The notes under the pieces: model-generated
The model's database searches: none
Told to the model about the DNA's origin: nothing
What the model saw: the letters and a program-made list of their open reading frames with translations, nothing else
Shown here: positions 1-50,245 of the stretch, in pieces
Layout of the letters: the number at the start of each line of letters is the position of its first letter
Numbering within the stretch: the first letter of the stretch is position 1
Program-made: the position numbers and the translations under genes
DNA from: an uncultured Micrococcales bacterium
GTDB lineage: Bacteria > Actinomycetota > Actinomycetes > S36-B12 > UBA10799
Length of the DNA: 50,245 nucleotides
Direction of reading: 5' to 3'
Assembly: GCA_937952095.1 (NCBI GenBank)
Contig: CALFYG010000327.1
Span: forward strand, 1-50,245

Positions 1-1
1 C

Positions 2-1414
2 CGGGCAAAGGCGGAACAGGCGGCGCAGGGCTTGGGTATGGAAGCGGTCTTTCCGCCGGGGTTTAAAGATTTTAACGATTTCCACGTTGCGTCCGGGCTG
101 GAAGCGGTAAAGGGATATTTACTGCCCACGGCACAGGCGTATGAAAAGCCCGTGACTGATTCGGTGATTTCCAGACCGCCAGGCATTCTGGGGGATGTGT
201 TTGATTATTATAATTCCACATCTGGAATAGCGCAGCCGGGTTTTGCGGTGCAGACAGCTTTGGCGGTGTGCAGCGTCATTCTGGGGAGGTCATATAAAAC
301 CAGTCTTGAAAACTATCCTTCATTGTTTTTGCTTAATGTCGGGAAGTCGGGTACCGGCAAGGAACATGCAAAAACCGTGGTTGAAAAGATCCTGTTCCAG
401 TGCGGCCATGCGGAACTGATTGCCGGGGATGGTTACACCTCAGCCGGGGCCGTGTTCTCGGCCTTGCTGGATAAGCCCCGCCATGTATCCGTGATTGATG
501 AGTTTGGCCGTTATCTGGAAGCCGGGCGGGATATGAAGGGCGGCAACCATAACCAGCGTGAGGCCAATACAAAGCTGATGGAAAGCATAGGCCGGGCGCA
601 TAGCGTGATCCGACCCCCGACCTATTCCAGCATGACATTAAAAAAAGATCAGGCCGCTGAATTAAAAAACCGTCAGGTCTTCAATCCCTCGATAACGCTA
701 TTGACCATGACCACGCCGGAAACGCTTTTTAGAACGCTGGACATGGGGGCAATCAAGGATGGTTTTGTGAACCGTTTTATTATTAGCGTATCAGACGCGC
801 AAAGATCGGTTAGAAAACACATGCAGCCAATCCCGGTTCCGATGCGAATATCAGAATGGATCAGGGACGTTACAAAGCGTCACGGAAGATTACATTTCGC
901 CGCAGATCCGGCGATACCCGTTGTACTGGAATTTTCAGAGGATGCGATGTGCATCCAGAATGAATTCCAGCAATATTGCATTGATAAGGCGAACTATCTC
1001 GAACGATTTGGTATGGCGGAATTGCCGGGACGATCAAATGAAATGGCAATGCGAATCAGTTTGATTGTTGCTCTGGCAAGAAATCCGGGAGCACTCGTTA
1101 TCTCCGGGCCTGATATGGGATGGGCGGTAAAATATATAAAATCCTGCCTTGAAAGCACGATTGAGAAATTGAAAGTGTCTATCTCATCATCGCAATTTGA
1201 GGGCGATAAAAAAGAAATCCTTGCCGATCTTCGGGAACGCGGAGCGGAAGGCATAACATGGACAGCGATGCAAAAGAATGCGCCGTACTCCCGGCATAAG
1301 CCAAAAGACTTGCGGGAAATTCTTATTGCCCTGCGCGATGCCGATCTTGCTGCCGACGAGCCGTTTGTGCAAGGCAGGGGAAGGCCGACGATCAAATGGA
1401 TGGCGATAAAATAA
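2..1414 (+). CDS. Replication protein: Toprim-domain tail plus DUF3987/YfjI-like P-loop NTPase (primase-associated helicase type); 5' end cut by window edge
   Basis: Reading frame is open from nt 2 (ORF track starts at internal ATG 32). FPPGFKDFNDFHVASG resembles the end of a Toprim/primase domain. Walker A NVGKSGTGKEH, Walker B VSVIDEFG. First gene of a + strand replication module. Confidence 0.6.
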   Translation, partial: RAKAEQAAQGLGMEAVFPPGFKDFNDFHVASGLEAVKGYLLPTAQAYEKPVTDSVISRPPGILGDVFDYYNSTSGIAQPGFAVQTALAVCSVILGRSYKTSLENYPSLFLLNVGKSGTGKEHAKTVVEKILFQCGHAELIAGDGYTSAGAVFSALLDKPRHVSVIDEFGRYLEAGRDMKGGNHNQREANTKLMESIGRAHSVIRPPTYSSMTLKKDQAAELKNRQVFNPSITLLTMTTPETLFRTLDMGAIKDGFVNRFIISVSDAQRSVRKHMQPIPVPMRISEWIRDVTKRHGRLHFAADPAIPVVLEFSEDAMCIQNEFQQYCIDKANYLERFGMAELPGRSNEMAMRISLIVALARNPGALVISGPDMGWAVKYIKSCLESTIEKLKVSISSSQFEGDKKEILADLRERGAEGITWTAMQKNAPYSRHKPKDLREILIALRDADLAADEPFVQGRGRPTIKWMAIK

Positions 1415-1429
1415 AAAATATTTTATCCA

Positions 1430-1459
1430 TTGACATGGTTATTAACTTGTAATAACAAT
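1430..1459 (+). promoter_or_regulatory. Sigma70-type promoter candidate with embedded inverted repeat (possible operator)
   Basis: TTGACA (1430-1435), 17-nt spacer, TAACAA(T) (1453-1459). The spacer carries TTATTA-N5-TAATAA (1439-1455). Lies just upstream of the RHH gene. Confidence 0.35.
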
Positions 1460-1475
1460 GTTCCCTAGGAAGGAA

Positions 1476-1613
1476 ATGGAAATGAAAAGGAAAACCTTTT
1501 ATCTGAGTTTCGATTCTATTAAATGGATCGAAAAAATGGCCAAAAAGGAAAGCAGATCGTTAAGCAACTATCTTGACAATCTAATCCAGAAAATAATCAA
1601 GGAGCAAAAATAA
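1476..1613 (+). CDS. Ribbon-helix-helix (CopG/Arc-like) small DNA-binding protein, 45 aa; not in the ORF track (too short)
   Basis: Translation MEMKRKTFYLSFDSIKWIEKMAKKESRSLSNYLDNLIQKIIKEQK has a beta-strand (KTFYLSF) plus two helices, typical of RHH. The second ATG at 1482 has better spacing to AGGA. Stop TAA 1611-1613 overlaps the next ATG (TAATG). Confidence 0.55.
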   Translation: MEMKRKTFYLSFDSIKWIEKMAKKESRSLSNYLDNLIQKIIKEQK

Positions 1614-2362
1614 TGGACTTAACAAATCTAGAGCCAGATGTAACGTCTGCACCACCAAGGCTGGTTGTTTACGGGCCTCAAGGGTCTGGCAAAACAACCT
1701 TTGCCGCACAAGCCCCGGCAACGATATTCATGGACATTGAGGATGGCTTGCATGGCATCAAGTCTGCGAAGCAGAGGGTTAAGAACTGGGGCGAAGTGCT
1801 GGAAATGATTACCGCCTTGCATCAGCAAGATCATAAATTCAAGACGCTTGCCGTTGATACGATTGATTGGTTAGAGAGACTTATACATACGGATATTGCC
1901 CTGAATAACAATGTCAATGCGATTGATGATATTCCGTATGGCCGGGGCTTTAATTATGCCGTGTCTCACTGGGAGACATTCCTGAAAGGAATGACCAGCT
2001 TGCGTGATAACAAAAGCATGACGATCATTTTGCTGGCGCACGACAAGATCAAGCGTTTCGATGATCCCATGACAGATGGTTATGATCGCTACATGTTGAA
2101 GCTGCATGATAAGGCCGGGGCATTGGTTCAGGAGTGGGCTGATGGCGTTTTGTTTATGAAGGGCAAGACCTTTATCAAGACCGAGAAATCTGGCTTCTCA
2201 GAAAAGAAAAAGGGTGTTGATGGCGGGGTATATCTGCACACCACGGAAACCCCTGCTTATCAGGCGAAGCACAGAACGGCTCTTGCTTTACCGGATGAAT
2301 TCCCGGTTTCTGAAAAAAATTCATGGGGTGACTTTGTTGCCGCCATTGGATCGCGTAAATAA
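1613..2362 (+). CDS. AAA_24 family ATPase (Sak4-like RecA-fold recombination/annealing ATPase)
   Basis: N-terminal RLVVYGPQGSGKTTFAA Walker A followed by IFMDIEDG; Walker B-like IILLAHD. The usual synteny with a DUF669 gene immediately downstream is present. Confidence 0.75.
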   Translation: MDLTNLEPDVTSAPPRLVVYGPQGSGKTTFAAQAPATIFMDIEDGLHGIKSAKQRVKNWGEVLEMITALHQQDHKFKTLAVDTIDWLERLIHTDIALNNNVNAIDDIPYGRGFNYAVSHWETFLKGMTSLRDNKSMTIILLAHDKIKRFDDPMTDGYDRYMLKLHDKAGALVQEWADGVLFMKGKTFIKTEKSGFSEKKKGVDGGVYLHTTETPAYQAKHRTALALPDEFPVSEKNSWGDFVAAIGSRK

Positions 2363-2387
2363 CACTTAACAATCAGGAGAAAATGAA

Positions 2388-2882
2388 ATGGTTGCACTAC
2401 CTTCTACCTACGTTCCGGATCAAGTCGAAGCTGCCACAGGCGGCGGGAGTGTTCCGGCTGGGAAATATCGCTGCGTTGTCTTGGGAAGCCAGGAAAAAGA
2501 CAATAAAGCCGGAACCGGGTCTTATGTTGAATTTAAATATCAGGTAACAGAAGGGCCGCATAAAGGATCTGATATTTTACAGCGTTTTAATTTCAACAAT
2601 CAAAATAAACAAGCCGTGGATATTGCCTTCGCGCAATTCAAGCAGCTTGCCGAGGCTTGCGGTAAGCCGGGATGCACGAATACCGATGATCTGAATAATT
2701 CTGTTGTCGTGATTACATACGGCCCGCAGAAGAACGCCCCAGAATATAATGAGGTTAAGAAGATTGAACCGGGCACAGCGACAACCGAGGGCTACGTTGC
2801 GCCGCCAGCGGTAACGGCCAAGCCAGCGGCGCAAGCTACTGCGGCGGCTGCGTCGAATGATGGCAAGCCTAGCTGGGCGTAA
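2388..2882 (+). CDS. DUF669-family protein (phage SSB-like partner of Sak4)
   Basis: VPAGKYRCVVLGSQEKDNKAGTGSYVEFKYQVTEGPHKGSDILQRFNF matches the DUF669 signature as I remember it. AGGAGA RBS 7 nt upstream of ATG 2388. Low-complexity Ala-rich C-terminal tail. Confidence 0.6.
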   Translation: MVALPSTYVPDQVEAATGGGSVPAGKYRCVVLGSQEKDNKAGTGSYVEFKYQVTEGPHKGSDILQRFNFNNQNKQAVDIAFAQFKQLAEACGKPGCTNTDDLNNSVVVITYGPQKNAPEYNEVKKIEPGTATTEGYVAPPAVTAKPAAQATAAAASNDGKPSWA

Positions 2883-2927
2883 CTTTAACGGCGGGAACTG
2901 CCTTAGTGCCATTTTTTGGAGAATGAA

Positions 2928-3686
2928 ATGACGAACTTAGCAACAATCGGGCACAATTTGCCCCCGACTGACGAAGAAATTCTTAAAGAAAAACTTCAAG
3001 AGCGCAGCCGTAAAGACATCGACCTTATGGCCGCTGTCATGGCTGAACCTGTGCCAGAAAAAATTGATACAGACGATGACGCAAAAAAGGCTGCTGATTT
3101 TATCAGCAAGATCAAATGTCTTGAGAAAGACTTTGAAAAAGTACACAAGGAAGAAAAAGCTCCGTATCTTTCCATGGGGCGCATTGTAGACGGGTTTTTT
3201 AATTCTCGGATTAAAGACCTTGAAGACTTTCGCAAGAAATATTCCAAGCCTGTTAATGATTTTCTAACCCGGAAAGCAGACGCGGAACGCGAAGCTATTC
3301 GGGCGCGTGAAGTTGCGGCGCGAGAAGCTGCTGATGCTCTTGCCGCACAAGCGGCGGCTCATGAAGCTGAAAATATTAAAGACACGGCCAATGAGCTTAT
3401 GGACTTGGCTGTTCAAGCTGAAAACAAAGCCGATAATCTTGGTAACTATGCTGATAATACTAAAAACGCTACGCTGGCTAAAATCAGAACTGAAAGCGGC
3501 GTTGTTTTATCTCAGCGCACGAAATGGGTTGGAGAGCCAACGGATGAAACTTATTCCGGGGTTGATCTAAATTCCATCCGCAAATGGATCAAGCCTGAAC
3601 ATATTCAGCTTGCTATCAATGCAGCGGTGCGTGATGGAGAGCGAAATATAGCCGGTGTGAAAGTTTACCAAAAGGCTGAGATTTAA
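2928..3686 (+). CDS. Hypothetical coiled-coil protein
   Basis: The long ORF in the track starts at TTG 2916. ATG 2928 is preceded by GGAGAA at good spacing. The central region is Ala/Glu/Lys-rich and predicted coiled-coil. No family recognised. Confidence 0.55.
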   Translation: MTNLATIGHNLPPTDEEILKEKLQERSRKDIDLMAAVMAEPVPEKIDTDDDAKKAADFISKIKCLEKDFEKVHKEEKAPYLSMGRIVDGFFNSRIKDLEDFRKKYSKPVNDFLTRKADAEREAIRAREVAAREAADALAAQAAAHEAENIKDTANELMDLAVQAENKADNLGNYADNTKNATLAKIRTESGVVLSQRTKWVGEPTDETYSGVDLNSIRKWIKPEHIQLAINAAVRDGERNIAGVKVYQKAEI

Positions 3687-3943
3687 TGAAATCAGAACTC
3701 GCAGCAATCGGCAAGGCATTGGACGATAAAACGGAATTGCCGTGGTGGACGGTTGATGACTATGTTGCATTGCTGCGAGATTGTCACACTAAACTTATGA
3801 AGATGAAGCCTAAAAAATCTTGCCAGAATTGCAGATTTTTTGATCTGACGAAATGCAATAAAGCAAATGCAATTCCGCCAGATCATATCAAGGCGAAGGG
3901 GTGTGAAATGTTTCATGACAATCTGGAGGATATTTTAGCATGA
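3686..3943 (+). CDS. Small Cys4 (putative zinc-binding) protein, paralog 1
   Basis: TAATG overlap with the upstream gene. C-terminal CQNCRFF...CNKA...IPPDHIKAKGCEMFHDN is shared with the next ORF. Confidence 0.55.
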   Translation: MKSELAAIGKALDDKTELPWWTVDDYVALLRDCHTKLMKMKPKKSCQNCRFFDLTKCNKANAIPPDHIKAKGCEMFHDNLEDILA

Positions 3944-4230
3944 TGGCCGGAAAGTTTAACCATGCAGATTTTACCGCTCTTTGCGTCTTGCTGAATAGCA
4001 ATGTCGGAATGACAGTAGAAGAACATGATAAATATACCTATATGCTGATGAATGCAGCGAATCAATTGCGCTGGCTGGCGGAACAAAAAGGATGCATGTC
4101 CTGCAAGTTTTTCTGCCGTGGAACTACAAAAATAACAGGATGCGAAAAAGCGGGAGGAAAACTTCCACCTGATAATATTCAAAAATCCGGCTGTGAAATG
4201 CACGAAAACAAGTTTGAGATTCCGTTCTAA
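3940..4230 (+). CDS. Small Cys4 (putative zinc-binding) protein, paralog 2
   Basis: ATGA overlap with paralog 1. CMSCKFF...CEKA...LPPDNIQKSGCEMHENK matches the motif of the previous ORF. Confidence 0.55.
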   Translation: MMAGKFNHADFTALCVLLNSNVGMTVEEHDKYTYMLMNAANQLRWLAEQKGCMSCKFFCRGTTKITGCEKAGGKLPPDNIQKSGCEMHENKFEIPF

Positions 4231-4255
4231 TCCCCAGAGCTTTAAAGGATAGTAA

Positions 4256-4609
4256 ATGAGATTAGAATTACCTTGGCCTCCGTCGATCCTATCGCCCAAT
4301 AGAATAGCCCATTGGCGCGTCAAGGCGAAGGCCAAGGCAAAGTATAAATCTGATTGTTACTATCTATGTGTTTCTCAAGAATTTGAAGATGACGGGCAGA
4401 ACATTCCAATCAAGATCATCTTCCACCCCCCGACGAAAAGATCATTCGATCTTGATAACCGGATTGCAGCGATGAAATCAGGTATCGATGGAGTAGCGGA
4501 AGCATTTGGAGTTAATGATAAGAGATTCAGGCCGATGACAGCGGATATTGGAGAAGTTGTTAAAGGCGGAATGGTTGTTTTAATTTTGAACGAAGGAGAA
4601 GAAAAATAA
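4256..4609 (+). CDS. rusA: RusA-family Holliday junction resolvase
   Basis: LPWPPSILSPNRIAHWR N-terminus and FDLDNRIAAMKSGIDGV acidic catalytic region are characteristic of RusA. Size of 117 aa fits. Confidence 0.85.
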   Translation: MRLELPWPPSILSPNRIAHWRVKAKAKAKYKSDCYYLCVSQEFEDDGQNIPIKIIFHPPTKRSFDLDNRIAAMKSGIDGVAEAFGVNDKRFRPMTADIGEVVKGGMVVLILNEGEEK

Positions 4610-4650
4610 CCCACCTCAATAAAACGCAACAATATTTCAATCAATTGTGT

Positions 4651-4678
4651 TTGAATATATGACTTTTTGGCATATAAG
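4651..4678 (+). promoter_or_regulatory. Sigma70-type promoter candidate upstream of denV
   Basis: TTGAAT (4651-4656), 16-nt spacer, TATAAG (4673-4678), in the 88-bp AT-rich gap. AGGAGAATAGGAA RBS precedes ATG 4698. Confidence 0.35.
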
Positions 4679-4697
4679 GATAATAGGAGAATAGGAA

Positions 4698-5045
4698 ATG
4701 ACCCGCATAAACTGCATCCCAGTAAACGAACTAACCAACAAGCATCTCTTATCCGAATATCGGGAGCTGCCTCGTGTGTTCAATCTGGCAAGGCCATGCC
4801 CTGATGCGCCCAGTCAATACGTTCTAGGGCCGGGGCATGTTAAATTCTTCTTTGACAAGCTGAAATATCTGCAACAAAGGCAAAAACAGATTGTGCAGGA
4901 ATGTTTAAACAGGGGCTTTAATATCACTCACACCTCTGTTGATTTTGATATGCCTTCTGATCTGGCGAATGACTGGATACCAACACCAGAGGCCATGGCA
5001 CTGAACCGGGCAAGGATCGTTGCAAGGTTGCTGGTGTCTTGGTGA
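4698..5045 (+). CDS. denV: Pyrimidine-dimer DNA glycosylase / AP lyase (T4 endonuclease V family)
   Basis: MTRINCIPVNELTNKHLLSEYRELPRVF aligns residue-for-residue with the T4 EndoV N-terminus (catalytic Thr2 and Glu23 conserved). GPGHVKFFFDKLKYLQQRQ..ECLNRGFNI is also conserved. Confidence 0.9.
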   Translation: MTRINCIPVNELTNKHLLSEYRELPRVFNLARPCPDAPSQYVLGPGHVKFFFDKLKYLQQRQKQIVQECLNRGFNITHTSVDFDMPSDLANDWIPTPEAMALNRARIVARLLVSW

Positions 5046-5076
5046 TGGAGATTGATATGTGGAGGGAATTAGAGTG

Positions 5077-5406
5077 ATGGAAGATAAATATAGGCAGCTA
5101 TCTGTTGAGAAAGCAGAGCTTTCTAATGGCGTTAACGCCTTAAAAAAGCAGCTTGGAATATATGGTAAGGTTGTTAATGGACAGAGGTTTCCTAAGTACA
5201 TTTTGCATGACCCCGCTTATAGCAAAATGTGCAGTTATAGAGATAGGATATTTGAAATTGAGAAGGAGTTAATAAAACTAAAAAAGAACGGGGTGGCACC
5301 AAACAAAAAAGATTTTAAAGACCTTATCTTGAAAATTATAGAAGAAAAAAATCCCGAACTATTTTTAGAGGCTAAAAATCAAGCTTATGAAAGGATGAAA
5401 GAATGA
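5077..5406 (+). CDS. Hypothetical coiled-coil protein
   Basis: The ORF track starts at GTG 5059. ATG 5077 lies 10 nt after GGAGGG. Lys/Glu-rich sequence, no family recognised. Confidence 0.5.
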   Translation: MEDKYRQLSVEKAELSNGVNALKKQLGIYGKVVNGQRFPKYILHDPAYSKMCSYRDRIFEIEKELIKLKKNGVAPNKKDFKDLILKIIEEKNPELFLEAKNQAYERMKE

Positions 5407-5549
5407 CCGACCTTGAATCCCTAACCGCCCGGATAGACAGGCTGGAAAATGCGTTGATGACTGCGCTGGTATGGATGGCAGGGAACAACCCGCCGACCGT
5501 CACTAATGCGGAGTTATGCGCGATTGATAAGATTATTAAGGGGGAATAA
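5403..5549 (+). CDS. Hypothetical small protein, 48 aa (below ORF-track cutoff)
   Basis: ATGA overlap with the upstream stop. Translation MTDLESLTARIDRLENALMTALVWMAGNNPPTVTNAELCAIDKIIKGE. Fills the gap up to the helicase gene exactly. Confidence 0.4.
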   Translation: MTDLESLTARIDRLENALMTALVWMAGNNPPTVTNAELCAIDKIIKGE

Positions 5550-5551
5550 GA

Positions 5552-6934
5552 ATGGAATATCAGGAATTTTTGAGGACTAAATCGCGTATAGATGTTCCGA
5601 CAGGGTTGCCAACAATCCCGCCGATCAATTCCAATGCGTTTGACTTCCAGCGTGATATTGTGTCATGGGCTTGTCGCCGTGGACGTTCCGCATTGTTTGC
5701 CGGAACTGGTCTTGGAAAGTCCCTGATGGAATTATCATGGGCAAATGCGCTTTATGAAGCCACTGGCGAACGCACGATCATATTCACGCCTTTAGCCGTT
5801 GCCGCTCAAATGAAGCGTGAAGCGACTAAATTCGGCATTGATGTCGATCATGTATCATCATGTACGGAAAGCAACAAACCGATTTTGATTACCAACTATC
5901 AAAAGCTGGATCATTTTGACATGACCAAGTTTAAGGGAGTTGTGCTGGATGAAAGCAGCATCCTGAAAAACCAGTCCGGCCATTACCGCACGAAGCTGAT
6001 TGAAGTCTGCAATAAAATACCCTATCGACTGGCAGCGACAGCAACGCCAAGCCCGAATGATTATATGGAGCTTGGAAACCATGCCGAATTCTGCGGGATC
6101 ATGTCATATACGGATATGCTTTCCACATTCTTTGTGCATGACGCAGCGAAAACGCAAGACTGGCGATTGAAAGGCCATGCGGAAGATGAATTCTGGAAGT
6201 GGATGGCGACATGGTCGGTCATGCTGCAGAATCCATCAGATCTTGGTTATGACGGGGAAAAATACAATCTTCCGCCATTGAACCAGATCCAGCATACCGT
6301 CGGAGCAAAATACGCCCCGAATATTGAAACAGGATTTTTGTTCCCTCTGGAAGCTCAATCCATGTCAGAACGGCTTAAAGTCAGGCGGGCGACGATTGAT
6401 GAACGGCTTGAAAAAGCCGCAGATATTGTAAATTCACAGCCGCAGGATTCATGGGTTGTATGGTGCAATTTGAATGATGAAAGCGACGAGCTGGAAAAAC
6501 TAATCCCTGATGCGGTTCAAATCAGAGGGGCAATGACGGAAGATCAAAAAGAAAAAATTCTTGAGGACTTTGCGCTTGGAAATATCCGCATATTGGTGAG
6601 TAAGCCATCATTAACCGGATTCGGGATGAACTGGCAGCATTGCAATAATACTTGCTTTGTCGGATTGAATGACAGCTTTGAGCAGATATTTCAATCCATC
6701 CGGCGGTTCTGGCGGTTCGGGCAGACCAAGCCAGTCAATGCTCACTTTATCGCTAGCGAATTAGAAGGCGCAGTTGTCGCCAATATCAAGCGGAAGGAAT
6801 TGCAATGCGAACATATGATGGCGCAGATGGTCAAGCATATGGCTGATTTGAGCGCGGATACGATACGCGGAGCAAAAAGAGATACGTTAACATACATTCC
6901 AACACAGAAAGCGGAGTTACCATCATGGATTTAA
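5552..6934 (+). CDS. SNF2/DEAD-like superfamily 2 helicase
   Basis: Motif I FAGTGLGKS, motif II VLDESS, motif III ATATPSPN, motif VI QSIRRFWRFGQ. Overlaps the downstream methyltransferase by 10 nt. Confidence 0.8.
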   Translation: MEYQEFLRTKSRIDVPTGLPTIPPINSNAFDFQRDIVSWACRRGRSALFAGTGLGKSLMELSWANALYEATGERTIIFTPLAVAAQMKREATKFGIDVDHVSSCTESNKPILITNYQKLDHFDMTKFKGVVLDESSILKNQSGHYRTKLIEVCNKIPYRLAATATPSPNDYMELGNHAEFCGIMSYTDMLSTFFVHDAAKTQDWRLKGHAEDEFWKWMATWSVMLQNPSDLGYDGEKYNLPPLNQIQHTVGAKYAPNIETGFLFPLEAQSMSERLKVRRATIDERLEKAADIVNSQPQDSWVVWCNLNDESDELEKLIPDAVQIRGAMTEDQKEKILEDFALGNIRILVSKPSLTGFGMNWQHCNNTCFVGLNDSFEQIFQSIRRFWRFGQTKPVNAHFIASELEGAVVANIKRKELQCEHMMAQMVKHMADLSADTIRGAKRDTLTYIPTQKAELPSWI

Positions 6935-7887
6935 AAGCAGTCAATCAGGTTATTACCAACGATTACGCTATTTATGAGGGGGATAGCTGCGAATTAATGC
7001 AAGCCATTCCGGATGCGTCAATTGGTTTTTCAATTCATAGCCCTCCTTTTGAAGGACTTTATAAGTTTTCTAACTCAGACCGGGACGTTTCAAATAGCGA
7101 AGGAGAAACATTCTGGAACCATTACGGATTTATCATTGATCAGCTTCTACGGATTACAAAGCCGGGGAGATTGGCCAGTGTCCATGTTATGCAGTTGCCT
7201 ACCAGCAAAACGCGGGATGGTTATATTGGAATGCGTGATTTTCGCGGTGAAGTCGTGCGGGAATTTCAGAAGCGAGGATGGATATTTTCGAGTGAGGTTT
7301 GCATCTGGAAAGACCCAGTAGTGGCGCAGCAGCGTACCAAATCAATCCGCCTTTTGCACAAACAGATTGAAAAAGACAGCTCAATATCCGGGCAAGGATT
7401 GGCGGATTATATTGTTACGTTCCGCAAGCCCGGAGAAAATATGGAACGGATTAGCGGGAAGTTTGAAATATACGTTGGCGAAGGAAACGCGCCGGAACCT
7501 ATTGAAAGCAGATTGCGCCGTCAATCACAGGCCGATGCGGAGAAATGGTACAGCATCGAGGTGTGGCAGCGATACGCCAGCCCGGTATGGATGGATATTA
7601 GTCAATCAAGAACATTACAATATCGTGGTGCAAGGGACGAGAAAGACGAGCAGCATATCAGCCCCCTGCAACTTGATGTGATTGAACGCTGCATCCATCT
7701 ATGGTCTAACCCCGGAGATATTGTTTTTACCCCGTTTATGGGGATTGGCAGCGAGGTTTATGGCGCGGTTGAGTTAGGCCGTAAAGGCATGGGGATTGAG
7801 CTGAAGGCCAGTTATTTCCGTCAGGCTGTGAAAAATCTTTCTGATGTCCAGACTAACAGAAACGATTTATTGAAGAACGCATCATGA
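6925..7887 (+). CDS. Beta-class N6-adenine/N4-cytosine DNA methyltransferase (N6_N4_Mtase type)
   Basis: Catalytic motif IV IHSPPFEG lies near the N-terminus and AdoMet motif I FTPFMGIGSE near the C-terminus (IV before I means beta class). SPPF is more typical of N4-C enzymes, but specificity cannot be read from sequence. Confidence 0.85.
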   Translation: MDLKAVNQVITNDYAIYEGDSCELMQAIPDASIGFSIHSPPFEGLYKFSNSDRDVSNSEGETFWNHYGFIIDQLLRITKPGRLASVHVMQLPTSKTRDGYIGMRDFRGEVVREFQKRGWIFSSEVCIWKDPVVAQQRTKSIRLLHKQIEKDSSISGQGLADYIVTFRKPGENMERISGKFEIYVGEGNAPEPIESRLRRQSQADAEKWYSIEVWQRYASPVWMDISQSRTLQYRGARDEKDEQHISPLQLDVIERCIHLWSNPGDIVFTPFMGIGSEVYGAVELGRKGMGIELKASYFRQAVKNLSDVQTNRNDLLKNAS

Positions 7888-8051
7888 CATCATCGCAGAT
7901 CAAAAAACTACGATCACGCCTAGACCTAACACAAGCTGAACTCGGCAAACTCATGGGTTTATCCGCCAGGACAGTCATGCGCTGGGAAGGCGGAAAGGCC
8001 CCTAACCCGACGCAGATTGCGTTTTTAAAACATTTGGCAAGAACGCAATAA
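7884..8051 (+). CDS. XRE/Cro-type helix-turn-helix protein, 55 aa (below ORF-track cutoff)
   Basis: ATGA overlap with the methyltransferase stop. LTQAELGKLMGLSARTVMRWEGG is a canonical HTH_3 motif. Confidence 0.65.
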   Translation: MTSSQIKKLRSRLDLTQAELGKLMGLSARTVMRWEGGKAPNPTQIAFLKHLARTQ

Positions 8052-8068
8052 AATTTCAATATATGGCC

Positions 8069-8097
8069 TTGCCCTATGTGACAAACTGGCGTATAAC
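8069..8097 (+). promoter_or_regulatory. Sigma70-type promoter candidate
   Basis: TTGCCC (8069-8074), 17-nt spacer, TATAAC (8092-8097), in the gap after the HTH gene. Confidence 0.3.
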
Positions 8098-8125
8098 TAT
8101 TTCTAACGAAACACGGAGAAAACAA

Positions 8126-8281
8126 ATGAGCAAACTTTTACAGAATTTTGAAGCTAACCCAACAAAAGAAAACGCTAATAAGGTTGTACGCCATGCCATG
8201 AAACATATGATGAGCTTGACGCTGTTAAACTCGGATCAGATTGCAGTTTATGACCGAGCATATAAAATGGCTGGTGTGTAA
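8126..8281 (+). CDS. Hypothetical small protein
   Basis: Internal ATG of ORF 8063..8281, preceded by ACGGAGAA RBS. The upstream extension overlaps the promoter-like AT-rich gap. Confidence 0.45.
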   Translation: MSKLLQNFEANPTKENANKVVRHAMKHMMSLTLLNSDQIAVYDRAYKMAGV

Positions 8282-8493
8282 TGACAACAGAACATTCTCA
8301 GCTTCTTGATAACCTGAAAGTCTTCGTCAAAGAAAACCGCCATGTTATTTCCAAATGCAGGTTTCAGGATGAGTTTTCTGCGATTGAGGTCGAACTGCAA
8401 GCCGTTATTGATAACGCGAATGAAGCGCAGGAGCAAAGAGATCGTGAAGAATATATTCGCTGTAACCGTATCTGTGGAGAGCAATTGGTATGA
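8281..8493 (+). CDS. Hypothetical protein
   Basis: TAATG overlap upstream and ATGA overlap downstream. Acidic 70-aa product, no family recognised. Confidence 0.5.
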   Translation: MTTEHSQLLDNLKVFVKENRHVISKCRFQDEFSAIEVELQAVIDNANEAQEQRDREEYIRCNRICGEQLV

Positions 8494-8744
8494 CAACAAG
8501 ATCGCAACGTAACTGCCGAAAGAAAAAAACATACAAATCACGATCAGAGGCAAAGGAAAAATCTATGTTTTACAAAAAACACAACGGAACGAAATTGAGG
8601 CCGTATAATTGCATCGAATGTAATAATTACCATTTGACAAGCAACGGAAATATCAGGGCCTTCATCATGGATGCAGTAACAGGGATAGCCATGATCGGCA
8701 TGTGCGCGGTCTGGTGCTTTGTTATATATGCGTTTGGGGGTTAG
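8490..8744 (+). CDS. Small basic zinc-ribbon-like protein with C-terminal transmembrane helix
   Basis: KTYKSRSEAKEK...LRPYNCIECNNYHLTS (Y-x-C-x2-C-x2-Y/W-H-L-T type motif seen in small phage proteins), followed by the hydrophobic AVTGIAMIGMCAVWCFVIYAF. Confidence 0.5.
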   Translation: MTTRSQRNCRKKKTYKSRSEAKEKSMFYKKHNGTKLRPYNCIECNNYHLTSNGNIRAFIMDAVTGIAMIGMCAVWCFVIYAFGG

Positions 8745-8747
8745 GGG

Positions 8748-8918
8748 ATGAACAACGAATTGAATGAAATTGCTGGTGGATCGAAGTTTACTGAATCTCA
8801 GATGATCGCCCTGCGATACATCAGGGACACGCTGGAGCATGTAAAACTACTGGCCGTACGGGAAGGGCTGATTATCGCTGATGATATTCAAGATGCAATC
8901 GACGCGGTGATGTCATGA
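8748..8918 (+). CDS. Hypothetical small protein, 56 aa (below ORF-track cutoff)
   Basis: ATG 8748 after GGGG. Translation MNNELNEIAGGSKFTESQMIALRYIRDTLEHVKLLAVREGLIIADDIQDAIDAVMS. Its stop overlaps the next ATG (ATGA-type). Confidence 0.4.
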   Translation: MNNELNEIAGGSKFTESQMIALRYIRDTLEHVKLLAVREGLIIADDIQDAIDAVMS

Positions 8919-9163
8919 GTATTATTGACGAACTTAACAGACTAAAACCGGGTGAAAGACTTGTGTATCTCGTTAATGACACGGGATGGTCGGGGAGGTT
9001 TGAACATAGGGAATTGTTCAACTGGTGTCAGGACGCACAAAAGAAAGGCACTTATGATTTTGTGCAGAGAAAGATAGCTGTGCCGCGTCATGCGCCGGGA
9101 TTGTTTGAGTACATTGCTATCAAAAAGGCGGTTCCGAAGCCGTCGATATGGAGGAAAACATGA
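8915..9163 (+). CDS. Hypothetical protein
   Basis: Coupled ORF in the same chain. No family recognised. Confidence 0.5.
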   Translation: MSIIDELNRLKPGERLVYLVNDTGWSGRFEHRELFNWCQDAQKKGTYDFVQRKIAVPRHAPGLFEYIAIKKAVPKPSIWRKT

Positions 9164-9309
9164 AATATATGATAACCGTTGACGGTCATAAAATAGAACA
9201 AATTGAAACGGCGAATGTGATCCATCACATCGAGGCTGAGAAGGTCTGTTACGAATGGGCGAAAGAGAGATTTATATCAGAAAAGGGTGTCAGGATGGTG
9301 AGATTATGA
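9160..9309 (+). CDS. Hypothetical small protein, 49 aa (below ORF-track cutoff)
   Basis: ATGA overlap at both ends. Translation MKYMITVDGHKIEQIETANVIHHIEAEKVCYEWAKERFISEKGVRMVRL. Confidence 0.4.
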   Translation: MKYMITVDGHKIEQIETANVIHHIEAEKVCYEWAKERFISEKGVRMVRL

Positions 9310-9461
9310 AAGTTTTTGATTTAACCGGGCCTGATGATCTTGATCCTAAAACCATCGTCGCCGATCTTATTGAATTATGCACGATGGCAGCAGAAACGAA
9401 TGTGATCCGGATCATTGATTTTGATAGAAATCCCAGCCATGGGGCTAGATTCACGTCGTAG
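9306..9461 (+). CDS. Hypothetical small protein
   Basis: Internal ATG of ORF 9255..9461 that forms an ATGA overlap with the preceding small ORF. Product MKVFDLTGPDDLDPKTIVADL... Confidence 0.4.
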   Translation: MKVFDLTGPDDLDPKTIVADLIELCTMAAETNVIRIIDFDRNPSHGARFTS

Positions 9462-9478
9462 CAAAATGGCAGGATGGT

Positions 9479-9546
9479 GGCGGGGGATTCCTCACAGTGC
9501 ATGTGCTAATCGCTGTGTCAGAATCACAACACCCCGCCCCCTTTCT
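9479..9546 (+). other. GC-rich nested stem-loop followed by TTTCT (terminator-like or small structured RNA)
   Basis: GGCGGGG (9479-9485) pairs with CCCCGCC (9533-9539). An inner CACAG/CTGTG stem is enclosed. A T-rich run follows. It lies in the only sizeable non-coding gap (9462-9606) of block A. Confidence 0.25.
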
Positions 9547-9606
9547 AAAGCAGATTGCGGTCTGTTTTGGTGAGGAATTTAACCACTAGAAACTAAGGAG
9601 AATGAA

Positions 9607-9987
9607 TTGAATATCAACGATCTCACTATCGGCCAAGCGAAAGAACTCTCTTCCATGCTGCAAGGCCAAGCGGCTAACACTGGATTGAATAATTACGCTA
9701 TCGGTAAGAGAGTCATCATCCGTACCTATACCGCTGGTGTCTGGTTTGGAGTTCTGGATCAGAAATCAGGAAATGAGGTTATCCTTAAAAACGGTCGTAG
9801 ATTGTGGCGTTGGCACGCAGCGGAAAGTATTTCCCTGAGTGCGGTTGCAGTTTATGGAATCAATGCGGATAAGAGTTCGCTTGCCCCGGCTGTTGAAGTG
9901 ATATGGCTTGAGGCGATTGAAATCATCCCTGTTACCGATAAAGCGGCGAAAACGATTGAGGGCGCAAAAGATGCCAAGGCTCAATGA
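9607..9987 (+). CDS. Hypothetical protein (beta-rich, SH3-like feel)
   Basis: TTG start 7 nt after AAGGAG. The only nearby ATG (9602) hits a stop immediately. GKRVIIRTYTAGVWFGVLDQKSGNEVILKNGRRLWRWH is not assignable to a named family from memory. Confidence 0.55.
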   Translation: MNINDLTIGQAKELSSMLQGQAANTGLNNYAIGKRVIIRTYTAGVWFGVLDQKSGNEVILKNGRRLWRWHAAESISLSAVAVYGINADKSSLAPAVEVIWLEAIEIIPVTDKAAKTIEGAKDAKAQ

Positions 9988-10069
9988 TTTCATTGCCGCC
10001 GGCTCCGGCTCCGGCTACGGCTCCGGCTCCGGCGACGGCTCCGGCTACGGCTACGGAGAGGGATGGTGA
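9971..10069 (+). CDS. Possible 32-aa Gly/Ser/Tyr-repeat peptide spanning the compositional junction
   Basis: ATG 9971 lies inside the end of the previous gene. Translation MPRLNDFIAAGSGSGYGSGSGDGSGYGYGEGW. Stop TGA 10067-10069 overlaps ATG 10063 of the next ORF. It could be an artefact of the junction. Confidence 0.3.
   Translation: MPRLNDFIAAGSGSGYGSGSGDGSGYGYGEGW
10001..10054. repeat. 54-bp microsatellite, three 18-bp units of GGCTCC/GGCTAC/GGCGAC hexamers
   Basis: The sequence reads GGCTCCGGCTCCGGCTAC GGCTCCGGCTCCGGCGAC GGCTCCGGCTACGGCTAC. It sits exactly where base composition switches. Confidence 0.9.
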
Positions 10070-10191
10070 CCGTCTTGGAGAACGCCCACTCCATTGTCGG
10101 TGTCGGCCCCGACGACGCCGCAGCGATCGCCCGAACCCGGAACCTGGTCGCCGCCAGGCTGGCCGAGGTCACGTGGGACTCGGAGCGATGA
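10063..10191 (+). CDS. Hypothetical small protein, 42 aa
   Basis: Translation MVTVLENAHSIVGVGPDDAAAIARTRNLVAARLAEVTWDSER. GC3-rich. ATGA overlap with the next gene. May be the truncated end of a longer gene if the junction is artificial. Confidence 0.3.
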   Translation: MVTVLENAHSIVGVGPDDAAAIARTRNLVAARLAEVTWDSER

Positions 10192-10475
10192 ACGTGAGGG
10201 AAGTGTCGGAATCCGCCGGGCTGACCGTCGAAGAGTTGGACGCTGCTCTCGACGTGGTCGGATGGATGCTGGAGCATCCGTCGTACCGGTACGACGAGGA
10301 CACGGCCGCGCTCCGCCACACCCGGACTCTGCTGCAGGTCGAGATGCAGTCACGCTCGCAGCCCGACGCCTACCGCCGCCTGGCCCACGACCTGCTCAGC
10401 TTGCGGGACGCCGACCCCGCCGCATACAGGGCGCTCATGGCCCGTCTGGACGCCGACCAGGGAGGCAACCGATGA
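10188..10475 (+). CDS. Hypothetical protein
   Basis: Internal ATG of ORF 9984..10475. The upstream PAPAPAT extension is the microsatellite read in another frame. The product from MNVREVSESAGLTVEELDAALD onward looks like normal protein. Confidence 0.5.
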   Translation: MNVREVSESAGLTVEELDAALDVVGWMLEHPSYRYDEDTAALRHTRTLLQVEMQSRSQPDAYRRLAHDLLSLRDADPAAYRALMARLDADQGGNR

Positions 10476-10891
10476 CCGACACGACCGACGACGACGAGAG
10501 GGCGGCCATCAGGGGCGAACTGCTCGCCACCCTGCGGGTGACCGCCCCGAAGATGGCCGCCAGGCTGGACGATCACTGGCGGGAGGAAGGAACGACCGTC
10601 CAGATGCCGGTCGACCCCGTCCCCCGCACATGCAGCGTGTGCGGAGAGAAGATCAAGGCCCGGGCCGAAACGTCGGGCAGGTTCCGCACCGTCAACTGGG
10701 TCGACAGCGGGGGTTCGATCGCCGGACCGGACCCGATCACCGGCCCCGACCCGTACGGGCGTCTCGCCGAACTGGCCGACACCGACCCGGCTGCCTACAT
10801 GTACCTGCTGACACGGGTCGAACAGGGGTTCACGCTCCACGTCCACCGGCCAGCACCGACCGAACGCACCTACCCGTCCGACCGGTCCTGA
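10472..10891 (+). CDS. Hypothetical protein with CxxC motif
   Basis: ATGA-coupled internal start of ORF 10094..10891. The N-terminal IRGELLATLRVTAPKMAARLDDHWREEG is paralogous to the 11720 ORF. Contains CSVCGEK. Confidence 0.55.
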   Translation: MTDTTDDDERAAIRGELLATLRVTAPKMAARLDDHWREEGTTVQMPVDPVPRTCSVCGEKIKARAETSGRFRTVNWVDSGGSIAGPDPITGPDPYGRLAELADTDPAAYMYLLTRVEQGFTLHVHRPAPTERTYPSDRS

Positions 10892-11382
10892 CGCCGCCCC
10901 AACTCACGCAACACCTGAGACACCCGCGACACCGTCACCCCCAACTCGGCAGCCACCTCGGTCGCCGTCCACCCCGCCAACAACCGCCACAGAATCGACC
11001 GCTCCCGCTCCGACGGCCGAAACGACTCGACCAGCACCGACAGCGACTCTGAGTCCCACACCCCGAACACGTCGACAGGGAAGCCGTCCAACGACACTTC
11101 CGAGGACCGCTGAGCGTGACGCACCGTCCCCGGACGCCCCACCGTGCGCCGCAGATCATCCACCACCCGCCGCCGGGCATGCACCACCCGAGCCCCCGTC
11201 GACAAACCCGACCCCTCCGACAGCCACAACGACACGGCCGCCACCTGCACACAATCCTCGTACAACGGCGAGAACCGCCACGGCGCCGCCGCCTGCCGCG
11301 CCAGCCCGTATAGGTCGTCCCCCACACCTTGAAGGCTACGAGGCGGCCGGGTCCGACGCCCCTCCGGGTGGCTGCACCGCAC
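10870..11382 (-). CDS. ECF-like sigma-70 family RNA polymerase sigma factor
   Basis: Region 4 HTH: SERERSILWRLLAGWTATEVAAELGVTVSRVSQVLRE. Region 2-like: LYEDCVQVAAVSLWLS. Start uncertain (GTG 11382 or GTG 11325). Confidence 0.65.
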   Translation of the reverse strand: MRCSHPEGRRTRPPRSLQGVGDDLYGLARQAAAPWRFSPLYEDCVQVAAVSLWLSEGSGLSTGARVVHARRRVVDDLRRTVGRPGTVRHAQRSSEVSLDGFPVDVFGVWDSESLSVLVESFRPSERERSILWRLLAGWTATEVAAELGVTVSRVSQVLRELGRRQDRSDG

Positions 11383-11719
11383 GCCGAATGGATCGGGCGC
11401 CGACTCCTGCCGATCGACAAGGCGATGTCATCGGTGGGTGTTGCGGCGGCCGACCCCGCGGAGGATCTGGCACACCCGTGACGGGGTGACGTTCGTGCGC
11501 CGCCCCCGATCTCGGCCAACGCCGCACCGGCAGCACAAGCCAGCAGGTCCTTCGTGGTCGGGGGTGCCCTGTCACGGCCACGAAGCCCGCCGTGAATCCG
11601 TACAAGTCACCCCCCCCGGTAGCCTAAGAAACCGGGCAGACCAACCCCGAAACACCGAATACGGCAAACCGACAGGGGCCAGCCCAGCACAAACACCGAT
11701 AGGTGGAGGGGGTGCCATC

Positions 11720-11851
11720 GTGGTTACAGCAGAACAGCGGGGCGAGATCCTGGCGATGCTGCGGCGGAAAGCGCCGGTGACGGCGGCCCGGCTGGAGCGC
11801 CAGTGGCGGGAGATGGGGCTCGACATCGTGGAGAAGCGGCCCGACAGCTAG
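11720..11851 (+). CDS. Hypothetical small protein, 43 aa
   Basis: GTG start 9 nt after GGTGGAGGGGG. Translation VVTAEQRGEILAMLRRKAPVTAARLERQWREMGLDIVEKRPDS shares a motif with the 10472 gene. Lies directly upstream of the portal gene. Confidence 0.45.
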   Translation: MVTAEQRGEILAMLRRKAPVTAARLERQWREMGLDIVEKRPDS

Positions 11852-11920
11852 GCATTCCCGGGTGCGATGCTGTCGGGGTCGACTCGGGGTCGACGCTGGA
11901 CAGTGATCCGAGGAGGCCCG

Positions 11921-14398
11921 GTGCCACTCAACCGACGACGCTCTGGTGAGCCACGCACCGCCGCAGTGGTGGCGGCCTCGGATTTGCGGGGGCGGCTGCG
12001 GTCGTCGGCGAAGGCCCGGACGTGGCAGCAGAAGGTCATCAGGTATGACCGGGAGGGTCCGTCGGTCGCCGGGTACTACCTGGACACGGTGCAACTGCTG
12101 GCGACGTTGTGCCCGCTGATCGGTGAGCGGCGCGAGGCGGACGGGACGTGGTCCCGGGTGAACGACCCGGTGGTGACCCGGGCGATCGCATCCTTCTCCA
12201 GCCCGATGTATTCGACGGCGGAACTGTTCGCCTTGCCGGTGCGGCACTTGGATGCGATCGGCGAGTCGTGGGTCATGTTCTCGGCCGACATCGGTTGGTG
12301 CGTGGCGACCGTCCCGAACGTGAAGATCATTCACGGCGGGAATGCTGTCGAGTTCACCGACCCGTACGGCCTGACTCGGCGGGTGCCGAAGGAGCGGGCG
12401 TTCCGGTTGTGGACCCAGGACCCGTACGAGCCGTGGCTGCCGACGTCGGCGATGCAGCGTGCCCTGCCGGACTTGCGGCGCTTGGACGCCGCCTGCCGTA
12501 ACCAGACCAGGTCGGCGGAGTCGCGGCTCATCATGAACGGTCTGGTGGCGTTCCCGCCGGATGAGGGTCCGACCCGTGCCTTGGGCCAACCGGCGGACGG
12601 GCGGGTGTTGACGGGTGTCGAAAAGACGGTCGATGACTTCATCACGATCGGGCAGGAGGCGTTCAATGACGACGACAGTCCGGCAGCGTCGATGCCGTTC
12701 CCGTACATCGGCGGGAAGGCCGAGTACGTCCAGGTTGGGCGCCCGGTGGACGAGCAGGTGCTGGAGGTCGAGAAGGCGGCGCTGGAAGCGTTCGCCCGGG
12801 GTGTCAACTTTCCGGCACAGCTCCTGACGGTCGGCCCGGGTTCGGCGAACCATTGGAACGAGTGGATCCTGCAGGAAGTGCAGCACAAGATGGGCTTGGC
12901 CCCGAAGCTGCGGCCCGTGTGCGATGCCCTGACGACGATCTTCCTGCGGCCGCTGCTGGAACGGATCAAGACCCGGGTGACGTCCTGGGACCTTGACCCG
13001 TCGGAGATCCGGCTCGGGTTCGACCTGGACTTCCTCACGTCGAAGCCGGACCAGTCGGCGCAGGCGTTGCAGGCGTGGGCGCAGGGCATCGTCGGCCGGG
13101 AGGGTGCAGCCCAGATGCTGAAGGTCCCCGAGTCGTGGCTGTTGCCGATCCCCGACGGGATGACCGAGTACGAGCATTGGGAGTTGGCGACCGGAAGCAA
13201 GGGCGCCCCGTACGCCGAGGTGGACGGTGACGGCAAGCTGATCGTCCCGCCGCCGGATCCGGGTATGGGCGGGGATCCGGGTATGGGCATGGACCCGTAC
13301 GGCGGGGATCCAGGCATGGGCGAGGATCCGTCGGCACTGGACGAGGCCCCGCCCGACGGTTCCGACGACCTGTTCTCTGCCCCGTACGACCCGCCCCGGG
13401 CTCGGATGTCGGCCGCATCGGACCCGAACAGGTTGAACGTGCTGTTGGCCGAGCTGGTCATCGTGGACGACCGCCTCACGCAGAACCTGTCGGGCGTCAG
13501 CCGAGTCCTGTCCGAAGCGATCACCGTCGAGGCCGTCAAAGAGGGTCTACGGGCGATGGACCGTGACGACCCGTTGCGGGCCGAGTTGCGGGAGATGCCG
13601 TCCCAGAAGGCGTGGCGGGAACTGCCCGACGAGGCCAAGGCGCAGGTCGACACCGTCGGGGTGGCGGAACGGACAGCGGCCAAGTACGAGGGGATCGTCT
13701 CCGGGTTCCTGTCCGAAGCGGCCGCCGACGCCGAGAAGGCGTGGACGATCTTCGGGGTGCCCGCCCCCGAGTTCCTGGTGGCCGCCGGGGCGACAGCGTT
13801 CCTGGTGGCGACGGTGGACGCCGCCGCCGGATTCCTCGGCGGGGTCACGATCGGACCCCTGAAGGCCACGTTGGATGCAGCGCAGGCTGGTCTGTTGACG
13901 GCGGCTGTCGTCGGTCTGTTGCCGGTGCGGGCTGCGATGGTGGCCGCCGCCGGGGCGAGGGTCGACTTGGACGGCCGGGTGGTGCAGTCGCCGGGCGGAA
14001 CCCCGTACGGGCCGGGTGGCGGGCCGTGGGAGGGTGCGTTGGGTATGGCGCTGGGCGACCCGTCGATCGCACAGATTCGGACGGTCGCTGAAGAGGAAGC
14101 GGCCGGGACCCCGGGCGAGGGACTGTCGGATTCCGACACCCCTTCTGGCGGGGGACCCGGATCCGGGGGTGCCGGGCCGGGAGCCACTCCTGGTCAACCG
14201 CCCGGGGGTGCCCGGACGGCCCACGTCCAGTTCAGGTGGGCGCACGGGTTCTTCGGCAACCCCGAGACGCCGTTCCCGCCGCATGAGGCTCTCGACGGAC
14301 GCCGGTTCGACTCACTCGCCGACGTGCCCTACGGCCTGTACCCGGGTGACCATGCCGGATGCCGGTGCGGGTTCATCCCCGAGATCAAGGTCGTGTGA
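11921..14398 (+). CDS. Portal protein fused to a C-terminal MuF-like (SPP1 gp7 / Mu F) minor head protein domain
   Basis: GTG 11921 follows GAGGAGG (the ORF track ATG 11867 is the alternative). The N-terminal ~430 aa look portal-like (..SAESRLIMNGLVAFP.., ..GSANHWNEWILQE..). The C-terminus, FPPHEALDGRRFDSLADVPYGLYPGDHAGCRCGFIP, matches the MuF signature. A DPGMG repeat linker lies between them. Confidence 0.75.
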   Translation: MPLNRRRSGEPRTAAVVAASDLRGRLRSSAKARTWQQKVIRYDREGPSVAGYYLDTVQLLATLCPLIGERREADGTWSRVNDPVVTRAIASFSSPMYSTAELFALPVRHLDAIGESWVMFSADIGWCVATVPNVKIIHGGNAVEFTDPYGLTRRVPKERAFRLWTQDPYEPWLPTSAMQRALPDLRRLDAACRNQTRSAESRLIMNGLVAFPPDEGPTRALGQPADGRVLTGVEKTVDDFITIGQEAFNDDDSPAASMPFPYIGGKAEYVQVGRPVDEQVLEVEKAALEAFARGVNFPAQLLTVGPGSANHWNEWILQEVQHKMGLAPKLRPVCDALTTIFLRPLLERIKTRVTSWDLDPSEIRLGFDLDFLTSKPDQSAQALQAWAQGIVGREGAAQMLKVPESWLLPIPDGMTEYEHWELATGSKGAPYAEVDGDGKLIVPPPDPGMGGDPGMGMDPYGGDPGMGEDPSALDEAPPDGSDDLFSAPYDPPRARMSAASDPNRLNVLLAELVIVDDRLTQNLSGVSRVLSEAITVEAVKEGLRAMDRDDPLRAELREMPSQKAWRELPDEAKAQVDTVGVAERTAAKYEGIVSGFLSEAAADAEKAWTIFGVPAPEFLVAAGATAFLVATVDAAAGFLGGVTIGPLKATLDAAQAGLLTAAVVGLLPVRAAMVAAAGARVDLDGRVVQSPGGTPYGPGGGPWEGALGMALGDPSIAQIRTVAEEEAAGTPGEGLSDSDTPSGGGPGSGGAGPGATPGQPPGGARTAHVQFRWAHGFFGNPETPFPPHEALDGRRFDSLADVPYGLYPGDHAGCRCGFIPEIKVV
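13256..13330 (+). repeat. In-frame degenerate 18-bp tandem repeat (DPGMGG x4) in the portal-MuF linker
   Basis: The sequence reads GATCCGGGTATGGGCGGG / GATCCGGGTATGGGCATG / GACCCGTACGGCGGG / GATCCAGGCATGGGCGAG. Confidence 0.85.
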
Positions 14399-17300
14399 TG
14401 GCGAAGCTGCCCCGAGACGGCGATAGTGACGGCCGCATCTTCGACGGCACGAAACGGGAGATGCCCGCCCCGACGAAACTGGTCGAGGTGGCCGAGAAGG
14501 CCGCCCGGGTCGTGGACGATGTGGACGATGTGGACGATGTGGACGTTCCGTCGCGGGTCAACTCCGGTGACGCCGACCGGCCGCTGGTCGACCCCGATGT
14601 TGTGGCACCGGGCGGATCGATCGGTCCGACAATCCTGTCCGAGCCGTGGCCGACCGGTCCGCCCAGTCCGAACACGGGGTGGAGGCTGCCGTTGGACGAC
14701 GTGACCCTCCCGGGCGGTCGCCGCGTGAAGATCGTGTCCCACGGGGGCGACTCCCGGGACGGCTACTACTCGTCGTCCTATGTGGCGTTCGACGCTGACA
14801 GCGGGGGCAAGCTCGGCTACCTCGACTATCAGCTCGGCCACGGCGAACTGCACATCGGCATGGTGTCCACCAACGACGACGTTCGGGGCGAAGGCGTCGC
14901 CGACGCCCTTCTCGGCCGCACGCTCGCCGACGCCGACCCCGGTTCGACCGTGTTCAGCGGGTACAAGACGGACGAGGGTGCAGGTTGGTGGGACCACGTC
15001 GCCCCGATCCTCGCCGATCGTGGGTTCGAAGTTGGCGACCCCGGATTCGCCCTGGACGCCCCGGACGCCCCGGACGCCCCGGACGCCGGTGGTGAGCGGC
15101 TCGATCCCTTGTCGATCACCCGTTCAGGCAGCCCGGTCCGTTGGAAAGAGGGTGGATGGCAACCCGGCACCCCGACGCGTTGGGTGAAGGGCGACGCCTC
15201 CCAACGGACGATCGACGCCCGGATGCGGGCCGTGCGGGCGCTCATGGAGGACGAACTGCCCCAACTCAAGGGCAAGAAGTTCACGGTCGACACTTGGCTC
15301 AACTACGACGAGTTCCATGCTGACCACCCGTACGGCGGTGACGCTGCCGGGGTGGCCGGGTGGCGGCCCGAGCTGGGCGAGCACGGGTCGGTGTACGTCT
15401 CCCCGGAAGTGACCCGGGGCCTGGCTCGCAACGACCGGGAGGCCGTGCGGGACTGGCGGATCGTCATGCACGAACTGGTGCATGCGGCATCCCCGCAGAC
15501 CGTGTCGAACAGCGGGCCGGAACCGGTCATGGAAGAAGGGATGGCGGAGATCCTCTCGGCCGACATCGCTGCCCGCCGCTTGGACCTGGCTGGGTTCGCG
15601 AGCGACGGCCGCCACGGCGCCCCGAAGTGGACCGAGATGGAAGGGCTCGCTGTTGGCGCCAACTACAAGGACCGGGTGGCGGCGCTCATCATGAACGCCG
15701 GGCAACGCACCGGCTGGGACCGTGACGCCACCCGGGCCATGCTGCGCGACTGGTGGGACGGCGGCAGCTACAGCCCTTATTTCCGGCGGATCGAACGTCG
15801 CGACGACGGACTCGACCCGGACGCCTACACGGCGAAGCAACGCGACGAGATCAACGCCCGGTACGACGACCTGATCGCCCGGCTCCCCGAACACGCCGAC
15901 GAGTACGAGGCCGACCGGGCACGCGAACTGGCTGACGCGACGACCCCCGACGGCGACTGGCGCTGGCAGGCCAACCAGGAATGGGAGAAGGGTGTCGAGT
16001 CGGCCCGCTCCCACGGCGTGGACGTCGACCGGATCCCGTTCGACTACACCAACGAGCCGTACTGGGACCTCGCCGACTCCAGGGAAGTGGTCGCTGAACG
16101 CGACACGGTCGGAGCGTCCCTGCTCTACTGGCTGCTCGACGGGTCCGACGGGCGCACCGCCGAAACCGCCACCACGGTGGAGGCCCCGACGACCGAACAC
16201 CCGACCGGGGACCGTTTCGGGTCGCTCGCCGATGCCACAGGTGCGGGGAAGGTCACGGTCACTGACGCCGACGTGAAGCCCGGCATGGTGACCGTCGACA
16301 ACGGGGGCGACCCGTTGCTGCACATCCAGGCTCCGGGTGACAAGCCGGACACTTGGGTAGCGGTCGACGGTGCGGGCGGTGGCCGCACATACCGCCTGCC
16401 CGGATCGGTGGACGTGGCCGCCATGGCCCGGTCCGATGACCCGGGGGCAGCGTTGGCGGCCGATGCGGCGCTGCGGGGACCGTGGCGCAACCGTCGCCCC
16501 GTGTCGGCCCGGCGACGGTCACAAGCGTTCAACCTGCTGAACGAGGTGCAGGCTGCACCGATGGCCGACGAGCCACTGGTGGCGGCACCCGACCCGGACG
16601 TGTTCGACGGCTCCGACCTGAAGCCCGGCGACCGGTTCGACGTGCCGGTCATGTCGGCGGTCCCGGCCGATGGGGCGTGGCCGACCCGCACCGGGGGCGA
16701 CCACACGGCGGGACTCGCCGAAGGGTGGGCGAGGCTCGACCCGGAGACGCGTGGTCTGCTCGACTCCGGTGACGTCGAACAGATGGGCGCCCGCATGGCC
16801 CCGGAACCCCGGACGGTGCTCCGGTTCGACACGTCGCGGGCTCTGCCTGGCGAGGGTGGCAGTCACACCGTCACCGGCCGGTTCGTCGTGGACGGGGTCG
16901 AGGACGTCGAGGATCCCGACGGGCTCCCCTACTGGGACGGTGCCGGATTCCGGCAGTCCCCGGCCCGGGTGGTGCGGGCGCACTGGGTCGAGGACGTGGA
17001 CGCTCCTGACGGCCGCGGGCCGGTGGCGACCCCGCCGGGGTGGACACGGCAAGGTCCACCAGTGTTGGACGATTGGACGACGCGCGAACCGGTCGGCGGG
17101 TGGGCGAGCGAGGCGGACCGGATCCGGGCGGCGCAGACGTGGCCGACCGGGTCACAGGCGGTGACCTTCACTTTCGGGGACGGCGACGGGCGCGTCGACA
17201 TGGCGGTCCATGAGCCGTGGCAGATCGACCAGCAGAAGCTCGCACAGTTGGGTTCGACGGTGGCGACTCTCCAGCGGTCGTTCCAGCCGCCGGTGCCGTC

Positions 17301-20154
17301 GAGGATGAAGGCCCCGGTGCGGCCGGTGACGGTGGATGTGACGCCGTTCCCGGGTGGCGAACAGGCGGCGGCTGTCACTTGGCCGGACGACCGGCGCATG
17401 GTCTACGACTGGTCGGCGCTCAAGCCGGGTAGTCGTGCCGACGTGATGGAGCCACCGTGGACGGTGCGGAACGCGACCCGGGTGGACGACGTCGACTACA
17501 TCGCGACCCATGAGTGGGGGCACCTGGTCGACCCGGAGGGCAAGTGGTCGACGAAGGCGTCGCTCCGTAAGCCCGTGTCGGGTTATGCCCGGTCGGCGAT
17601 GGATTCGTACCGTGCCCGGGGCGTGAAGCGTCGCCGGATCCTCGGGGCGGAGAACTGGGCGGAGATGTTCGCCGATTGGGCGATCAACCCGGACACGGCG
17701 GATCCCGAATCACAGGAGGTGGTGGGCCTGGCCGGGTTCCCGGTGCCGGTGCCGCCGATCGCCGACCTGCCGCCGGGTGGGGGTCTGCCCGGTGGGGCCG
17801 GGGCGGTGGTGGCTGCTGTGGCGGCCGGTCCGTCGTGGCCGGGTGACATCGTGGTGGACCGGTTTGACGGCCGCCCGGTGGATGAGCGTCTGGTGCGGGA
17901 CGCTTACCTGATCCTGGGTTTGACTCCACCCTCTGCTAACATGCCAGCGTCAACCGACGACGAAGGAGCCGACAGTGGCCGACGAACCGACCGACCCGCA
18001 GGGCCGGACCCCGCTCGGCGTGGTCAAGACGACCAAGCCGTGGAAGGACATGACCGACGAAGAGATCGACGCCCTGTCGAAGAAGCTGTTCGAACAGATG
18101 AAGTCGAAGCTCCCGCCCGCCGGGCAGGAGTGACGATCGCCGGGGAAGAACCGACCGGGGCCATGGTGGCCCTGGTCCCGGCGCGCCCCCAGGCCCTCAC
18201 CGTGGACGGCGGCGAGGAACTGGGGGCGCTGCACCTCACCCTCAAGTTCCTGGGCGATGCGGCCGACTGGCCTGCCGACCAGCGGGCGGTCGTGGAACGC
18301 ACCGTTGCCGACTGGGCGGCGCAGACACCCCGGTTCACCGGCACGGTCGGCGGCGCCGGACGTCTCGGCACCGACGGGGCGATGGTCTGGCATCTCGACG
18401 TACCGGGACTCGCCCGCTCCCGTGAGGCCCTGTCGGCGTGGATAGATGACCGCACCGATGCCGACACGTCGGACCGGTGGGACGGGTTCACCCCGCACGT
18501 CACGTTCGCCTACGACGACGTCGACCTGCCCGACTTGCCGGACGGTGACGTGCCGTTCTTCGACGCCGTCGTGTGTTGGGGACCGGACCGGACTGTCGTC
18601 CCCCTGTCCGGCACGCTGGGACGCTCTGCGGCCGTTCTGGCCCGCGACGGCGACGGCGACGGGTTCATCTATGACGGCACGAAGCGCGAGATGCTGGCAC
18701 CGACCCGGATGCTCGACATCGACATCGACATGGAACTGGAAGCCGACGCCATCGGCGAACGGCGCAACGCTCCGATCGGACGTGTGCAGCCGGTGACCAG
18801 GGGATCTGACGTCGCACCGAAACCGGCGGTCGACGCCGACTTCGGGGCCATGCGCGACGACGCCCCGGCGACCAAGAGCGGCAAGAAGGCCGCCAGGCCG
18901 GGCGGCAAGGCTCTGATCGCTGCGACGCTCGGTGACAGGATCGGGGCGAAGAACGGGACGGTGGCAGGCGTCCGCCACATTGAAACGGCCGAAGAAGCTG
19001 TCCGTCAGTTCGTCGGCAATCTGGAGGTCGTCTATCAGGCTGCGAAGAAACGCAAGGGGTTCATCGCCGGGGCCAGACAGTGGTACGACCGGGCGCACGA
19101 CCGGGCCGTCGCCCTGGCCGACAAGCTGGACATGCACCCCGACGGCGGGGCCGCTGTGCTTGCCGCCCTGTCACCAAACATGGACTGGAACTACAACCTC
19201 GCTCAAGCCGACGCCCTCGCCGAGTTCTGGTCGACGGACCCGGTCGTGGACGACGAAGTGCGAAAGCTGGCAAAGCGGCTCGTCAGTGACCTGCGGTTCA
19301 AGGACTACAAGCACCGCCTACCGGGCGACCCGATGAAGCCCGAGTCGAAGTGGATCACGCTGGTCGACGTTCCCGAGGGGACGCGCCTGCGGTCGGGGAT
19401 CACCGACCCACAAACCAGGGCCATCTACGCCCGGGTGTGGGCCACATTGCACACCGAGGGTGGAGCATTCTCACCGGAGCTGCGGGTCGACAGTAACGGC
19501 CAGATGGTGCCCACCGGCGCCGTCCCGCGGACCCGGTGGCAGTCGGCGGACAACATCGCCAAGGCGCTCGCCATCATGGACGACCCGTCCCGGGCCAACG
19601 TCGACCGTCAGCTCGGCGACGGACTCAAGGTCCGATCCTTCTACAACAACATCGCTTACCCCGACAACAACATGTGGCCGGGCGGGGACGTCACCGTTGA
19701 CACTCACGCCGCATCGACATTGTTCGGGGCGCCGTATGGCAACCAGGCGGAGCCGTTCCACACGATCGTTGGTAAGTCAACAGTCGAGGACGGCGAATAC
19801 ATCAAGGTGGCGATGGTCGAAGCGTTCCGCCGGTTTACTGCCAAGCACGCCGACGACTTCGACACGCCCCGGGAAGCGCAGTCGGCCCTGTGGGAGATTT
19901 GGCGGAGTGCCGCCTACTCCAACGCCGGGAACAACGAGGCGCTCAAGCAGGGCTTGCGTGACGCCTGGGCGGCCGTGGACGAACCAGGGATCTCCGACGC
20001 TGTCCGGCGACGTCGGCGTCGCAAGGCGCGCCAGCTCATGGGCGAGTGGTTGTCTCAACCGTTGCCGTGGATCGACTACGACCCCACCAAGGTCGACGCC
20101 GACGGCAATCCTGTACCGCCGGTCGAGGAGGTGGCCGATGTCCCCGCAGTCTGA
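14398..20154 (+). CDS. Giant polyvalent-type protein as the ORF stands (1918 aa): GNAT-like, two HExxH zincin domains, 2H phosphoesterase and a C-terminal alpha-helical domain. Probably two or three genes (see findings)
   Basis: ATG 14398 overlaps the portal-MuF stop. GNAT motif A-like MVSTNDDVRGEGVADALLG (~14680-15040). HELVH at 15469-15483. HEWGH at 17509-17523 followed by ENWAEMFADW. 2H motifs HLTL 18232-18243 and HVTF 18495-18506. No in-frame stop until 20152, but the frame loses GC3 bias between ~17930 and 18130. Confidence 0.5.
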   Translation: MAKLPRDGDSDGRIFDGTKREMPAPTKLVEVAEKAARVVDDVDDVDDVDVPSRVNSGDADRPLVDPDVVAPGGSIGPTILSEPWPTGPPSPNTGWRLPLDDVTLPGGRRVKIVSHGGDSRDGYYSSSYVAFDADSGGKLGYLDYQLGHGELHIGMVSTNDDVRGEGVADALLGRTLADADPGSTVFSGYKTDEGAGWWDHVAPILADRGFEVGDPGFALDAPDAPDAPDAGGERLDPLSITRSGSPVRWKEGGWQPGTPTRWVKGDASQRTIDARMRAVRALMEDELPQLKGKKFTVDTWLNYDEFHADHPYGGDAAGVAGWRPELGEHGSVYVSPEVTRGLARNDREAVRDWRIVMHELVHAASPQTVSNSGPEPVMEEGMAEILSADIAARRLDLAGFASDGRHGAPKWTEMEGLAVGANYKDRVAALIMNAGQRTGWDRDATRAMLRDWWDGGSYSPYFRRIERRDDGLDPDAYTAKQRDEINARYDDLIARLPEHADEYEADRARELADATTPDGDWRWQANQEWEKGVESARSHGVDVDRIPFDYTNEPYWDLADSREVVAERDTVGASLLYWLLDGSDGRTAETATTVEAPTTEHPTGDRFGSLADATGAGKVTVTDADVKPGMVTVDNGGDPLLHIQAPGDKPDTWVAVDGAGGGRTYRLPGSVDVAAMARSDDPGAALAADAALRGPWRNRRPVSARRRSQAFNLLNEVQAAPMADEPLVAAPDPDVFDGSDLKPGDRFDVPVMSAVPADGAWPTRTGGDHTAGLAEGWARLDPETRGLLDSGDVEQMGARMAPEPRTVLRFDTSRALPGEGGSHTVTGRFVVDGVEDVEDPDGLPYWDGAGFRQSPARVVRAHWVEDVDAPDGRGPVATPPGWTRQGPPVLDDWTTREPVGGWASEADRIRAAQTWPTGSQAVTFTFGDGDGRVDMAVHEPWQIDQQKLAQLGSTVATLQRSFQPPVPSRMKAPVRPVTVDVTPFPGGEQAAAVTWPDDRRMVYDWSALKPGSRADVMEPPWTVRNATRVDDVDYIATHEWGHLVDPEGKWSTKASLRKPVSGYARSAMDSYRARGVKRRRILGAENWAEMFADWAINPDTADPESQEVVGLAGFPVPVPPIADLPPGGGLPGGAGAVVAAVAAGPSWPGDIVVDRFDGRPVDERLVRDAYLILGLTPPSANMPASTDDEGADSGRRTDRPAGPDPARRGQDDQAVEGHDRRRDRRPVEEAVRTDEVEAPARRAGVTIAGEEPTGAMVALVPARPQALTVDGGEELGALHLTLKFLGDAADWPADQRAVVERTVADWAAQTPRFTGTVGGAGRLGTDGAMVWHLDVPGLARSREALSAWIDDRTDADTSDRWDGFTPHVTFAYDDVDLPDLPDGDVPFFDAVVCWGPDRTVVPLSGTLGRSAAVLARDGDGDGFIYDGTKREMLAPTRMLDIDIDMELEADAIGERRNAPIGRVQPVTRGSDVAPKPAVDADFGAMRDDAPATKSGKKAARPGGKALIAATLGDRIGAKNGTVAGVRHIETAEEAVRQFVGNLEVVYQAAKKRKGFIAGARQWYDRAHDRAVALADKLDMHPDGGAAVLAALSPNMDWNYNLAQADALAEFWSTDPVVDDEVRKLAKRLVSDLRFKDYKHRLPGDPMKPESKWITLVDVPEGTRLRSGITDPQTRAIYARVWATLHTEGGAFSPELRVDSNGQMVPTGAVPRTRWQSADNIAKALAIMDDPSRANVDRQLGDGLKVRSFYNNIAYPDNNMWPGGDVTVDTHAASTLFGAPYGNQAEPFHTIVGKSTVEDGEYIKVAMVEAFRRFTAKHADDFDTPREAQSALWEIWRSAAYSNAGNNEALKQGLRDAWAAVDEPGISDAVRRRRRRKARQLMGEWLSQPLPWIDYDPTKVDADGNPVPPVEEVADVPAV
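14512..14547 (+). repeat. In-frame 9-bp tandem repeat (GTGGACGAT x3 plus a variant) encoding VDDVDDVDDVDV
   Basis: Direct reading of the sequence. A shorter copy (GTGGACGATGTGGACGATGAA) occurs near 38566 in the 36183 gene. Confidence 0.9.
15055..15087 (+). repeat. In-frame 9-bp tandem repeat (GACGCCCCG x3) encoding DAPDAPDAPDA
   Basis: Direct reading of the sequence. It acts as a linker after the GNAT-like segment. Confidence 0.9.
17975..18133 (+). CDS. Embedded 52-aa ORF in a different frame from the giant ORF
   Basis: AAGGAG (17963-17968), 6 nt, then GTG 17975. Translation VADEPTDPQGRTPLGVVKTTKPWKDMTDEEIDALSKKLFEQMKSKLPPAGQE. By my count about 49 of its 52 third positions are G/C, against 22 of 53 for the giant-ORF frame over the same nucleotides. 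Stop TGA overlaps GTG 18130 (GTGA). Confidence 0.5.
   Translation: MADEPTDPQGRTPLGVVKTTKPWKDMTDEEIDALSKKLFEQMKSKLPPAGQE
18130..20154 (+). CDS. 2H phosphoesterase (LigT/CPDase-like) plus C-terminal large alpha-helical domain protein, if independently initiated
   Basis: GTG 18130 is coupled to the stop of the embedded ORF. The product starts VTIAGEEPTGAMVALVP, like stand-alone 2H proteins. HxTx motifs HLTLKFLG and HVTFAY. A DGDGDGFIYDGTKRE motif follows, then a ~450-aa domain (..WYDRAHDRA..LSPNMDWNYN..KVRSFYNNI..DTHA..). Confidence 0.5.
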   Translation: MTIAGEEPTGAMVALVPARPQALTVDGGEELGALHLTLKFLGDAADWPADQRAVVERTVADWAAQTPRFTGTVGGAGRLGTDGAMVWHLDVPGLARSREALSAWIDDRTDADTSDRWDGFTPHVTFAYDDVDLPDLPDGDVPFFDAVVCWGPDRTVVPLSGTLGRSAAVLARDGDGDGFIYDGTKREMLAPTRMLDIDIDMELEADAIGERRNAPIGRVQPVTRGSDVAPKPAVDADFGAMRDDAPATKSGKKAARPGGKALIAATLGDRIGAKNGTVAGVRHIETAEEAVRQFVGNLEVVYQAAKKRKGFIAGARQWYDRAHDRAVALADKLDMHPDGGAAVLAALSPNMDWNYNLAQADALAEFWSTDPVVDDEVRKLAKRLVSDLRFKDYKHRLPGDPMKPESKWITLVDVPEGTRLRSGITDPQTRAIYARVWATLHTEGGAFSPELRVDSNGQMVPTGAVPRTRWQSADNIAKALAIMDDPSRANVDRQLGDGLKVRSFYNNIAYPDNNMWPGGDVTVDTHAASTLFGAPYGNQAEPFHTIVGKSTVEDGEYIKVAMVEAFRRFTAKHADDFDTPREAQSALWEIWRSAAYSNAGNNEALKQGLRDAWAAVDEPGISDAVRRRRRRKARQLMGEWLSQPLPWIDYDPTKVDADGNPVPPVEEVADVPAV

Positions 20155-20344
20155 CCGTCACGACCCGATTGGCCGACTTCCGGTCGTCGTCGGCCACGAC
20201 GACACGAACGACGCCGACGAGGCCCGTGAGATCGAGGAGCAGAACGCGTTCAACGATGAGCTGGAGGCGTTCGCTCGGACCCTGTATCCCGACGGCATCC
20301 TCCCGCGGGAACGGAAGCGGATGGAGGCCGAACAGGCCGAGTAG
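20138..20344 (+). CDS. Hypothetical acidic small protein, 68 aa
   Basis: ATG 20138 after GAGGAGGTGG. It is the internal start of the alternative-frame ORF 19460..20344. Overlaps the end of the giant ORF by 17 nt. Confidence 0.45.
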   Translation: MSPQSDRHDPIGRLPVVVGHDDTNDADEAREIEEQNAFNDELEAFARTLYPDGILPRERKRMEAEQAE

Positions 20345-20378
20345 GACCACCGTCGGGACGGCACGCCCGGCGTCCAGA

Positions 20379-21602
20379 ATGGGGCGCATGGCCGCCCCTG
20401 ATCCTGCCGCCCCGTTCCCGGCCCCGTGGAACCCGCCCCGGTCGTGGTTCTCGGAGATCCCCGACTGGTTCGACCCGGACGGCGGGCTCATCCAGTTCGA
20501 CTGGGAGACGGGCCGGGTGGCTGCGATGGTCGCCCCGTACGGCGACTGCATCCTTGACGGGTCGAAGCAGTGCTGGAGTCCGCCCGTCTCGCAGACAGGC
20601 TACGAGTACGCCCACGTCGGGACGTGTGTTCTGGAGGACGGCGAGACGATCCGGGTGGCGACGATCGGCGGAGGCGTCCCGCATGCCAGCCTGCGGGCGG
20701 CCATGTCGGTCGCCCAGGACCACTACGCCAACACGGCGACCCGCAAGCTGGTCGGGCGGTACGTCGACTCGCCCGAAGCGGGCGGGATCGTGTTCCTCGG
20801 TTCGGCGCAACCCGGACTCACCTACGCCGACGTGTACGACACCCTGTCGTCGGCCGTGTCCGGCGACTGGCGGTGGATCCCGGCGCTCGGCGGCTACGAG
20901 ATGGTCGGCGCCCAGTTGGTCAACAGCCCCGGGTTTCGTCCCGTGCCCGGCGGCAAGCGTGTGCGGGCGGCTGCGATCAACTTTCTGTCGGGCGGTCCGA
21001 AAGTGGCTGCTGCCAAGTGTGGCGGCGGCGAGCAGGTGTACGGGGAGTGGGTGCCGATCGAACTGGAGTCGACTCCGGGGCTCGGTGACCGGGTCGCCCG
21101 TCTGGCGGCGGCTACTGCCGCCCTGGAGTTGGCGGCGGTGGTGGACGAGGAGATGCCACCGGCTCGCACGGCGGGTCTGTTCCGCCGCAAGCATCCCCTG
21201 TCGCCCGCTGAACTGGCGCAGCGGAAGAAGGCGGCGCTGATCTCGGCGATGAAGCGGCGAGGCAACCGGCGTCTCGGCCGGTACGCCCCGGACGGTACCG
21301 GCCCTAAGCGGCGAACAGCCTTGGATGATTCGCCGGTGTTGGACGCCGCCAAGCGGTCGCGGTCCAGCAACCTGAGGGGGCTGTCCAAGGATCAGGCTCG
21401 TCGGATCCGCGAGGTGAACCGGCGCAACCTGGCTCGCGAGCGGGCCGAGCGGACCGACATGGAGGTTGGGCTGTTCGAAGCGCGGGGCGACGTGGATGCG
21501 GAGATCAACGAGCGGCGCATCGCCAAGTACCGGCGCACTCATCCCCGCAAGGAATACCCTCGCCGTGTCGCATCGGCCGCAACGATCACCAAGAGGTTCT
21601 GA
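20379..21602 (+). CDS. Putative capsid maturation (prohead) protease with a long basic C-terminal extension
   Basis: Internal ATG (20379 or 20388) of ORF 20046..21602. WFSEIPDWFDP..GRVAAMVAPYGDCILDGSKQCWSPP..YEYAHVG..SGDWRWIP..AQLVNSPGFRP resembles actinophage capsid maturation proteases as I recall them. Placement between portal and capsid genes fits. Confidence 0.5.
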   Translation: MGRMAAPDPAAPFPAPWNPPRSWFSEIPDWFDPDGGLIQFDWETGRVAAMVAPYGDCILDGSKQCWSPPVSQTGYEYAHVGTCVLEDGETIRVATIGGGVPHASLRAAMSVAQDHYANTATRKLVGRYVDSPEAGGIVFLGSAQPGLTYADVYDTLSSAVSGDWRWIPALGGYEMVGAQLVNSPGFRPVPGGKRVRAAAINFLSGGPKVAAAKCGGGEQVYGEWVPIELESTPGLGDRVARLAAATAALELAAVVDEEMPPARTAGLFRRKHPLSPAELAQRKKAALISAMKRRGNRRLGRYAPDGTGPKRRTALDDSPVLDAAKRSRSSNLRGLSKDQARRIREVNRRNLARERAERTDMEVGLFEARGDVDAEINERRIAKYRRTHPRKEYPRRVASAATITKRF

Positions 21603-21609
21603 CACCACC

Positions 21610-24600
21610 ATGCCTGCTGAACGACAGGACCACCCCGCCCGCACCGCCGCCGGGCGGTCCTTCCGTGCCTTGCCGAAGATGGTCGGGGGCAAGGTGATCG
21701 ACGGTGACGGCGACATGCGGGTACTCGACGGCACCAAGATGGAACGGGCAGCGACCCCCGCCGAACTGAAGCTGTCCCGCAAGCTCCGGGCGCTCGCCAA
21801 GGGTGGAGGCGGCAAGCGCCGCACCCGGGGACCGGTCACTCGCCGGACCCGTGATCGGGACGCCCTCAAGGCCCAGGCGCTCACCAACGCCCGCAAGAAG
21901 GTTCGGCGGCGCCCGACGACCGAAGCGCCGTCGAAGGCCCACATGCAGAAGAAGGGCCGGGCCGCATGGGGCAAGGTCGACCGGGTCGACATGATCGACG
22001 TGCCCGAGGGCGACGACGAGACGGTCGGCGCCGAGGTCGACGGACTCAAGATCCGCCTGCCCCGCAACGGCGGCCGCCCCTACATCGACACCGAGAACGG
22101 CCCGGTGCCGCTCGACGGGGTGTTCGTGTCCCGCCCCGAGGTCGACGCTCTCCTCAAGGGCTCCAAGGACACGTTCGACGCCGACAAGTTGACCCCCGAA
22201 CAGCACGACGCTGTCCAGTCCGCATGGGGCAAGGTCGACCGGCTGCACGGCGGGCAGACCGTGTCCGGCGAGGACCGGTCCGTGTCCGTCGCCGACATCA
22301 CCGACTCCCACGGCGAGAAGATCGTGTTCAGCGTGCCGGACCGGGGCGGCGAGGTCACCGTCGACTACCGCCGGGACCGGTCCGAGATGACCGACGAGGA
22401 GATCGCCCGGGGTGACGACCCGTGGCTGACCGACCAACCGACTGGCATCTTCCTCGACGAAGCCGAGGTCGACGCCAAGCGCCAAGGCAAGGCTGCACCC
22501 GAGTTGGACGCCAAGCGTCGCCGCCAGGTCCGTCAGCGGACCGAAGCACCGGTCAAGCCCGAGGGTGACGACTTCGACCGTGCCAACCCGAACAGCGACC
22601 TGTCGGAGAAGCTGATCGAGGACGGCGGGTTCACGATCGACCCGGCCGACGGGTCCGGGCCGACCGTCGGCTATGTGGTCGCCCGCCCCGGCCACTCCAA
22701 GATCATGACCCGCGAAGAGTTCGAAGCGGGCGGCGAACACGACATCAACGAGTACCTCCGCAAGCTGCGGGACGAGGAAGCGAACCCGGACGTGATGCTG
22801 GGCGGGTGGTACGACGCCCGGCACGACGAGATCGTGCTGGACCGGGTCGAAGTGGTCGACTCCGAGGACGAGGCGGTGCGGCTCGGCCAGGAACGCAACG
22901 AACAGGCCATCTGGGACCTGAAGGGGCAGCGGGAGATCCCGACCGGTGGCACCGGGACAGGTGCGGACCGCAAGCCGGTGACGCCCGTGTCGGCCGATTC
23001 GACCGACGCCGACGTCGATCGGTCGTTCGCCGAAGCGGTCGACGCTGCTGTGCCCGAGGCGCGCCGCAAGCGTGTCGCCGAGGGTGGCGGACCCCGGGGC
23101 GACACCGTGAAGGACGCCGTGGCCGAGGACGTGGTCGACATGGCCCGCGAGTCCGGCATGACCGACGACCAGATTCGTGGTGCCCTGGACCGTAACGGTG
23201 GCCCCGACGGGGTGGACCGGGCGTCGTTCGACAAGGCGCTGGACCGTCCCCGTCCCGACGACATGAGCGGAACCTCACCTTCCGAGGGTGACGTGACCGC
23301 CGGTCGCGCCCTCGCTTTGCAGCGGGTGAAGGATGCGGCGTCGACCACACCGGCAACGTCACAGCCGAAGCCGGGATCGCCTGACATCCCCGCCGACGTG
23401 GCCGGTCTGCCCGGCGTCGACTCAGGGTCCGGCACGAAAGAGGATCCGCTGCGGGTGTCGGACATGTCGACGGCCGTGAAGCTCCTCGGTGACGGCAAGT
23501 ACCACATCCAGTTGAACCGCCCGGATGAGGTCGCCACGCTGCTCGACAAGGTCCGCGAAGAGACGGCGAAGTTCAAGGAGCGGGGCGAGAAGGAACCGGT
23601 GTTCAACCTGTGCCTCGTCTCGGTGCCGGGTTCCAACCTCTTCTGTGTTGACGACCAGACGGAGATGATGACGAGTCGGGGATGGCGTCGGTACGACGAA
23701 CTGTCCGTCGGTGACACGGTCCTTACCTTGAACCACGACACCGGCCTGGCCGAGTGGCAGCCACTGGAGGCCGTGAACGTCTTTCCCTCCGAGGACAGGC
23801 TGGTTCTCTCGATGGAGGGTCAGTTCCATTCGTCTCTTACGTCCAGCGAGCACCGGTGGCCTGTTGTCCAAACAAAGACGGGGGCCAGACTCTGGAAGGT
23901 GAGCGAAACGCTCCTGACAACGGACCGCATCCAGACCGTGGCGCCGGTGGCGAATCTCCCGACGGAGCCAAAGTATGAGGACGCCTTCGTTGAGCTGGTC
24001 GCGTGGGTCTGGACGGAGGGCACCTTCGACGGAGCCATGACACGGATCTACCAATCTCACCGCTACAACCCTGGGTACGTCGCCGACATCGCTCGAACCC
24101 TGACGTCCCTGTTCGGCGATGAGCGCGCCGAACTGCAGTCCATTCGCACGGCGCTCAAGGGCGGTAGGACCGGGGCGGTGCGCGCTCCCACCCCGGGGTG
24201 GCGTCGATCCGAGAACGACTCAACGGGCATGACTTCGTTCTTCTTGAACGGGGCGGCCAGCACGGCGCTACGCACCGTGATGGATGGTGACAAGGTTGTG
24301 GACCCATCCTTCATTGCCAGTCTCACCCTGTCGCAGTTGCACCTGTTCATAGATCGCTCGGTCGACGCTGACGGTCATCGTGGCCGAGTGGAAGGCTTCT
24401 CCCAGCGCAGTGTCGAGAGGGTGCGGATCTTTGAGATGGCCTGCGCCCTCGCCGGGGTGAGGACCAACACGACTGAACGGCCAGAGACGCGCCCCGGCAG
24501 GAAGAGTGGCCTCGTCCAGTACCAGGTCGGGGTACTGCGACGGTCATCGCCGTACACGTCGCCCATGTCGACCAAGAACCGACCAGAGTGCCGGACGAGA

Positions 24601-25473
24601 GTGGAGTGGGTCCACCACAAGGGGATCCTGTGGTGCCCCACCACGCCGAACGGAACCTGGCTGGCGCGACGTAGGGGCACAGTGTGGTACACGGGCAACT
24701 GTGCCGATAGCGTGGGTTACGACCGTATTCGCATGCCGCAGTTGTCGACGGCCAACCCGGTCCCCGGGTCCTATGCCGACTCCCTGCCCCGCAACGGCAA
24801 GGGCGAAGTGGACTTGACCGAGGACTTCCTCAAGTGGCTGGAAGAGGTCAAGGGCATCAAGGTGAAGCGGGGCACCAAGGTGTACGCCTCGCATCTGCGG
24901 GCATCGCAGGCCGAGCTGCGGGGCGGCAAGGTGACCGGCATGATGGAAGGCATGAAGGCGGGCAAGGTTCCGCCCGGTGTCATCTCGCAGACCAGCGACG
25001 GTTACATCATCGACGGACACCATCGTTGGGCGGCCAACACGGGCCTGTCCATGGGCGGATCGAACCCGGTGATGGAGACGAACACGATCGACGCCGACAT
25101 CGTCACCATCCTCGCTCTCGCCAACCAGTTCGCATCCGACATGGGGTCCCCGCCGATGGCTGCCAGCGTCTCAGGTCGCACCACGAAGCCCGTCCTGTTC
25201 TTTGCCGGGGTCGACCGGCCAGAACAGTCCAAGGCGTTCACCGAGGTCGGGTGGCTCACCCCCGACGGGTTCGCTCCCACCCCCGTGTGGGGTGACCTGC
25301 CGGGCACGGATCCGGCCACCGTGTACGTCGGTGACGCCCCGTGGGCCGGGATGGACCCGGACGGCCTGTACGACTCGGCGGTCGTGATGGCGTCGCCGGT
25401 GTTCACGACGGACGCCCCGGACGTGGCCGACCCGCCGGAACTGGTCGACCCGCCCGACTCGGCGTTCGGCTGA
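21610..25473 (+). CDS. Polyvalent-type protein (1287 aa precursor) with an N-terminal DxDxDG motif, an internal WGKVDR duplication, and a ParB/Srx-like DGHHR domain interrupted by an intein
   Basis: ATG 21610 lies 8 nt after the protease stop (the ORF-track start 21466 overlaps the protease gene). ..SQAELRGGKVTGMMEGMKAGKVPPGVISQTSDGYIIDGHHRWAAN is ParB/sulfiredoxin-like. The intein is at 23644-24699. Confidence 0.7.
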   Translation: MPAERQDHPARTAAGRSFRALPKMVGGKVIDGDGDMRVLDGTKMERAATPAELKLSRKLRALAKGGGGKRRTRGPVTRRTRDRDALKAQALTNARKKVRRRPTTEAPSKAHMQKKGRAAWGKVDRVDMIDVPEGDDETVGAEVDGLKIRLPRNGGRPYIDTENGPVPLDGVFVSRPEVDALLKGSKDTFDADKLTPEQHDAVQSAWGKVDRLHGGQTVSGEDRSVSVADITDSHGEKIVFSVPDRGGEVTVDYRRDRSEMTDEEIARGDDPWLTDQPTGIFLDEAEVDAKRQGKAAPELDAKRRRQVRQRTEAPVKPEGDDFDRANPNSDLSEKLIEDGGFTIDPADGSGPTVGYVVARPGHSKIMTREEFEAGGEHDINEYLRKLRDEEANPDVMLGGWYDARHDEIVLDRVEVVDSEDEAVRLGQERNEQAIWDLKGQREIPTGGTGTGADRKPVTPVSADSTDADVDRSFAEAVDAAVPEARRKRVAEGGGPRGDTVKDAVAEDVVDMARESGMTDDQIRGALDRNGGPDGVDRASFDKALDRPRPDDMSGTSPSEGDVTAGRALALQRVKDAASTTPATSQPKPGSPDIPADVAGLPGVDSGSGTKEDPLRVSDMSTAVKLLGDGKYHIQLNRPDEVATLLDKVREETAKFKERGEKEPVFNLCLVSVPGSNLFCVDDQTEMMTSRGWRRYDELSVGDTVLTLNHDTGLAEWQPLEAVNVFPSEDRLVLSMEGQFHSSLTSSEHRWPVVQTKTGARLWKVSETLLTTDRIQTVAPVANLPTEPKYEDAFVELVAWVWTEGTFDGAMTRIYQSHRYNPGYVADIARTLTSLFGDERAELQSIRTALKGGRTGAVRAPTPGWRRSENDSTGMTSFFLNGAASTALRTVMDGDKVVDPSFIASLTLSQLHLFIDRSVDADGHRGRVEGFSQRSVERVRIFEMACALAGVRTNTTERPETRPGRKSGLVQYQVGVLRRSSPYTSPMSTKNRPECRTRVEWVHHKGILWCPTTPNGTWLARRRGTVWYTGNCADSVGYDRIRMPQLSTANPVPGSYADSLPRNGKGEVDLTEDFLKWLEEVKGIKVKRGTKVYASHLRASQAELRGGKVTGMMEGMKAGKVPPGVISQTSDGYIIDGHHRWAANTGLSMGGSNPVMETNTIDADIVTILALANQFASDMGSPPMAASVSGRTTKPVLFFAGVDRPEQSKAFTEVGWLTPDGFAPTPVWGDLPGTDPATVYVGDAPWAGMDPDGLYDSAVVMASPVFTTDAPDVADPPELVDPPDSAFG
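23644..24699 (+). mobile_element. Intein (352 aa) with a LAGLIDADG-type homing endonuclease insert
   Basis: Starts with Cys (..GSNLF/CVDDQTEMMTSRGWRRYDELSVGDTVLTL, block A). Block B-like SSLTSSEHRWPV. Endonuclease-like VELVAWVWTEGTFDG and LHLFIDRSVDADGH. Ends ..ILWCPTTPNGTWLARRRGTVWYTGN/C with the terminal Asn followed by a +1 Cys. Confidence 0.75.
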
Positions 25474-25476
25474 CCG

Positions 25477-28400
25477 ATGCCGTTCGACGCGAACGACGTC
25501 TGGCACGACCCGGGCAACGGCCAGTTCGCCCCCCGGGGCTGGTCGACGGCGAAAGCCCTCGCTCTCAAGGCGGCGCGGGCGCTACTGACCCGTGACCGGA
25601 TCCGCCGGGACCGGTCCGGCCGGGCACGTTTGCGGACCGGGGTGCTGGCCGACGCCGGGGTCCGCAAGGGTGACGTGGTCGACGTCCGTTGGGGCGACGA
25701 CGACTTCGCCGAGGTCGTCCTGCCCGAACCGAAGGCCCGGGGCCTGCGCCGGTACCGGGTCAAGTGGTCGGACCTGGACGACGACTACGCGTCACCGCCG
25801 ATGCGGGTCGTGTCCCCCCGTCCGGGCGCCAAGTTGCAGCCGATCACCCGGGTGCAGCGGCAGCGGTTGCCGAACATGAACGCCGATGGGGCGACGTGGG
25901 AAGTGACGCTGTACGGCGACAAGGACGTGGAACTGTCGAAGGTGTTCACCGACGACGCGTCGCTCGACGTGCTGTCCGACATGCTGGACACGGGCGCCTT
26001 GGCCGAGGCCGCCCCGGGCGGGAAAGGCACCGTGACCCGCCCGTTCACGACGTGGGTCGACCCGGACGACCGTGAAGCGAACGCGGCTGACAGTGCGATG
26101 GCGTCGCTGCTCGACATCCGCCACCAGATCGCCGTCGCCGTCCACCAGAACATCCGGTCCACGGTTGAGGACGGCGACTGGACCGCTGCCCGGATCGGGG
26201 TGTTCAAGGACACCCCCGGTCACCGGGCGGCTTTCCATGACTCGGCCCGGGACTCCGACCCGACGTCGGCCTACCAGTTCACTGACATGTCCCCGGAGAA
26301 GGCGAGCGGCCTGCGGTCCGCCCTGGCGCGCAACGGGGTGCTGGCCGACGCCGGGTTCCGCTTCGGCGCCGACCCGGGTCCGGTGATGTTCACCGACGGC
26401 CCTGGGGGCACGGCCACTTACGGGGGCCGCCAGTTCACGGTGGACGAGATCGACGCCCGCCTGGCCGCTTCCGGCGAGAAGTACCCGGGTGTCACTGACT
26501 TGGCGGCCCGGATGGGTTCGACGGTGGTGGTCACCGACGCCACCGGCATGCAGCGCCGGGTGTTCGACCCGCTGTTGCCTGCTATGAGTGACAGGCCCGG
26601 CGTCCCGGCGACCATGAAGGTCCACCTCGGTGGTGTGAACGGCCCGGACGATCGGGGTTTCACTCCCTATGACGTGTTGGACGAGGCCGGGTCCCAGGTC
26701 GGGACGGTCCACATCGCATCCTCAGCCTCGTCCAAGGAAGCGGGTGAAGTGTTCGACGGCCTTGCCGGGGACATCACCCTCCCAGCCGACGACCGACGTC
26801 CGTGGCCGGACATCGGACATGGGTTCGCGTCCATGGACAGGCTCCGGTCCGACCTGTTGAGCCGAGAGTACGGTGCGGGGTCGCGCATCACTTCCAGCGG
26901 GGAGTCCCGGGCTTTCCCGGTCGGGGATCGGACGGTGGTCGCCGTCGGCATCGCCCCCAGGTTCTTCGTGTTCGACCCGGAGAAGCGCACCCTCACCCCG
27001 ACGGACAAGGAGCGGCCACTTCTCCGCAACGTGGACATGGACACGGTCCGTCAGTTCGCCTATGCGACCCGGGCCGGGATGGACCCGGCCGACTTCAAGG
27101 GGTTCCGCGACGACGGCGGGGTCGCCGACGTGGACGGCCTACACCTCGACGGCATCGACGCCGAGACGTTCGGGCAGTTCGACCGTCTGCGCCGTTCCCG
27201 CCAGGCGCAGCAGGCGGTGGCGGCCGAGTTCGGCGACCGCGACATCACCCCCGACGGGTTCTTCACCGCTGACGCTTTCGCTGCGATGGCCGAGGGTGTC
27301 GTGCGGGATTTCGAGGACAGGCCCGAGACGAAAGTGCGCCCATTCAAGCTGACCAAGGACGGGTGGACTGCGAGGACGAGCGACTTGAAGGTGCAGAAGG
27401 AGTGGATGGGCCATCTGCCGGTGGCGGACACGTTCACGGCTGCCGCCGAGCATGTCGGCGACGGACTGCCCGACGACCCGATGGCCGGACTGGCGGATCT
27501 CCAGTCGCGGGTCGGCCGCTTGTACGACTCGGTGCTACGGAACCGCAACGCCCGACTCGTCGGCCCGGTTCCCGACGCTCGCAACGAGACGGCCGACCTG
27601 TTGGGCGAGATGCAACGCCAGGAATGGCTGCACGCCAAGGCGTCCGATTTCGACGCCGTCGAGGTGCAGGCGTCGGACCTGAACGTCGGGGACTCGTTCT
27701 CCACCGAACCTGACCACAAGCTCACTTGGCGGGTCACGAAAGTCAACCCGGCGGCAGGCAACGAGATCCACGTCTATGTGGTCGACGCCCAGATGGGCGG
27801 CAACCCTCGGATCTTCACCTACGGGCCGAACGACAGCCTGTATCGCGTCACCCTGAACGCCGAGAGGCGCAAAGCGATAGCCGGTCAAGTGGCGCAAGTG
27901 CTCACCGATCACGGGTACCCGGCCGACACCGACTACCGCAGCCTCCCGGCCATGATCCTCGCCAAGCACGCCGTCGACGGCGACGCCTACACCGACAACC
28001 TGATCGACGGTCTGCTCGACACGCAGAACGGGACGTGGGCGGACTCCAGCCAGTCGCGGTTCTCGACGCTGCAGCAGGTGGCCATCCTTGAGATGCAGGG
28101 CCTGTCCCCTGACGAGTTCCCCGGTTGGTCCGGGTGGCGGGCGAAGAGGGACTCGGGCCGCGGGTTCGACACCGAATACACGCCGGGTGAACGGGCGATG
28201 GCCCGTCTGGCTGCCCTGTCGACCTACACCCTTACCCAGCACGAACTGGGCGAACAGGGGTTCGGGCCGGACGACGTGATGATCCTGCACCGGGGCACCG
28301 ACGAACCGGCCGCCGATGCTGCCGCCGACGTGGGCGACCTTGTGTGGGCCTCCAGTAACCCGTTGGCGTCCTACGCATCCTCGGCGACGGTCGCCAACAA

Positions 28401-29532
28401 GTTCGCCCAGGATGGCCCGGTGATGACCCAGCGGGTGCCGCGGTCGCGGATCTTCTCGACCGCCAAGACCGGCCCCGGCACCTACAGAGAGGACGAGATC
28501 GTCGTCATGGGTGACCCGGACGGCTACCTGTCCCGGGTGACGTCCGGCGGCGGCGGCGCAGCCGAACGGCGCGACGCTGTGAAGAAGCACTTGTCGGACA
28601 TGGCCGGGATCGTGGACGTGGCACCGTTGGCAGGAGCGACGTCGGATGAACGGTATATGGCGGTGAAGGCGTGGAAGTTGAACCGACCGATCCACCCATT
28701 CGTGCCGGATGCCGTGGAGGCGGCCGGGGACATTCGTGACGGGTCGTTCATCGACCGGTTCGAACGGCCGGTTGCTCGGTATGGGTCGATCACCCCGGAC
28801 AGCCTCGGTTCCGCTCTCGCCATGATGGTCAACACCGACATCACCACGAACACCCCCGACGACGTCGACCGCGTCACCCTGGTCGACTCGGCGATCCAAG
28901 CGATCCAAGCGTTCACCCCCGACCCGGCCGATGAACGGTTCTGGGTCCGGCGTGCTTCGGGTGACCCGTACCGTCCGATGGGACCCGACGAGCTGGACGC
29001 CTTCCGCAAGCAGGTGTCCACGGACCTACTGCACGCTGGGGGGCTTGCCTACAACCGGCGGGACGACACGGTGCCGGTCCGCACCCCGATGTTCGACGGC
29101 CGCATCGTCGTCGACACGGGCCGATCCGGGTTCGGCCCGTGGTGGGATCCGGGGCGGCTGTTGACGTTCACCGGACCGGACGCCGAGGCGGATTCGTTGC
29201 GGGCGGTTGCCGAAGCGAAGGCGGCGAAGGCTGCGAAGCCCCGCCTGGTGGAAACCAAGGTGGAGAACGTGGAACCGGGGTCGATCCTCTACAGCGACGA
29301 CGGTGACCTGTGGGAAGTGGTCGACAGGCCCGTCCAGGTCCCCGGACGGTCGGGGGTTTGGAGGTTCAGGCGGCGGAACCTCAAGACCGGCAAGGTCGGC
29401 GAGGTCGAGAGTGTGTACACGCTGGTGGTGACCGGCCCGATCGTCACCCCGACCCTGTTCACCCCGCCGGTCCCCGACGATACCGTGGTGCCCGTCCCCG
29501 ACGGTGGGGCTCCGGTTCCGGCAGGGGTGTGA
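25477..29532 (+). CDS. Polyvalent-type protein with an R-S-ExE ADP-ribosyltransferase-like domain (paralog 1, 1351 aa)
   Basis: N-terminus VWHDPGNGQFA. ART-like region ~28000-28520: DGLLDTQNGTWADSSQS, ILHRG (Arg 28291-28293), PLASYASS, YREDEIVVMG (E-x-E 28489-28497). Only 3 nt separate it from the upstream stop. Confidence 0.65.
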   Translation: MPFDANDVWHDPGNGQFAPRGWSTAKALALKAARALLTRDRIRRDRSGRARLRTGVLADAGVRKGDVVDVRWGDDDFAEVVLPEPKARGLRRYRVKWSDLDDDYASPPMRVVSPRPGAKLQPITRVQRQRLPNMNADGATWEVTLYGDKDVELSKVFTDDASLDVLSDMLDTGALAEAAPGGKGTVTRPFTTWVDPDDREANAADSAMASLLDIRHQIAVAVHQNIRSTVEDGDWTAARIGVFKDTPGHRAAFHDSARDSDPTSAYQFTDMSPEKASGLRSALARNGVLADAGFRFGADPGPVMFTDGPGGTATYGGRQFTVDEIDARLAASGEKYPGVTDLAARMGSTVVVTDATGMQRRVFDPLLPAMSDRPGVPATMKVHLGGVNGPDDRGFTPYDVLDEAGSQVGTVHIASSASSKEAGEVFDGLAGDITLPADDRRPWPDIGHGFASMDRLRSDLLSREYGAGSRITSSGESRAFPVGDRTVVAVGIAPRFFVFDPEKRTLTPTDKERPLLRNVDMDTVRQFAYATRAGMDPADFKGFRDDGGVADVDGLHLDGIDAETFGQFDRLRRSRQAQQAVAAEFGDRDITPDGFFTADAFAAMAEGVVRDFEDRPETKVRPFKLTKDGWTARTSDLKVQKEWMGHLPVADTFTAAAEHVGDGLPDDPMAGLADLQSRVGRLYDSVLRNRNARLVGPVPDARNETADLLGEMQRQEWLHAKASDFDAVEVQASDLNVGDSFSTEPDHKLTWRVTKVNPAAGNEIHVYVVDAQMGGNPRIFTYGPNDSLYRVTLNAERRKAIAGQVAQVLTDHGYPADTDYRSLPAMILAKHAVDGDAYTDNLIDGLLDTQNGTWADSSQSRFSTLQQVAILEMQGLSPDEFPGWSGWRAKRDSGRGFDTEYTPGERAMARLAALSTYTLTQHELGEQGFGPDDVMILHRGTDEPAADAAADVGDLVWASSNPLASYASSATVANKFAQDGPVMTQRVPRSRIFSTAKTGPGTYREDEIVVMGDPDGYLSRVTSGGGGAAERRDAVKKHLSDMAGIVDVAPLAGATSDERYMAVKAWKLNRPIHPFVPDAVEAAGDIRDGSFIDRFERPVARYGSITPDSLGSALAMMVNTDITTNTPDDVDRVTLVDSAIQAIQAFTPDPADERFWVRRASGDPYRPMGPDELDAFRKQVSTDLLHAGGLAYNRRDDTVPVRTPMFDGRIVVDTGRSGFGPWWDPGRLLTFTGPDAEADSLRAVAEAKAAKAAKPRLVETKVENVEPGSILYSDDGDLWEVVDRPVQVPGRSGVWRFRRRNLKTGKVGEVESVYTLVVTGPIVTPTLFTPPVPDDTVVPVPDGGAPVPAGV

Positions 29533-29533
29533 C

Positions 29534-32500
29534 ATGGCCTACGACAAGCTGGGGGTTTGGCACGATCCGGGGAACGGTCAGTTCGCCAAACCCGGATTTT
29601 CTTCGGCGAAGGCGCTCGCCCTCAAGACGATGCGCGAGGTCATCGGGGCGATGACCCGTGACCGGGTGAAGGACCGGCACAGGGACTGGGTGATCCTCCG
29701 CACCGACCTGCTCGCCGACTACGACTTGCATGCGGGCGACGTGGTCGACGCCCGGTTCGTGGACGACGACTGGGCGCAAGTAACGGTCAGTGACCCGGAC
29801 ACGGGTTTCGACCGTGTGGTGAAGGTGCCGTGGTCGTCGTTCGACGACGGGTGGGAATCGGAGTGGGGTCCGTCGCCGGTGCGCCCGGACCGGGATCTGA
29901 CGTGGAAGCCTTCCGCTCTAGCGGACGGGAAGATGTCCAAGGCCACCAGCTCGGAGCTGGTCGATGGAACGACCGTCCGGGTCCACACCGCGGCGGGTGG
30001 CGTTGTCGACATCGTGACCAGGGATGAGCACCAAGCGGAAGCGGTCAAGGGTCTGCTCGACAACGAGATGGCCGGGGATGATGGGCTGCCAGTGTGGGAG
30101 TTCAACGGCATTCCCCAACGCAGTTTCAGGTGGACCGACAACATTGCTAGCAATCTCGCCATCCTCGACCATCGGGGCCGTGTGCGGGTGTTGGACGACA
30201 ACAACGGTGGGCGCCGGGTCGAGATCGGCAGTCCCCCCGGCCAGCCCCCGACGGTCGTCACGATCACCCCGACCAGCGTGACCAGCAGTTACGGGACCGG
30301 GGACGGCTTCAGTTGGCTGGCCCCGGAACGCAACCCGGCGGCGTCGGTGGACGACCTGGCCGACGCCGCCGTTGCCGTGGCCCCCATCGCACCGTCCCTG
30401 ATGAGCCAGGGCATCCCGGTGGCACCGACGGTCACGCCGGACGGGATGCGGTTCGGCGACTGGTTGTTCTCGTTCAAAGAAGTGCAGGATGCGGCGATCG
30501 GTGCCAGGAACCATCTGAACCCGTCGTCGGGCGTCATCTCCGTGCTGTTCCCCAAGGCCGACTTCGATGTCGGCATGGGGGTCCGCTACGAGGGCTTGAA
30601 CCCGGATAATCCCGTCGGCTATGTCGGGACGTTCGACGTCGACCGCGTTGAAGATGTGGACGGGGTGTGGGCTGTCGCCCTCAAGGGTGGGACGTCCTTG
30701 GCTTTCACCGGGATGGACGCCGCCGAGGTCCCTGAAGCGGACGCTCTGGCGGCGGTCGAACGTGTCACCGACGGACTGCCGACGTTCGACAGACTGGATG
30801 TCGCCATCGGCTCCCTTCCGTTCGACAAGTTGACCGACCCGGACCCGGACCCCGACACAGTCGCTTGGATGCGCGGCGCCCTCGTCTCCGCGTCCACGGC
30901 GACACTGGGTACCCCGCCGATGGCTTATGACGCCGGGGACGGCCAGGTTCTCTCCCTCGGCGGAAAGCCCTGGGGCGGCACGACGTTGTGGCGCGACAAG
31001 GCGACGGGCGACGTGTTCTACCGGTACGCCAAGCATCCAGACGGGACCCCAGGACCAGTGAACGGCACGGTGCTCGCTACCGGCACCACCGAAGAACAGG
31101 CCCGGTCGATCCTGTACGGGTGGTCGAACGGGCTGGACCCGTCGATCGGTGCGGCCATCGTCGAGCAGGGTGGGAGCATCTCCCGCACCGGCCGGATTCG
31201 CACGGGGGACGGCCGGACTTTGACCCCTGACTCCTTCCTGGCGGAACTGTCCGCTTGGGCGATGGCGGGCGAAGGGCGGGAAGGGGTCGCCAAGCTGGCC
31301 CCGACGGTCGCCGACTTCTCGTCGCCGACAGCGTTCGCAGCGTTCGGGGAGCGTGCCCTCCGGGTCGGTGCTGATACCCCGGACAGCAAACTGGGCGACA
31401 TCGTGATCAACGCCCCGTCCGGGGCAACGTGGGCGTCCGATGACGTCGACCTGGCCCGACAGAAGGCATGGCTGTCGCACTTCCCGGTGCTCGACACGTT
31501 CAAGGCGGCGATCCGAGCCGATCTCGACACCCCGGACGGTTTGACCGAAGAGGAACGCACTCAAGTGGTGCGGGACCGGGTGTCTCGCACCCTCGGCATG
31601 TTCAACCGGCAACGCAACATCCAACTGGACTCGGCGTTGGCACGGTGGAACATGGACATGTTCACTGTGGTCGACAACGCGAACCAGCAGGCCGGTGCCG
31701 CCAGCGACAAGGGTCGAGCGGCGCTGGAGAGCGAGGTTGTCGCCGACATCGGGCTCCCCGAGGGTCTGACCGTGGACGAGAAGGTCGACCGGTTGCTCGA
31801 CCGTCTCGACACCCTCACCCTCAACGACGGACGTCCTGCGGTCGCCGGGATAATCGACGGTCTGCTCGACACGCAGAACGGGTCGTGGGCCGACAGCTCG
31901 CAGTCCAACCAGGCCACCGCCTTGCAGTTCGCTGCGCTCGACCTGCAAGGGCCGGACGTGACCGGCGGGTTCAACTCGTGGAAGAAGTGGTCCGACAAGC
32001 GGGCCGAGGACAACGACTATAACCGGGGCTTCACCGCCGGGCAGATGATGATGGCCCGGCTCATGGTGGCGTCCACGTACACGCTCACGCAGAGCGACCT
32101 GGACAAGCGTGGGTTCGGCCCGGACGACGTGGTCATCACCTATCGCGGGTCCGATGAGCCACAGTTCCAGATGGCTAGCACCGCTGGCAGTTTCGGTGAC
32201 CGCATGTGGGTGCAGACCAACCCGTTGGCGGCGACCGCTTCGACCTATGCCTCGTCGTTCAAGAACGGCGGCAAGGTGGTGGTCGCCCAGCGGGTGCCGC
32301 GGTCGAAGATCTTCGCCACCGCAGCGACCGGGACAGGTACCTATTCCGAACATGAGGTCGTCACCATGGGCGCCCCGGACGGCTACCTGTCCGCCCTGGC
32401 CGACGCCTACCCGACCCGGCCTGATATCGAGGACGTGTTGCGCCACACCGACGACCTGTCGGACGTGGTCAACGTGGATGCGATCCACGACCTGCCGTCG

Positions 32501-35500
32501 GGGGAGCAGACGGCGACCCTCGGGGCGATCCAACTCGTCAACGGCGCCATGACCGGACCGGAGCTTCCTGACGGGCTGGTCGACAGTCTGCGGGCCGGGG
32601 ACCTGTCGGCGCTCAACCACAACCCGGCCGAGAGCGGCTCGTTCTTCCAGACGGGTGCGCCGTTCTCGGACGCCCAGGCCGGTGGCGACATGGCGGCGGC
32701 TGTCCGTCGGGTGGCGATGGCGATGGGGCCGGGGCCGGACCGGGTCAACTTCATGGCCGACGCGTTCGACGCCATCGACACCTACGACTTCGGTGGCGAG
32801 TGGGACGGGATCTCGGTGTGGGATCCGACGTCCGAGGCCTACACGAAGCGACCGTTCACCGACAACGAGAAGGCGGTTGTCAGGGCGGCGTTCAAAGTGG
32901 GGCTCGCTCGGGACATGGGGATCGTGGGCACCACCCCCGCCATGGAGTCGGTCCCGTTCCAGGGCCACAAGCTGGTGTACGAAGGCCCGTCCGACATCAA
33001 GGTCGACCTGTCCAACTTCGGTGCCGAGCAGCGGATACCTGGCCGGTTCCGCATGGTCGACGCCGACACCCCGGCCGCCGACGTGTTCCCCGACCGCACC
33101 CCAAGGGTCGCCGAACGGGACGACGTGGTCGACACGGGCCGTGTGATGAAAGACGTGACCGAGGGTGACATCCTCGTCCACGACGGACGGATGGTGATCG
33201 TCACGTCCTACGACTGGCCCGACGGCGTCGGCGACGACGTGACCGTGTGGGCCAACGACGCCCTCACCGGCGACCCGCTGGAGTGGGAGTCGACCGGCGG
33301 TGAAGTCATGCCGGTCGTGCCCGGCAGCCCGGGCCTGGTCGACACCACCGACGTGCAGCCCGGCATGATGATCGCCCACCCGGAAACGGGTGAACGGGTG
33401 CTGGTGTCGCGCCTGTTGCCGCAGTCGGATTGGGATGAGAACGAGATCGAAGTGGTCACCGCTCCCGGTCAGCCGCCGACAACTGTGCGGACGACGATGG
33501 ACCAGCTCGTCGTGTTCGGTGACGACGACGCCGGATGGGCGAGCGTGTCGGCATCGTCGGTCGCTCCCGGCGACCGGGTCCAGACGTTCTACTCGGGCAC
33601 GACGGTGGTCGGCACAGTCACCGCCGCCACCAAGAACGACGACGGCGGGGTCGATCTCGACATCACTTTCGACACCCCCGTGTACGGCGACACCGAAGCG
33701 TCCCTCTGGTTCGACGACGGCGACGAGATCGACAAGCTGACGTTCGCAGCGTCGGGCAGCGCCGTGTACCGGGAAGTGTCCACCGGGGACCTTCGACCCG
33801 GGATGACCATGTTCGACTGGGCGAAGTTCGGCAGCGACGACGACCGGTTCACAATCACGGACGCCAAGCAGAAGAGCGACGGGTCGTGGGCCGTGTCAGG
33901 CACTTGGCAGGACGGCGACCCTGACACTGTCGTCTTGCAGGACGGGGCGACGGTCAAGGTGCTCCCCACCCCGCCAACGCCTACCGCTGCGAAACCGACC
34001 ATCAAGGCGGTGGGTTCACCGTCGGGATCCGGGTGGTCGACACCGAAGGCGATCAAGGCGGGGACGGCGTTCTGGTCCGGCGGGCAGTGGTACGGAGCCA
34101 CCAGGGACGCCGAGATCCGCGACGACGACTGGTACGAGGTGGAAGCGACCCCGTTGTTCGGCGGCGGGGCGACAACGACCCTCAAGGGCGCTCCGTCGGA
34201 TAGCCCGTCGTTCCTGGTGGACGGCAAGGTGCGGGCCATGCAAGCCGACCAGCTCTATCCGGGCATGCAGGTCGACCTGGCCGGGGACGGACAGATGCGG
34301 ACGATCGGGCTCGTCGCCCATGACGGCGACACGGTGAAGATCAAGTTGGGGCCGTCGACATCCAAGGACAAGATCCGCGACGTGACGTTGGACGGGTCGT
34401 CGGTCGTCGCCACCGTGCTCCCGACCCCCATCACCAAGGCCGAAGTCAAGGTCGGTGACGTGATCGTCAGCCCCAAGGGTCCTGTCGTCGCCATCACGCC
34501 CGGGTCGGAGTCCGCGCTGGCGTTCGGCCCGGATTCCGAGCCGTTCCAGCTCACCAGGCCGGATGCCGGGTGGACGATGCTCGGCAACGCGACGGCACGG
34601 GGCGATTCCCTGCGCCGTGCGGACGAGCTGATCCCCGGTGACCCGGTGCGGATTCCGTCGTCTGGGATTGGTGTTGTGGAGTCCGTAGCCCCAGGAGCGG
34701 GGACCAATGTGGATATCACGTTCACCAATGGTCAGACCATCTCCATGTTCTCGGCCAGAGGGGTGTCGCTTGCCGGGACTCCCGTCCTGTGGCCCGACGT
34801 GGTTCCGGGCACCGAGGTCGGTGGCCGTGACGTCGCGAACGTCGAACATCTCGGCGGGGGTGTCGTCCGGGTCGACTGGGCGGACGGTGACCCGCAAGTG
34901 TTCGGCCCGCACGACGTGGCCCGGGTGACGAGGTCGCCGAACCCCGCAACGGTCGCCGTTCCCACGGCGCCAATACCCGTTCTCGACAACGAGAAAGTGG
35001 CGCTCGGGAAGTTCATGTACCTGGGCAGCAGCTTCGGGCTTGTCACCAAGGTTGCCGCGACGGAGGGCAATGGGCTGACCGTCACCCTGCAGACAGACGA
35101 GGGTCTGCTCGACGTGCCCGGCATCGGACCGGGCGGGTCGACCCTCGCCCTGCTCGGCATCGGCGAGAACGACGACATGATCCCGGTCGGGTCGGTGCGG
35201 GCCGGTGACGTGATCGTGGACACCGACGGCCTGCCACACTACGTCGAGGTGGTGGCACCGTCAGGGTCGACCACGGTGAAGCTCACGCTCGCCGACAGTG
35301 CCGTGCCCGTGTTCGTCGATTCCGGCGAACAGGTGATCCGGGTGGACAGCGGCCCGGACGGGGACGACATCCCCAACCCGCAGGACATCGCCGTGACCCC
35401 GGAGAAGGTCGGGACGGGCCACTACAGGAAGCTGGCCGATGACGTCACCCGTGACATGCTCGACAACGGCGACATCCGGGTCTGGACCCCGAGCGTCGCT

Positions 35501-35881
35501 CGCCGGTCCTTGACGCCGACCGAAGCGTCGATATGGACCCCCGACGACTGGTGGGGGGGCTACGTCCTGGCCCGCAAGTACAACAAGTACCGGGGGACGT
35601 TCCGCGGCTACGTGGACGAGGTGATGTCGAGGCCCGACACCCCCGCACCCGGCCACGCTTCGGTGGGGATAGCGAAGGCGGCCGAGGAGAAAGCGGCCGA
35701 GGACTCCCTCCCCTGGAGCGTCGGCGACGTCGTGACCGACGAGTGGGGGATCACCCCGGACGGCGGACCGGTGAAGGTGTCCAAGGTCAGCGGGTGGACC
35801 GTGAAGTTTGAGGATCCGACCACCGGGGCGTACCTTGGCACCAAGGTGATCACCCCACCGGCCATTGCACTGGCCGAGTGA
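29534..35881 (+). CDS. Polyvalent-type protein with an R-S-ExE ADP-ribosyltransferase-like domain and a C-terminal array of SH3-like repeats (paralog 2, 2115 aa)
   Basis: ATG 29534 lies 1 nt after the upstream stop. N-terminus VWHDPGNGQFA. ART-like region ~31855-32375: DGLLDTQNGSWADSSQS, ITYRG (Arg 32144-32146), YSEHEVVTMG (E-x-E 32348-32356). About a dozen short beta-rich repeats at 33140-35350. Confidence 0.65.
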   Translation: MAYDKLGVWHDPGNGQFAKPGFSSAKALALKTMREVIGAMTRDRVKDRHRDWVILRTDLLADYDLHAGDVVDARFVDDDWAQVTVSDPDTGFDRVVKVPWSSFDDGWESEWGPSPVRPDRDLTWKPSALADGKMSKATSSELVDGTTVRVHTAAGGVVDIVTRDEHQAEAVKGLLDNEMAGDDGLPVWEFNGIPQRSFRWTDNIASNLAILDHRGRVRVLDDNNGGRRVEIGSPPGQPPTVVTITPTSVTSSYGTGDGFSWLAPERNPAASVDDLADAAVAVAPIAPSLMSQGIPVAPTVTPDGMRFGDWLFSFKEVQDAAIGARNHLNPSSGVISVLFPKADFDVGMGVRYEGLNPDNPVGYVGTFDVDRVEDVDGVWAVALKGGTSLAFTGMDAAEVPEADALAAVERVTDGLPTFDRLDVAIGSLPFDKLTDPDPDPDTVAWMRGALVSASTATLGTPPMAYDAGDGQVLSLGGKPWGGTTLWRDKATGDVFYRYAKHPDGTPGPVNGTVLATGTTEEQARSILYGWSNGLDPSIGAAIVEQGGSISRTGRIRTGDGRTLTPDSFLAELSAWAMAGEGREGVAKLAPTVADFSSPTAFAAFGERALRVGADTPDSKLGDIVINAPSGATWASDDVDLARQKAWLSHFPVLDTFKAAIRADLDTPDGLTEEERTQVVRDRVSRTLGMFNRQRNIQLDSALARWNMDMFTVVDNANQQAGAASDKGRAALESEVVADIGLPEGLTVDEKVDRLLDRLDTLTLNDGRPAVAGIIDGLLDTQNGSWADSSQSNQATALQFAALDLQGPDVTGGFNSWKKWSDKRAEDNDYNRGFTAGQMMMARLMVASTYTLTQSDLDKRGFGPDDVVITYRGSDEPQFQMASTAGSFGDRMWVQTNPLAATASTYASSFKNGGKVVVAQRVPRSKIFATAATGTGTYSEHEVVTMGAPDGYLSALADAYPTRPDIEDVLRHTDDLSDVVNVDAIHDLPSGEQTATLGAIQLVNGAMTGPELPDGLVDSLRAGDLSALNHNPAESGSFFQTGAPFSDAQAGGDMAAAVRRVAMAMGPGPDRVNFMADAFDAIDTYDFGGEWDGISVWDPTSEAYTKRPFTDNEKAVVRAAFKVGLARDMGIVGTTPAMESVPFQGHKLVYEGPSDIKVDLSNFGAEQRIPGRFRMVDADTPAADVFPDRTPRVAERDDVVDTGRVMKDVTEGDILVHDGRMVIVTSYDWPDGVGDDVTVWANDALTGDPLEWESTGGEVMPVVPGSPGLVDTTDVQPGMMIAHPETGERVLVSRLLPQSDWDENEIEVVTAPGQPPTTVRTTMDQLVVFGDDDAGWASVSASSVAPGDRVQTFYSGTTVVGTVTAATKNDDGGVDLDITFDTPVYGDTEASLWFDDGDEIDKLTFAASGSAVYREVSTGDLRPGMTMFDWAKFGSDDDRFTITDAKQKSDGSWAVSGTWQDGDPDTVVLQDGATVKVLPTPPTPTAAKPTIKAVGSPSGSGWSTPKAIKAGTAFWSGGQWYGATRDAEIRDDDWYEVEATPLFGGGATTTLKGAPSDSPSFLVDGKVRAMQADQLYPGMQVDLAGDGQMRTIGLVAHDGDTVKIKLGPSTSKDKIRDVTLDGSSVVATVLPTPITKAEVKVGDVIVSPKGPVVAITPGSESALAFGPDSEPFQLTRPDAGWTMLGNATARGDSLRRADELIPGDPVRIPSSGIGVVESVAPGAGTNVDITFTNGQTISMFSARGVSLAGTPVLWPDVVPGTEVGGRDVANVEHLGGGVVRVDWADGDPQVFGPHDVARVTRSPNPATVAVPTAPIPVLDNEKVALGKFMYLGSSFGLVTKVAATEGNGLTVTLQTDEGLLDVPGIGPGGSTLALLGIGENDDMIPVGSVRAGDVIVDTDGLPHYVEVVAPSGSTTVKLTLADSAVPVFVDSGEQVIRVDSGPDGDDIPNPQDIAVTPEKVGTGHYRKLADDVTRDMLDNGDIRVWTPSVARRSLTPTEASIWTPDDWWGGYVLARKYNKYRGTFRGYVDEVMSRPDTPAPGHASVGIAKAAEEKAAEDSLPWSVGDVVTDEWGITPDGGPVKVSKVSGWTVKFEDPTTGAYLGTKVITPPAIALAE

Positions 35882-35896
35882 CCGAGGAGGGATCTC

Positions 35897-36154
35897 ATGA
35901 CCCTGATCCACGACTTCAACGACCCCGAACCAACGCTGCCCCGCACCCTGCACGGTTTCCTGGCCCTGCCCGGATTCGATCCGGCCCCCGTCTGGTCCTA
36001 CGCCGGGGTCACCCCGGACGACACCGTGTTCGTCGGTGACCCGTCCGACCCGGACAACCTGGTGACCACCGACATCGTGGCGGTGGCGCTGTCGCCATAC
36101 TTCCGCCAGCCGGGCGACGTCGACACCGTGCCCGCTTCTCTGCGCCGCCACTGA
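35897..36154 (+). CDS. Hypothetical 85-aa protein homologous to the C-terminal module of the 21610 protein
   Basis: GFDPAPVW..TVFVGDPSDPDNL..IVAVALSPYF aligns with GFAPTPVW..TVYVGDAP..DPDGL..AVVMASPVF at 25249-25410. GAGGAGGG RBS is present. Confidence 0.5.
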   Translation: MTLIHDFNDPEPTLPRTLHGFLALPGFDPAPVWSYAGVTPDDTVFVGDPSDPDNLVTTDIVAVALSPYFRQPGDVDTVPASLRRH

Positions 36155-36182
36155 TACGTCCGACTGACATGATGGGGCCACC

Positions 36183-38708
36183 ATGGCCGACCAGACCGAT
36201 CTCATGGACGTGGCCGTCGACTCGGCCGTCGCCGCTTTCGACGTGTTCGTCGCCGGGGAAACCGAGGACGGGTCGCGCCTACTGACGTTCGACCCGCGGA
36301 CCCCCGTGTCGGCGACGGTCGTGTGGCGCGAGGGTGCCCCGGACGCCCTGTTGACGGTCGCCCAGGTGGAGCAGGAGACGCCGGGGATCGTCTGGTACGC
36401 CCTCCCTCCGCCAGCGGTTGCTCCCCGCACCGCAGCCGCCGATGCGCCGCCCGAGGATGCGGCACCGGTCGAAGCCCCCAAGGTGGACGAGGCGCTCGTT
36501 GCCCGCCAGCAGGCCACGCTGGACGAGGTCGAGGAACGCATCGGTGAGATCGAGGGCCGGGTCGCTGCCGTCATGTTGCGGTCCATGACCGACGAACTGT
36601 TCGACGGCGACGAACCCGAGGCGGACGATGACGGCGAGGCCAAGACGGCGTCGGCCGGGTTCGTCGAACCGCTCGGCCTTGTCCTGGCCCGCTTGGCCGC
36701 TCTCGGCGAACCGGGCAATGAGGCGGTCGAGGTTCGTATCGAGGAACTGTCGGGACGGCTCGACGCCTTGGAAGCGGCGGTCGCCGACCTGCTCGCCGAC
36801 AGTGGCCCGGACGAGGATCTCGACCTGCCTGATCCGACGGCGACGACCGTGGACGAGACGCTACCCCGCGACGAACAGGGCGGTGGCCATATTGCTGCGG
36901 CGGGGAGGCCGAAGCCCCGCCCTTTTGACCCGTCGAAGTTCCGCCCGGGGCGTCCGGTCGACGCCGACGGTGACGGGTTCGTCTATGACGGCACGATCCG
37001 TCAGCGGCCTGCCCTGCCGCCGCTGCCCAGGGGGAAGGGTGACCGTCTGGACATCCGCGCCCCGGGTGAGTGGGATGACAGGGTGAGGACCCCGGTGCGG
37101 GAGAAGGCCGGTCGCTCTCGCGGCCAGTGGGTCGAGGTCCAAGAGTCGGACCACACGCTGGCCTTGCCGGACGGCCGCCGGGTGAGCGTCAACGTGTCCG
37201 GCGAGTCCGCCCGACGCCACGTGCTGTCAACCCCGACGGTGTCGACCGGCCGCAAGGGTGAGGGCATCGAGGTGAGGGGCCGACTCCGCACCGGCGAAGC
37301 GACGTGGATGGTGGTCGACGGCGACCAGACCTTCCACGGCAAGGTGCTGACATCCAGCTTCCACTTGGTGGCCGACGAGCTGGAGATGCAGCCGGACGAG
37401 TCGCTGGAGCATTTCCGCGAGCGGGCCAAGAAGTGGGCCGTGGACCGGGCGACGAAGCGGTACCCGTTCTCGGTGGGCGACACGGTCGACGGCGGCGGTA
37501 AGCGGTGGACGGTCACCGGGTACACCGAGTCCGGCAACCCACTGGTGCGACCGATCGACTCGACCAGTGGCAAGTCTCGGGCGATGTTGGCCGACAAGCT
37601 CATCAAGGTGGTCGACCCCGACGACGTGGTGGAACCAGGCAAGCCGGACGGTCTGGCCTTGCGGCCACCACCAGCGTTCGACGTGGACGCCTTCGTCGCC
37701 GACCATCCCCGCCAGCCGGGCGAGAACTTCTTCGACTGGCAGGGCCGCATCGTCGCCGACCTGCCGCCGCAGTTGCAGTCCGACGTGCTGTTCAAGACCC
37801 GCGAGGTCTACCCGCCGTCCAGGTTCATCGCCGACGGGATCGCCCGCTGGCAGACCGAACACGGGCTGCCGCCGCTGCCCGACAACCTGATCGACACGCC
37901 GGTCGACTTGGAAGAGGCCGACGACGTGGCTCGCTTCTTCGAAGGCGCACCGGACATGTCCGACGACCCGGACGTGCGGGCTGCCTACGAGGACTTCAAG
38001 GCACAGTCGGCCGAGCAGTGGGACTTCATGACCCGACCCGAATCGGAGGGCGGGATGGGGATCACCGTCGACTTCACCGACCAGGTGGACCCGTATGCGA
38101 CGGCCGAAGAGCAACGCAACGACCTGGAGCAGAACCACCACTTGACGATCCAGTCGGGGCTCGGTGGCGACCATTCCGGCACGATGACCCAAGAAGAGTA
38201 CGACCGGTTCCGAGCGGTCCACGACGTGTTCGGACACGCCGGGATCGGGTCCGGTTTCGATCGGCACGGCGAGTACGAGGCGTGGCTTGTTCACGCTGCG
38301 ATGTACCGCGGCCAGGGTCGCCGGGCGATGTCGACCGAGTACCACGGCGTCAACTCGGCCATGTGGACGGGGGCTCCGGGTTCGCCGGGGACCGGCAAGT
38401 CTGTGCTGCTGCCCGACGAGTTCGGCGAGCCGCCGTGGTTGCGGGCCGACAAGCTGGGCGGCTATTCGGACTCGTACCTGTTGCAGCTCTGGTACTCGAA
38501 GGATCAGACCCCCCAGTTGCGGGCAGAGCTTGTCCGTCGGGGGATCTTGCCGAAGGCGGCCGCCGTGGACGATGTGGACGATGAATCGCAGCCCGACTCG
38601 TCCGACCCGGTCGACCGGCTGATCGAACTGCTGGGCCTGACAGACAAGTTCGCAGCCCTGTTCGACACCCTGCCGCTGCACGAACTACCGGAGGACGAGG
38701 ACCGATGA
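36183..38708 (+). CDS. Large head-module protein (841 aa): acidic/coiled-coil N-terminus, DxDxDG motif, SH3-like unit, C-terminal HDxFGH domain
   Basis: DADGDGFVYDGT at 36960-36995. C-terminal FRAVHDVFGHAGIGSGFDRHGEYEAWLVHAAMY is not assignable to a named family from memory. Confidence 0.55.
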   Translation: MADQTDLMDVAVDSAVAAFDVFVAGETEDGSRLLTFDPRTPVSATVVWREGAPDALLTVAQVEQETPGIVWYALPPPAVAPRTAAADAPPEDAAPVEAPKVDEALVARQQATLDEVEERIGEIEGRVAAVMLRSMTDELFDGDEPEADDDGEAKTASAGFVEPLGLVLARLAALGEPGNEAVEVRIEELSGRLDALEAAVADLLADSGPDEDLDLPDPTATTVDETLPRDEQGGGHIAAAGRPKPRPFDPSKFRPGRPVDADGDGFVYDGTIRQRPALPPLPRGKGDRLDIRAPGEWDDRVRTPVREKAGRSRGQWVEVQESDHTLALPDGRRVSVNVSGESARRHVLSTPTVSTGRKGEGIEVRGRLRTGEATWMVVDGDQTFHGKVLTSSFHLVADELEMQPDESLEHFRERAKKWAVDRATKRYPFSVGDTVDGGGKRWTVTGYTESGNPLVRPIDSTSGKSRAMLADKLIKVVDPDDVVEPGKPDGLALRPPPAFDVDAFVADHPRQPGENFFDWQGRIVADLPPQLQSDVLFKTREVYPPSRFIADGIARWQTEHGLPPLPDNLIDTPVDLEEADDVARFFEGAPDMSDDPDVRAAYEDFKAQSAEQWDFMTRPESEGGMGITVDFTDQVDPYATAEEQRNDLEQNHHLTIQSGLGGDHSGTMTQEEYDRFRAVHDVFGHAGIGSGFDRHGEYEAWLVHAAMYRGQGRRAMSTEYHGVNSAMWTGAPGSPGTGKSVLLPDEFGEPPWLRADKLGGYSDSYLLQLWYSKDQTPQLRAELVRRGILPKAAAVDDVDDESQPDSSDPVDRLIELLGLTDKFAALFDTLPLHELPEDEDR

Positions 38709-39454
38709 GCCTCATGGTCGAGGACCGGTTGGTCGTTTCGGAGCGGGCCTACGCCGAAGCTCTCATCGCCGGACACGGCGCCCGCCAGGCGGGCGTCGGG
38801 ATTCCCGGGTTCCTCAAGCGCCGTCGTGAACTGACCCCGGCCGAACTGCTCCAGCGCCGCGAAGCCGCTCTCGCATCTGCCCGCAAGCGCCGCAAGATGC
38901 GCCAGTCGGGGATCCGCAAGGCCCGCCGTCGACTCGCCGACATGCAACGGGCCGAGACGAACGCCCGGGCGAAAGCCCAACGCAAAGACGCCTGGAAGCA
39001 GCTGCGTCACTCGGCCCGTCACGCCACCGAACACGCACTCGTCGGGGAGGGACCGTTCGCCATGATTGCCCCCGAGGAGTACGGGCCGATCAGCGGCGAC
39101 GTCAGAACGTCCTACAACCCAAACGTCCCCGTCCCGCCGGAACGACTTCGGGCGATGCGGAAGGCCGCCGAGAAGCGAGCGTTCGAACGGTTGAAGTGGT
39201 CGAGGCCCCGCACCGCCGGGGTCGGACGCCCGAGCCCCCTTTCGACACCGAAAGAGATTGCTGGTAGCCACGCCCACCATCCGCACGGGCCGTCGATCCG
39301 TTGGCCCGCCCTGTACGAGCACCTGCGAGCCAAGGGCATGACCAAGGCCAAGGCGGCGCAGATATCCAACGGCATGTGGCGCAAGAAGCACGGCCTGCCA
39401 CCCAAGTCCGTGCCGGGCACCAAGGGTCTGGTCGGCATCGGAAAGGTGGCGTGA
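38705..39454 (+). CDS. Highly basic protein (scaffold-like or internal DNA-associated protein)
   Basis: ATGA overlap with the upstream gene. Arg/Lys-rich helices. Shares the L(S/T)PAEL.QR..AAL.SA.KRR motif with the protease C-terminus. Two genes upstream of the capsid gene (the 39456 ORF lies between). Confidence 0.5.
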   Translation: MSLMVEDRLVVSERAYAEALIAGHGARQAGVGIPGFLKRRRELTPAELLQRREAALASARKRRKMRQSGIRKARRRLADMQRAETNARAKAQRKDAWKQLRHSARHATEHALVGEGPFAMIAPEEYGPISGDVRTSYNPNVPVPPERLRAMRKAAEKRAFERLKWSRPRTAGVGRPSPLSTPKEIAGSHAHHPHGPSIRWPALYEHLRAKGMTKAKAAQISNGMWRKKHGLPPKSVPGTKGLVGIGKVA

Positions 39455-39455
39455 C

Positions 39456-39662
39456 ATGGGGTCATGTTGCGGTGGTGCTCCGGCGGCGGTGATCGACCCG
39501 TTCCGGGCCGGGGACGAAGGCTGGACGGTCATCTATCCGCACGAAGCTCAGCGGCTGTTCCCGTCGGAGGAAACGGCCCGGGCGTTCATGGACTCGTCGC
39601 ACTTGCGGGGCCGGTTCACGCTGGTGTCCCCGGACGGCGATGTTGTCGTCGTCCCCGATTGA
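39456..39662 (+). CDS. Hypothetical small protein
   Basis: ATG lies 1 nt after the upstream stop. Good GC3 bias. No family recognised. Confidence 0.45.
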   Translation: MGSCCGGAPAAVIDPFRAGDEGWTVIYPHEAQRLFPSEETARAFMDSSHLRGRFTLVSPDGDVVVVPD

Positions 39663-39744
39663 TCGTTTCTGGCACATCCGCCCGGAAGGATGACACCCGT
39701 AATCGGGGTGATCCCGAACGGCTCGCCACAGGAGACACAGGCAC

Positions 39745-41514
39745 ATGAGCGATCAGACCGACGGCAACGACGACGTGACCGAGGACGACGATGTCGAGGT
39801 CGTGGACCTGACCCTGCTCAGCGAGGGCGAGCTGCGCGAACGGCACGGCCTGCTCGGCGAGCTGATCGAGGAGCTGCGAGCGCAGCCCCGGACGATCGAG
39901 GTCGTCGCCACGATCAACGCTCTCCGCGAGGAGCGCAACGAGATCGTCCAGGCGGTCCGTGACCTGACCACCCTCGACTCCGCCGAGATCGAGGATCTGA
40001 GCATCGACTCCGCCGACCCCGTCGAGGGCGAGTCGGCCACCACCGAGGCCACCGAGGCCGAGGAGCCCACCACCCAGACCGAAGCGGAGGCGCCCACCCT
40101 GGCCGTCGTCGCCGAGGACACCAACGCACCCCAGGAGGATCCGGTGTCCGATCAGAACGAGATCATGGAGGCGGCCGACGAGGTCGTCGCCGAGGCGCTG
40201 GTCGCCTCCGCCGGTGAGCGTCCGGTCGCCCCGGCCGCCCAGACCCCCGAGCGTGTCCGGGTGGCGTACGTCGCCGGGGCCGGACAGAACGCCTTCACCC
40301 AGGGCGTCGATCTCGACATGGCCGGACTCGCCCGAGCGTGGGATTCCAAGCGGCACATCCAGCCCGCCGGGGACGCCCCCGTGTCGGCCGTGGTGGCCAG
40401 CCTGCCCGCCTTCGAGGACACCCCCGGCCTGCCGGTCGAGGTGCTGACCCACCGCAACACCGCCGAGCAGAACGACGCCATCGTCGCTGCTGCGGTCGCC
40501 GAGTGGCGGGAGGCCCGGTCGGGTGGCCCGCTGGCCCGCACCGCCGCCATCTGCTCGCCGCTCGACATCATCCGCGAGATCCCCGAGGTCGGCACCGACG
40601 AGACACCGTTCGCCTCGGCGTTCCCGTCCCGCCCGGTCGGCCGTCTCGGCTTCCAGTTCACCCAGCCCGCTTCGATCGCTTCGACGAACGGGGCGATCAC
40701 CGTGTGGACCGAGTCGAACCAGAACAGCGTCGACCCCGCCAACAGCTCGACGTGGAAGCCGTGCGTGAACATCGCCTGCTCGTCCCCGACCGAGGTGAAG
40801 GCCGAGGAGCTGGTGACGTGCGCGACGGTGGACTCGTCCACGCAGATGTCGTCCCCGGAGCGGGTCGCCGAGTTCATGCACCTCCTCGGGGTGCAGCGTT
40901 CCCGTCGCCGTGAGCAGTACCTGCTCGGCAAGTTCGACGCCACCGCCAGCGCCTACACGTTCGCCGGGACCTACGGCGCTCTGCCGTCGCTGATCCAGGC
41001 GGTCGCCACGCTGCTGCCGCAGTTGCTGTACGTCGAGCGTGAGGACGTGGCGAACTACGACCTGGTGCTGGAGCCCGGCCACTTCGCCAAGCTCTCCTAC
41101 GACGAGACGAACAAGGCGTACACCGACCCGGCCGATGTGAAGGCGGCGCTGGCCTCGGCGCTCGGCCTGAACGTCATCATCCTGCGGGACTTCAAGGCTG
41201 CGAGCCCGTTCCAGACCCCGCCCACCCCGGGTGGGTCGGCGGCGACGCTGGCCGAGATCCCCGACGCCAACGTGGTGCGGATCGTGCCCAGCGGCGCCTA
41301 CATCTACGGGTCGACCGGCGAGGAGTCGACCGGTTGGCAGACCGACCCGCAGCTCGCCCGTCAGAACCGTCAGCAGGCGTTCTCGGCCGAGTGGCTGATG
41401 CTCGCCAAGCACGGCGGTTCGCCCGCTGCGACGATCAGCGTGACCGCCGTCGGCAACGGGTCCCGGGCCTGCTGCACCACGGCGTTCAGCACCGGCACCT
41501 ACAGCGGATCCTGA
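39745..41514 (+). CDS. Major capsid protein (HK97-fold type) with an N-terminal acidic coiled-coil, delta/scaffold-like domain
   Basis: AGGAGA RBS. The first ~130 aa are acidic coiled-coil. The remainder (..ICSPLDIIREIPEV..RLGFQFTQP..WKPCVNIAC..LEPGHFAKL..) resembles actinophage capsid proteins. It is the last gene of the + strand head operon before a strong hairpin. Confidence 0.65.
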   Translation: MSDQTDGNDDVTEDDDVEVVDLTLLSEGELRERHGLLGELIEELRAQPRTIEVVATINALREERNEIVQAVRDLTTLDSAEIEDLSIDSADPVEGESATTEATEAEEPTTQTEAEAPTLAVVAEDTNAPQEDPVSDQNEIMEAADEVVAEALVASAGERPVAPAAQTPERVRVAYVAGAGQNAFTQGVDLDMAGLARAWDSKRHIQPAGDAPVSAVVASLPAFEDTPGLPVEVLTHRNTAEQNDAIVAAAVAEWREARSGGPLARTAAICSPLDIIREIPEVGTDETPFASAFPSRPVGRLGFQFTQPASIASTNGAITVWTESNQNSVDPANSSTWKPCVNIACSSPTEVKAEELVTCATVDSSTQMSSPERVAEFMHLLGVQRSRRREQYLLGKFDATASAYTFAGTYGALPSLIQAVATLLPQLLYVEREDVANYDLVLEPGHFAKLSYDETNKAYTDPADVKAALASALGLNVIILRDFKAASPFQTPPTPGGSAATLAEIPDANVVRIVPSGAYIYGSTGEESTGWQTDPQLARQNRQQAFSAEWLMLAKHGGSPAATISVTAVGNGSRACCTTAFSTGTYSGS

Positions 41515-41543
41515 CCCCCACCCCCTCCGGGGGTCGGATGATG

Positions 41544-41581
41544 ACAGGGGTGGCACCTACTTGCCCGGGTGCCACCCCTGT
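41544..41581. terminator. Bidirectional intrinsic-terminator-like hairpin between convergent genes
   Basis: A perfect 14-bp stem, ACAGGGGTGGCACC / GGTGCCACCCCTGT, with a 10-nt loop. It lies between the capsid gene stop (41514) and the minus-strand gene stop (41590). Confidence 0.6.
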
Positions 41582-41589
41582 TCCGCGTC

Positions 41590-42024
41590 TCAGAACCCGA
41601 CGACGGCAATGGTCACCGGCGGGTAGCGGTCGCTCCCGTCGTGGTCGACCAGCTCGACCGTGTCGGCCGCCCGGTCGTCGTCGGCGATGAGCGGCGGCAG
41701 GACATCCTCGGCGGTTTCGGCGATGGTGGTGAGGGCGTGGTGGGCGCTGGGGGCCTGGACCACGTCGGTGCCGTCGACTTTCCGGCCTGACCGGTCGAAG
41801 GCGGCGTAGGTCTGCCACGGGCGACGCTGATCCCACGGGTCACATACCCACCAGTGGGCGGTGATCTCGTCGGCGATGATGGCTTGGCCGTGGGCCTGGC
41901 CGTACCAGCTCTTGTCGGAGATGCGGGTGAGGGTGCCGACGATGTCGCCGTCGATCTCGATGTCGTAGCGGCCGGGGCGGTGGTTGACCGAGCGGATGGC
42001 CCGTTCGTCGTAGTTCGTTTCCAT
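41590..42024 (-). CDS. Hypothetical protein
   Basis: ATG 42024 (METNYDERAIR..) lies within ORF 41590..42060. Good GC3 bias. It is the lone minus-strand gene between the capsid and glycosyltransferase genes. Confidence 0.5.
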   Translation of the reverse strand: METNYDERAIRSVNHRPGRYDIEIDGDIVGTLTRISDKSWYGQAHGQAIIADEITAHWWVCDPWDQRRPWQTYAAFDRSGRKVDGTDVVQAPSAHHALTTIAETAEDVLPPLIADDDRAADTVELVDHDGSDRYPPVTIAVVGF

Positions 42025-42087
42025 GTGAAGTAGCATACCTGACAGGACAGACGGGGGCAAGGATGGCGTCGACTACCATCACCGCCC

Positions 42088-43443
42088 GTGCAGGCGATCA
42101 TCGTCGTCCCCATCCGGTCCGGGGACCCCGACCGGGACCGGCTGTGGGCCTACGTCCGGTCATGGTGGACCGAACACTTCGACTGGCCCATCTTCGAGGG
42201 CGAGCACCCCCACGGTGAAGGTCCGTTCAACCGGGCGCTGGCACTCAACCGGGGAGCACGGGCGGGGCTGGCCGCCCACCCCGACGCCGACATCATCGTC
42301 GCTATCGACGGTGACACGATCCCCGACCGGGACGCCGTGCTGGCCGCCGTCCAGCAGGCGCACGCCATCGGGATGATGGCCCTGGCCTACGACGTGCGGG
42401 TCGCCCTCGACCGCCCGAGCACCGATCTCATCCTGGCGGGCCAGGCACCGGCCGACTGGTCGGGACTCCCCGGGAAACGCAGCGAAGAGTTCGTGTCGTG
42501 TTGCGTGGTCGTCCCCCGGGGCCTGTGGGACGAGATGGACGGCTACGACGAGAAGTTCAGCGGCTACGGCTACGAGGACTTGGCGTTCTGCATCGCCGCT
42601 GAAACCTACAGCGGCAAGCAAGTGGTCAGGGTCCCCGCCCCGCTGTACCACTTGCATCACCAGCCGTCACCCGAGTCGTCGCCCCGCAGCCCCCTGCTCG
42701 CCTTGAACCGCAAGCGGTTCCTGGCCTACCGGACGCTGGAAGGACAGCGGGATGCGCTGGACGAGTTCCTGCACCTGGACCCCCATGGAGGCCCCGACGC
42801 GATGATCCCGCCCATCTTCCACCGCACCGTCCCGTCCAAGACCGAAGCCAAGGTCGAGGCGTTCTGGCGGACGTTCCAACAGCACCACGACCCCGCCGTG
42901 TGGGAGTTCGTGACATGGCGGGACCCGCTCGATCCAGCCGAATGGCCGCTGACCGCCAAGGCGTGGGATAAGTGCGCCAACGGGGCGCAGTACGCCGGGC
43001 TCATCCGCCTGGAAGCCCTCTACAAGCACGGCGGGTTCTACATTGATTCTGATGTGGAGTGCCTGCGGTCGTGGGAGACGCTGCGTTTCGCCCCGGCTGT
43101 TGCGGGGTGGGAGGACAACGCCGTGATCCCCGACGCCGTCCTGGGGGCGATACCCGGGCACCCGGCCGTGCTCGACATGCTGGCCGCCGCCGTCGAGTCC
43201 GTCACGAACGGGGAGGACGCCTGGCATTCCGGGCCGGGCGTGTCGACACGGATCCTGCGGGGACGCGACGACGTGCTCCTGTTGCCACCCGGGGCGTTCT
43301 ACCCGGTCCACTACCATGAGAAGGCCCGTCTGCGCGAGAACTTCAGCCGAACGGCCCCCTCGGCGTTCAGTGTCCACCACTGGCACGGGTCGTGGCTGAC
43401 ACCCGAACAGCGGCAACGGATAGCGGGGAGCCAACGTGTCTGA
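42088..43443 (+). CDS. Two-domain glycosyltransferase (GT2/GT-A type N-terminal half plus a DXD sugar-binding, GT32-like C-terminal half)
   Basis: N-terminal half: IIVAIDGDTIP.. and WDEMDGYDEKFSGYGYEDLAF (galactosyltransferase-like C-terminal motif). C-terminal half: IPPIFHRTVP.., YAGLIRLEALYKHGGFYIDSDVE (Gly_transf_sug-like). GTG start. Confidence 0.7.
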   Translation: MQAIIVVPIRSGDPDRDRLWAYVRSWWTEHFDWPIFEGEHPHGEGPFNRALALNRGARAGLAAHPDADIIVAIDGDTIPDRDAVLAAVQQAHAIGMMALAYDVRVALDRPSTDLILAGQAPADWSGLPGKRSEEFVSCCVVVPRGLWDEMDGYDEKFSGYGYEDLAFCIAAETYSGKQVVRVPAPLYHLHHQPSPESSPRSPLLALNRKRFLAYRTLEGQRDALDEFLHLDPHGGPDAMIPPIFHRTVPSKTEAKVEAFWRTFQQHHDPAVWEFVTWRDPLDPAEWPLTAKAWDKCANGAQYAGLIRLEALYKHGGFYIDSDVECLRSWETLRFAPAVAGWEDNAVIPDAVLGAIPGHPAVLDMLAAAVESVTNGEDAWHSGPGVSTRILRGRDDVLLLPPGAFYPVHYHEKARLRENFSRTAPSAFSVHHWHGSWLTPEQRQRIAGSQRV

Positions 43444-44176
43444 CGATCAAGCTCAGGTCGAGGTCGATGCTCACTCTCAAGTTGAGGTTGTCATCCCGTG
43501 GCGCGACACTGGTGACGAGCGCCGACGCCGGAACCTCGACTGGGTCGTCGCCAACCTGCGATCCCACTACCCGGACTGGGGTGTCACCCTCGCCGCCGAC
43601 GGTGACGACGGGCCGTTCAACCGGTCGGCGGCGATCATCAACGGGGCGCTGACTAGCGAGGCGGACGTGATCGTCGTGCATGACGGTGACGTCTGGTTCA
43701 CCGGTGACCTGACCGACGCTGCGACCGTCGCCGTCTCCGAGGACGCCTGGGTGATCCCGCACTTCAACCTGCTACGTCTGGACGCCGACACGTCGGACCG
43801 GGTGCTGGCCCAAGCGCCCGAACAGGTGTCGGGCGAACTGCACCTCGACCAGCCGCCGTACGCCGGTAACCCCGGCGGCACCCTGCTGGTCCTACCGACC
43901 GAGATGCTGTTGGCGGTCCCCCCGGACGTCCGGTTCGTCGGCTGGGGCCAGGAGGACGACGCCTGGGCGTGTGCGCTCAAGGGCCTGGTCGGTCCGCCGA
44001 TGCGTGGCGCCCACGACCTGTGGCACCTGTGGCACACCCCGCAGGAGCGGATGTCGCGGTCCGAAGGCAACGAGGCGGGCGTCGAGTTGGTCAACCGGTA
44101 CGGGCGTGTCCGCTCCGACCGGGCGGCCTTGCGTGCCCTGGTGGACGAGTCGAAACAGTTCTGGCCGACGACCTAG
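43436..44176 (+). CDS. GT-A fold glycosyltransferase
   Basis: VVIPWRD.., VIVVHDGDVW (DxD), and FVGWGQEDDAWACAL (GWG-ED motif). GTG start overlaps the upstream stop. Confidence 0.65.
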   Translation: MSDDQAQVEVDAHSQVEVVIPWRDTGDERRRRNLDWVVANLRSHYPDWGVTLAADGDDGPFNRSAAIINGALTSEADVIVVHDGDVWFTGDLTDAATVAVSEDAWVIPHFNLLRLDADTSDRVLAQAPEQVSGELHLDQPPYAGNPGGTLLVLPTEMLLAVPPDVRFVGWGQEDDAWACALKGLVGPPMRGAHDLWHLWHTPQERMSRSEGNEAGVELVNRYGRVRSDRAALRALVDESKQFWPTT

Positions 44177-44427
44177 CGCCGGTCGAGACGCTGGCGGAGA
44201 CGCTGCGTGCGATCGTGGTACTCGATGGCGATGTCCACGATGATCCATCCGGCTGCGATGACGACGGCGGTGGCGACGGCGAACATGATCCACCACCGCC
44301 AGTCGCCCCACTGGACGATGCCGCCGACGAACGTGGCGAGCATGGCGACGAGGCCGATGCGGCCGATCCACGCCATCACGTTGTGGACTCGGATCAGGTC
44401 CCGGCGGGACCACGTCGGATACCTCAC
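44173..44427 (-). CDS. Small membrane protein with two predicted TM helices
   Basis: GTG 44427 overlaps the upstream stop (GTGA). Hydrophobic segments IGRIGLVAMLATFVGGIV and WWIMFAVATAVVIAAGWIIV. Confidence 0.5.
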   Translation of the reverse strand: MRYPTWSRRDLIRVHNVMAWIGRIGLVAMLATFVGGIVQWGDWRWWIMFAVATAVVIAAGWIIVDIAIEYHDRTQRLRQRLDRR

Positions 44428-44930
44428 TTGAGGGACTCCTTGAAGGTCACGTTGGGGATCGCCCACTCGTCGTCCTGCACGTCACCCTTGTCGATCCCGG
44501 CGGCGGACAGTCCGCCCTGCTTGGCCGAGGTCGACCGGTACAGGGGGATGATCGACCTGACGAGGGCTTCATGTCGACTCACGGCGATGGCAGGGTCGGC
44601 GACGGCTTCACCGTCGGCATCGTAGAGGCTGCGTGTGGCGATGCGGTCGAGGATGGCGTCCCAGTCGGTGACACGCTTGACCGCCGCTCGGCGTTCGAAC
44701 AGGCCGTACCCGTCCACGACGGCCTGCTTGTCGTCACCCATGAGCTGGGCGGCCTTGGCTCCGAGGGCGTCGCGGGTTTCAGCCAGCGCCTTGCGTGCCC
44801 GGTCGAGACTTCCGACGAGCTTGAGGAGGGCGGCCAGGTCGAGGTCGTCGGAGCCGTCGTAGATGTCCATCGCCCAGGCGGGGATGGCGTCGAGCGACTC
44901 GATGTGATCGGTGAGGGTCGTTTCATCCAT
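44424..44930 (-). CDS. Hypothetical protein
   Basis: ATG 44930 (MDETTLTDHIESL..) lies inside ORF 44424..45032. Good GC3 bias. No family recognised. Confidence 0.5.
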   Translation of the reverse strand: MDETTLTDHIESLDAIPAWAMDIYDGSDDLDLAALLKLVGSLDRARKALAETRDALGAKAAQLMGDDKQAVVDGYGLFERRAAVKRVTDWDAILDRIATRSLYDADGEAVADPAIAVSRHEALVRSIIPLYRSTSAKQGGLSAAGIDKGDVQDDEWAIPNVTFKESLK

Positions 44931-44950
44931 GCCGGTCACACTAGCGCAGG

Positions 44951-45304
44951 CTAGCGACACTCGGGGGGTGGCCTGTCGCCGACCGACAGGGCGTAGAGCG
45001 TCTGCCGTCCAAACAGGGTACCGACCAGCCACCCGGCATCAGACAGTCGACGGAGTGGCTTCGTCTCGCAGACGTAGAACTTGGCGGGCGTCTTGGGTGG
45101 GGCGACCCTGAACGCCTTGACCGGGTCGAGGCCCTCGGCGGCGTAGGCGTCGAGAGTGCGGCTGTCCGCTTCGGCGGCGGCTTTCATCCGGTCCACGAAC
45201 CACGACATCAGCTTGAGGTCGCCACCGTGCAGCCTGCCGGTCATGGCTCGCTCGACGGTGTGGATGTGGGCGAGCACCCGTTCGGATCCCGTCGTACCGT
45301 CCAC
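44951..45304 (-). CDS. Hypothetical protein, possibly winged-helix DNA-binding
   Basis: GTG 45304 lies 7 nt after GAGGAG. The upstream part of ORF 44951..45673 is Arg/Ser/Pro-rich, out-of-frame-looking sequence. The C-terminal KFYVCETKPLRRLSDAGWLVGTLFGRQTLYAL has a wHTH-like pattern. Confidence 0.4.
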   Translation of the reverse strand: MDGTTGSERVLAHIHTVERAMTGRLHGGDLKLMSWFVDRMKAAAEADSRTLDAYAAEGLDPVKAFRVAPPKTPAKFYVCETKPLRRLSDAGWLVGTLFGRQTLYALSVGDRPPPECR

Positions 45305-45494
45305 CTTCTGGCTCTCCTCGCTCGGGGGTGTGTTGGCAGGTGGGCCACCAAGGGAAGGGACCCACGTTCCCACTGGGGTGGGGCGTCGAGGAAGGGATGC
45401 GCCCCGGGGACGGGGATTGGGACCCACCTGCCGTGAAAGTTCATATCGCAGGATGACGACACGGTCAACCTGCATGTGCCAGAATCCAGAACCC
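45305..45494. promoter_or_regulatory. Divergent control region with a 14-bp direct repeat
   Basis: A non-coding gap between the leftward (44173-45304) and rightward (45495 onward) gene sets. GGGACCCACGTTCC starts at 45357 and GGGACCCACCTGCC at 45419 (12 of 14 identical). Confidence 0.35.
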
Positions 45495-46331
45495 ATGACA
45501 CCGATCGAACCAACCTGGGCGGCGCAGGCCCCCGACCCCGAGGCCGTCGTCTGGCACCCCGAGGTCGCCCGGCTCCTGGCCGAGAAGGGTGTCGGATCCG
45601 GCACCGCCGCCACCGACGCGCTCCTGCTCCTGCGCCTGTGGAGGGACGGGCGGGGGAGCATGGTTGAAGCCACCTACGACAGCCTGGCCGAGCAAGTGGC
45701 GATGACCCGGACCCGGGTGCGCGAAGCGATCAGCAGGCTGGAGAAGATAGGTGTCCTGGTCACGGCGACGGTCCCCGGTGGTGGGCGGTCCAAGCTCTAC
45801 GGGGTCGACTGGTCGGCCCTCGGCCACCATGCGACCGTCGCGCCGGGTCAGGCAGGTGAGACTCCGCCAACCGCTCCCCACCGCGCCGGGCGCGGTCAGG
45901 CGCGGTCAGGCGCGGTCGATGTGCCGGAATCCGGCAGTCCGGCCACTTGGAGCGACGACTCGGCAGCAGAAACGCTTTGTCTCCAACTGGCGGCGGCGGT
46001 GACCGCCCACCGGGGGTCACGGCCCAAAGTGTCGACACGGTGGCTCGCAGACATGGGGCTGCTCTTGCGGCGGGGTCCGACCGACACCGAGGATCCGCCA
46101 CCGACGCCGACCGAGGTGGCGACGGTGATCGACGGGACGTTCACCCGTCTGGCCGAGCCGTCCCCCAAAGGGTTCTGCTGGGCCGACCAGGTGCGGTCCC
46201 CCGGTGCGCTGCGGAGCCATTGGTCGCAGCTCGTCCTGGCCTTGCGACGGTCAGCGCCGAAACGGGGGACCGGTGATATCGTCGCCGCCATGAACACATG
46301 GAACAACCTCATCAGTGAGGACGGGACGTGA
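45495..46331 (+). CDS. Winged-helix DNA-binding protein (replication-initiator or regulator type)
   Basis: YDSLAEQVAMTRTRVREAISRLEKIGVLV is an HTH/wHTH pattern. Start uncertain (ATG 45453, 45474 or 45495). The ORF-track start 45156 overlaps the divergent gene. Confidence 0.5.
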   Translation: MTPIEPTWAAQAPDPEAVVWHPEVARLLAEKGVGSGTAATDALLLLRLWRDGRGSMVEATYDSLAEQVAMTRTRVREAISRLEKIGVLVTATVPGGGRSKLYGVDWSALGHHATVAPGQAGETPPTAPHRAGRGQARSGAVDVPESGSPATWSDDSAAETLCLQLAAAVTAHRGSRPKVSTRWLADMGLLLRRGPTDTEDPPPTPTEVATVIDGTFTRLAEPSPKGFCWADQVRSPGALRSHWSQLVLALRRSAPKRGTGDIVAAMNTWNNLISEDGT

Positions 46332-46783
46332 CCCCGGCCGAGGCCGTCGAGTGCGCCCGGCTCATCACCGACCTGTGGCCGCACCCGCCGACGACTGACG
46401 TCCGGCTCACCCTCTTGGCGTCGGCGTTGGAGGCCGTCCCGTCACGGGCTGATGCTGCCCGGGCGATCAACGACCTGTTCTATACGGAGCGGTTCCAGCC
46501 GACCCCGGCCGAGATCATCGAACGCTCTCTCGGCCTGTCGGGGATCATGGACAGAGAGTGGCGGTCCATCCTCGCCCGCCTGGCGGGCTCCGAGAACACC
46601 CCGAGCCAGGGGGCGATCGCTGCCCTGCGGGCGGCCGGGTCGTCGTTGGCCGGACTTCGGGGGGCGACCGAGCAGCAAGTGGACGTCATCCATCGTCGGT
46701 GGGAGGCCGCTCGCCGGTCCGCCCTGCTGGTCGAGGTTCGTCGTCGGTTCAGCAGCAAGGAGTTGACCAGTGCCCAAAGTTGA
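46328..46783 (+). CDS. Hypothetical protein
   Basis: GTGA-coupled start. Good GC3 bias. No family recognised. Confidence 0.5.
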   Translation: MTPAEAVECARLITDLWPHPPTTDVRLTLLASALEAVPSRADAARAINDLFYTERFQPTPAEIIERSLGLSGIMDREWRSILARLAGSENTPSQGAIAALRAAGSSLAGLRGATEQQVDVIHRRWEAARRSALLVEVRRRFSSKELTSAQS

Positions 46784-47054
46784 CGACCAGTACCTGCCGC
46801 CCATCATCCGCACGGGCCGCGCCCCGGAACCCACCTACCGGTGCCTGGAGTGTCTCGACGTCAGGTGGGTCCACTCGACGGTCGACGCCATGACCGTGCG
46901 GCCGTGCCGCCAATGCGCCAAGGTCACGCACCGGCGGTGGGCCGAAGGGCATTTCGTGCTCGACCATGCGTGCGACGAGTGCGCCGGGATCCGGGCCGGT
47001 CGGATCACCGAACTGGACTTCGCCGCCGACGGGTCCCGCATCGGGGCGACGTGA
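46770..47054 (+). CDS. Cys-rich (three CxxC pairs) putative zinc-binding protein
   Basis: AAGGAG lies 7 nt upstream of GTG 46770. Contains CLEC...CRQC...CDEC. Confidence 0.5.
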   Translation: MPKVDDQYLPPIIRTGRAPEPTYRCLECLDVRWVHSTVDAMTVRPCRQCAKVTHRRWAEGHFVLDHACDECAGIRAGRITELDFAADGSRIGAT

Positions 47055-47248
47055 CCCCAGCTTGTGACGTCACCGGGGGGTGCCCGCACGACGCGATCGG
47101 GTTCTTCACCGTCACCACGATCCGGGGGGAACGGATCCACTTGTGGGCCTGTGTCAAGTGCTCGGGGTGGTGGCGGCGTCGGCATCCCGACGACCCGTGG
47201 ACCGCTCAGGCTCCGACTTCGACGAACCGCCAGTCGTACCGGCCGTAG
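47051..47248 (+). CDS. Small Cys/His-rich protein, 65 aa
   Basis: GTGA-coupled start inside ORF 46841..47248. Contains CDVTGGCPH...CVKCSGWW. Its 3' end overlaps the convergent metallopeptidase gene by 43 nt. Confidence 0.35.
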   Translation: MTPACDVTGGCPHDAIGFFTVTTIRGERIHLWACVKCSGWWRRRHPDDPWTAQAPTSTNRQSYRP

Positions 47249-47991
47249 GTGCCAGGGTCCAGTTCCCTGGCTTTGGCGTCCAGGGCCACGGGGGATACTC
47301 GGGTCAGTCGACGGCCCGGCGACGTAGTGCAGTGCCAGACGTAGTGCCAGGTCCGGCCGTCGTTGGATGCGTGGGTCGTGACATCCTTGACCCGCCCGGA
47401 GAACCAGGCGGTGGTGCCGTCGGGCAGCGTGGTTTCCAACGCCCACCGGGTGGCGGGCTTGCGTTCGGGGCGGTGGGCTGCGAGCCGATCAGCGGCGGCG
47501 GACCGCTGGGCCTCGGTCAGCTTGCGCTTGGGCCTGATACGCACCTTGCGAGCCTTGAGTTGCGCCTTGAGGGCGTTGGCGTTGGACCGGCCGCAGAACC
47601 TCGACACCAGCTTGAGGTAGACGTCGGCGAAACACCAGCCGTGGGGTCGGTCGTCACCGTCGTACTCGGGGTGATTACTGGGGAGAACGAGGTGGGCGAC
47701 TTCATGGAGGACGACCCACCGCTTCCGGGCGGCCGGGGTGAAGGACAGTTTCCTCTGGCCCCGGGATGCCCAGGCTCCACCTCGGCCGTTGCCCGGGAAG
47801 GCGACCGTTGGGTGCGTGGTGCAGGGACGGTATCCCTTGGAGTAGAGCCACTTGCATGCTTTGGTGGCGAGGGCTGTCACTTCTGCCTCGGAGATCAACT
47901 CGGACGCCTTGGTGGTCCACTCGGTGCTGCGCTCGGCGGCGTACAGCTTGCCCTTCTGTGAGTCTTGAGTTGGGTATGTGGTTGTTGCCAT
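47206..47991 (-). CDS. SprT-like HExxH zinc metallopeptidase/metallohydrolase
   Basis: WVVLHEVAHLV (HExxH) preceded by KLYAAE. ATG 47991 lies 6 nt downstream of a TATAAT box, so the transcript is probably leaderless. Confidence 0.6.
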   Translation of the reverse strand: MATTTYPTQDSQKGKLYAAERSTEWTTKASELISEAEVTALATKACKWLYSKGYRPCTTHPTVAFPGNGRGGAWASRGQRKLSFTPAARKRWVVLHEVAHLVLPSNHPEYDGDDRPHGWCFADVYLKLVSRFCGRSNANALKAQLKARKVRIRPKRKLTEAQRSAAADRLAAHRPERKPATRWALETTLPDGTTAWFSGRVKDVTTHASNDGRTWHYVWHCTTSPGRRLTRVSPVALDAKARELDPGTYGRYDWRFVEVGA

Positions 47992-47997
47992 GACACC

Positions 47998-48017
47998 ATT
48001 ATAGCACAGGGTGTCAA
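47998..48017 (-). promoter_or_regulatory. Extended -10 promoter for a leaderless transcript of the metallopeptidase gene
   Basis: The minus strand reads TTGACA ccctg TGcTATAAT ggtgtc ATG. TGnTATAAT ends 6 nt before the start codon. The TTGACA lies too close to serve as a canonical -35. Confidence 0.45.
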
Positions 48018-48039
48018 CACTGGTGGTTGCCAAGGATGG

Positions 48040-48069
48040 TTGAAGGCGACCTTGGCCGTCTGGTAGTAT
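48040..48069 (+). promoter_or_regulatory. SigA-type promoter candidate for the rightward early genes
   Basis: TTGAAG (48040-48045), 18-nt spacer, TAGTAT (48064-48069). An AAGGAG RBS precedes ATG 48124. Confidence 0.4.
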
Positions 48070-48123
48070 CCCACGTCACAACACATAACCGCCCCTTGGA
48101 CGGGGCAGAAGGAGAATGAACCC

Positions 48124-48411
48124 ATGGACATCCAGTGGGAGGACCCACCCGAGGACGGACGGATCCACAAGAAGGGCAAGTACCGACCCACGCTGGACGC
48201 ACTGCGGGCCAACCCCGGGTCATGGGCACGGGTCGCTGAGTTCGACGGCATCCAGTCCGCGTCGGCAACGGCTGCGTCGATCAAGTCCGGCGCCGTGCTC
48301 GGATCGGCCCCCAAGGGGAGCTTCGAAGCCGTGTCGCGCGTCCTGCCGGACGACCGGGGCGGCGTGTGGGCACGGTTCGTCGGTGAGTCCATCAGGGCGG
48401 CAACCCCGTAG
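48124..48411 (+). CDS. Hypothetical protein
   Basis: Strong RBS and good GC3 bias. No family recognised. Confidence 0.55.
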   Translation: MDIQWEDPPEDGRIHKKGKYRPTLDALRANPGSWARVAEFDGIQSASATAASIKSGAVLGSAPKGSFEAVSRVLPDDRGGVWARFVGESIRAATP

Positions 48412-48418
48412 TCGGACG

Positions 48419-48454
48419 GACCCCGTGCCGGGTGTCGAATCTCGGCACGGGGTC
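48419..48454 (+). terminator. Hairpin, terminator/attenuator-like
   Basis: A perfect 12-bp stem, GACCCCGTGCCG / CGGCACGGGGTC, with a 12-nt loop, 8 nt after the stop codon. A C-run rather than a U-run follows. Confidence 0.4.
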
Positions 48455-48500
48455 ACCCCCCCCCCGACTCAACCAAACTGAACCGAAGGGTAGCGAAGCA

Positions 48501-48614
48501 ATGATCGAATGGATAGCTCTACGAGTAGCCCAACTCACTTGGGTCGTCATCGCAGCCGCATGGCTCGTCTATGTGGCATGCCTGGTCGTCCTGCGCTGGT
48601 GGGAGTCGCGATGA
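48501..48614 (+). CDS. Small single-pass membrane protein, 37 aa
   Basis: Internal ATG of ORF 48432..48614. Translation MIEWIALRVAQLTWVVIAAAWLVYVACLVVLRWWESR. ATGA overlap with the next gene. Confidence 0.4.
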   Translation: MIEWIALRVAQLTWVVIAAAWLVYVACLVVLRWWESR

Positions 48615-49507
48615 GCGTCAAGCCACGGGACGTGCCCGGCCTGCGCGACCGGCTCATCGGCAACATCAACCGGGCGCTAGGTAATCTGCCCGACGCCGTG
48701 AACGACCAGCCGGTGCTGGATGCAGTCTCCAACCTGGAGTGGACCGTCCGAGCCTTGTATTCTGGGAAAGTCCAGCTCATATGGGTGTCGACCGAGACGC
48801 TGCGGGTCGCTGCTCGCGTCGCCGAAACCATCCCGGTCGACACGCTGTTCACTGAGGTTGAGCGTCCACCGTGGGGGTTCGCCGTGTTCGAAACGCCCGT
48901 CGAAGGGGTCGATGCCGAAACGGGCGGAACGGTTGTCGTGGATGCGATGTCCTGGGGTCCGGTGCGTCTGCGGGCTGTCCCTGGCACTGACCACTTGGGG
49001 ATCGGCTGCCACACGTTCGGCGGCCACTTCAGCGGTGAGGGATCCGCACACCTGGCCGAAGAGATGCCCGACGACCTGGTGCCGATCGGACGGTCCGACT
49101 GGTTGGCTGATGATCCGATCGACGTGGTGTCCCAGATGGACGACCCGACGGCTGCGGCGTCGATGGTCGAGGACCGTCGCCTACTGGTCGCCCTCTGGAC
49201 GCTCATGGACTCGGAGCGGCACACGACCCGGGAGGCATGGGTCCCGCGCAACAAGAGGGCACGGCGCCGGTACGACGGCACCCCGCCCACTGTCACCGTC
49301 GTCCGCATCCGGGGTGAGGCCGAGGCGTCCGGTCGTCGCGGGACGGGGTCCCCAGCCACGCACGCTTCGTGGGTCCGACCGCATCTGCGGCGCCAGCCGT
49401 ACGGGCCGGGCCGGTCGTTGCGGCGCCTGCAACTGATTGACGGTCACGTCCGCCGGGCGGACCTGGGCGATCCGGTGCGCCGGGACCGCGTGTGGAGAGT
49501 CGACTGA
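48611..49507 (+). CDS. Hypothetical protein
   Basis: ATGA-coupled internal start of ORF 48509..49507. Good GC3 bias. No family recognised. Confidence 0.55.
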   Translation: MSVKPRDVPGLRDRLIGNINRALGNLPDAVNDQPVLDAVSNLEWTVRALYSGKVQLIWVSTETLRVAARVAETIPVDTLFTEVERPPWGFAVFETPVEGVDAETGGTVVVDAMSWGPVRLRAVPGTDHLGIGCHTFGGHFSGEGSAHLAEEMPDDLVPIGRSDWLADDPIDVVSQMDDPTAAASMVEDRRLLVALWTLMDSERHTTREAWVPRNKRARRRYDGTPPTVTVVRIRGEAEASGRRGTGSPATHASWVRPHLRRQPYGPGRSLRRLQLIDGHVRRADLGDPVRRDRVWRVD

Positions 49508-49561
49508 ACTGTCCAGCACGTGTGCTAGCATCCCTGCAAGTTCAACCGAAGGAAGGAAACC

Positions 49562-49798
49562 ATGACCCCCGAACAGCTCGCCGACCAACTCACCACGCCA
49601 CTCCTACGGAACCTGACCGGCAGGGAGCGGATCTACGCCACCACGGAGGGCCTGTCGACCGGTGAGGTGGCGCTGCTCCGCATGGCCGAGGCGCTGCACT
49701 CGGTGCAGGCACTCGCCCCGCGCGTCGACTCGGCCCTCCAGGCGGCCGTTGCTGACTGCTGCCGCAGCATCGCCGACGACATCGAAGGGCTCCCCTGA
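49562..49798 (+). CDS. Hypothetical protein
   Basis: GAAGGAAGGAAA RBS and good GC3 bias. Confidence 0.5.
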   Translation: MTPEQLADQLTTPLLRNLTGRERIYATTEGLSTGEVALLRMAEALHSVQALAPRVDSALQAAVADCCRSIADDIEGLP

Positions 49799-50193
49799 TG
49801 ACCACCCCGCCCCCGTTCAACGGTCCGTTGCCACCCCAGCCGTGGCAGGCCGATACCGCCGCCTTCTACCGGGACGTGGCCCGTCACCAGGACCGCCGTC
49901 GCCGCTGGCCGTGGGTCGCCGCTGCCTGCGCCGCTGTTGCCGTCCTGTCCGGGGTCGTCGGGTTCGCCGCCAGTCGGGCGATGGTGGACGAGACACGCGT
50001 CGACCTGATGGAGCGGTGGGATGGGCTCGACGCCGAGGGCAAAGCGACCATGTGTGACGGGTTCAACGACCTGGGCATGGACGCCATGACCGACACGGCG
50101 ATGGAAGCGTTCGCCGACGACGACGAGTTGTCGGAGATTCCCCGCTCCGAAGTCAACGCTTGGCTCCGAGCAGTCAAGGACGAGCGATGCTGA
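49798..50193 (+). CDS. Membrane-anchored hypothetical protein
   Basis: ATGA overlap with the upstream gene. One TM helix, WPWVAAACAAVAVLSGVVGFAA, followed by an acidic domain. Confidence 0.5.
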   Translation: MTTPPPFNGPLPPQPWQADTAAFYRDVARHQDRRRRWPWVAAACAAVAVLSGVVGFAASRAMVDETRVDLMERWDGLDAEGKATMCDGFNDLGMDAMTDTAMEAFADDDELSEIPRSEVNAWLRAVKDERC

Positions 50194-50245
50194 CCCGCTG
50201 GCTGCTCAAGACAGTCGCCGCTGACGGCGCCGCTTACGGCGACTT
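50187..50245 (+). CDS. Start of a further ORF running off the window
   Basis: ATG 50187 overlaps the upstream stop region. Only 19 codons are visible (MLTRWLLKTVAADGAAYGD). Confidence 0.2.
   Translation, partial: MLTRWLLKTVAADGAAYGD

Follow-up and report, generated by a model that had tools for sequence, protein, structure and literature searches.

Does the abrupt change from one type of phage DNA to another at about 10.0 kb of contig CALFYG010000327.1 record a genetic exchange between two phages, or did it arise when the sequence was put together? The stretch of DNA that we analysed, referred to here as the window, is 50,245 nt long and stems from an assembly assigned to an uncultured Micrococcales bacterium (GCA_937952095.1). 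A sequence-only reading had preferred a join of two phage genomes, by assembly or by concatenation, at a low-complexity repeat. We name the contributors of the left and the right part parent A and parent B, and compare each part with contigs on which its genes occur in their native context. The general picture that emerges is that the window is probably, at a likelihood that we put at about 90%, a misassembled chimeric metagenomic contig of two unrelated phages and not a biological mosaic.

Nucleotide composition on the two sides of the junction

The switch in composition at 10.0 kb is real and sharp. When GC content was calculated for bins of 1 kb, values of 0.42–0.51 were obtained for all bins up to position 10000 and of 0.65–0.72 for all later ones, that is, GC rises from about 45% left of the junction to about 68–69% right of it. 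At a resolution of 100 nt the shift is finished between about 9950 and 10050, which bears out the earlier claim of an abrupt change between two types of DNA, without a gradient and within less than 100 bp. GC-rich third codon positions and frequent GTG starts had likewise been claimed for the right side, and both are readily apparent: in a hand-chosen set of plus-strand ORFs, mean GC3 is 0.46 on the left (range 0.34–0.53) and 0.86 on the right (0.81–0.93), with ranges that do not overlap, and GTG serves as start codon in one of 19 ORFs on the left and in six of 19 on the right. Sliding-window GC and tetranucleotide distance had been proposed as checks, and the latter separates the two sides just as clearly, the correlation coefficients being 0.69–0.86 for comparisons within the left part, 0.93–0.96 within the right part and only 0.02–0.24 between them. 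GC content, codon use and oligonucleotide signature thus all change abruptly at the join, without any sign of amelioration, and the similarity in composition and codon usage that two modules residing in one host should exhibit in a natural mosaic was not found (GC3 0.46 vs. 0.86).

The low-GC segment and its native continuation

The segment derived from parent A (positions 1..10011, plus strand, about 45% GC) carries a replication module, as judged from Pfam assignments and from its match to a native contig. Domains detected here are DUF3987 (primase/helicase-like), AAA_24 (Sak4-type), DUF669 and Pyr_excise (DenV), and further genes encode a SNF2-type helicase, an N6/N4 methylase, an HTH protein and a DUF6948 protein. 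From the gene set originally proposed for this side, Sak4, DUF669 and DenV are therefore confirmed by Pfam, but RusA is not, for which no Pfam match was obtained in any left-side ORF. Nor could the label "proteobacterial-style" be established for this half: relatives of the helicase occur at comparable distance (41–47% identity) in phages of many phyla, and such relatives would hardly allow the host of parent A to be named. A PADLOC search with five larger ORFs yielded nothing.

The DUF6948 protein (Pfam PF22253, E 2e-28) is encoded at 9607..9987 on the plus strand by the last of the parent A genes that is complete; this gene starts with TTG preceded by an AAGGAG site. Its 126-aa product is found in identical form on two other contigs, L001 and L002. 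The latter (ERZ650225) terminates within a repeat array. L001 (ERZ650311 NODE_1391; 12,093 bp, coverage 9.35) runs on: the DUF6948 gene is followed there by a gene for a 79-aa Gly-Ser/Asp/Tyr repeat protein and then by low-GC genes, including those for an Acb2/Tad1-hairpin protein and an RNA ligase. The DNA 3' of the array in L001 has a GC content of 47.5%, and its tetranucleotide signature correlates with that of the left part of the window (r 0.69–0.75) but not with that of the right part (r 0.21–0.24). The course of parent A beyond the array is seen on this single contig, together with the compositional continuity. Over positions 695–10056 the window is 98.15% identical to L001, with differences that are patchily distributed and completely absent from 9414 to 10045. 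As identity of the left half to L001 is only 98.15%, the window does not originate from the ERZ650311 assembly itself.

The high-GC segment and its native upstream region

The remainder of the window (10046..50245, plus strand, about 68% GC) stems from parent B and is actinophage-like, according to PHROG and Pfam assignments and to its match with contig L006. It begins with a gene for a 42-aa protein (10063..10191, plus strand), which is also called in L005, L006, L010, L011 and L012, and continues with a gene for a 95-aa protein (10188..10475, plus strand), the exact product of which occurs in 181 blocks of the gene-position collection and which served as the anchor for finding native contigs. 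Farther downstream, we found a sigma-70 region-4/HTH-like gene on the minus strand (10870-11382, PHROG/Pfam assignments) and, on the plus strand, the genes for the portal protein (11867..14398; phrog_776, E 3e-43) and the major head protein (39745..41514; phrog_777, E 5e-19). When the head protein was compared with deposited phages by tblastn, the only relatives retrieved were capsid genes of Streptomyces and Arthrobacter phages, with 24–26% identity. Portal, head protein and these relatives agree with the earlier description of the head genes on this side as actinophage-style. The right side also harbors four very large ORFs (1931, 1335, 1351 and 2125 aa), giant ORFs of the virion module, as well as two glycosyltransferase genes and small early-type genes.

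In its native context, the region upstream of the anchor gene looks entirely different from that in the window. L006 (ERZ650311 NODE_505; 24,536 bp, coverage 36.99) contains about 10 kb of high-GC genes 5' of the 95-aa gene, encoding WhiB, ERF, DUF932, a 1001-aa protein, SSB and small proteins, and directly 5' of the 95-aa gene lie a gene for a 100-aa Gly-Asp/Ser/Tyr repeat protein and the 42-aa gene known from the window. High-GC genes of this kind (WhiB, ERF, DUF932, 1001-aa protein, SSB) precede the 95-aa gene in the 10 matches listed. The DNA 5' of the anchor, which encodes these proteins, has a GC content of 65% in 11 independent contigs from varied samples and assemblers (L003–L012 and L020), and the window alone deviates, with 44%. 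The upstream DNA of L006 correlates with the right half of the window at a tetranucleotide r of 0.95–0.96. Alignment of window positions 9999–20475 with L006 resulted in 99.96% identity, the only four mismatches (10004, 10005, 10010 and 10011) being array bases specific for the left parent; from 10012 to 20475 the window and NODE_505 are 100% identical. Strains of parent B vary at the array: some lack it, one has a short array, and in L003 there is a scaffold gap, i.e., a run of N.

The last gene of the window (49798-50193) is present on 833 blocks of contigs. In its native context it is followed by another gene, the called length of which is variable, and five of the six contigs listed with this last gene stop about 0.4–1.2 kb beyond it. 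The end of the window at position 50245 therefore has the appearance of a normal break of the contig, located in a region that is variable.

The parents meet in a 34-nt word

At the switch, Tandem Repeats Finder detected a hexamer (GGC-NNC) array on the plus strand at 9999..10056 (period 6 with 9.7 copies and period 18 with 3.2 copies, score 100), in agreement with the (GGCTCC/GGCTAC)n repeat that had been noticed here. It is a remnant of longer native arrays, which comprise 210 nt in L001 and 252 nt in L006. The change from one parent to the other can be narrowed down to positions 10012..10045 (plus strand), an exact word of 34 nt, CGGCTACGGCTCCGGCTCCGGCGACGGCTCCGGC, that is common to both. 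The word is located at 9322–9355 in L001 and at 9825–9858 in L006, and no longer one is common to these contigs: a shared 35-mer does not exist, and all common words of at least 17 nt fall within the repeat genes of the two contigs. The window is free of mismatches with L001 up to 10045 and with L006 from 10012 onwards, and the nearest diagnostic bases of the two parents, at 10011 and 10046, are 35 nt apart. The sequence before the word is specific for the left parent (TTCATTGCCGCCGGCTCCGGCTCC, 9989–10012, or, slightly extended, ATTTCATTGCCGCCGGCTCCGGCTCC, 9987–10012), and that behind it for the right parent (TACGGCTACGGAGAGGGATGGTGACC, 10046–10071, or TACGGCTACGGAGAGGGATGGTGACCG, 10046–10072); the left-specific word 9987–10012 and the right-specific word 10046–10072 lie within 90 nt of each other. 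Each side of the window therefore matches a different genome that continues past the junction with sequence of its own. The 34-nt word is offset from the start codon of the repeat gene by 41 nt in L001 and by 245 nt in L006, in both cases 2 modulo 3, and because the codon phase is equal, the reading frame is kept when the parents are switched within it.

This equal phase explains why an ORF bridges the junction in frame and overlaps its neighbors on both sides. The ORF (9971..10069, plus strand) encodes a hybrid 32-aa Gly-Ser-Tyr protein, MPRLNDFIAAGSGSGYGSGSGDGSGYGYGEGW, to which the 79-aa repeat gene of parent A contributed the head (MPRLNDFIAAGSGS...) and the 100-aa repeat gene of parent B the tail (...GYGYGEGW, followed by the stop codon). 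The first 17 nt of the ORF overlap the 3' end of the DUF6948 gene, and its stop codon overlaps the start of the next gene in the sequence ATGGTGA at 10063–10069. ORF and flanking contacts were thus present just as had been described; the accompanying suggestion that the contacts could be coincidental does not hold, as the start overlap is native in L001 and was inherited from the left parent, and the stop overlap, the native arrangement of the 42-aa gene in parent B, is found in L006 and was inherited from the right parent. The ORF is made from the two ends of genes for Gly-(Ser/Tyr/Asp) dipeptide-repeat proteins of phages, but differs from such native proteins in being a hybrid and, with 32 aa, much shorter than those of the parents with 79 and 100 aa. 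Dozens of these repeat proteins are encoded in IMG/VR, either as stand-alone proteins or as the N-terminal region of larger ones. Searches against Pfam and PHROGs assigned the repeat proteins to no family and returned only sub-threshold low-complexity matches, e.g., TrAA12; a megablast search of phage genomes with the repeat gene gave no match, probably owing to the low-complexity filter, and a literature search for Gly-(Ser/Tyr/Asp) repeat proteins found nothing relevant.

The junction is absent from other assemblies

A search pattern that combined the left-specific and the right-specific flank at a distance of 30–60 nt was absent from IMG/VR and from JGI metagenome contigs, and scans with the left-flank pattern retrieved solely NODE_1391, in its native form. 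Exact-product look-ups in a collection of 153 billion gene positions found the 32-aa hybrid product, the alternative 53-aa product with TTG start, the 163-aa product of an alternative-frame ORF (9984-10475) and also the AAA_24 protein of the window on no other contig, a result that means just this, since products unique to the window may be hidden in the collection. The junction is consequently not replicated in other assemblies or samples, as it would have to be for a natural mosaic to be recovered independently. It had further been proposed to search the two sides separately. This led to a different native contig for each half, but to a complete genome for neither: a megablast comparison of either half with 50,697 deposited phage genomes resulted in no near match, and none of these genomes is a complete reference for either parent.

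How the junction may have originated

Chimeric contigs are documented for the assembly of viral metagenomes, and distantly related viruses have been joined in simulated viral metagenomes (PMC3901335; see also PMC3100316). The window resembles known chimeric contigs that arose at inter-genomic repeats in that two genomes from a community are joined at a sequence common to both and are discordant in composition and, as far as the coverage of the parents in ERZ650311 indicates, in abundance; it differs from them in the joining sequence, which is a low-complexity word of 34 nt and neither a conserved gene nor a mobile element.

We envisage the following course of events. Phage A, with about 45% GC, and phage B, actinophage-like with about 68% GC and WhiB genes, would have co-occurred in one community, each natively carrying a small gene that consists almost entirely of Gly-Ser/Tyr/Asp dipeptide repeats. 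Both genes draw on the same four codons (GGC, TCC, TAC and GAC), which gives rise to exact words, up to 34 nt long, that the two genomes have in common. An assembler that builds a k-mer graph from short reads may then have followed the first repeats of A into the common 34-mer, left it through the last repeats of B and continued along B, this being the shortest route through the tangle of repeats in the graph, in a community that contained the parents at unequal depth. The bridging 32-aa ORF would be a by-product, with a start overlap derived from A, a stop overlap derived from B and the frame retained. The common word would be long enough to merge the two genomes in an assembly graph at k ≤33. 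Values of k in this range are used by short-read assemblers in early rounds. The ERZ650311 assembly keeps the parents apart, on two SPAdes-style contigs with coverages of 9.35x and 36.99x, i.e., about fourfold apart; these figures are taken from the contig names and, coming from an assembly other than that of the window, are a proxy. Observed directly are the identity of both parents, how each of them continues natively, where the crossover lies and that the junction is missing from the other contigs searched; we infer that the join was made by an assembler and not in a cell.

Several points speak against an assembly error, among them the single contig on which parent A is seen to continue beyond the array and the identity of only 98.15% between this contig and the left half. 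With diagnostic bases so close together, a true junction would be covered by reads of the ordinary length of 100–150 nt, and a false one might have been avoided if reads were threaded through the assembly graph. Furthermore, an in-frame crossover at the longest stretch of common identity is also what homologous recombination would produce. A genuine recombinant, formed in one cell by A and B or relatives of them via the short homology of the 34-nt stretch, would therefore show the same intact frame at the same place, and several other features fit as well: recombination functions are encoded by both phages (AAA_24/Sak4 and DUF669 on the left, ERF in native B), the repeat is located between early/replication genes and virion genes (portal, head) in both, a typical place for module exchange, and the 34-mer is spread across phages of 36–70% GC, among the matches listed. 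According to the modular theory of phage evolution, modules are exchanged at gene boundaries or short conserved sequences, and natural phage mosaics indeed share with the window a sharp junction between replication and structural genes at a short common sequence with frames preserved. Unlike these mosaics, the window combines modules that are 24 GC points and 40 GC3 points apart and whose signatures are uncorrelated, its parents co-occur and the hybrid is unreplicated; we know of no natural phage mosaic joining modules about 24 GC points apart. In addition, the best-matching sample contains both parents in unrecombined form and at different depths, yet the hybrid was found just once. Amelioration is zero on either side, with positions 10012–20475 still 100% identical to the native parent, GC3 values of 0.46 and 0.86 imply very different hosts, no comparable jump in GC is seen among 77 phage contigs that carry the repeat naturally, and closure of the genome would need a second crossover, of which there is no sign. 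Taken together, we consider a recombination event improbable. Quite improbable, too, is a broader version of this idea, in which the join is real, repeat genes act as universal recombination linkers that let phages of different hosts swap modules, and the window is a captured example. If it were true, phages of very different hosts could exchange whole modules through near-identical repeat DNA.

Blunt concatenation or artificial splicing of two records, for instance in a database or a pipeline, with a boundary that happens to fall on the repeat, is the other way in which unrelated sequences could have been brought together, and the fact that the halves match different native contigs would suit it. 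An arbitrary join would, however, not be expected to hit the only 34-mer that the parents have in common. The transition is seamless in this word and cuts both repeat genes internally, and contig-end sequence, a duplication or a spacer are absent at the join. We have therefore rejected concatenation, to which we attach hardly any probability, on the grounds that the join lies inside sequence common to both parents. Accordingly, of the two modes in which phage genomes were thought to have been joined at the low-complexity repeat, the assembly join stands and the blunt concatenation does not. The abruptness of the compositional change could also indicate the boundary of an integrated element, either a prophage or an island carried by the replicon of a host, or a phage within a phage. 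Here, both sides are phage modules, and the native contigs run through the site. A tRNA search of the whole window detected none, a search for direct and inverted repeats between 8500 and 11600 yielded, besides the array, three short two-copy matches, all of which lie on the high-GC side and none across the boundary, and integrase or transposase domains were not encountered in the ORFs scanned. The earlier statement that no att-like repeat, tRNA, integrase or transposase marks the boundary is borne out by these searches, and, with tRNA, flanking att-like repeats and, in the ORFs scanned, integrase lacking at a site through which the native contigs continue, an integrated element was rejected as next to impossible.

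The repeat array as an assembly hazard

Returning to the chimeric assembly as the reading that we prefer, the properties of the array itself are revealing. Exact repeats occur within both native arrays, 33 nt long in L001 and 47 nt long in L006, so that graphs built with small k are tangled there. At least 120 IMG/VR contigs carry the 34-mer of the junction, several of them terminate in the array, and the flanks of its carriers range from 36 to 70% GC among the matches listed. The codons GGC, TCC, TAC and GAC occupy 97.5% of the array codon positions in the IMG/VR contigs with the 34-mer, although it has to be kept in mind that part of each array is biased, the loci having been chosen for containing this word. 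The GC content of the arrays (0.71–0.81) is nearly independent of that of the flanks (r 0.23). Of the IMG/VR carriers listed, 77 have flanks of 500 nt or more on either side of the array, and in these the GC content differs across it by a median of 0.024 (95th percentile 0.059, maximum 0.122). The corresponding difference is 0.036 in native L001, 0.034 in native L006 and 0.244 in the window; the next candidate for a discontinuity is contig L039, with a difference of 0.12.

The array locus is an assembly hazard, as demonstrated by the end of L002 within it, the gap in L003, the internal repeats and the 34-mer carriers, at least 120 in number. The Gly-Ser/Tyr/Asp repeat is thus potentially a recurrent trap in viral assemblies: a single repeat gene with near-fixed codon usage provides identical words of 34 nt or more across phages of very different GC content, and contigs break at such arrays and can be falsely joined there. 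A discontinuity in GC content or tetranucleotide signature across such an array gives an inexpensive warning of chimeras in collections of viral contigs.

For the window, this means that what appeared to be an "extraordinary mosaic" would probably be without biological meaning. The contig should be split within 10012–10045 before it enters host prediction, taxonomy or gene-sharing networks, and before gene flow across phyla is claimed from it. Wider interest attaches only to the repeat gene, which is widespread and compositionally invariant among phages.

Dipeptide-repeat genes in phages

Phages widely carry genes encoding Gly-(Ser/Tyr/Asp) dipeptide repeats. Such loci were found in the window (9999-10056), in the native contigs of the low-GC phage (L001, ERZ650311 NODE_1391, 9281-9520) and of the high-GC phage (L006, ERZ650311 NODE_505, 9580-9882) and in the IMG/VR loci L020-L139, and at least 120 IMG/VR contigs with flanks of 36-70% GC hold the junction 34-mer, the longest exact word common to the two native contigs. 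The arrays span 48-480 nt, consist to 97.5% of the codons GGC, TCC, TAC and GAC, and stay at 71-81% GC irrespective of the GC content of the genome. They occur as small stand-alone ORFs and also as the N-terminal part of larger proteins in at least two families; neither Pfam nor PHROGs has a family for the repeat. Among the 77 IMG/VR carriers with at least 500 nt on each side of the array, the largest GC difference (0.41 vs 0.53) was seen across the array of L039 (IMGVR_UViG_3300028603_000141, 4337-4426); this locus may be a further chimera, joined at the repeat that also holds the window's junction.

The repeat site of the high-GC phage was compared between L006 (9580-9920) and L004, L007, L008, L009, L011 and L020. 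In this phage, the repeat gene and the 42-aa gene that follows it have duplicate N-termini (VTVLEDAYSVVGFG and VTVLENAHSIVGVG, respectively), and because of this duplication the array looks like an insertion between direct repeats of about 40 nt. The strains vary at this locus: in some, the array is missing and a 119-aa gene is found instead, the array of L011 is short, and in L008 and L020 the two versions are combined in a hybrid.

Gene content of the high-GC phage

The portal gene is separated from the head gene by, among others, four very large ORFs of 1931, 1335, 1351 and 2125 aa (window 14359-35881). The 1931-aa product contains a 2_5_RNA_ligase2 domain (2'-5' RNA ligase superfamily) and DUF7178, the 1335-aa product matches solely PHROG families of unknown function, and the 1351-aa and 2125-aa products have no match in Pfam or PHROGs. 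No terminase was recognised across the 40 kb of the high-GC side. A short way upstream of the portal gene, the opposite (minus) strand holds an ORF of 170 aa whose C-terminus is sigma-70 region-4/HTH-like (10870-11382); it is kept in the native contigs with a called length of 121-151 aa. Shortly downstream of the major head protein, with a small minus-strand ORF (41590-42060) in between, are two neighbouring glycosyltransferase-like genes (42088-44176; phrog_1721, Gly_transf_sug DXD motif).

Strain variation

The window lacks accessory genes seen in relatives. Beyond its array, on the downstream side, the low-GC phage encodes an Acb2/Tad1-hairpin (anti-defence sponge-like) protein and has a gene for an RNA ligase (L001 9595-9819 and 10048-10587). 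An IS605 OrfB/TnpB-type gene is present in one high-GC phage strain and a weak AcrVA2-like match in another (L013 18826-19755 and L017 9141-9710). Differences between window 695-10056 and NODE_1391 are unevenly spread: 500-nt stretches hold from 0 to 47 of them, 7001-7500 and 9414-10045 are free of differences, and 1001-2000 has many. This patchiness suggests that the left half of the window reflects either strain-level mosaicism or a mixed-strain consensus.

Follow-up and report, generated by a model that had tools for sequence, protein, structure and literature searches.

An uncultured and widespread actinobacterial phage, probably short-tailed and with a genome of ~53 kb, has five giant open reading frames between its portal and capsid genes, and we consider it reasonably probable that they encode virion-associated protein cargo. 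Their products combine several predicted enzyme domains, reshuffled among relatives and in places joined to head proteins, with a repetitive, rapidly evolving region resembling a host-recognition structure.

A cassette of five giant ORFs within the head module

The analyzed window, the whole stretch of 50,245 nucleotides, is a chimeric contig with a junction at 9999. The original prediction referred to its right-hand side as block B and estimated that the giant ORFs fill about 60% of it; this share holds for block B but not for the true phage genome, a closed map of ~53 kb in which the cassette makes up about 46%. The features of the cassette and the adjoining head genes are as follows:

11867..14398, + strand: portal with a long C-terminal extension (phrog_776, E = 3e-43; 855 actinophage portal matches)
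14398..20154, + strand: G1, 1918 aa (2_5_RNA_ligase2, DUF7178, GNAT-like and zincin-like modules)
20379..21602, + strand: prohead (capsid maturation) protease, 407 aa (phrog_859, phrog_29860; 784 actinophage records named 'capsid maturation protease')
21610..25473, + strand: G2, 1287 aa (C-terminal part of phrog_3170; ParB/Srx-like by alignment and model)
23644..24699, + strand: class-1-type intein, 352 aa, at G2 aa 679-1030 (homology to phage inteins; boundary residues)
25477..29532, + strand: G3, 1351 aa, paralogue of G4 (ADP-ribosyltransferase (ART)-family profile search)
29534..35881, + strand: G4, 2115 aa (paralogy with G3; DRAT E = 0.062)
35897..36154, + strand: s85, 85 aa (blastp, 41% identity, E = 8e-6, to G2 aa 1204-1265)
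36183..38708, + strand: G5, 841 aa (phrog_3170, E = 6e-20)
38705..39454, + strand: p249, 249 aa, very basic (K+R 21%) (Pfam DUF7218, E = 1.6e-9)
39745..41514, + strand: major capsid protein, 589 aa, bounding the cassette on its right-hand side (phrog_777 major head protein, E = 4.6e-19)

The five ORFs (7,512 residues in total), predicted at 14398-38708 on the strand of the head genes, are real and coding. Independent gene calls on other assemblies yield the same G1-G5 products, and s85 is called as a gene in all assemblies; GC3 of 0.83-0.87 and GC2 of about 0.5 are like those of the portal and capsid genes, and dN/dS is 0.09-0.18 for G1, G5 and the N-terminal half of G4. Long antisense ORFs, such as one of 1153 aa at 29918-33379, display the inverted codon-position GC pattern of artefacts. 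The tight or translational coupling that had been proposed was confirmed base by base at the junctions named: the portal and G1 genes overlap in TGATG at 14396-14400, while gaps of 3 nt and 1 nt separate G2 from G3 (25473/25477) and G3 from G4 (29532/29534). G5 and p249 also overlap, in ATGA at 38705. The prohead protease does sit amid the giant ORFs, at 20379-21602 between G1 and G2. No transmembrane segments were found in G1-G5, which differs from some ejection proteins, and ~60% of the cassette residues lack an assigned fold.

Gene calls on other assemblies place the portal start at 11921, and the protein comprises a portal domain (aa 25-421), a pair of hydrophobic segments within aa 636-694 and, at aa 804-839, a terminal stretch that is MuF-like. 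The MuF similarity is confined to the last ~35 residues, where all matches are weak (Phage_Mu_F, E = 0.074; TIGR01641, SPP1 gp7, 0.036; phrog_324 'head morphogenesis', 0.29), and this end is 46-63% identical in three diverged relatives. In the protease, a domain at aa ~20-230 precedes a basic C-terminal region that has a 35-aa motif in common with p249, possibly a scaffold or internal protein, whose counterpart in a relative (f230) is 83% identical over the C-terminus. Relatives fuse the protease to cargo domains (b894 in L021 and a 1684-aa protein in L024), and Gordonia phage Lilbeanie encodes a protease-2H fusion. The capsid protein is 24-26% identical to actinophage major capsid proteins, 62% identical in a relative of 59% GC and 100% identical among strains.

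Enzyme domains of the giant proteins

G1 opens with a short conserved sequence that we term motif A (aa 7-18), followed by a GNAT-like domain (aa ~58-208), zincin-like module 1 (aa 235-590), HEWGH at aa 1038, a 2H domain (aa 1277-1376), a second motif A (aa 1417-1428) and DUF7178 (aa 1529 to about 1860; E = 6.9e-23, above Pfam's own cut-off). The predicted 2H phosphoesterase is borne out by a direct match to PF13563 (2_5_RNA_ligase2; E = 9.6e-10, 39.1 bits against a cut-off of 27) and by both H-x-T/S motifs (HLTL at aa 1279 and HVTF at aa 1367), with an additional match to TIGR02258 (E = 0.001); in ~90 Gordonia phages a homologue of this domain is encoded next to the capsid protease or forms one polypeptide with it. 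The predicted GNAT domain fared less evenly, as G1 itself reaches 19.4 bits (E = 0.0012) against a curated cut-off of 30, whereas an L027 homologue that is 55% identical to the module, and equivalently positioned, exceeds the Pfam cut-off for Acetyltransf_CG (30.4 bits, E = 4.4e-7). This dispensable module is missing from most strains, aa 38-223 being deleted in L009 and P0155-P0160.

Two HExxH zincins had also been predicted in G1, the first of which stands as a conserved zincin-like module. Its HELVH at aa 358 is followed about 20 aa further by EEGMAE, and the module is 42-51% identical in P0161-P0167, with H124, E125, H128, E145, E146, A149 and E150 (HELVH plus EExxAE) invariant in 10 sequences. 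An AF2 model (pLDDT 76.6) has zincin topology with an order of elements that fits the published zincin core; Foldseek matches to it are not significant (best E = 0.18 in the PDB and 0.011 in a viral library), with zincin, SprT and M48 entries enriched among them, and none of the Pfam peptidase models matched the module. The second, HEWGH, is a motif only. Across all five proteins shuffling gives an expectation of 0.10 HExxH motifs, against two observed (P about 0.005).

G2 consists of motif A (aa 31-42), a mid domain (aa 331-490, the C-terminal part of phrog_3170) and a ParB/Srx-like region (aa ~600-1190) with DGHHR at aa 1135. In line with the original prediction, the ParB/Srx-like assignment draws support from both the invariant DGHHR and the fold: R69, MPQ72-74, Q130 and Y162...DGHHRW165-170 are invariant in the family (DGHHRW in 33 sequences), and with an AF2 model (pLDDT 85.7) as the query every one of the top ~35 Foldseek matches in the PDB is a sulfiredoxin, ParB, Noc, KorB or SbnI entry (E = 0.02-0.1 over ~100 residues; probability up to 0.98). 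The direct match of G2 to Pfam ParBc_2 has E = 0.24, and PF02195 is present in two distant homologues. The conserved 'PGTNLF|C' motif of this domain is interrupted by what, judged from homology and boundary residues, is a class 1 (Hint fold) intein that is predicted to splice. It starts with Cys1 (Cys679) and ends in G-N (Asn1030) with Cys1031 at +1, the penultimate residue being Gly, not His; it is 33-39% identical (E down to 6e-64) to inteins that Gordonia and Mycobacterium phages carry in portals, terminases and methylases, and it has a distinct composition. Through the splice junction 73 homologues of the domain align, 32 intein-free homologues are continuous across the insertion site, and the relatives b894 and P0104 are without the intein. 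Because these 352 aa lie inside G2, the mature protein would be about 935 aa.

The paralogues G3 and G4 hold the two R-S-ExE ART-like domains of the original prediction, and the assignment is upheld by the family to which they belong. G3 comprises a handle with motif B (aa 1-106), a conserved mid region (~500-700), the R-S-ExE ART (834-1068) and ~280 C-terminal residues, an architecture common as a whole to P0007-P0011; G4 comprises a handle with motif B (aa 1-109), the ART (765-1001), repeats (~1190-1950) and ~170 C-terminal residues. A word-seeded search found no G3 homologue outside the lineage; an exhaustive profile search assembled a G3/G4 ART family of 831 representatives. Across 60 diverse sequences R105, E171 and E173 are invariant and S131 is near-invariant, and 27 of these match Pfam DRAT (PF07357; best E = 2.4e-11), P0012 passing Pfam's own cut-off. 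One family member carries Phage_Mu_F. Direct matching to DRAT gives E = 0.062 for G4 and nothing for G3, and a PDB sequence-profile search with the ART domains returned no match. We also considered the H-Y-D type (Tox-ART-HYD2 / ART-PolyVal) for these domains and rejected it on account of the invariant R, S and ExE residues and the link to Pfam DRAT, which make the family DraT-like.

In G5, a coiled-coil-like stretch at the N-terminus is followed by motif A (aa 260-271), a middle that can be dispensed with (aa 299-488) and a conserved C-terminal domain (phrog_3170, aa ~535-841). The N-terminal half is dispensable; L002, L005 and L006 have it deleted, split or truncated. The C-terminal domain is 65% identical in the relative of 59% GC. 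Homologues of this C-terminal domain stand alone in ~200 mycobacteriophages and in Streptomyces phage Dagobah, and the domain is joined to an ART in P0055 and to Topoisom_I in L024.

Portable leader motifs and module shuffling

Motif A, DGDGDGF(V/I)YDGT, resembles the DxDxDG calcium loop, and motif B, WHDPGNGQF, is followed by the ~100-aa handle. Both mark module starts in four phage lineages and ORF boundaries shift at them, such that the 12 and 7 instances found across lineages are N-terminal in some genomes and internal in longer polypeptides elsewhere. A looser leader, RDxxG(R/K)(W/F), is about 15-20-fold enriched at the N-termini of ART-family and ParB-like proteins. The cassette domains themselves recur in new combinations in other giant phage proteins: P0104 and P0098 unite ParB and ART domains, P0006 contains 11 ART-family stretches, and the giant proteins of L024 add Topoisom_I, PolyA_pol and Zeta_toxin. 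A 225-kb contig of a jumbo phage encodes handle-plus-GNAT proteins beside its portal and protease. The pattern proposed at the outset, a variable cassette beside conserved portal, protease and capsid, is borne out across relatives and strains.

A receptor-binding-like region and the question of the tail

No recognizable tail genes are present in the closed ~53 kb map, in which the only genes of >300 aa besides G1-G5 are those for the terminase (upstream of the cassette), portal, protease, capsid, a glycosyltransferase (GT) and DUF932. Homology to tail or tape-measure proteins, which had been named as evidence against the original prediction, was looked for and not found: tail, tape-measure, ejection and internal-virion PHROGs gave 0 matches for whole proteins at E <= 0.001 and 0 for eight segments at E <= 1, and PDB sequence searches with the cassette proteins matched no known ejection, tail or internal virion proteins. 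Because no other gene in the closed genome could build a tail, part of the cassette would be structural, and its proteins probably also have to build the tail.

G4 contains about 11 tandem beta-rich units of ~65 aa (nt 33101-35383), as defined by periodicity and unit alignment. Strain variation in G4 falls only within aa 1000-2115, where dN/dS is 0.38-0.56 compared to 0.16-0.18 in the N-terminal half and rises to 1.9-3.0 at aa 1600-1700; dS is 0.05-0.06 in this variable half, whereas G5 and the capsid and GT genes that flank it have a dS of 0. Recombinant and fast-evolving, the C-terminal half of G4 is a hotspot that behaves like a host-recognition or receptor-binding region and not like an enzyme. 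This tandem beta-repeat half would be the best candidate for an adsorption and DNA-delivery structure. Given this region and the lack of other tail genes, the view of the cassette as a pure effector arsenal proved too narrow.

A model for cargo delivery and its alternatives

From these observations we infer a route by which the cassette proteins would be loaded via the portal-MuF protein, packaged, processed and ejected, together with their likely host targets and role in the tail. They would be modular, polyprotein-like polyvalent proteins, each module opening with a portable leader (motif A or B), co-produced with the head proteins from a single tightly coupled late operon. The cargo would most likely enter the procapsid near the portal/MuF and the protease, the latter being covalently fused to such cargo in relatives, and would probably be cleaved where one module meets the next, by the prohead protease, the embedded zincin-like peptidases or both. 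At infection the cargo would exit with the DNA, so that its enzymes are proposed to act ahead of any phage gene expression; they would include two DraT-like arginine-type ARTs, the 2H phosphoesterase, the ParB/Srx-like domain, which would bind NTP or act as a nuclease, and the GNAT of some strains. The same cassette would also supply the structure for adsorption and DNA delivery.

It is rather unlikely, in our judgment, that G1-G5 are chiefly the tail, fibre, cell-wall-penetration or DNA-conduit apparatus of a short-tailed actinophage, comparable to T7-type or N4-type internal core and tail proteins and to the cluster EK giant protein, with enzymes that act at or in the envelope during entry and no cytoplasmic reprogramming. 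Such a role would account for the missing tail genes in a genome where nearly all other genes of >300 aa, save the glycosyltransferase and DUF932, have head or packaging roles; it would also suit the recombinant beta-rich half of G4, with raised dN/dS as in receptor-binding proteins, the roughly 60% of residues that have no enzymatic assignment, and the precedent of cluster EK podoviruses, which have an equal genome size and a giant gene adjoining the portal (PMC7302621, PMC8281081). However, the substrates of ART, 2H, ParB/Srx and GNAT domains (NAD+, RNA ends/nucleotides, NTP/DNA and acetyl-CoA, respectively) are cytoplasmic, conservation within G3 and G4 is highest in the enzyme domains, and tail-family similarity is absent even at E <= 1. 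Moreover, the fusion to the prohead protease in relatives puts the cargo inside the capsid and not on the tail, and handle-plus-GNAT proteins are also found in the jumbo-phage contig, whose length should accommodate a tail set of its own.

Two further explanations dispense with either packaging or the tail. That the giant proteins are late intracellular enzymes for host takeover, anti-defence or genome/RNA maintenance, never entering the virion, seems improbable to us: host-acting enzymes made late would be of little use unless carried to the next cell, the cassette is translationally coupled to portal and scaffold-like genes, the protease fusions and MuF-like portal end recur in relatives, and the phage would be left without any tail proteins. 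It does gain from homologues of the G5 C-terminal and ParB-like domains that stand alone outside structural modules, such as those in Dagobah (near the genome end) and in cluster C mycobacteriophages (at ~55 kb of 155 kb). Capsid-forming phage-inducible islands build their own heads and borrow tails, and a large satellite-like element of this kind would likewise show a full head and packaging set (terminase, portal, protease and capsid) with no tail genes in its closed map; as its tails would come from a helper phage, the cassette need not hold tail function and could be pure cargo. We regard this as very improbable indeed, since known capsid-forming islands are several times smaller than ~53 kb, the genome shows no integrase, no integrated relative turned up among 185,579 reference genomes, contigs of 35-54 kb assemble as free elements in many samples, the element has its own recombination- and replication-type genes (ERF, SSB, WhiB and ParB-like), and the G4 hotspot suggests a host-recognition protein of its own.

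Relationship to known packaged effector systems

Read as virion cargo, the cassette would be a variant of the known polyvalent-protein theme, with its products packaged in the head. Polyvalent proteins, described from phages and conjugative elements, are encoded beside virion genes and occur as fusions with MuF, portal or peptidase (PMC5512222; PMC9503650), and the original prediction of polyvalent-type proteins agrees with the unrelated enzyme domains per polypeptide, the location in the head module, the reshuffled domains and the protease fusions. At least two unrelated activities are found per polypeptide in G1 (GNAT-like, zincin-like, 2H and DUF7178) and in G3/G4 (ART and other conserved modules), and the neighborhood is that of the late, virion genes of a portal-terminase phage, with portal, capsid, internal protease and upstream terminase. 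The repertoire is also alike: ART, 2H and ParB-like domains, putative zincin-like peptidase and GNAT modules, and Pol-beta NTase in relatives (PMC5512222). By contrast, described cases involve one or two proteins, not five consecutive giant ORFs amounting to nearly half of the genome, and the cassette has two conserved leader motifs, an intein in one domain and tail functions to cover. Genuine polyvalent proteins typically, though not obligatorily, carry H-Y-D ARTs, per Iyer et al. 2017 (PMC5512222), whereas the cassette ARTs are R-S-E and DraT-like; the dedicated Pfam polyvalent models (MPTase-PolyVal, ART-PolyVal, DdrB-ParB and LPDs) gave 0 matches in the cassette.

In phage T4, internal proteins are guided into the prohead by a short N-terminal capsid-targeting peptide, which the prohead protease then cleaves off, and as a working analogy motifs A and B may function like these targeting sequences. 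Unlike in the cassette, T4 cargo is small and separate, there is no sequence relationship, and motifs A and B also lie internally in long polypeptides. T4 Alt is itself an R-S-E ART that is carried in the head and enters the host together with the DNA (PMC5512222). The head-packaged, processed anti-restriction proteins of the P1 Dar system include DdrB, which combines a ParB-like domain with a zincin peptidase (PMC5512222); the cassette similarly pairs a ParB-like domain with a predicted zincin-like peptidase, but on separate proteins, and the G2 ParB-like family is distinct, with no DdrB-ParB match.

The cassette may parallel the MuF polymorphic toxins (PMC5576092) and the MuF-VIP2 ART fusions of Microbacterium clusters EH and EJ (PMC7302621), which link a head-associated MuF element to variable toxic or enzymatic domains, R-S-E ARTs among them. 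Here, by contrast, the MuF-like element is the very end of the portal protein, the enzymes reside in separate downstream ORFs, the ART is DraT-like and not VIP2-like, and no immunity gene is evident.

The cluster EK and Burro phages are podoviruses of actinobacterial hosts with genomes of ~54 kb, tails under 10 nm and no tape-measure gene, in which a giant ORF beside the portal takes up a quarter of the genome and is proposed to yield a processed, virion-associated protein (PMC7302621; PMC8281081). A tblastn search of G1, G3, G4 and G5 against 50,697 phage records gave no Microbacterium match, and tblastn likewise showed no similarity between G1-G5 as a set and any Microbacterium phage. The cassette differs from those phages in having five such ORFs instead of one and in its recognizable enzyme domains; the two are alike, in a resemblance that is architectural only, in genome size (~53 kb here), in lacking a tape-measure gene and in having giant ORFs that adjoin the portal.

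The window is chimeric and the phage genome closes at ~53 kb

GC content along the window breaks sharply, from ~44% in positions 1-9998 (block A) to ~69% in 9999-50245 (block B), and L007, an independent metagenome contig, aligns with the window from position 9999 onward alone (99.97% identity), with different and equally GC-rich sequence upstream of the equivalent point. Based on this break and the L007 match, we conclude that the window is a chimeric assembly in which block A is unrelated. The join sits within a Gly-rich GGC-repeat coding tract (junction region 9990-10070); junction analysis and the differing upstream sequence of L007 rule out block A as part of the same element, and block A had no match among deposited phages. 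The true flanks, obtained via exact-protein look-ups, hold small genes only on the downstream side and, upstream, small early genes, WhiB, ERF, DUF932, a ParB-like gene, an intein-containing large terminase (phrog_979, E = 4e-60), SSB and a sigma/HTH gene. Because the downstream extension joins back onto the upstream one, the map closes at ~53 kb, with which contigs of 50.9 and 54.4 kb agree. One strain carries a TnpB/IS605-family insertion in the early region (L013:17090-19450).

The lineage is very common in metagenomes, with one protein found in 833 blocks of the collection, and its WhiB gene suggests that the host is an actinobacterium. None of 50,697 deposited phages is closely related to it, and megablast with the cassette and tblastn with G3 and G4 against these records returned nothing. 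Querying 185,579 reference genomes with the capsid protein plus a portal profile likewise yielded no relative from which a host could be named. The capsid protein had no match in IMG/VR, and queries A4 and A8 against the same resource recovered three loci, L021 and L027 being the informative ones.

The giant ORFs between portal and capsid are genuine genes

The five giant + strand ORFs (G1-G5; 1918, 1287, 1351, 2115 and 841 aa) that make up the cassette at 14398-38708 were recovered with exactly the sizes and junctions of the original prediction. Their GC3 of 0.83-0.87 is close to that of portal and capsid, purifying selection acts on them and their homologues are conserved; codon-position GC, dN/dS and these homologues rule them out as high-GC artefacts. 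Antisense ORFs of up to 1153 aa at 29918-33379, 39616-41556 and 12331-14187 (all - strand) are such artefacts, their codon-position GC being the inverse of that of real genes. At 24.3 kb the cassette does occupy 60% of block B, as had been calculated, but its share of the real genome is ~46%. PHROGs back the portal and capsid identities, and 784 actinophage entries labelled 'capsid maturation protease' match the protease.

Cassette modules include conserved enzyme families

The predicted 2H phosphoesterase, in G1, scores above the Pfam cut-off (PF13563, E = 9.6e-10) and possesses both HxT motifs, and in ~90 Gordonia phages a homologue is either adjacent to the capsid protease or fused with it. 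The proposed ParB/Srx-like domain, in G2, is likewise supported, by 73 homologues with an invariant DGHHRW and other motifs and by a fold match of its predicted structure (pLDDT 85.7), whose top ~35 PDB matches are all sulfiredoxin, ParB, Noc, KorB or SbnI at modest E values of 0.02-0.1. A 352-aa intein (23644-24699) is placed exactly in the conserved PGTNLF|C motif of this domain, and its GC3 is lower than that of its host gene. The second intein of the same phage, in the large terminase (L007:1149-4154, outside the window), carries a LAGLIDADG signal, while the terminase of the related contig L025 is 481 aa and intein-free. In the ERZ650311 assembly a break falls within the G2 intein, perhaps owing to presence/absence polymorphism of the intein.

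For the anticipated ADP-ribosyltransferases (ARTs), in G3 and G4, direct profile matches are weak or absent (G4 versus DRAT, E = 0.062), profiles of the ART regions found no ART among PDB sequences, single-sequence PDB searches with all five giant proteins returned nothing, and a word-seeded homologue search with full-length G3 recovered its own lineage only. The family is visible by exhaustive HMMER search only: a G3/G4 profile retrieved 831 representatives, many in giant proteins, and this family supports both domains as R-S-E, DraT-like ARTs. Across 60 diverse members the Arg and both Glu residues of ExE are invariant and the Ser is nearly always present; Pfam DRAT matches 27 of them (best E = 2.4e-11), and Phage_Mu_F is present in one.

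The remaining signatures held in part. The G1 GNAT match is weak when scored directly (E = 0.0012), but a 55%-identical homologue on a jumbo-phage contig passes the Pfam threshold at the same position. HExxH would be expected 0.10 times by chance across the five proteins and is seen twice. The first copy has moderate support as a zincin: it belongs to a conserved module of ~350 aa that other large proteins share at 42-51% identity, HELVH and a downstream EExxAE being invariant, and its model shows a zincin-like order of elements, but fold searches were not significant, with zincin, SprT and M48 proteins enriched among the weak matches. For the second copy the motif alone is seen.

Leader motifs mark module starts across lineages

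Two short motifs recur in the cassette at the following positions in the window:

14416-14451: motif A
18646-18681: motif A
21700-21735: motif A
36960-36995: motif A
25501-25527: motif B
29558-29584: motif B

In its extended form motif A reads (R/K)P(R/V)-DGDGDGF(V/I)YDGT-PxxRP and looks like a DxDxDG calcium loop; its 12 occurrences in three lineages fall at N-termini, deep within proteins or immediately behind a fused protease domain. Motif B extends to WHDPGNGQF-APRGFST-KALA, followed by a ~100-aa handle, and is N-terminal in five proteins and at residue 1509 in a 2,642-aa protein. In the ART and ParB-like families the looser leader RDxxG(R/K)(W/F) is enriched ~15-20-fold at N-termini. Overall, the module-start motifs recur in three to four phage lineages, and because motifs A and B are N-terminal in some proteins and internal in others, it is the module boundaries that are conserved from one genome to another, and the ORF boundaries that shift.

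Such reshuffling is evident in a 59% GC phage (L025 and L021), which has ORFs of 739 and 2,642 aa, a protease-ParB fusion, one G3/G4-type protein, a G5-like protein and a 512-aa protein with only the N-terminal handle in common. Its summed cassette protein length is, like that of the window phage, ~7.8-7.9 thousand residues despite differing ORF boundaries, which could be coincidence or a capsid-volume constraint. L024 (JGI 3300056831 Ga0558120_02051), a 102-kb contig of 71% GC, encodes Topoisom_I, PolyA_pol and Zeta_toxin domains and a protease fused to a 1,450-aa extension with a ParB-like domain at its end. On L027 (IMGVR_UViG_3300013121_000033), a 225-kb jumbo-phage contig, the order is portal, HNH, protease and handle+GNAT proteins (two GNATs). 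Since both contigs carry the layout of portal with MuF-like end, protease and tagged cargo, with other enzymes, the system is not limited to the ~53-kb lineage. Other giant proteins join an ART with a ParB-like or G5 domain, and one of 7,059 aa contains 11 ART-family stretches.

The cassette varies between strains and G4 repeats are a hotspot

The comparison suggested at the outset, of a variable cassette against conserved head genes, came out as expected: across strains the capsid, protease and portal are 100%, 99% and 98% identical, whereas the GNAT region (residues ~29-233) is missing from most G1 variants and G5 in some strains has lost its middle or whole N-terminal half. Differences in G4 all fall within aa 1000-2115, making its C-terminal half a hotspot of strain variation. 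Residues 1190-1950 (33101-35383) comprise ~11 tandem, beta-rich units of ~65 aa with a common L-x-P-G-D-x-V start, 15-30% identical to one another in a gappy alignment of the window copies (A5); single copies of this signature occur in G1, G3, G5 and the G3/G4 handles. In the C-terminal half of G4 dN/dS is 0.38-0.56, peaking at 1.9-3.0 in aa 1600-1700, compared to 0.13-0.18 in the N-terminal half and in G1, portal and protease; the counts behind these values are small and the strains not independent. Because dS is 0.05-0.06 in this half and 0 in flanking genes, the patch looks like a recombinant mosaic.

Cargo and delivery structure may be combined in the cassette

The closed ~53-kb map contains no recognisable tail, adaptor or tape-measure gene, and outside the cassette the genome has no gene large enough for such a role. 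The absent tail genes and the way the G4 repeats behave indicate that the cassette goes beyond the predicted effector arsenal; most likely it also supplies adsorption and delivery structure. In the ~54-kb podoviruses of cluster EK and Burro (PMC7302621; PMC8281081), the giant gene is suspected of this same role, although it has no sequence similarity to the cassette.

Virion-embedded polyvalent effectors, that is, head-packaged multi-enzyme proteins, are a published concept (PMC5512222; PMC9503650), and the likeness to them noted from the start extends to domain repertoire, reshuffling, head-operon position, and protease and portal/MuF fusions. Because these features fit, we favour a sequence-based scheme in which the procapsid would take up the giant proteins as it assembles, cleavage would follow at module boundaries and the products would enter the next cell with the phage DNA, whereupon the ARTs, the 2H and ParB-like domains and, in strains that have it, the GNAT would act on that cell. 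Of the less likely readings, a mostly structural cassette would accommodate the absent tail genes and the G4 repeats; set against it are enzyme domains that use cytoplasmic substrates and a profile test in which cassette segments resembled no tail family even at E <= 1, leading us to reject cassette homologues as tail or tape-measure proteins. That the giant proteins are not packaged would suit the standalone homologues of the G5 C-terminal and ParB-like domains found away from structural modules in other phages, and suits less readily the translational coupling to head genes, the protease fusions and the MuF-like portal end. A tail-borrowing element would likewise need no tail genes, but the G4 hotspot suggests that this phage encodes a host-recognition protein of its own. 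Beyond the favoured co-assembly and delivery scheme, we consider it an unlikely idea that adsorption, ejection and early-takeover machinery are merged into interchangeable polyprotein modules, each sent to the capsid or portal by a leader tag (motif A, or motif B plus handle, which would belong to a widespread RDxxGRW type of leader). The tags would then be a transferable head-loading code common to actinophages of ordinary and of jumbo size, and would go along with the replacement of conventional tail genes.

Polyvalent effectors are thought to disarm the cell in the first seconds of infection in many phages, and to our knowledge very few have been studied experimentally. The general kind is already known and the core idea matches an existing framework; this instance stands apart in its scale (~46% of the genome), an ART family of R-S-E, DraT-like type, conserved leader motifs with shifting ORF boundaries, the intein and the lack of a separate tail module. 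The lineage is an extreme yet tractable case, with clear catalytic residues, natural gain and loss of whole modules, and two short leader motifs that predict module starts in four separate lineages. Were motifs A and B loading or processing tags, they would explain how large, variable cargo enters capsids, and chosen proteins could be packaged into phage particles. The DraT-like family widens phage ARTs beyond the Alt/VIP2 and H-Y-D types, and the missing tail module and fast-evolving repeats raise the question of how short-tailed actinobacterial phages, e.g. cluster EK, construct their entry apparatus.

Additional features of the head region

Two hydrophobic, membrane-like segments lie in the C-terminal extension of the portal (aa 636-694, 13772-13948), just before its MuF-like end; G1-G5 contain none. 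The 85-aa ORF between G4 and G5 (35897-36154) is 41% identical to G2 aa 1204-1265 (25219-25404), and a similar small ORF (103 aa) lies between giant ORFs in L024. Following G5, a very basic 249-aa protein (38705-39454; K+R 21%, DUF7218) has in common with the prohead protease C-terminal region (21174-21278) a 35-aa motif at 54% identity, which may be a capsid-interior or scaffold-binding peptide. Directly after the capsid gene, two glycosyltransferase genes (42088-44176) are present in the window and in the 59% GC relative, raising the possibility that capsid or cargo is glycosylated; strains L002 and L013 have a methyltransferase at this position.

Follow-up and report, generated by a model that had tools for sequence, protein, structure and literature searches.

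The four short DxDxDG...DGTxxE peptides that recur in giant proteins of the window, that is, of the whole stretch of 50,245 nucleotides analysed here, are copies of a conserved, virus-specific and autonomous module of about 25 residues. In many phage proteins that are not related to one another, this module has been added at N-termini, at C-termini and at inter-domain junctions, and giant polyvalent effectors encoded between portal-MuF and capsid genes have it with particular frequency. Tentatively, and with somewhat less than even confidence, we propose that it acts as a metal-binding tag, for docking or at junctions, on cargo that is packaged into the virion.

Four copies in the window

The initial annotation had noticed the four peptides and placed them at N-termini or domain boundaries of proteins B, D and G, and both observations hold: each peptide translates exactly at the coordinates listed in Table 1, on the plus strand and in frame within a long open reading frame, and the locations within the three proteins were found to be correct. 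A loose regular expression (D.D.D.{3,4}DGT) applied to all six frames of the window detected no further copy beyond the four. From residue-shuffled versions of the seven large window proteins, 0.0065 copies would be expected, and shuffled window DNA contained none. The GC content of the window is 63.7%, and GAC and GGC are favoured codons; an origin of the module by chance or from low complexity in such Asp/Gly-rich, high-GC coding sequence can be regarded as refuted.

The four copies share the Asp residues at positions 1, 3 and 5 and the Ile/Val at position 8 that had been ascribed to them, whereas the Gly at position 6, also part of that description, is present in three of the four and replaced in copy 3. 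The similarity of the DNA between copies, which had been offered as an additional argument, lends no extra support: 33-46 of 60 nucleotides are identical, but third positions agree at only 36-75% of the identical residues, as amino-acid conservation combined with a strong GAC/GGC/ACS codon bias would produce. A reading of the four copies as a DNA repeat was rejected on the basis of these two measures, and the feature belongs to the protein level.

Table 1. Motif copies and proteins of the head module in the window
Feature	Position	Strand	Basis and remarks
Portal protein with MuF-type C-terminus (…HAGCRCGFIPEIKVV)	11867..14398	+	PHROG 776; MuF signature read from sequence
Protein B, polyvalent carrier, ~1918 aa	14398..20154	+	Pfam/PHROG matches and sequence reading
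Motif copy 1, DGDSDGRIFDGTKREMPAPT	14416..14475	+	Residues 7-26 of protein B from ATG 14398
Motif copy 2, DGDGDGFIYDGTKREMLAPT	18646..18705	+	Junction inside protein B, 2H phosphoesterase-like domain / DUF7178
Protein C, true start uncertain	20046..21602	+	PHROG 859, 21470, 29860
Protein D, motif carrier, ~1287 aa	21610..25473	+	PHROG matches and sequence reading
Motif copy 3, DGDGDMRVLDGTKMERAATP	21700..21759	+	From residue 31 of protein D (ATG 21610); Met at loop position 6
Proteins E (25477-29532) and F (29534-35881)	25477..35881	+	Giant paralogous proteins
Protein G, motif carrier, 841 aa	36183..38708	+	PHROG match and homology
Motif copy 4, DADGDGFVYDGTIRQRPALP	36960..37019	+	Residue 260 of protein G
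Protein H, DUF7218, scaffold position	38705-39454	+	Pfam/PHROG
Major head protein	39745-41514	+	With protein H closes the head module (38705..41514)

The stop codon of the portal gene overlaps the start codon of protein B (TGATG), and the latter start was inferred from a database protein that is 97% identical to B (P0196) and begins with MAKLPRDGDSDG. Copy 1 thereby lies six residues past the end of the portal-MuF protein. It is followed in protein B by a GNAT-like domain, two HExxH regions, a 2H domain, copy 2 and DUF7178, with copy 2 beginning 40 residues past the Pfam match to 2H/2'-5' RNA ligase (ORF residues 1290-1389). The variant P0196 has kept the motif and lost the GNAT-like module through a 185-aa deletion right beside it; at 97% identity it is too close to protein B to be usable for asking whether the motif is an island of conservation.

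In protein D, the motif is succeeded by a basic helix and a PHROG 17808/3170-type domain, and then by two features recognised by reading the sequence, with no Pfam match at E<=0.01: an insert that resembles an intein and a ParB-like region with DGHHR. Directly downstream of copy 3 stands the basic segment TPAELKLSRKLRALAKGGGGKRR. Copy 4 separates the N-terminal acidic/coiled-coil part of protein G (weak coiled-coil matches) from a C-terminal PHROG 3170 domain, which is common to marine motif carriers and to proteins of Cluster C mycobacteriophages.

The remaining proteins of the region include protein C, which is probably a head maturation protease or a related head protein and has neither a motif copy nor a homolog in the PDB, and the giant head-module proteins E and F, which are also free of the motif and share another N-terminal signature, VWHDPGNGQFA. 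A basic 'PAEL…KRR' helix element recurs in protein C (in its C-terminal part), in D and in H; it is an equally good candidate for a capsid or scaffold targeting signal.

Conservation, virus specificity and predicted fold

The consensus of the module, [FLY]xPx[AP]x-DGDGDG-h-[VI]-[QYF]-DGT-x-x-[EQ]-[RK]-P-[AV], spans about 25 residues and is kept across genomes of 27-69% GC; its marine form is FNPDATDGDGDGLVQDGTEWERPV. Conservation extends to columns that were free of the search pattern, namely E/Q at +14 (114/119), R/K at +15 (104/119), P at +16 (97/119) and A/P at -2 (102/118). D1, D3 and D5 are invariant, which the search pattern also imposed, G is found at +3 in 93/119 and V/I at +7 in 119/119. 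An exhaustive profile search of 1.84 billion cluster representatives yielded 1,029 at E<=1e-3 and 158 at E<=1e-10, with a best HMM match at E 5.6e-36; its best 150 were ranked by summed score, and multi-copy proteins are therefore over-represented among them. An earlier profile search of 5.8 billion proteins had given matches down to 3e-13, all of them in proteins of at most 77 aa owing to a bias in candidate selection, which was put right by the exhaustive search.

The statement that no function has been described for the motif agrees with what was found in Pfam, NCBIfam, the PDB and the published literature. The four window segments matched no Pfam family even at E<=10, and sequence searches of Pfam, NCBIfam and the PDB with motif segments and small carriers returned only non-significant matches to integrins or EF-hand loops. 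No description of the module was found in the published literature on such phage motifs, capsid targeting and polyvalent proteins, and a short junction module is absent from the text of Iyer et al. 2017 (PMC5512222). The clusters examined are annotated only as 'hypothetical protein'. The only PHROG that contains the module is 7924 (function unknown), a 112-residue family that small marine carriers match and in which profile positions ~78-112 correspond to the motif. However, this PHROG describes entire small proteins, whose genes lie upstream of those for major tail proteins, and is not a model of the module; the window proteins did not match phrog_7924.

With a strict pattern, at least 120 stretches were found in IMG/VR, whereas cellular genomes of 185,579 species, 596 Gb in all, gave 12. 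Of these 12 matches, about 8 are real, all of them on MAG contigs with phage-like giant ORFs; thus, the module is missing from the sampled cellular genomes, prophages and conjugative elements included. A check for occurrences at random positions in unrelated non-phage proteins likewise found the motif to be virus-specific and placed at junctions. We know of no cultured phage that carries it. A tblastn comparison of short motif peptides and tiny carriers with annotated phages gave no match, for which the low-complexity filter is probably responsible, and with larger carriers (L009, L073, window protein G and P0125) cultured phages gave cargo, protease or portal domains and never the motif. Inspection of gp46-gp53 of Streptomyces phage Gilgamesh, including the 4,624-aa gp48, and of gp23-gp35 of Gordonia phage Chidiebere revealed no copy; the two phages have the same portal-MuF plus cargo layout as the window, without the motif.

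The first eight residues of the module match the DxDxDG or EF-hand loop, as the initial annotation had claimed, with D-x-D-x-D-G followed by a hydrophobic residue two past the Gly, a pattern that reportedly defines the class of calcium-binding loops of Rigden and Galperin (2004). Judged from this pattern, the loop may bind a divalent cation. Positions 1, 3 and 5 (Asp), 6 (Gly) and 8 (Ile/Val) are those of the loops of calmodulin and polcalcin, and the only PDB sequences that resemble the module are EF-hand loops, e.g., DKDGDGTI and DRDGDGFI (9-11 residues, E 0.2-3). However, the module is not a canonical EF-hand, that is, a helix-loop-helix with a bidentate Glu/Asp at position 12: it has an invariant Thr at this position, its conserved acid follows at +14 (0-based; loop position 15), and the invariant DGT..E[RK]P half has no counterpart in EF-hand loops. 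The Pfam models of EF-hand, dockerin, Excalibur and TSP3 matched neither the window segments at E<=10 nor small carriers at E<=0.01.

An AlphaFold model of copy 2, which contains no ions, predicts a loop and a mini-hairpin for the 20-residue core with moderate confidence (pLDDT 77-83), in which a beta-bridge joins h-[VI] to the residues right behind the E and helices are absent; Foldseek found no match to the 44-residue model in the PDB. The sequence upstream of the module resembles ordinary folded sequence, and the downstream flank has fewer hydrophobic residues (0.223 vs 0.275, p=2e-11) and is enriched in R, P and K.

An EF-hand-like loop pattern, a compact predicted mini-fold and the flexible linkers that always adjoin the module would also be expected of a passive structural element, a Ca2+-stabilised knot or spacer that makes for rigid, insulated linkers in the cation-rich virion or extracellular milieu and has no specific partner. 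The variety of virion-module proteins that carry the module, tail-module and PG-binding proteins among them, fits such a role, as do some small proteins in which it forms tandem 30-residue repeats that recall the Ca2+ repeats of the TSP3/dockerin type. In dockerins and bacterial thrombospondin type-3 repeats, short Asp-rich units that bind Ca2+, in some cases arranged in tandem, act in docking or as structural elements of extracellular proteins; in contrast, the module is confined to viruses and differs in the spacing of its acidic ligands, and no cohesin-like partner of it is known to us. We regard the passive role as unlikely, given that a generic spacer is not expected to be virus-specific or to keep 25 residues so strictly in genomes that range from 27% to 69% GC, nor to favour the very ends of proteins, which leave nothing to insulate. 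Moreover, the module is absent from the sampled conjugative elements, whose T4SS-delivered polyvalent proteins share the linker problem (Iyer et al. 2017, PMC5512222).

Carriers, junctions and gene neighbours

With the motif masked, 120 sampled carriers fall into ~32 unrelated clusters. The idea that the motif is not part of any enzyme is borne out by this mobility over ~32 unrelated carrier families and by its position outside Pfam domains: all 26 copies in seven giant proteins lie outside Pfam envelopes. The placement proposed for the window, at protein starts or between modules, applies to carriers at large, in which copies stand at starts, at ends or between Pfam domains. In large carriers, the first copy is at most 30 residues away from the N-terminus in 21/68 and at most 100 in 46/68, and many copies are close to a natural end of the protein, ~10 residues away at the C-terminus and 2-7 at the N-terminus.

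The giant 'polyvalent' proteins contain 2-5 copies each, and their domains comprise ART-PolyVal, Zeta toxin, NUDIX, GNAT, HipA-like, PI3/4-kinase-like, ATLF and InPase domains and inteins. They deserve the name on two counts, since protein B of the window and other carriers combine at least two disparate effector or enzymatic domains in one chain, and since they are encoded with, or fused to, portal or MuF, the window carriers lying between portal-MuF and the major head protein. Pfam recognises a Phage_portal domain in 5/38 and MuF in 2/38 giant carriers, and some carriers are fusions with a portal or a prohead protease.

Many carriers have portal, MuF, protease, capsid or terminase genes one to three genes away, and recognised virion genes were present at no fewer than 73 of the 120 carrier loci. 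An enrichment in head modules is thus real in so far as the motif is frequent beside portal, MuF, protease and capsid genes, but it does not include every carrier, some being located in early/replication regions or tail modules. In four lineages, the window included, the motif lies directly downstream of the portal-MuF end; Pfam coordinates were used for this adjacency, and an 'H..CRC' regular expression was dropped because the MuF signature is too variable. Three homologs of the window portal are single-chain portal-MuF-motif-GNAT fusions, namely P0121 (MuF 726-794, motif 824, GNAT 998 in Pfam coordinates), P0160 (MuF 172-276, motif 299, GNAT 408, likewise) and P0125 (portal-MuF to ~825, motif 859). 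In the window, the link between MuF and cargo is split into two genes, so that the MuF stop precedes a protein that has the motif at its residue 7 and then the GNAT-like domain, and the motif remains on the cargo side.

Copies that stand exactly at junctions, and directly past MuF in single-chain proteins that need release for ejection, raise the question of whether the motif is a landmark at which the prohead protease or embedded zincin domains cut precursors and free the cargo from portal-MuF. The prohead-protease fusions among the carriers and the two HExxH regions of protein B would suit this role, and the Glu at +14 recalls the Glu-specific cleavage that is performed by prohead proteases of the T4 and phiKZ types. 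Autoproteolytic processing of polyvalent proteins has in fact been predicted (Iyer et al. 2017, PMC5512222). Nevertheless, we consider a protease landmark quite improbable: 25 conserved residues with a metal-loop pattern far exceed the needs of known prohead-protease sites, the motif was not seen in the capsid, scaffold and portal substrates of the same protease, and tiny single-motif proteins, membrane-anchored ones among them, have nothing to release. Cleavage would also be pointless at copies so close to a terminus. The retention of the module after gene fission in front of protein B and after the deletion of its 185-aa neighbour, together with the copies near natural termini, makes it ill suited to being a mere cleavage site. 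It should be noted that a docking tag, in turn, seems redundant in the cis portal-MuF-motif-cargo fusions unless cleavage follows.

Several small carriers are encoded outside virion modules, amid tiny early-type genes (P0029), in a T4-like replication region (P0012) or next to an SNase gene (P0057), and one small-carrier family is found at the start of tail modules. Membrane anchors at the N-terminus are present in 38/179 small carriers, and the basic tail of these proteins is probably cytoplasmic, as far as can be predicted; such anchored proteins do not follow from a tag for capsid cargo. They speak, as do the carriers in early/replication regions, for an intracellular interaction peptide, whose partner during infection would be a conserved factor of host or phage and which might, for instance, localise injected effectors or small early proteins, without a part in virion assembly; the K/R/P-rich basic segments downstream of the motif, which suggest contact with nucleic acid, point in the same direction. 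Little probability can be assigned to this explanation, however. A ligand of a host hub would be expected in temperate phages, and the motif is nearly absent from the sampled cellular genomes; the hosts (actinobacterial-type, marine low-GC, and those of T4-like cyanophages/pelagiphages) are too diverse for most targets; and the strongest and most often repeated association is that with portal, MuF and head genes.

A possible tag for virion cargo

The docking or junction tag that we tentatively prefer could operate as follows. The N-terminal half would form an EF-hand-like DxDxDG loop that holds a divalent cation, and the DGT..E[RK]P half would fold back onto it as a mini-hairpin. Together the two halves would make a small rigid knob, behind which comes a flexible linker that is basic and rich in Pro. 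The knob might serve as a docking handle that tethers cargo non-covalently to a component of the assembling procapsid head, be it portal-MuF, the scaffold/core or the capsid interior, leading to packaging and later to ejection. In giant proteins, it might additionally mark the borders of separately deliverable modules. If the tether depended on the cation, it would hold in the virion, at high Ca2+/Mg2+, and release in the cytoplasm. The more far-reaching version, in which tailed phages in general would use the module as a cation-switchable tag for loading cargo, with unrelated effectors docked onto portal-MuF or the scaffold core for packaging and release, is rather doubtful.

Known systems offer partial parallels. 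The cargo-loading peptides of encapsulins are short, conserved, terminal peptides that are joined by a flexible linker to diverse cargo and load it into a shell with the HK97 fold; the likeness is an analogy only, as the module has a different sequence and occurs in multiple internal copies. The capsid targeting sequence (CTS) of T4 has ~10 residues, is exclusively N-terminal, is removed by gp21 and is restricted to T4-like phages. Like the CTS of T4 internal proteins (reviewed in PMC3012670 and PMC9958956), the module would be a short prohead-directing peptide on unrelated proteins, and it is often N-terminal. However, the two sequences are unrelated, the module is also internal and C-terminal and occurs in many phage lineages, and it is not an N-terminal stretch of ~10 residues with an (L/I)xE site.

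MuF polymorphic toxins, which are said to have been described by Jamet et al. in 2017, and phage polyvalent proteins form the class to which the module carriers belong: these have disparate enzyme or toxin domains in one chain and portal, MuF or capsid genes as neighbours, and some are fused to portal-MuF. Packaging and injection of the polyvalent proteins have been argued for (Iyer et al. 2017, PMC5512222). The papers on both groups envisage delivery through covalent fusion to MuF or portal, whereas many module carriers are not fused to MuF.

The selection of proteins for packaging and injection in tailed phages other than T4 is, to our knowledge, largely unknown; among such proteins are anti-defence enzymes, toxins and polymerases. 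With a module found at the termini and junctions of more than 1,000 protein clusters, many of them giant polyvalent effectors beside portal-MuF genes, this question of cargo selection gains a concrete handle, and in metagenomic phages the module can point annotators to candidate virion cargo. Should it indeed be a loading tag, the injected proteome of uncultured phages would become readable from sequence, and the addition of ~25 residues could be enough to load foreign proteins into capsids, which would provide engineers with a small fusion peptide. Even if its role were confined to processing or to a junction stabilised by Ca2+, the module is a previously undescribed and widespread building block of phage proteins that merits a family model of its own.

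The module and its copies in the window

The four peptides described in the initial annotation translate exactly and in frame in three long plus-strand open reading frames of the head module, and a loose regular expression found no fifth copy in the six frames of the window. Residue shuffling of the seven large window proteins gave an expectation of 0.0065 matches, compared with the four observed. The DNA of the copies is similar, as had been stated, but no more so than codon bias and amino-acid conservation predict (where residues are identical, their third codon positions agree in 36-75%), and thus the four-copy feature is a protein-level one. The window has a GC content of 63.7%; its uncultured phage was found on 22 metagenome contigs, and its portal shares about 25% identity with portals of Gordonia, Mycobacterium and Streptomyces phages.

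Gene order, motif copies and other shared elements of the window
Feature	Gene order	Coordinates	Strand	Description
Replication genes	1st			
A, portal	2nd	11867-14398		MuF-type C-terminus
B	3rd	14398-20154		GNAT-like, HExxH regions, 2H, DUF7178
C	4th	20046-21602		protease-like
D	5th	21610-25473		intein- and ParB-like, assigned by eye
E and F	6th	25477-29532; 29534-35881		giant paralogues
G, then H	7th and 8th	36183-38708; 38705-39454		
Major head protein	9th	39745-41514		
Two galactosyl-/glycosyltransferase genes	10th	42088-44176		
Motif copy 1		starts 14416	+	DGDSDGRIFDGTKREMPAPT, in-frame translation
Motif copy 2		starts 18646	+	DGDGDGFIYDGTKREMLAPT, in-frame translation
Motif copy 3		starts 21700	+	DGDGDMRVLDGTKMERAATP, in-frame translation
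Motif copy 4		starts 36960	+	DADGDGFVYDGTIRQRPALP, in-frame translation
A stop/B start overlap		14396-14400		TGATG
Intein-like insertion in D		~23600-24900		from …FCVDDQTEMMTSRGW… to …VWYTGNC
PAEL...KRR element in C		~21174-21278		
PAEL...KRR element in D		21736-21912		
PAEL...KRR element in H		38807-38911		
Shared N-terminal region of E		25477-25800		
Shared N-terminal region of F		29534-29860		

A back-translated pattern fixing only D.D.DG.[IVM].DGT matched at least 120 stretches in IMG/VR, on contigs of 27-63% GC. The positions that this pattern leaves free are strongly conserved (119 or 118 sequences among the matches listed): +14 is E/Q in 114/119, +15 is R/K in 104/119, +16 is P in 97/119 and -2 is A/P in 102/118, and among the same matches -6 (F, L or Y), +8 (Q, Y or F) and +17 (A or V) are also conserved. 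The unit is thus the longer module [FLY]xPx[AP]x-DGDGDG-h-[VI]-[QYF]-DGT-x-x-[EQ]-[RK]-P-[AV], and each of the four window copies conforms to it. Among 5.8 billion proteins, a profile search returned module matches down to E = 3e-13, and when 1.84 billion cluster representatives were searched exhaustively with HMMER, 1,029 proteins were returned at E<=1e-3, 158 of them at E<=1e-10. Pfam, NCBIfam and the PDB gave no match to the module, literature searches found no description of it, and the source names of the proteins that bear it (carriers) are all 'hypothetical protein'; the only family containing it, at the C-terminal end, is PHROG 7924, of unknown function. This agrees with the earlier remark that no function had been described, and there is very little doubt that the module is both real and undescribed.

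A PDB profile search aligns only the first 9-11 residues, at non-significant E values, to EF-hand loops (calmodulin DKDGDGTI and similar); the rest of the module has no PDB counterpart. The loop is DxDxDG-like, as had been proposed, but position 12 is an invariant Thr, and the module is thus not a canonical EF-hand. An AlphaFold model of copy 2 (62-sequence alignment) reached pLDDT 77-83 over the 20-residue core and <50 in the flanks, with no helices and a short beta-bridge from F-I (loop positions 7-8) to M-L just after the conserved Glu; Foldseek found nothing similar to it. The preferred, though tentative, reading is that the module may bind a cation and act as a docking handle for the incorporation of carriers into the head.

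Virus specificity and genomic context

In contrast to the at least 120 stretches in IMG/VR, the strict pattern occurs only 12 times in 596 Gb of cellular DNA from 185,579 bacterial and archaeal species. About eight of these are true members; every one lies on a MAG contig that has phage-like giant ORFs or small carriers. The other four, including the only one from an isolate genome, look like chance. The module is therefore virus-specific and is not scattered at random positions in unrelated non-phage proteins. Its near-absence from the sampled cellular genomes, which include prophages and conjugative elements, together with the great diversity of the hosts, makes a ligand of a host hub less attractive than docking.

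Many carriers are encoded one to three genes from a portal, portal-MuF, MuF, maturation protease, major head protein or terminase, and recognised virion genes are present in at least 73 of 120 carrier loci (a lower bound). This association does not extend to every carrier: the small carriers of PHROG 7924 lie just upstream of the major tail protein, P0012 belongs to the replication region of marine T4-like myoviruses, and the neighbours of P0029 and P0057 are tiny genes of early type. The motif is absent from two cultured actinophages with the same layout as the window, Streptomyces phage Gilgamesh and Gordonia phage Chidiebere. A useful negative comparator is gp48 of Streptomyces phage Gilgamesh (NC_073461.1 31978-45852), a giant, presumably polyvalent 'hypothetical protein' of 4,624 aa between a portal-MuF fusion and the capsid gene, which is devoid of the DxDxDG module.

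The capsid-then-glycosyltransferase order of the window, which may point to virion glycosylation, was also seen in unrelated marine loci (e.g., L023 and L089), in which a small motif protein is encoded just upstream of the capsid gene.

Carriers, junctions and termini

When the motif is masked, clustering of 120 sampled carriers yields about 32 groups unrelated to one another, and thus the module is mobile. Carriers include marine polyvalent enzymes that bear the motif at their very C-terminal end, prohead-protease and portal fusions, Zeta-toxin/sigma-r4/DUF3721 proteins, DUF6321 proteins with long basic tails, one PG_binding_1 protein with tandem copies, and many proteins of 50-170 aa. The top scorers of the exhaustive search, whose ranking favours multi-copy proteins, are giants of 900-3,015 aa with two to five copies each. 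Of 68 large carriers, 21 have their first copy no more than 30 residues from the N-terminus and 46 no more than 100; the median distance from one copy to the next is 348 residues. A 62.7-kb viral contig (IMGVR_UViG_3300009408_000004; L165-L167) has at least seven copies in four giant ORFs, and an 8-kb MAG contig (L138), binned as Beijerinckiaceae and almost certainly viral, has at least five over several adjacent giant ORFs. Thus, the layout of the window is a recurring architecture. D and G have cargo domains in common with the marine carriers. In 38 giants, the Pfam domains (Phage_portal, MuF, ART-PolyVal, Zeta toxin, GNAT, NUDIX, DUF7178, HipA-like, PI3/4-kinase-like, ATLF, InPase and inteins) are the repertoire of polyvalent proteins described by Iyer et al. 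2017 (PMC5512222).

Protein D is itself interrupted by an intein-like insertion upstream of its ParB-like DGHHR region; neither matches Pfam at E<=0.01, both being assigned by reading the sequence. Inteins occur in other giant carriers as well, for example, P0124 (Hint and LAGLIDADG).

The placement of the motif at protein starts or between modules was confirmed, as none of 26 copies in seven giants, including B, D and G, lies within a Pfam envelope; in P0123, for example, the order is motif-25, DUF3990, motif-346, ART-PolyVal, motif-625 and, further on, motif-1348. In each of four lineages, one copy comes immediately after the end of MuF and ahead of a GNAT domain: P0121 (MuF 726-794, motif 824, GNAT 998), P0160 (172-276, 299, 408), P0125 (portal-MuF to ~825, motif 859, GNAT present) and the window, where MuF ends at the stop codon of the portal-MuF gene and the motif begins at residue 7 of the next protein, ahead of its GNAT-like domain. 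In genetic terms, the A/B gene boundary thus corresponds to a junction that lies within a single protein elsewhere, and it is the downstream cargo that retains the motif.

The most likely start of protein B is the ATG at 14398, which places copy 1 at residue 7, and the overlap of this start codon with the portal stop codon suggests translational coupling. A longer start at 14359, proposed by an ORF finder, is probably wrong because P0196, a database protein 97% identical to B, begins MAKLPRDGDSDG (MAKLPR). P0196 (1733 aa) lacks 185 residues of B (~43-227; window ~14524-15078), including the GNAT-like module; the deletion comes immediately after the N-terminal motif, which is kept, and represents a module-level indel within one phage population.

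Processing of the motif by a protease would be an alternative to docking, but the motif is kept at natural N- and C-termini and after gene fission, it is far longer than a protease site, and tiny proteins, which have nothing to release, carry it too; docking is thus preferred. The flanks are asymmetric: on the upstream side the composition matches that of ordinary folded proteins, whereas the downstream flank (+19..+48) has fewer hydrophobic residues (0.223 versus 0.275, p = 2e-11) and is enriched in R (1.6x), P (1.5x) and K (1.35x), and in small carriers the motif likewise runs on into K/A/P-rich tails. A passive spacer is also less favoured than docking, since the module is virus-specific and prefers termini.

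Other shared elements and the proposed role

It should be noted that the module is not the only shared peptide. Marine carriers (L008, L009 and about 19 other loci) repeat a signature KHG[DE]HDQ..HG.WA at N-termini and between domains (21 of 129 large carriers), with the DxDxDG module at the C-terminus of the same proteins; this signature seems to be a junction peptide of a second type. The paralogues E and F, 48% identical over their first 109 residues (starting VWHDPGNGQFA), resemble it only loosely. A basic, helix-like element, L(T/S)PAEL.QR(R/K).AAL.SA.KRR, is shared by C, D and H (C versus H, E = 1.7e-6; D versus H, E = 1e-3) and directly follows copy 3 in D. C is protease-like, and H occupies the scaffold position just ahead of the capsid gene. 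This element may be what actually targets proteins to the capsid or scaffold, which is a real weakness of the docking proposal. Further weaknesses are the carriers that are membrane-anchored or encoded among early genes, and the motif-free cultured actinophages. An N-terminal transmembrane helix precedes the motif in 38 of 179 small carriers (including P0029, P0047, P0057, P0085, P0180, P0189 and P0226; loci L121-L127), often followed by a histone-H1-like K/A/P-rich tail; these proteins fit none of the explanations offered.

Thus, the initial observation has been confirmed and greatly extended, and the interpretation proposed with it finds partial support, although a role in packaging is only inferred. 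The module is conserved, autonomous and virus-specific, marks junctions and termini, and is concentrated on polyvalent carriers, which are probably packaged into virions; it represents a DxDxDG-type loop put to a new, phage-specific use as a tag of junctions or termini.
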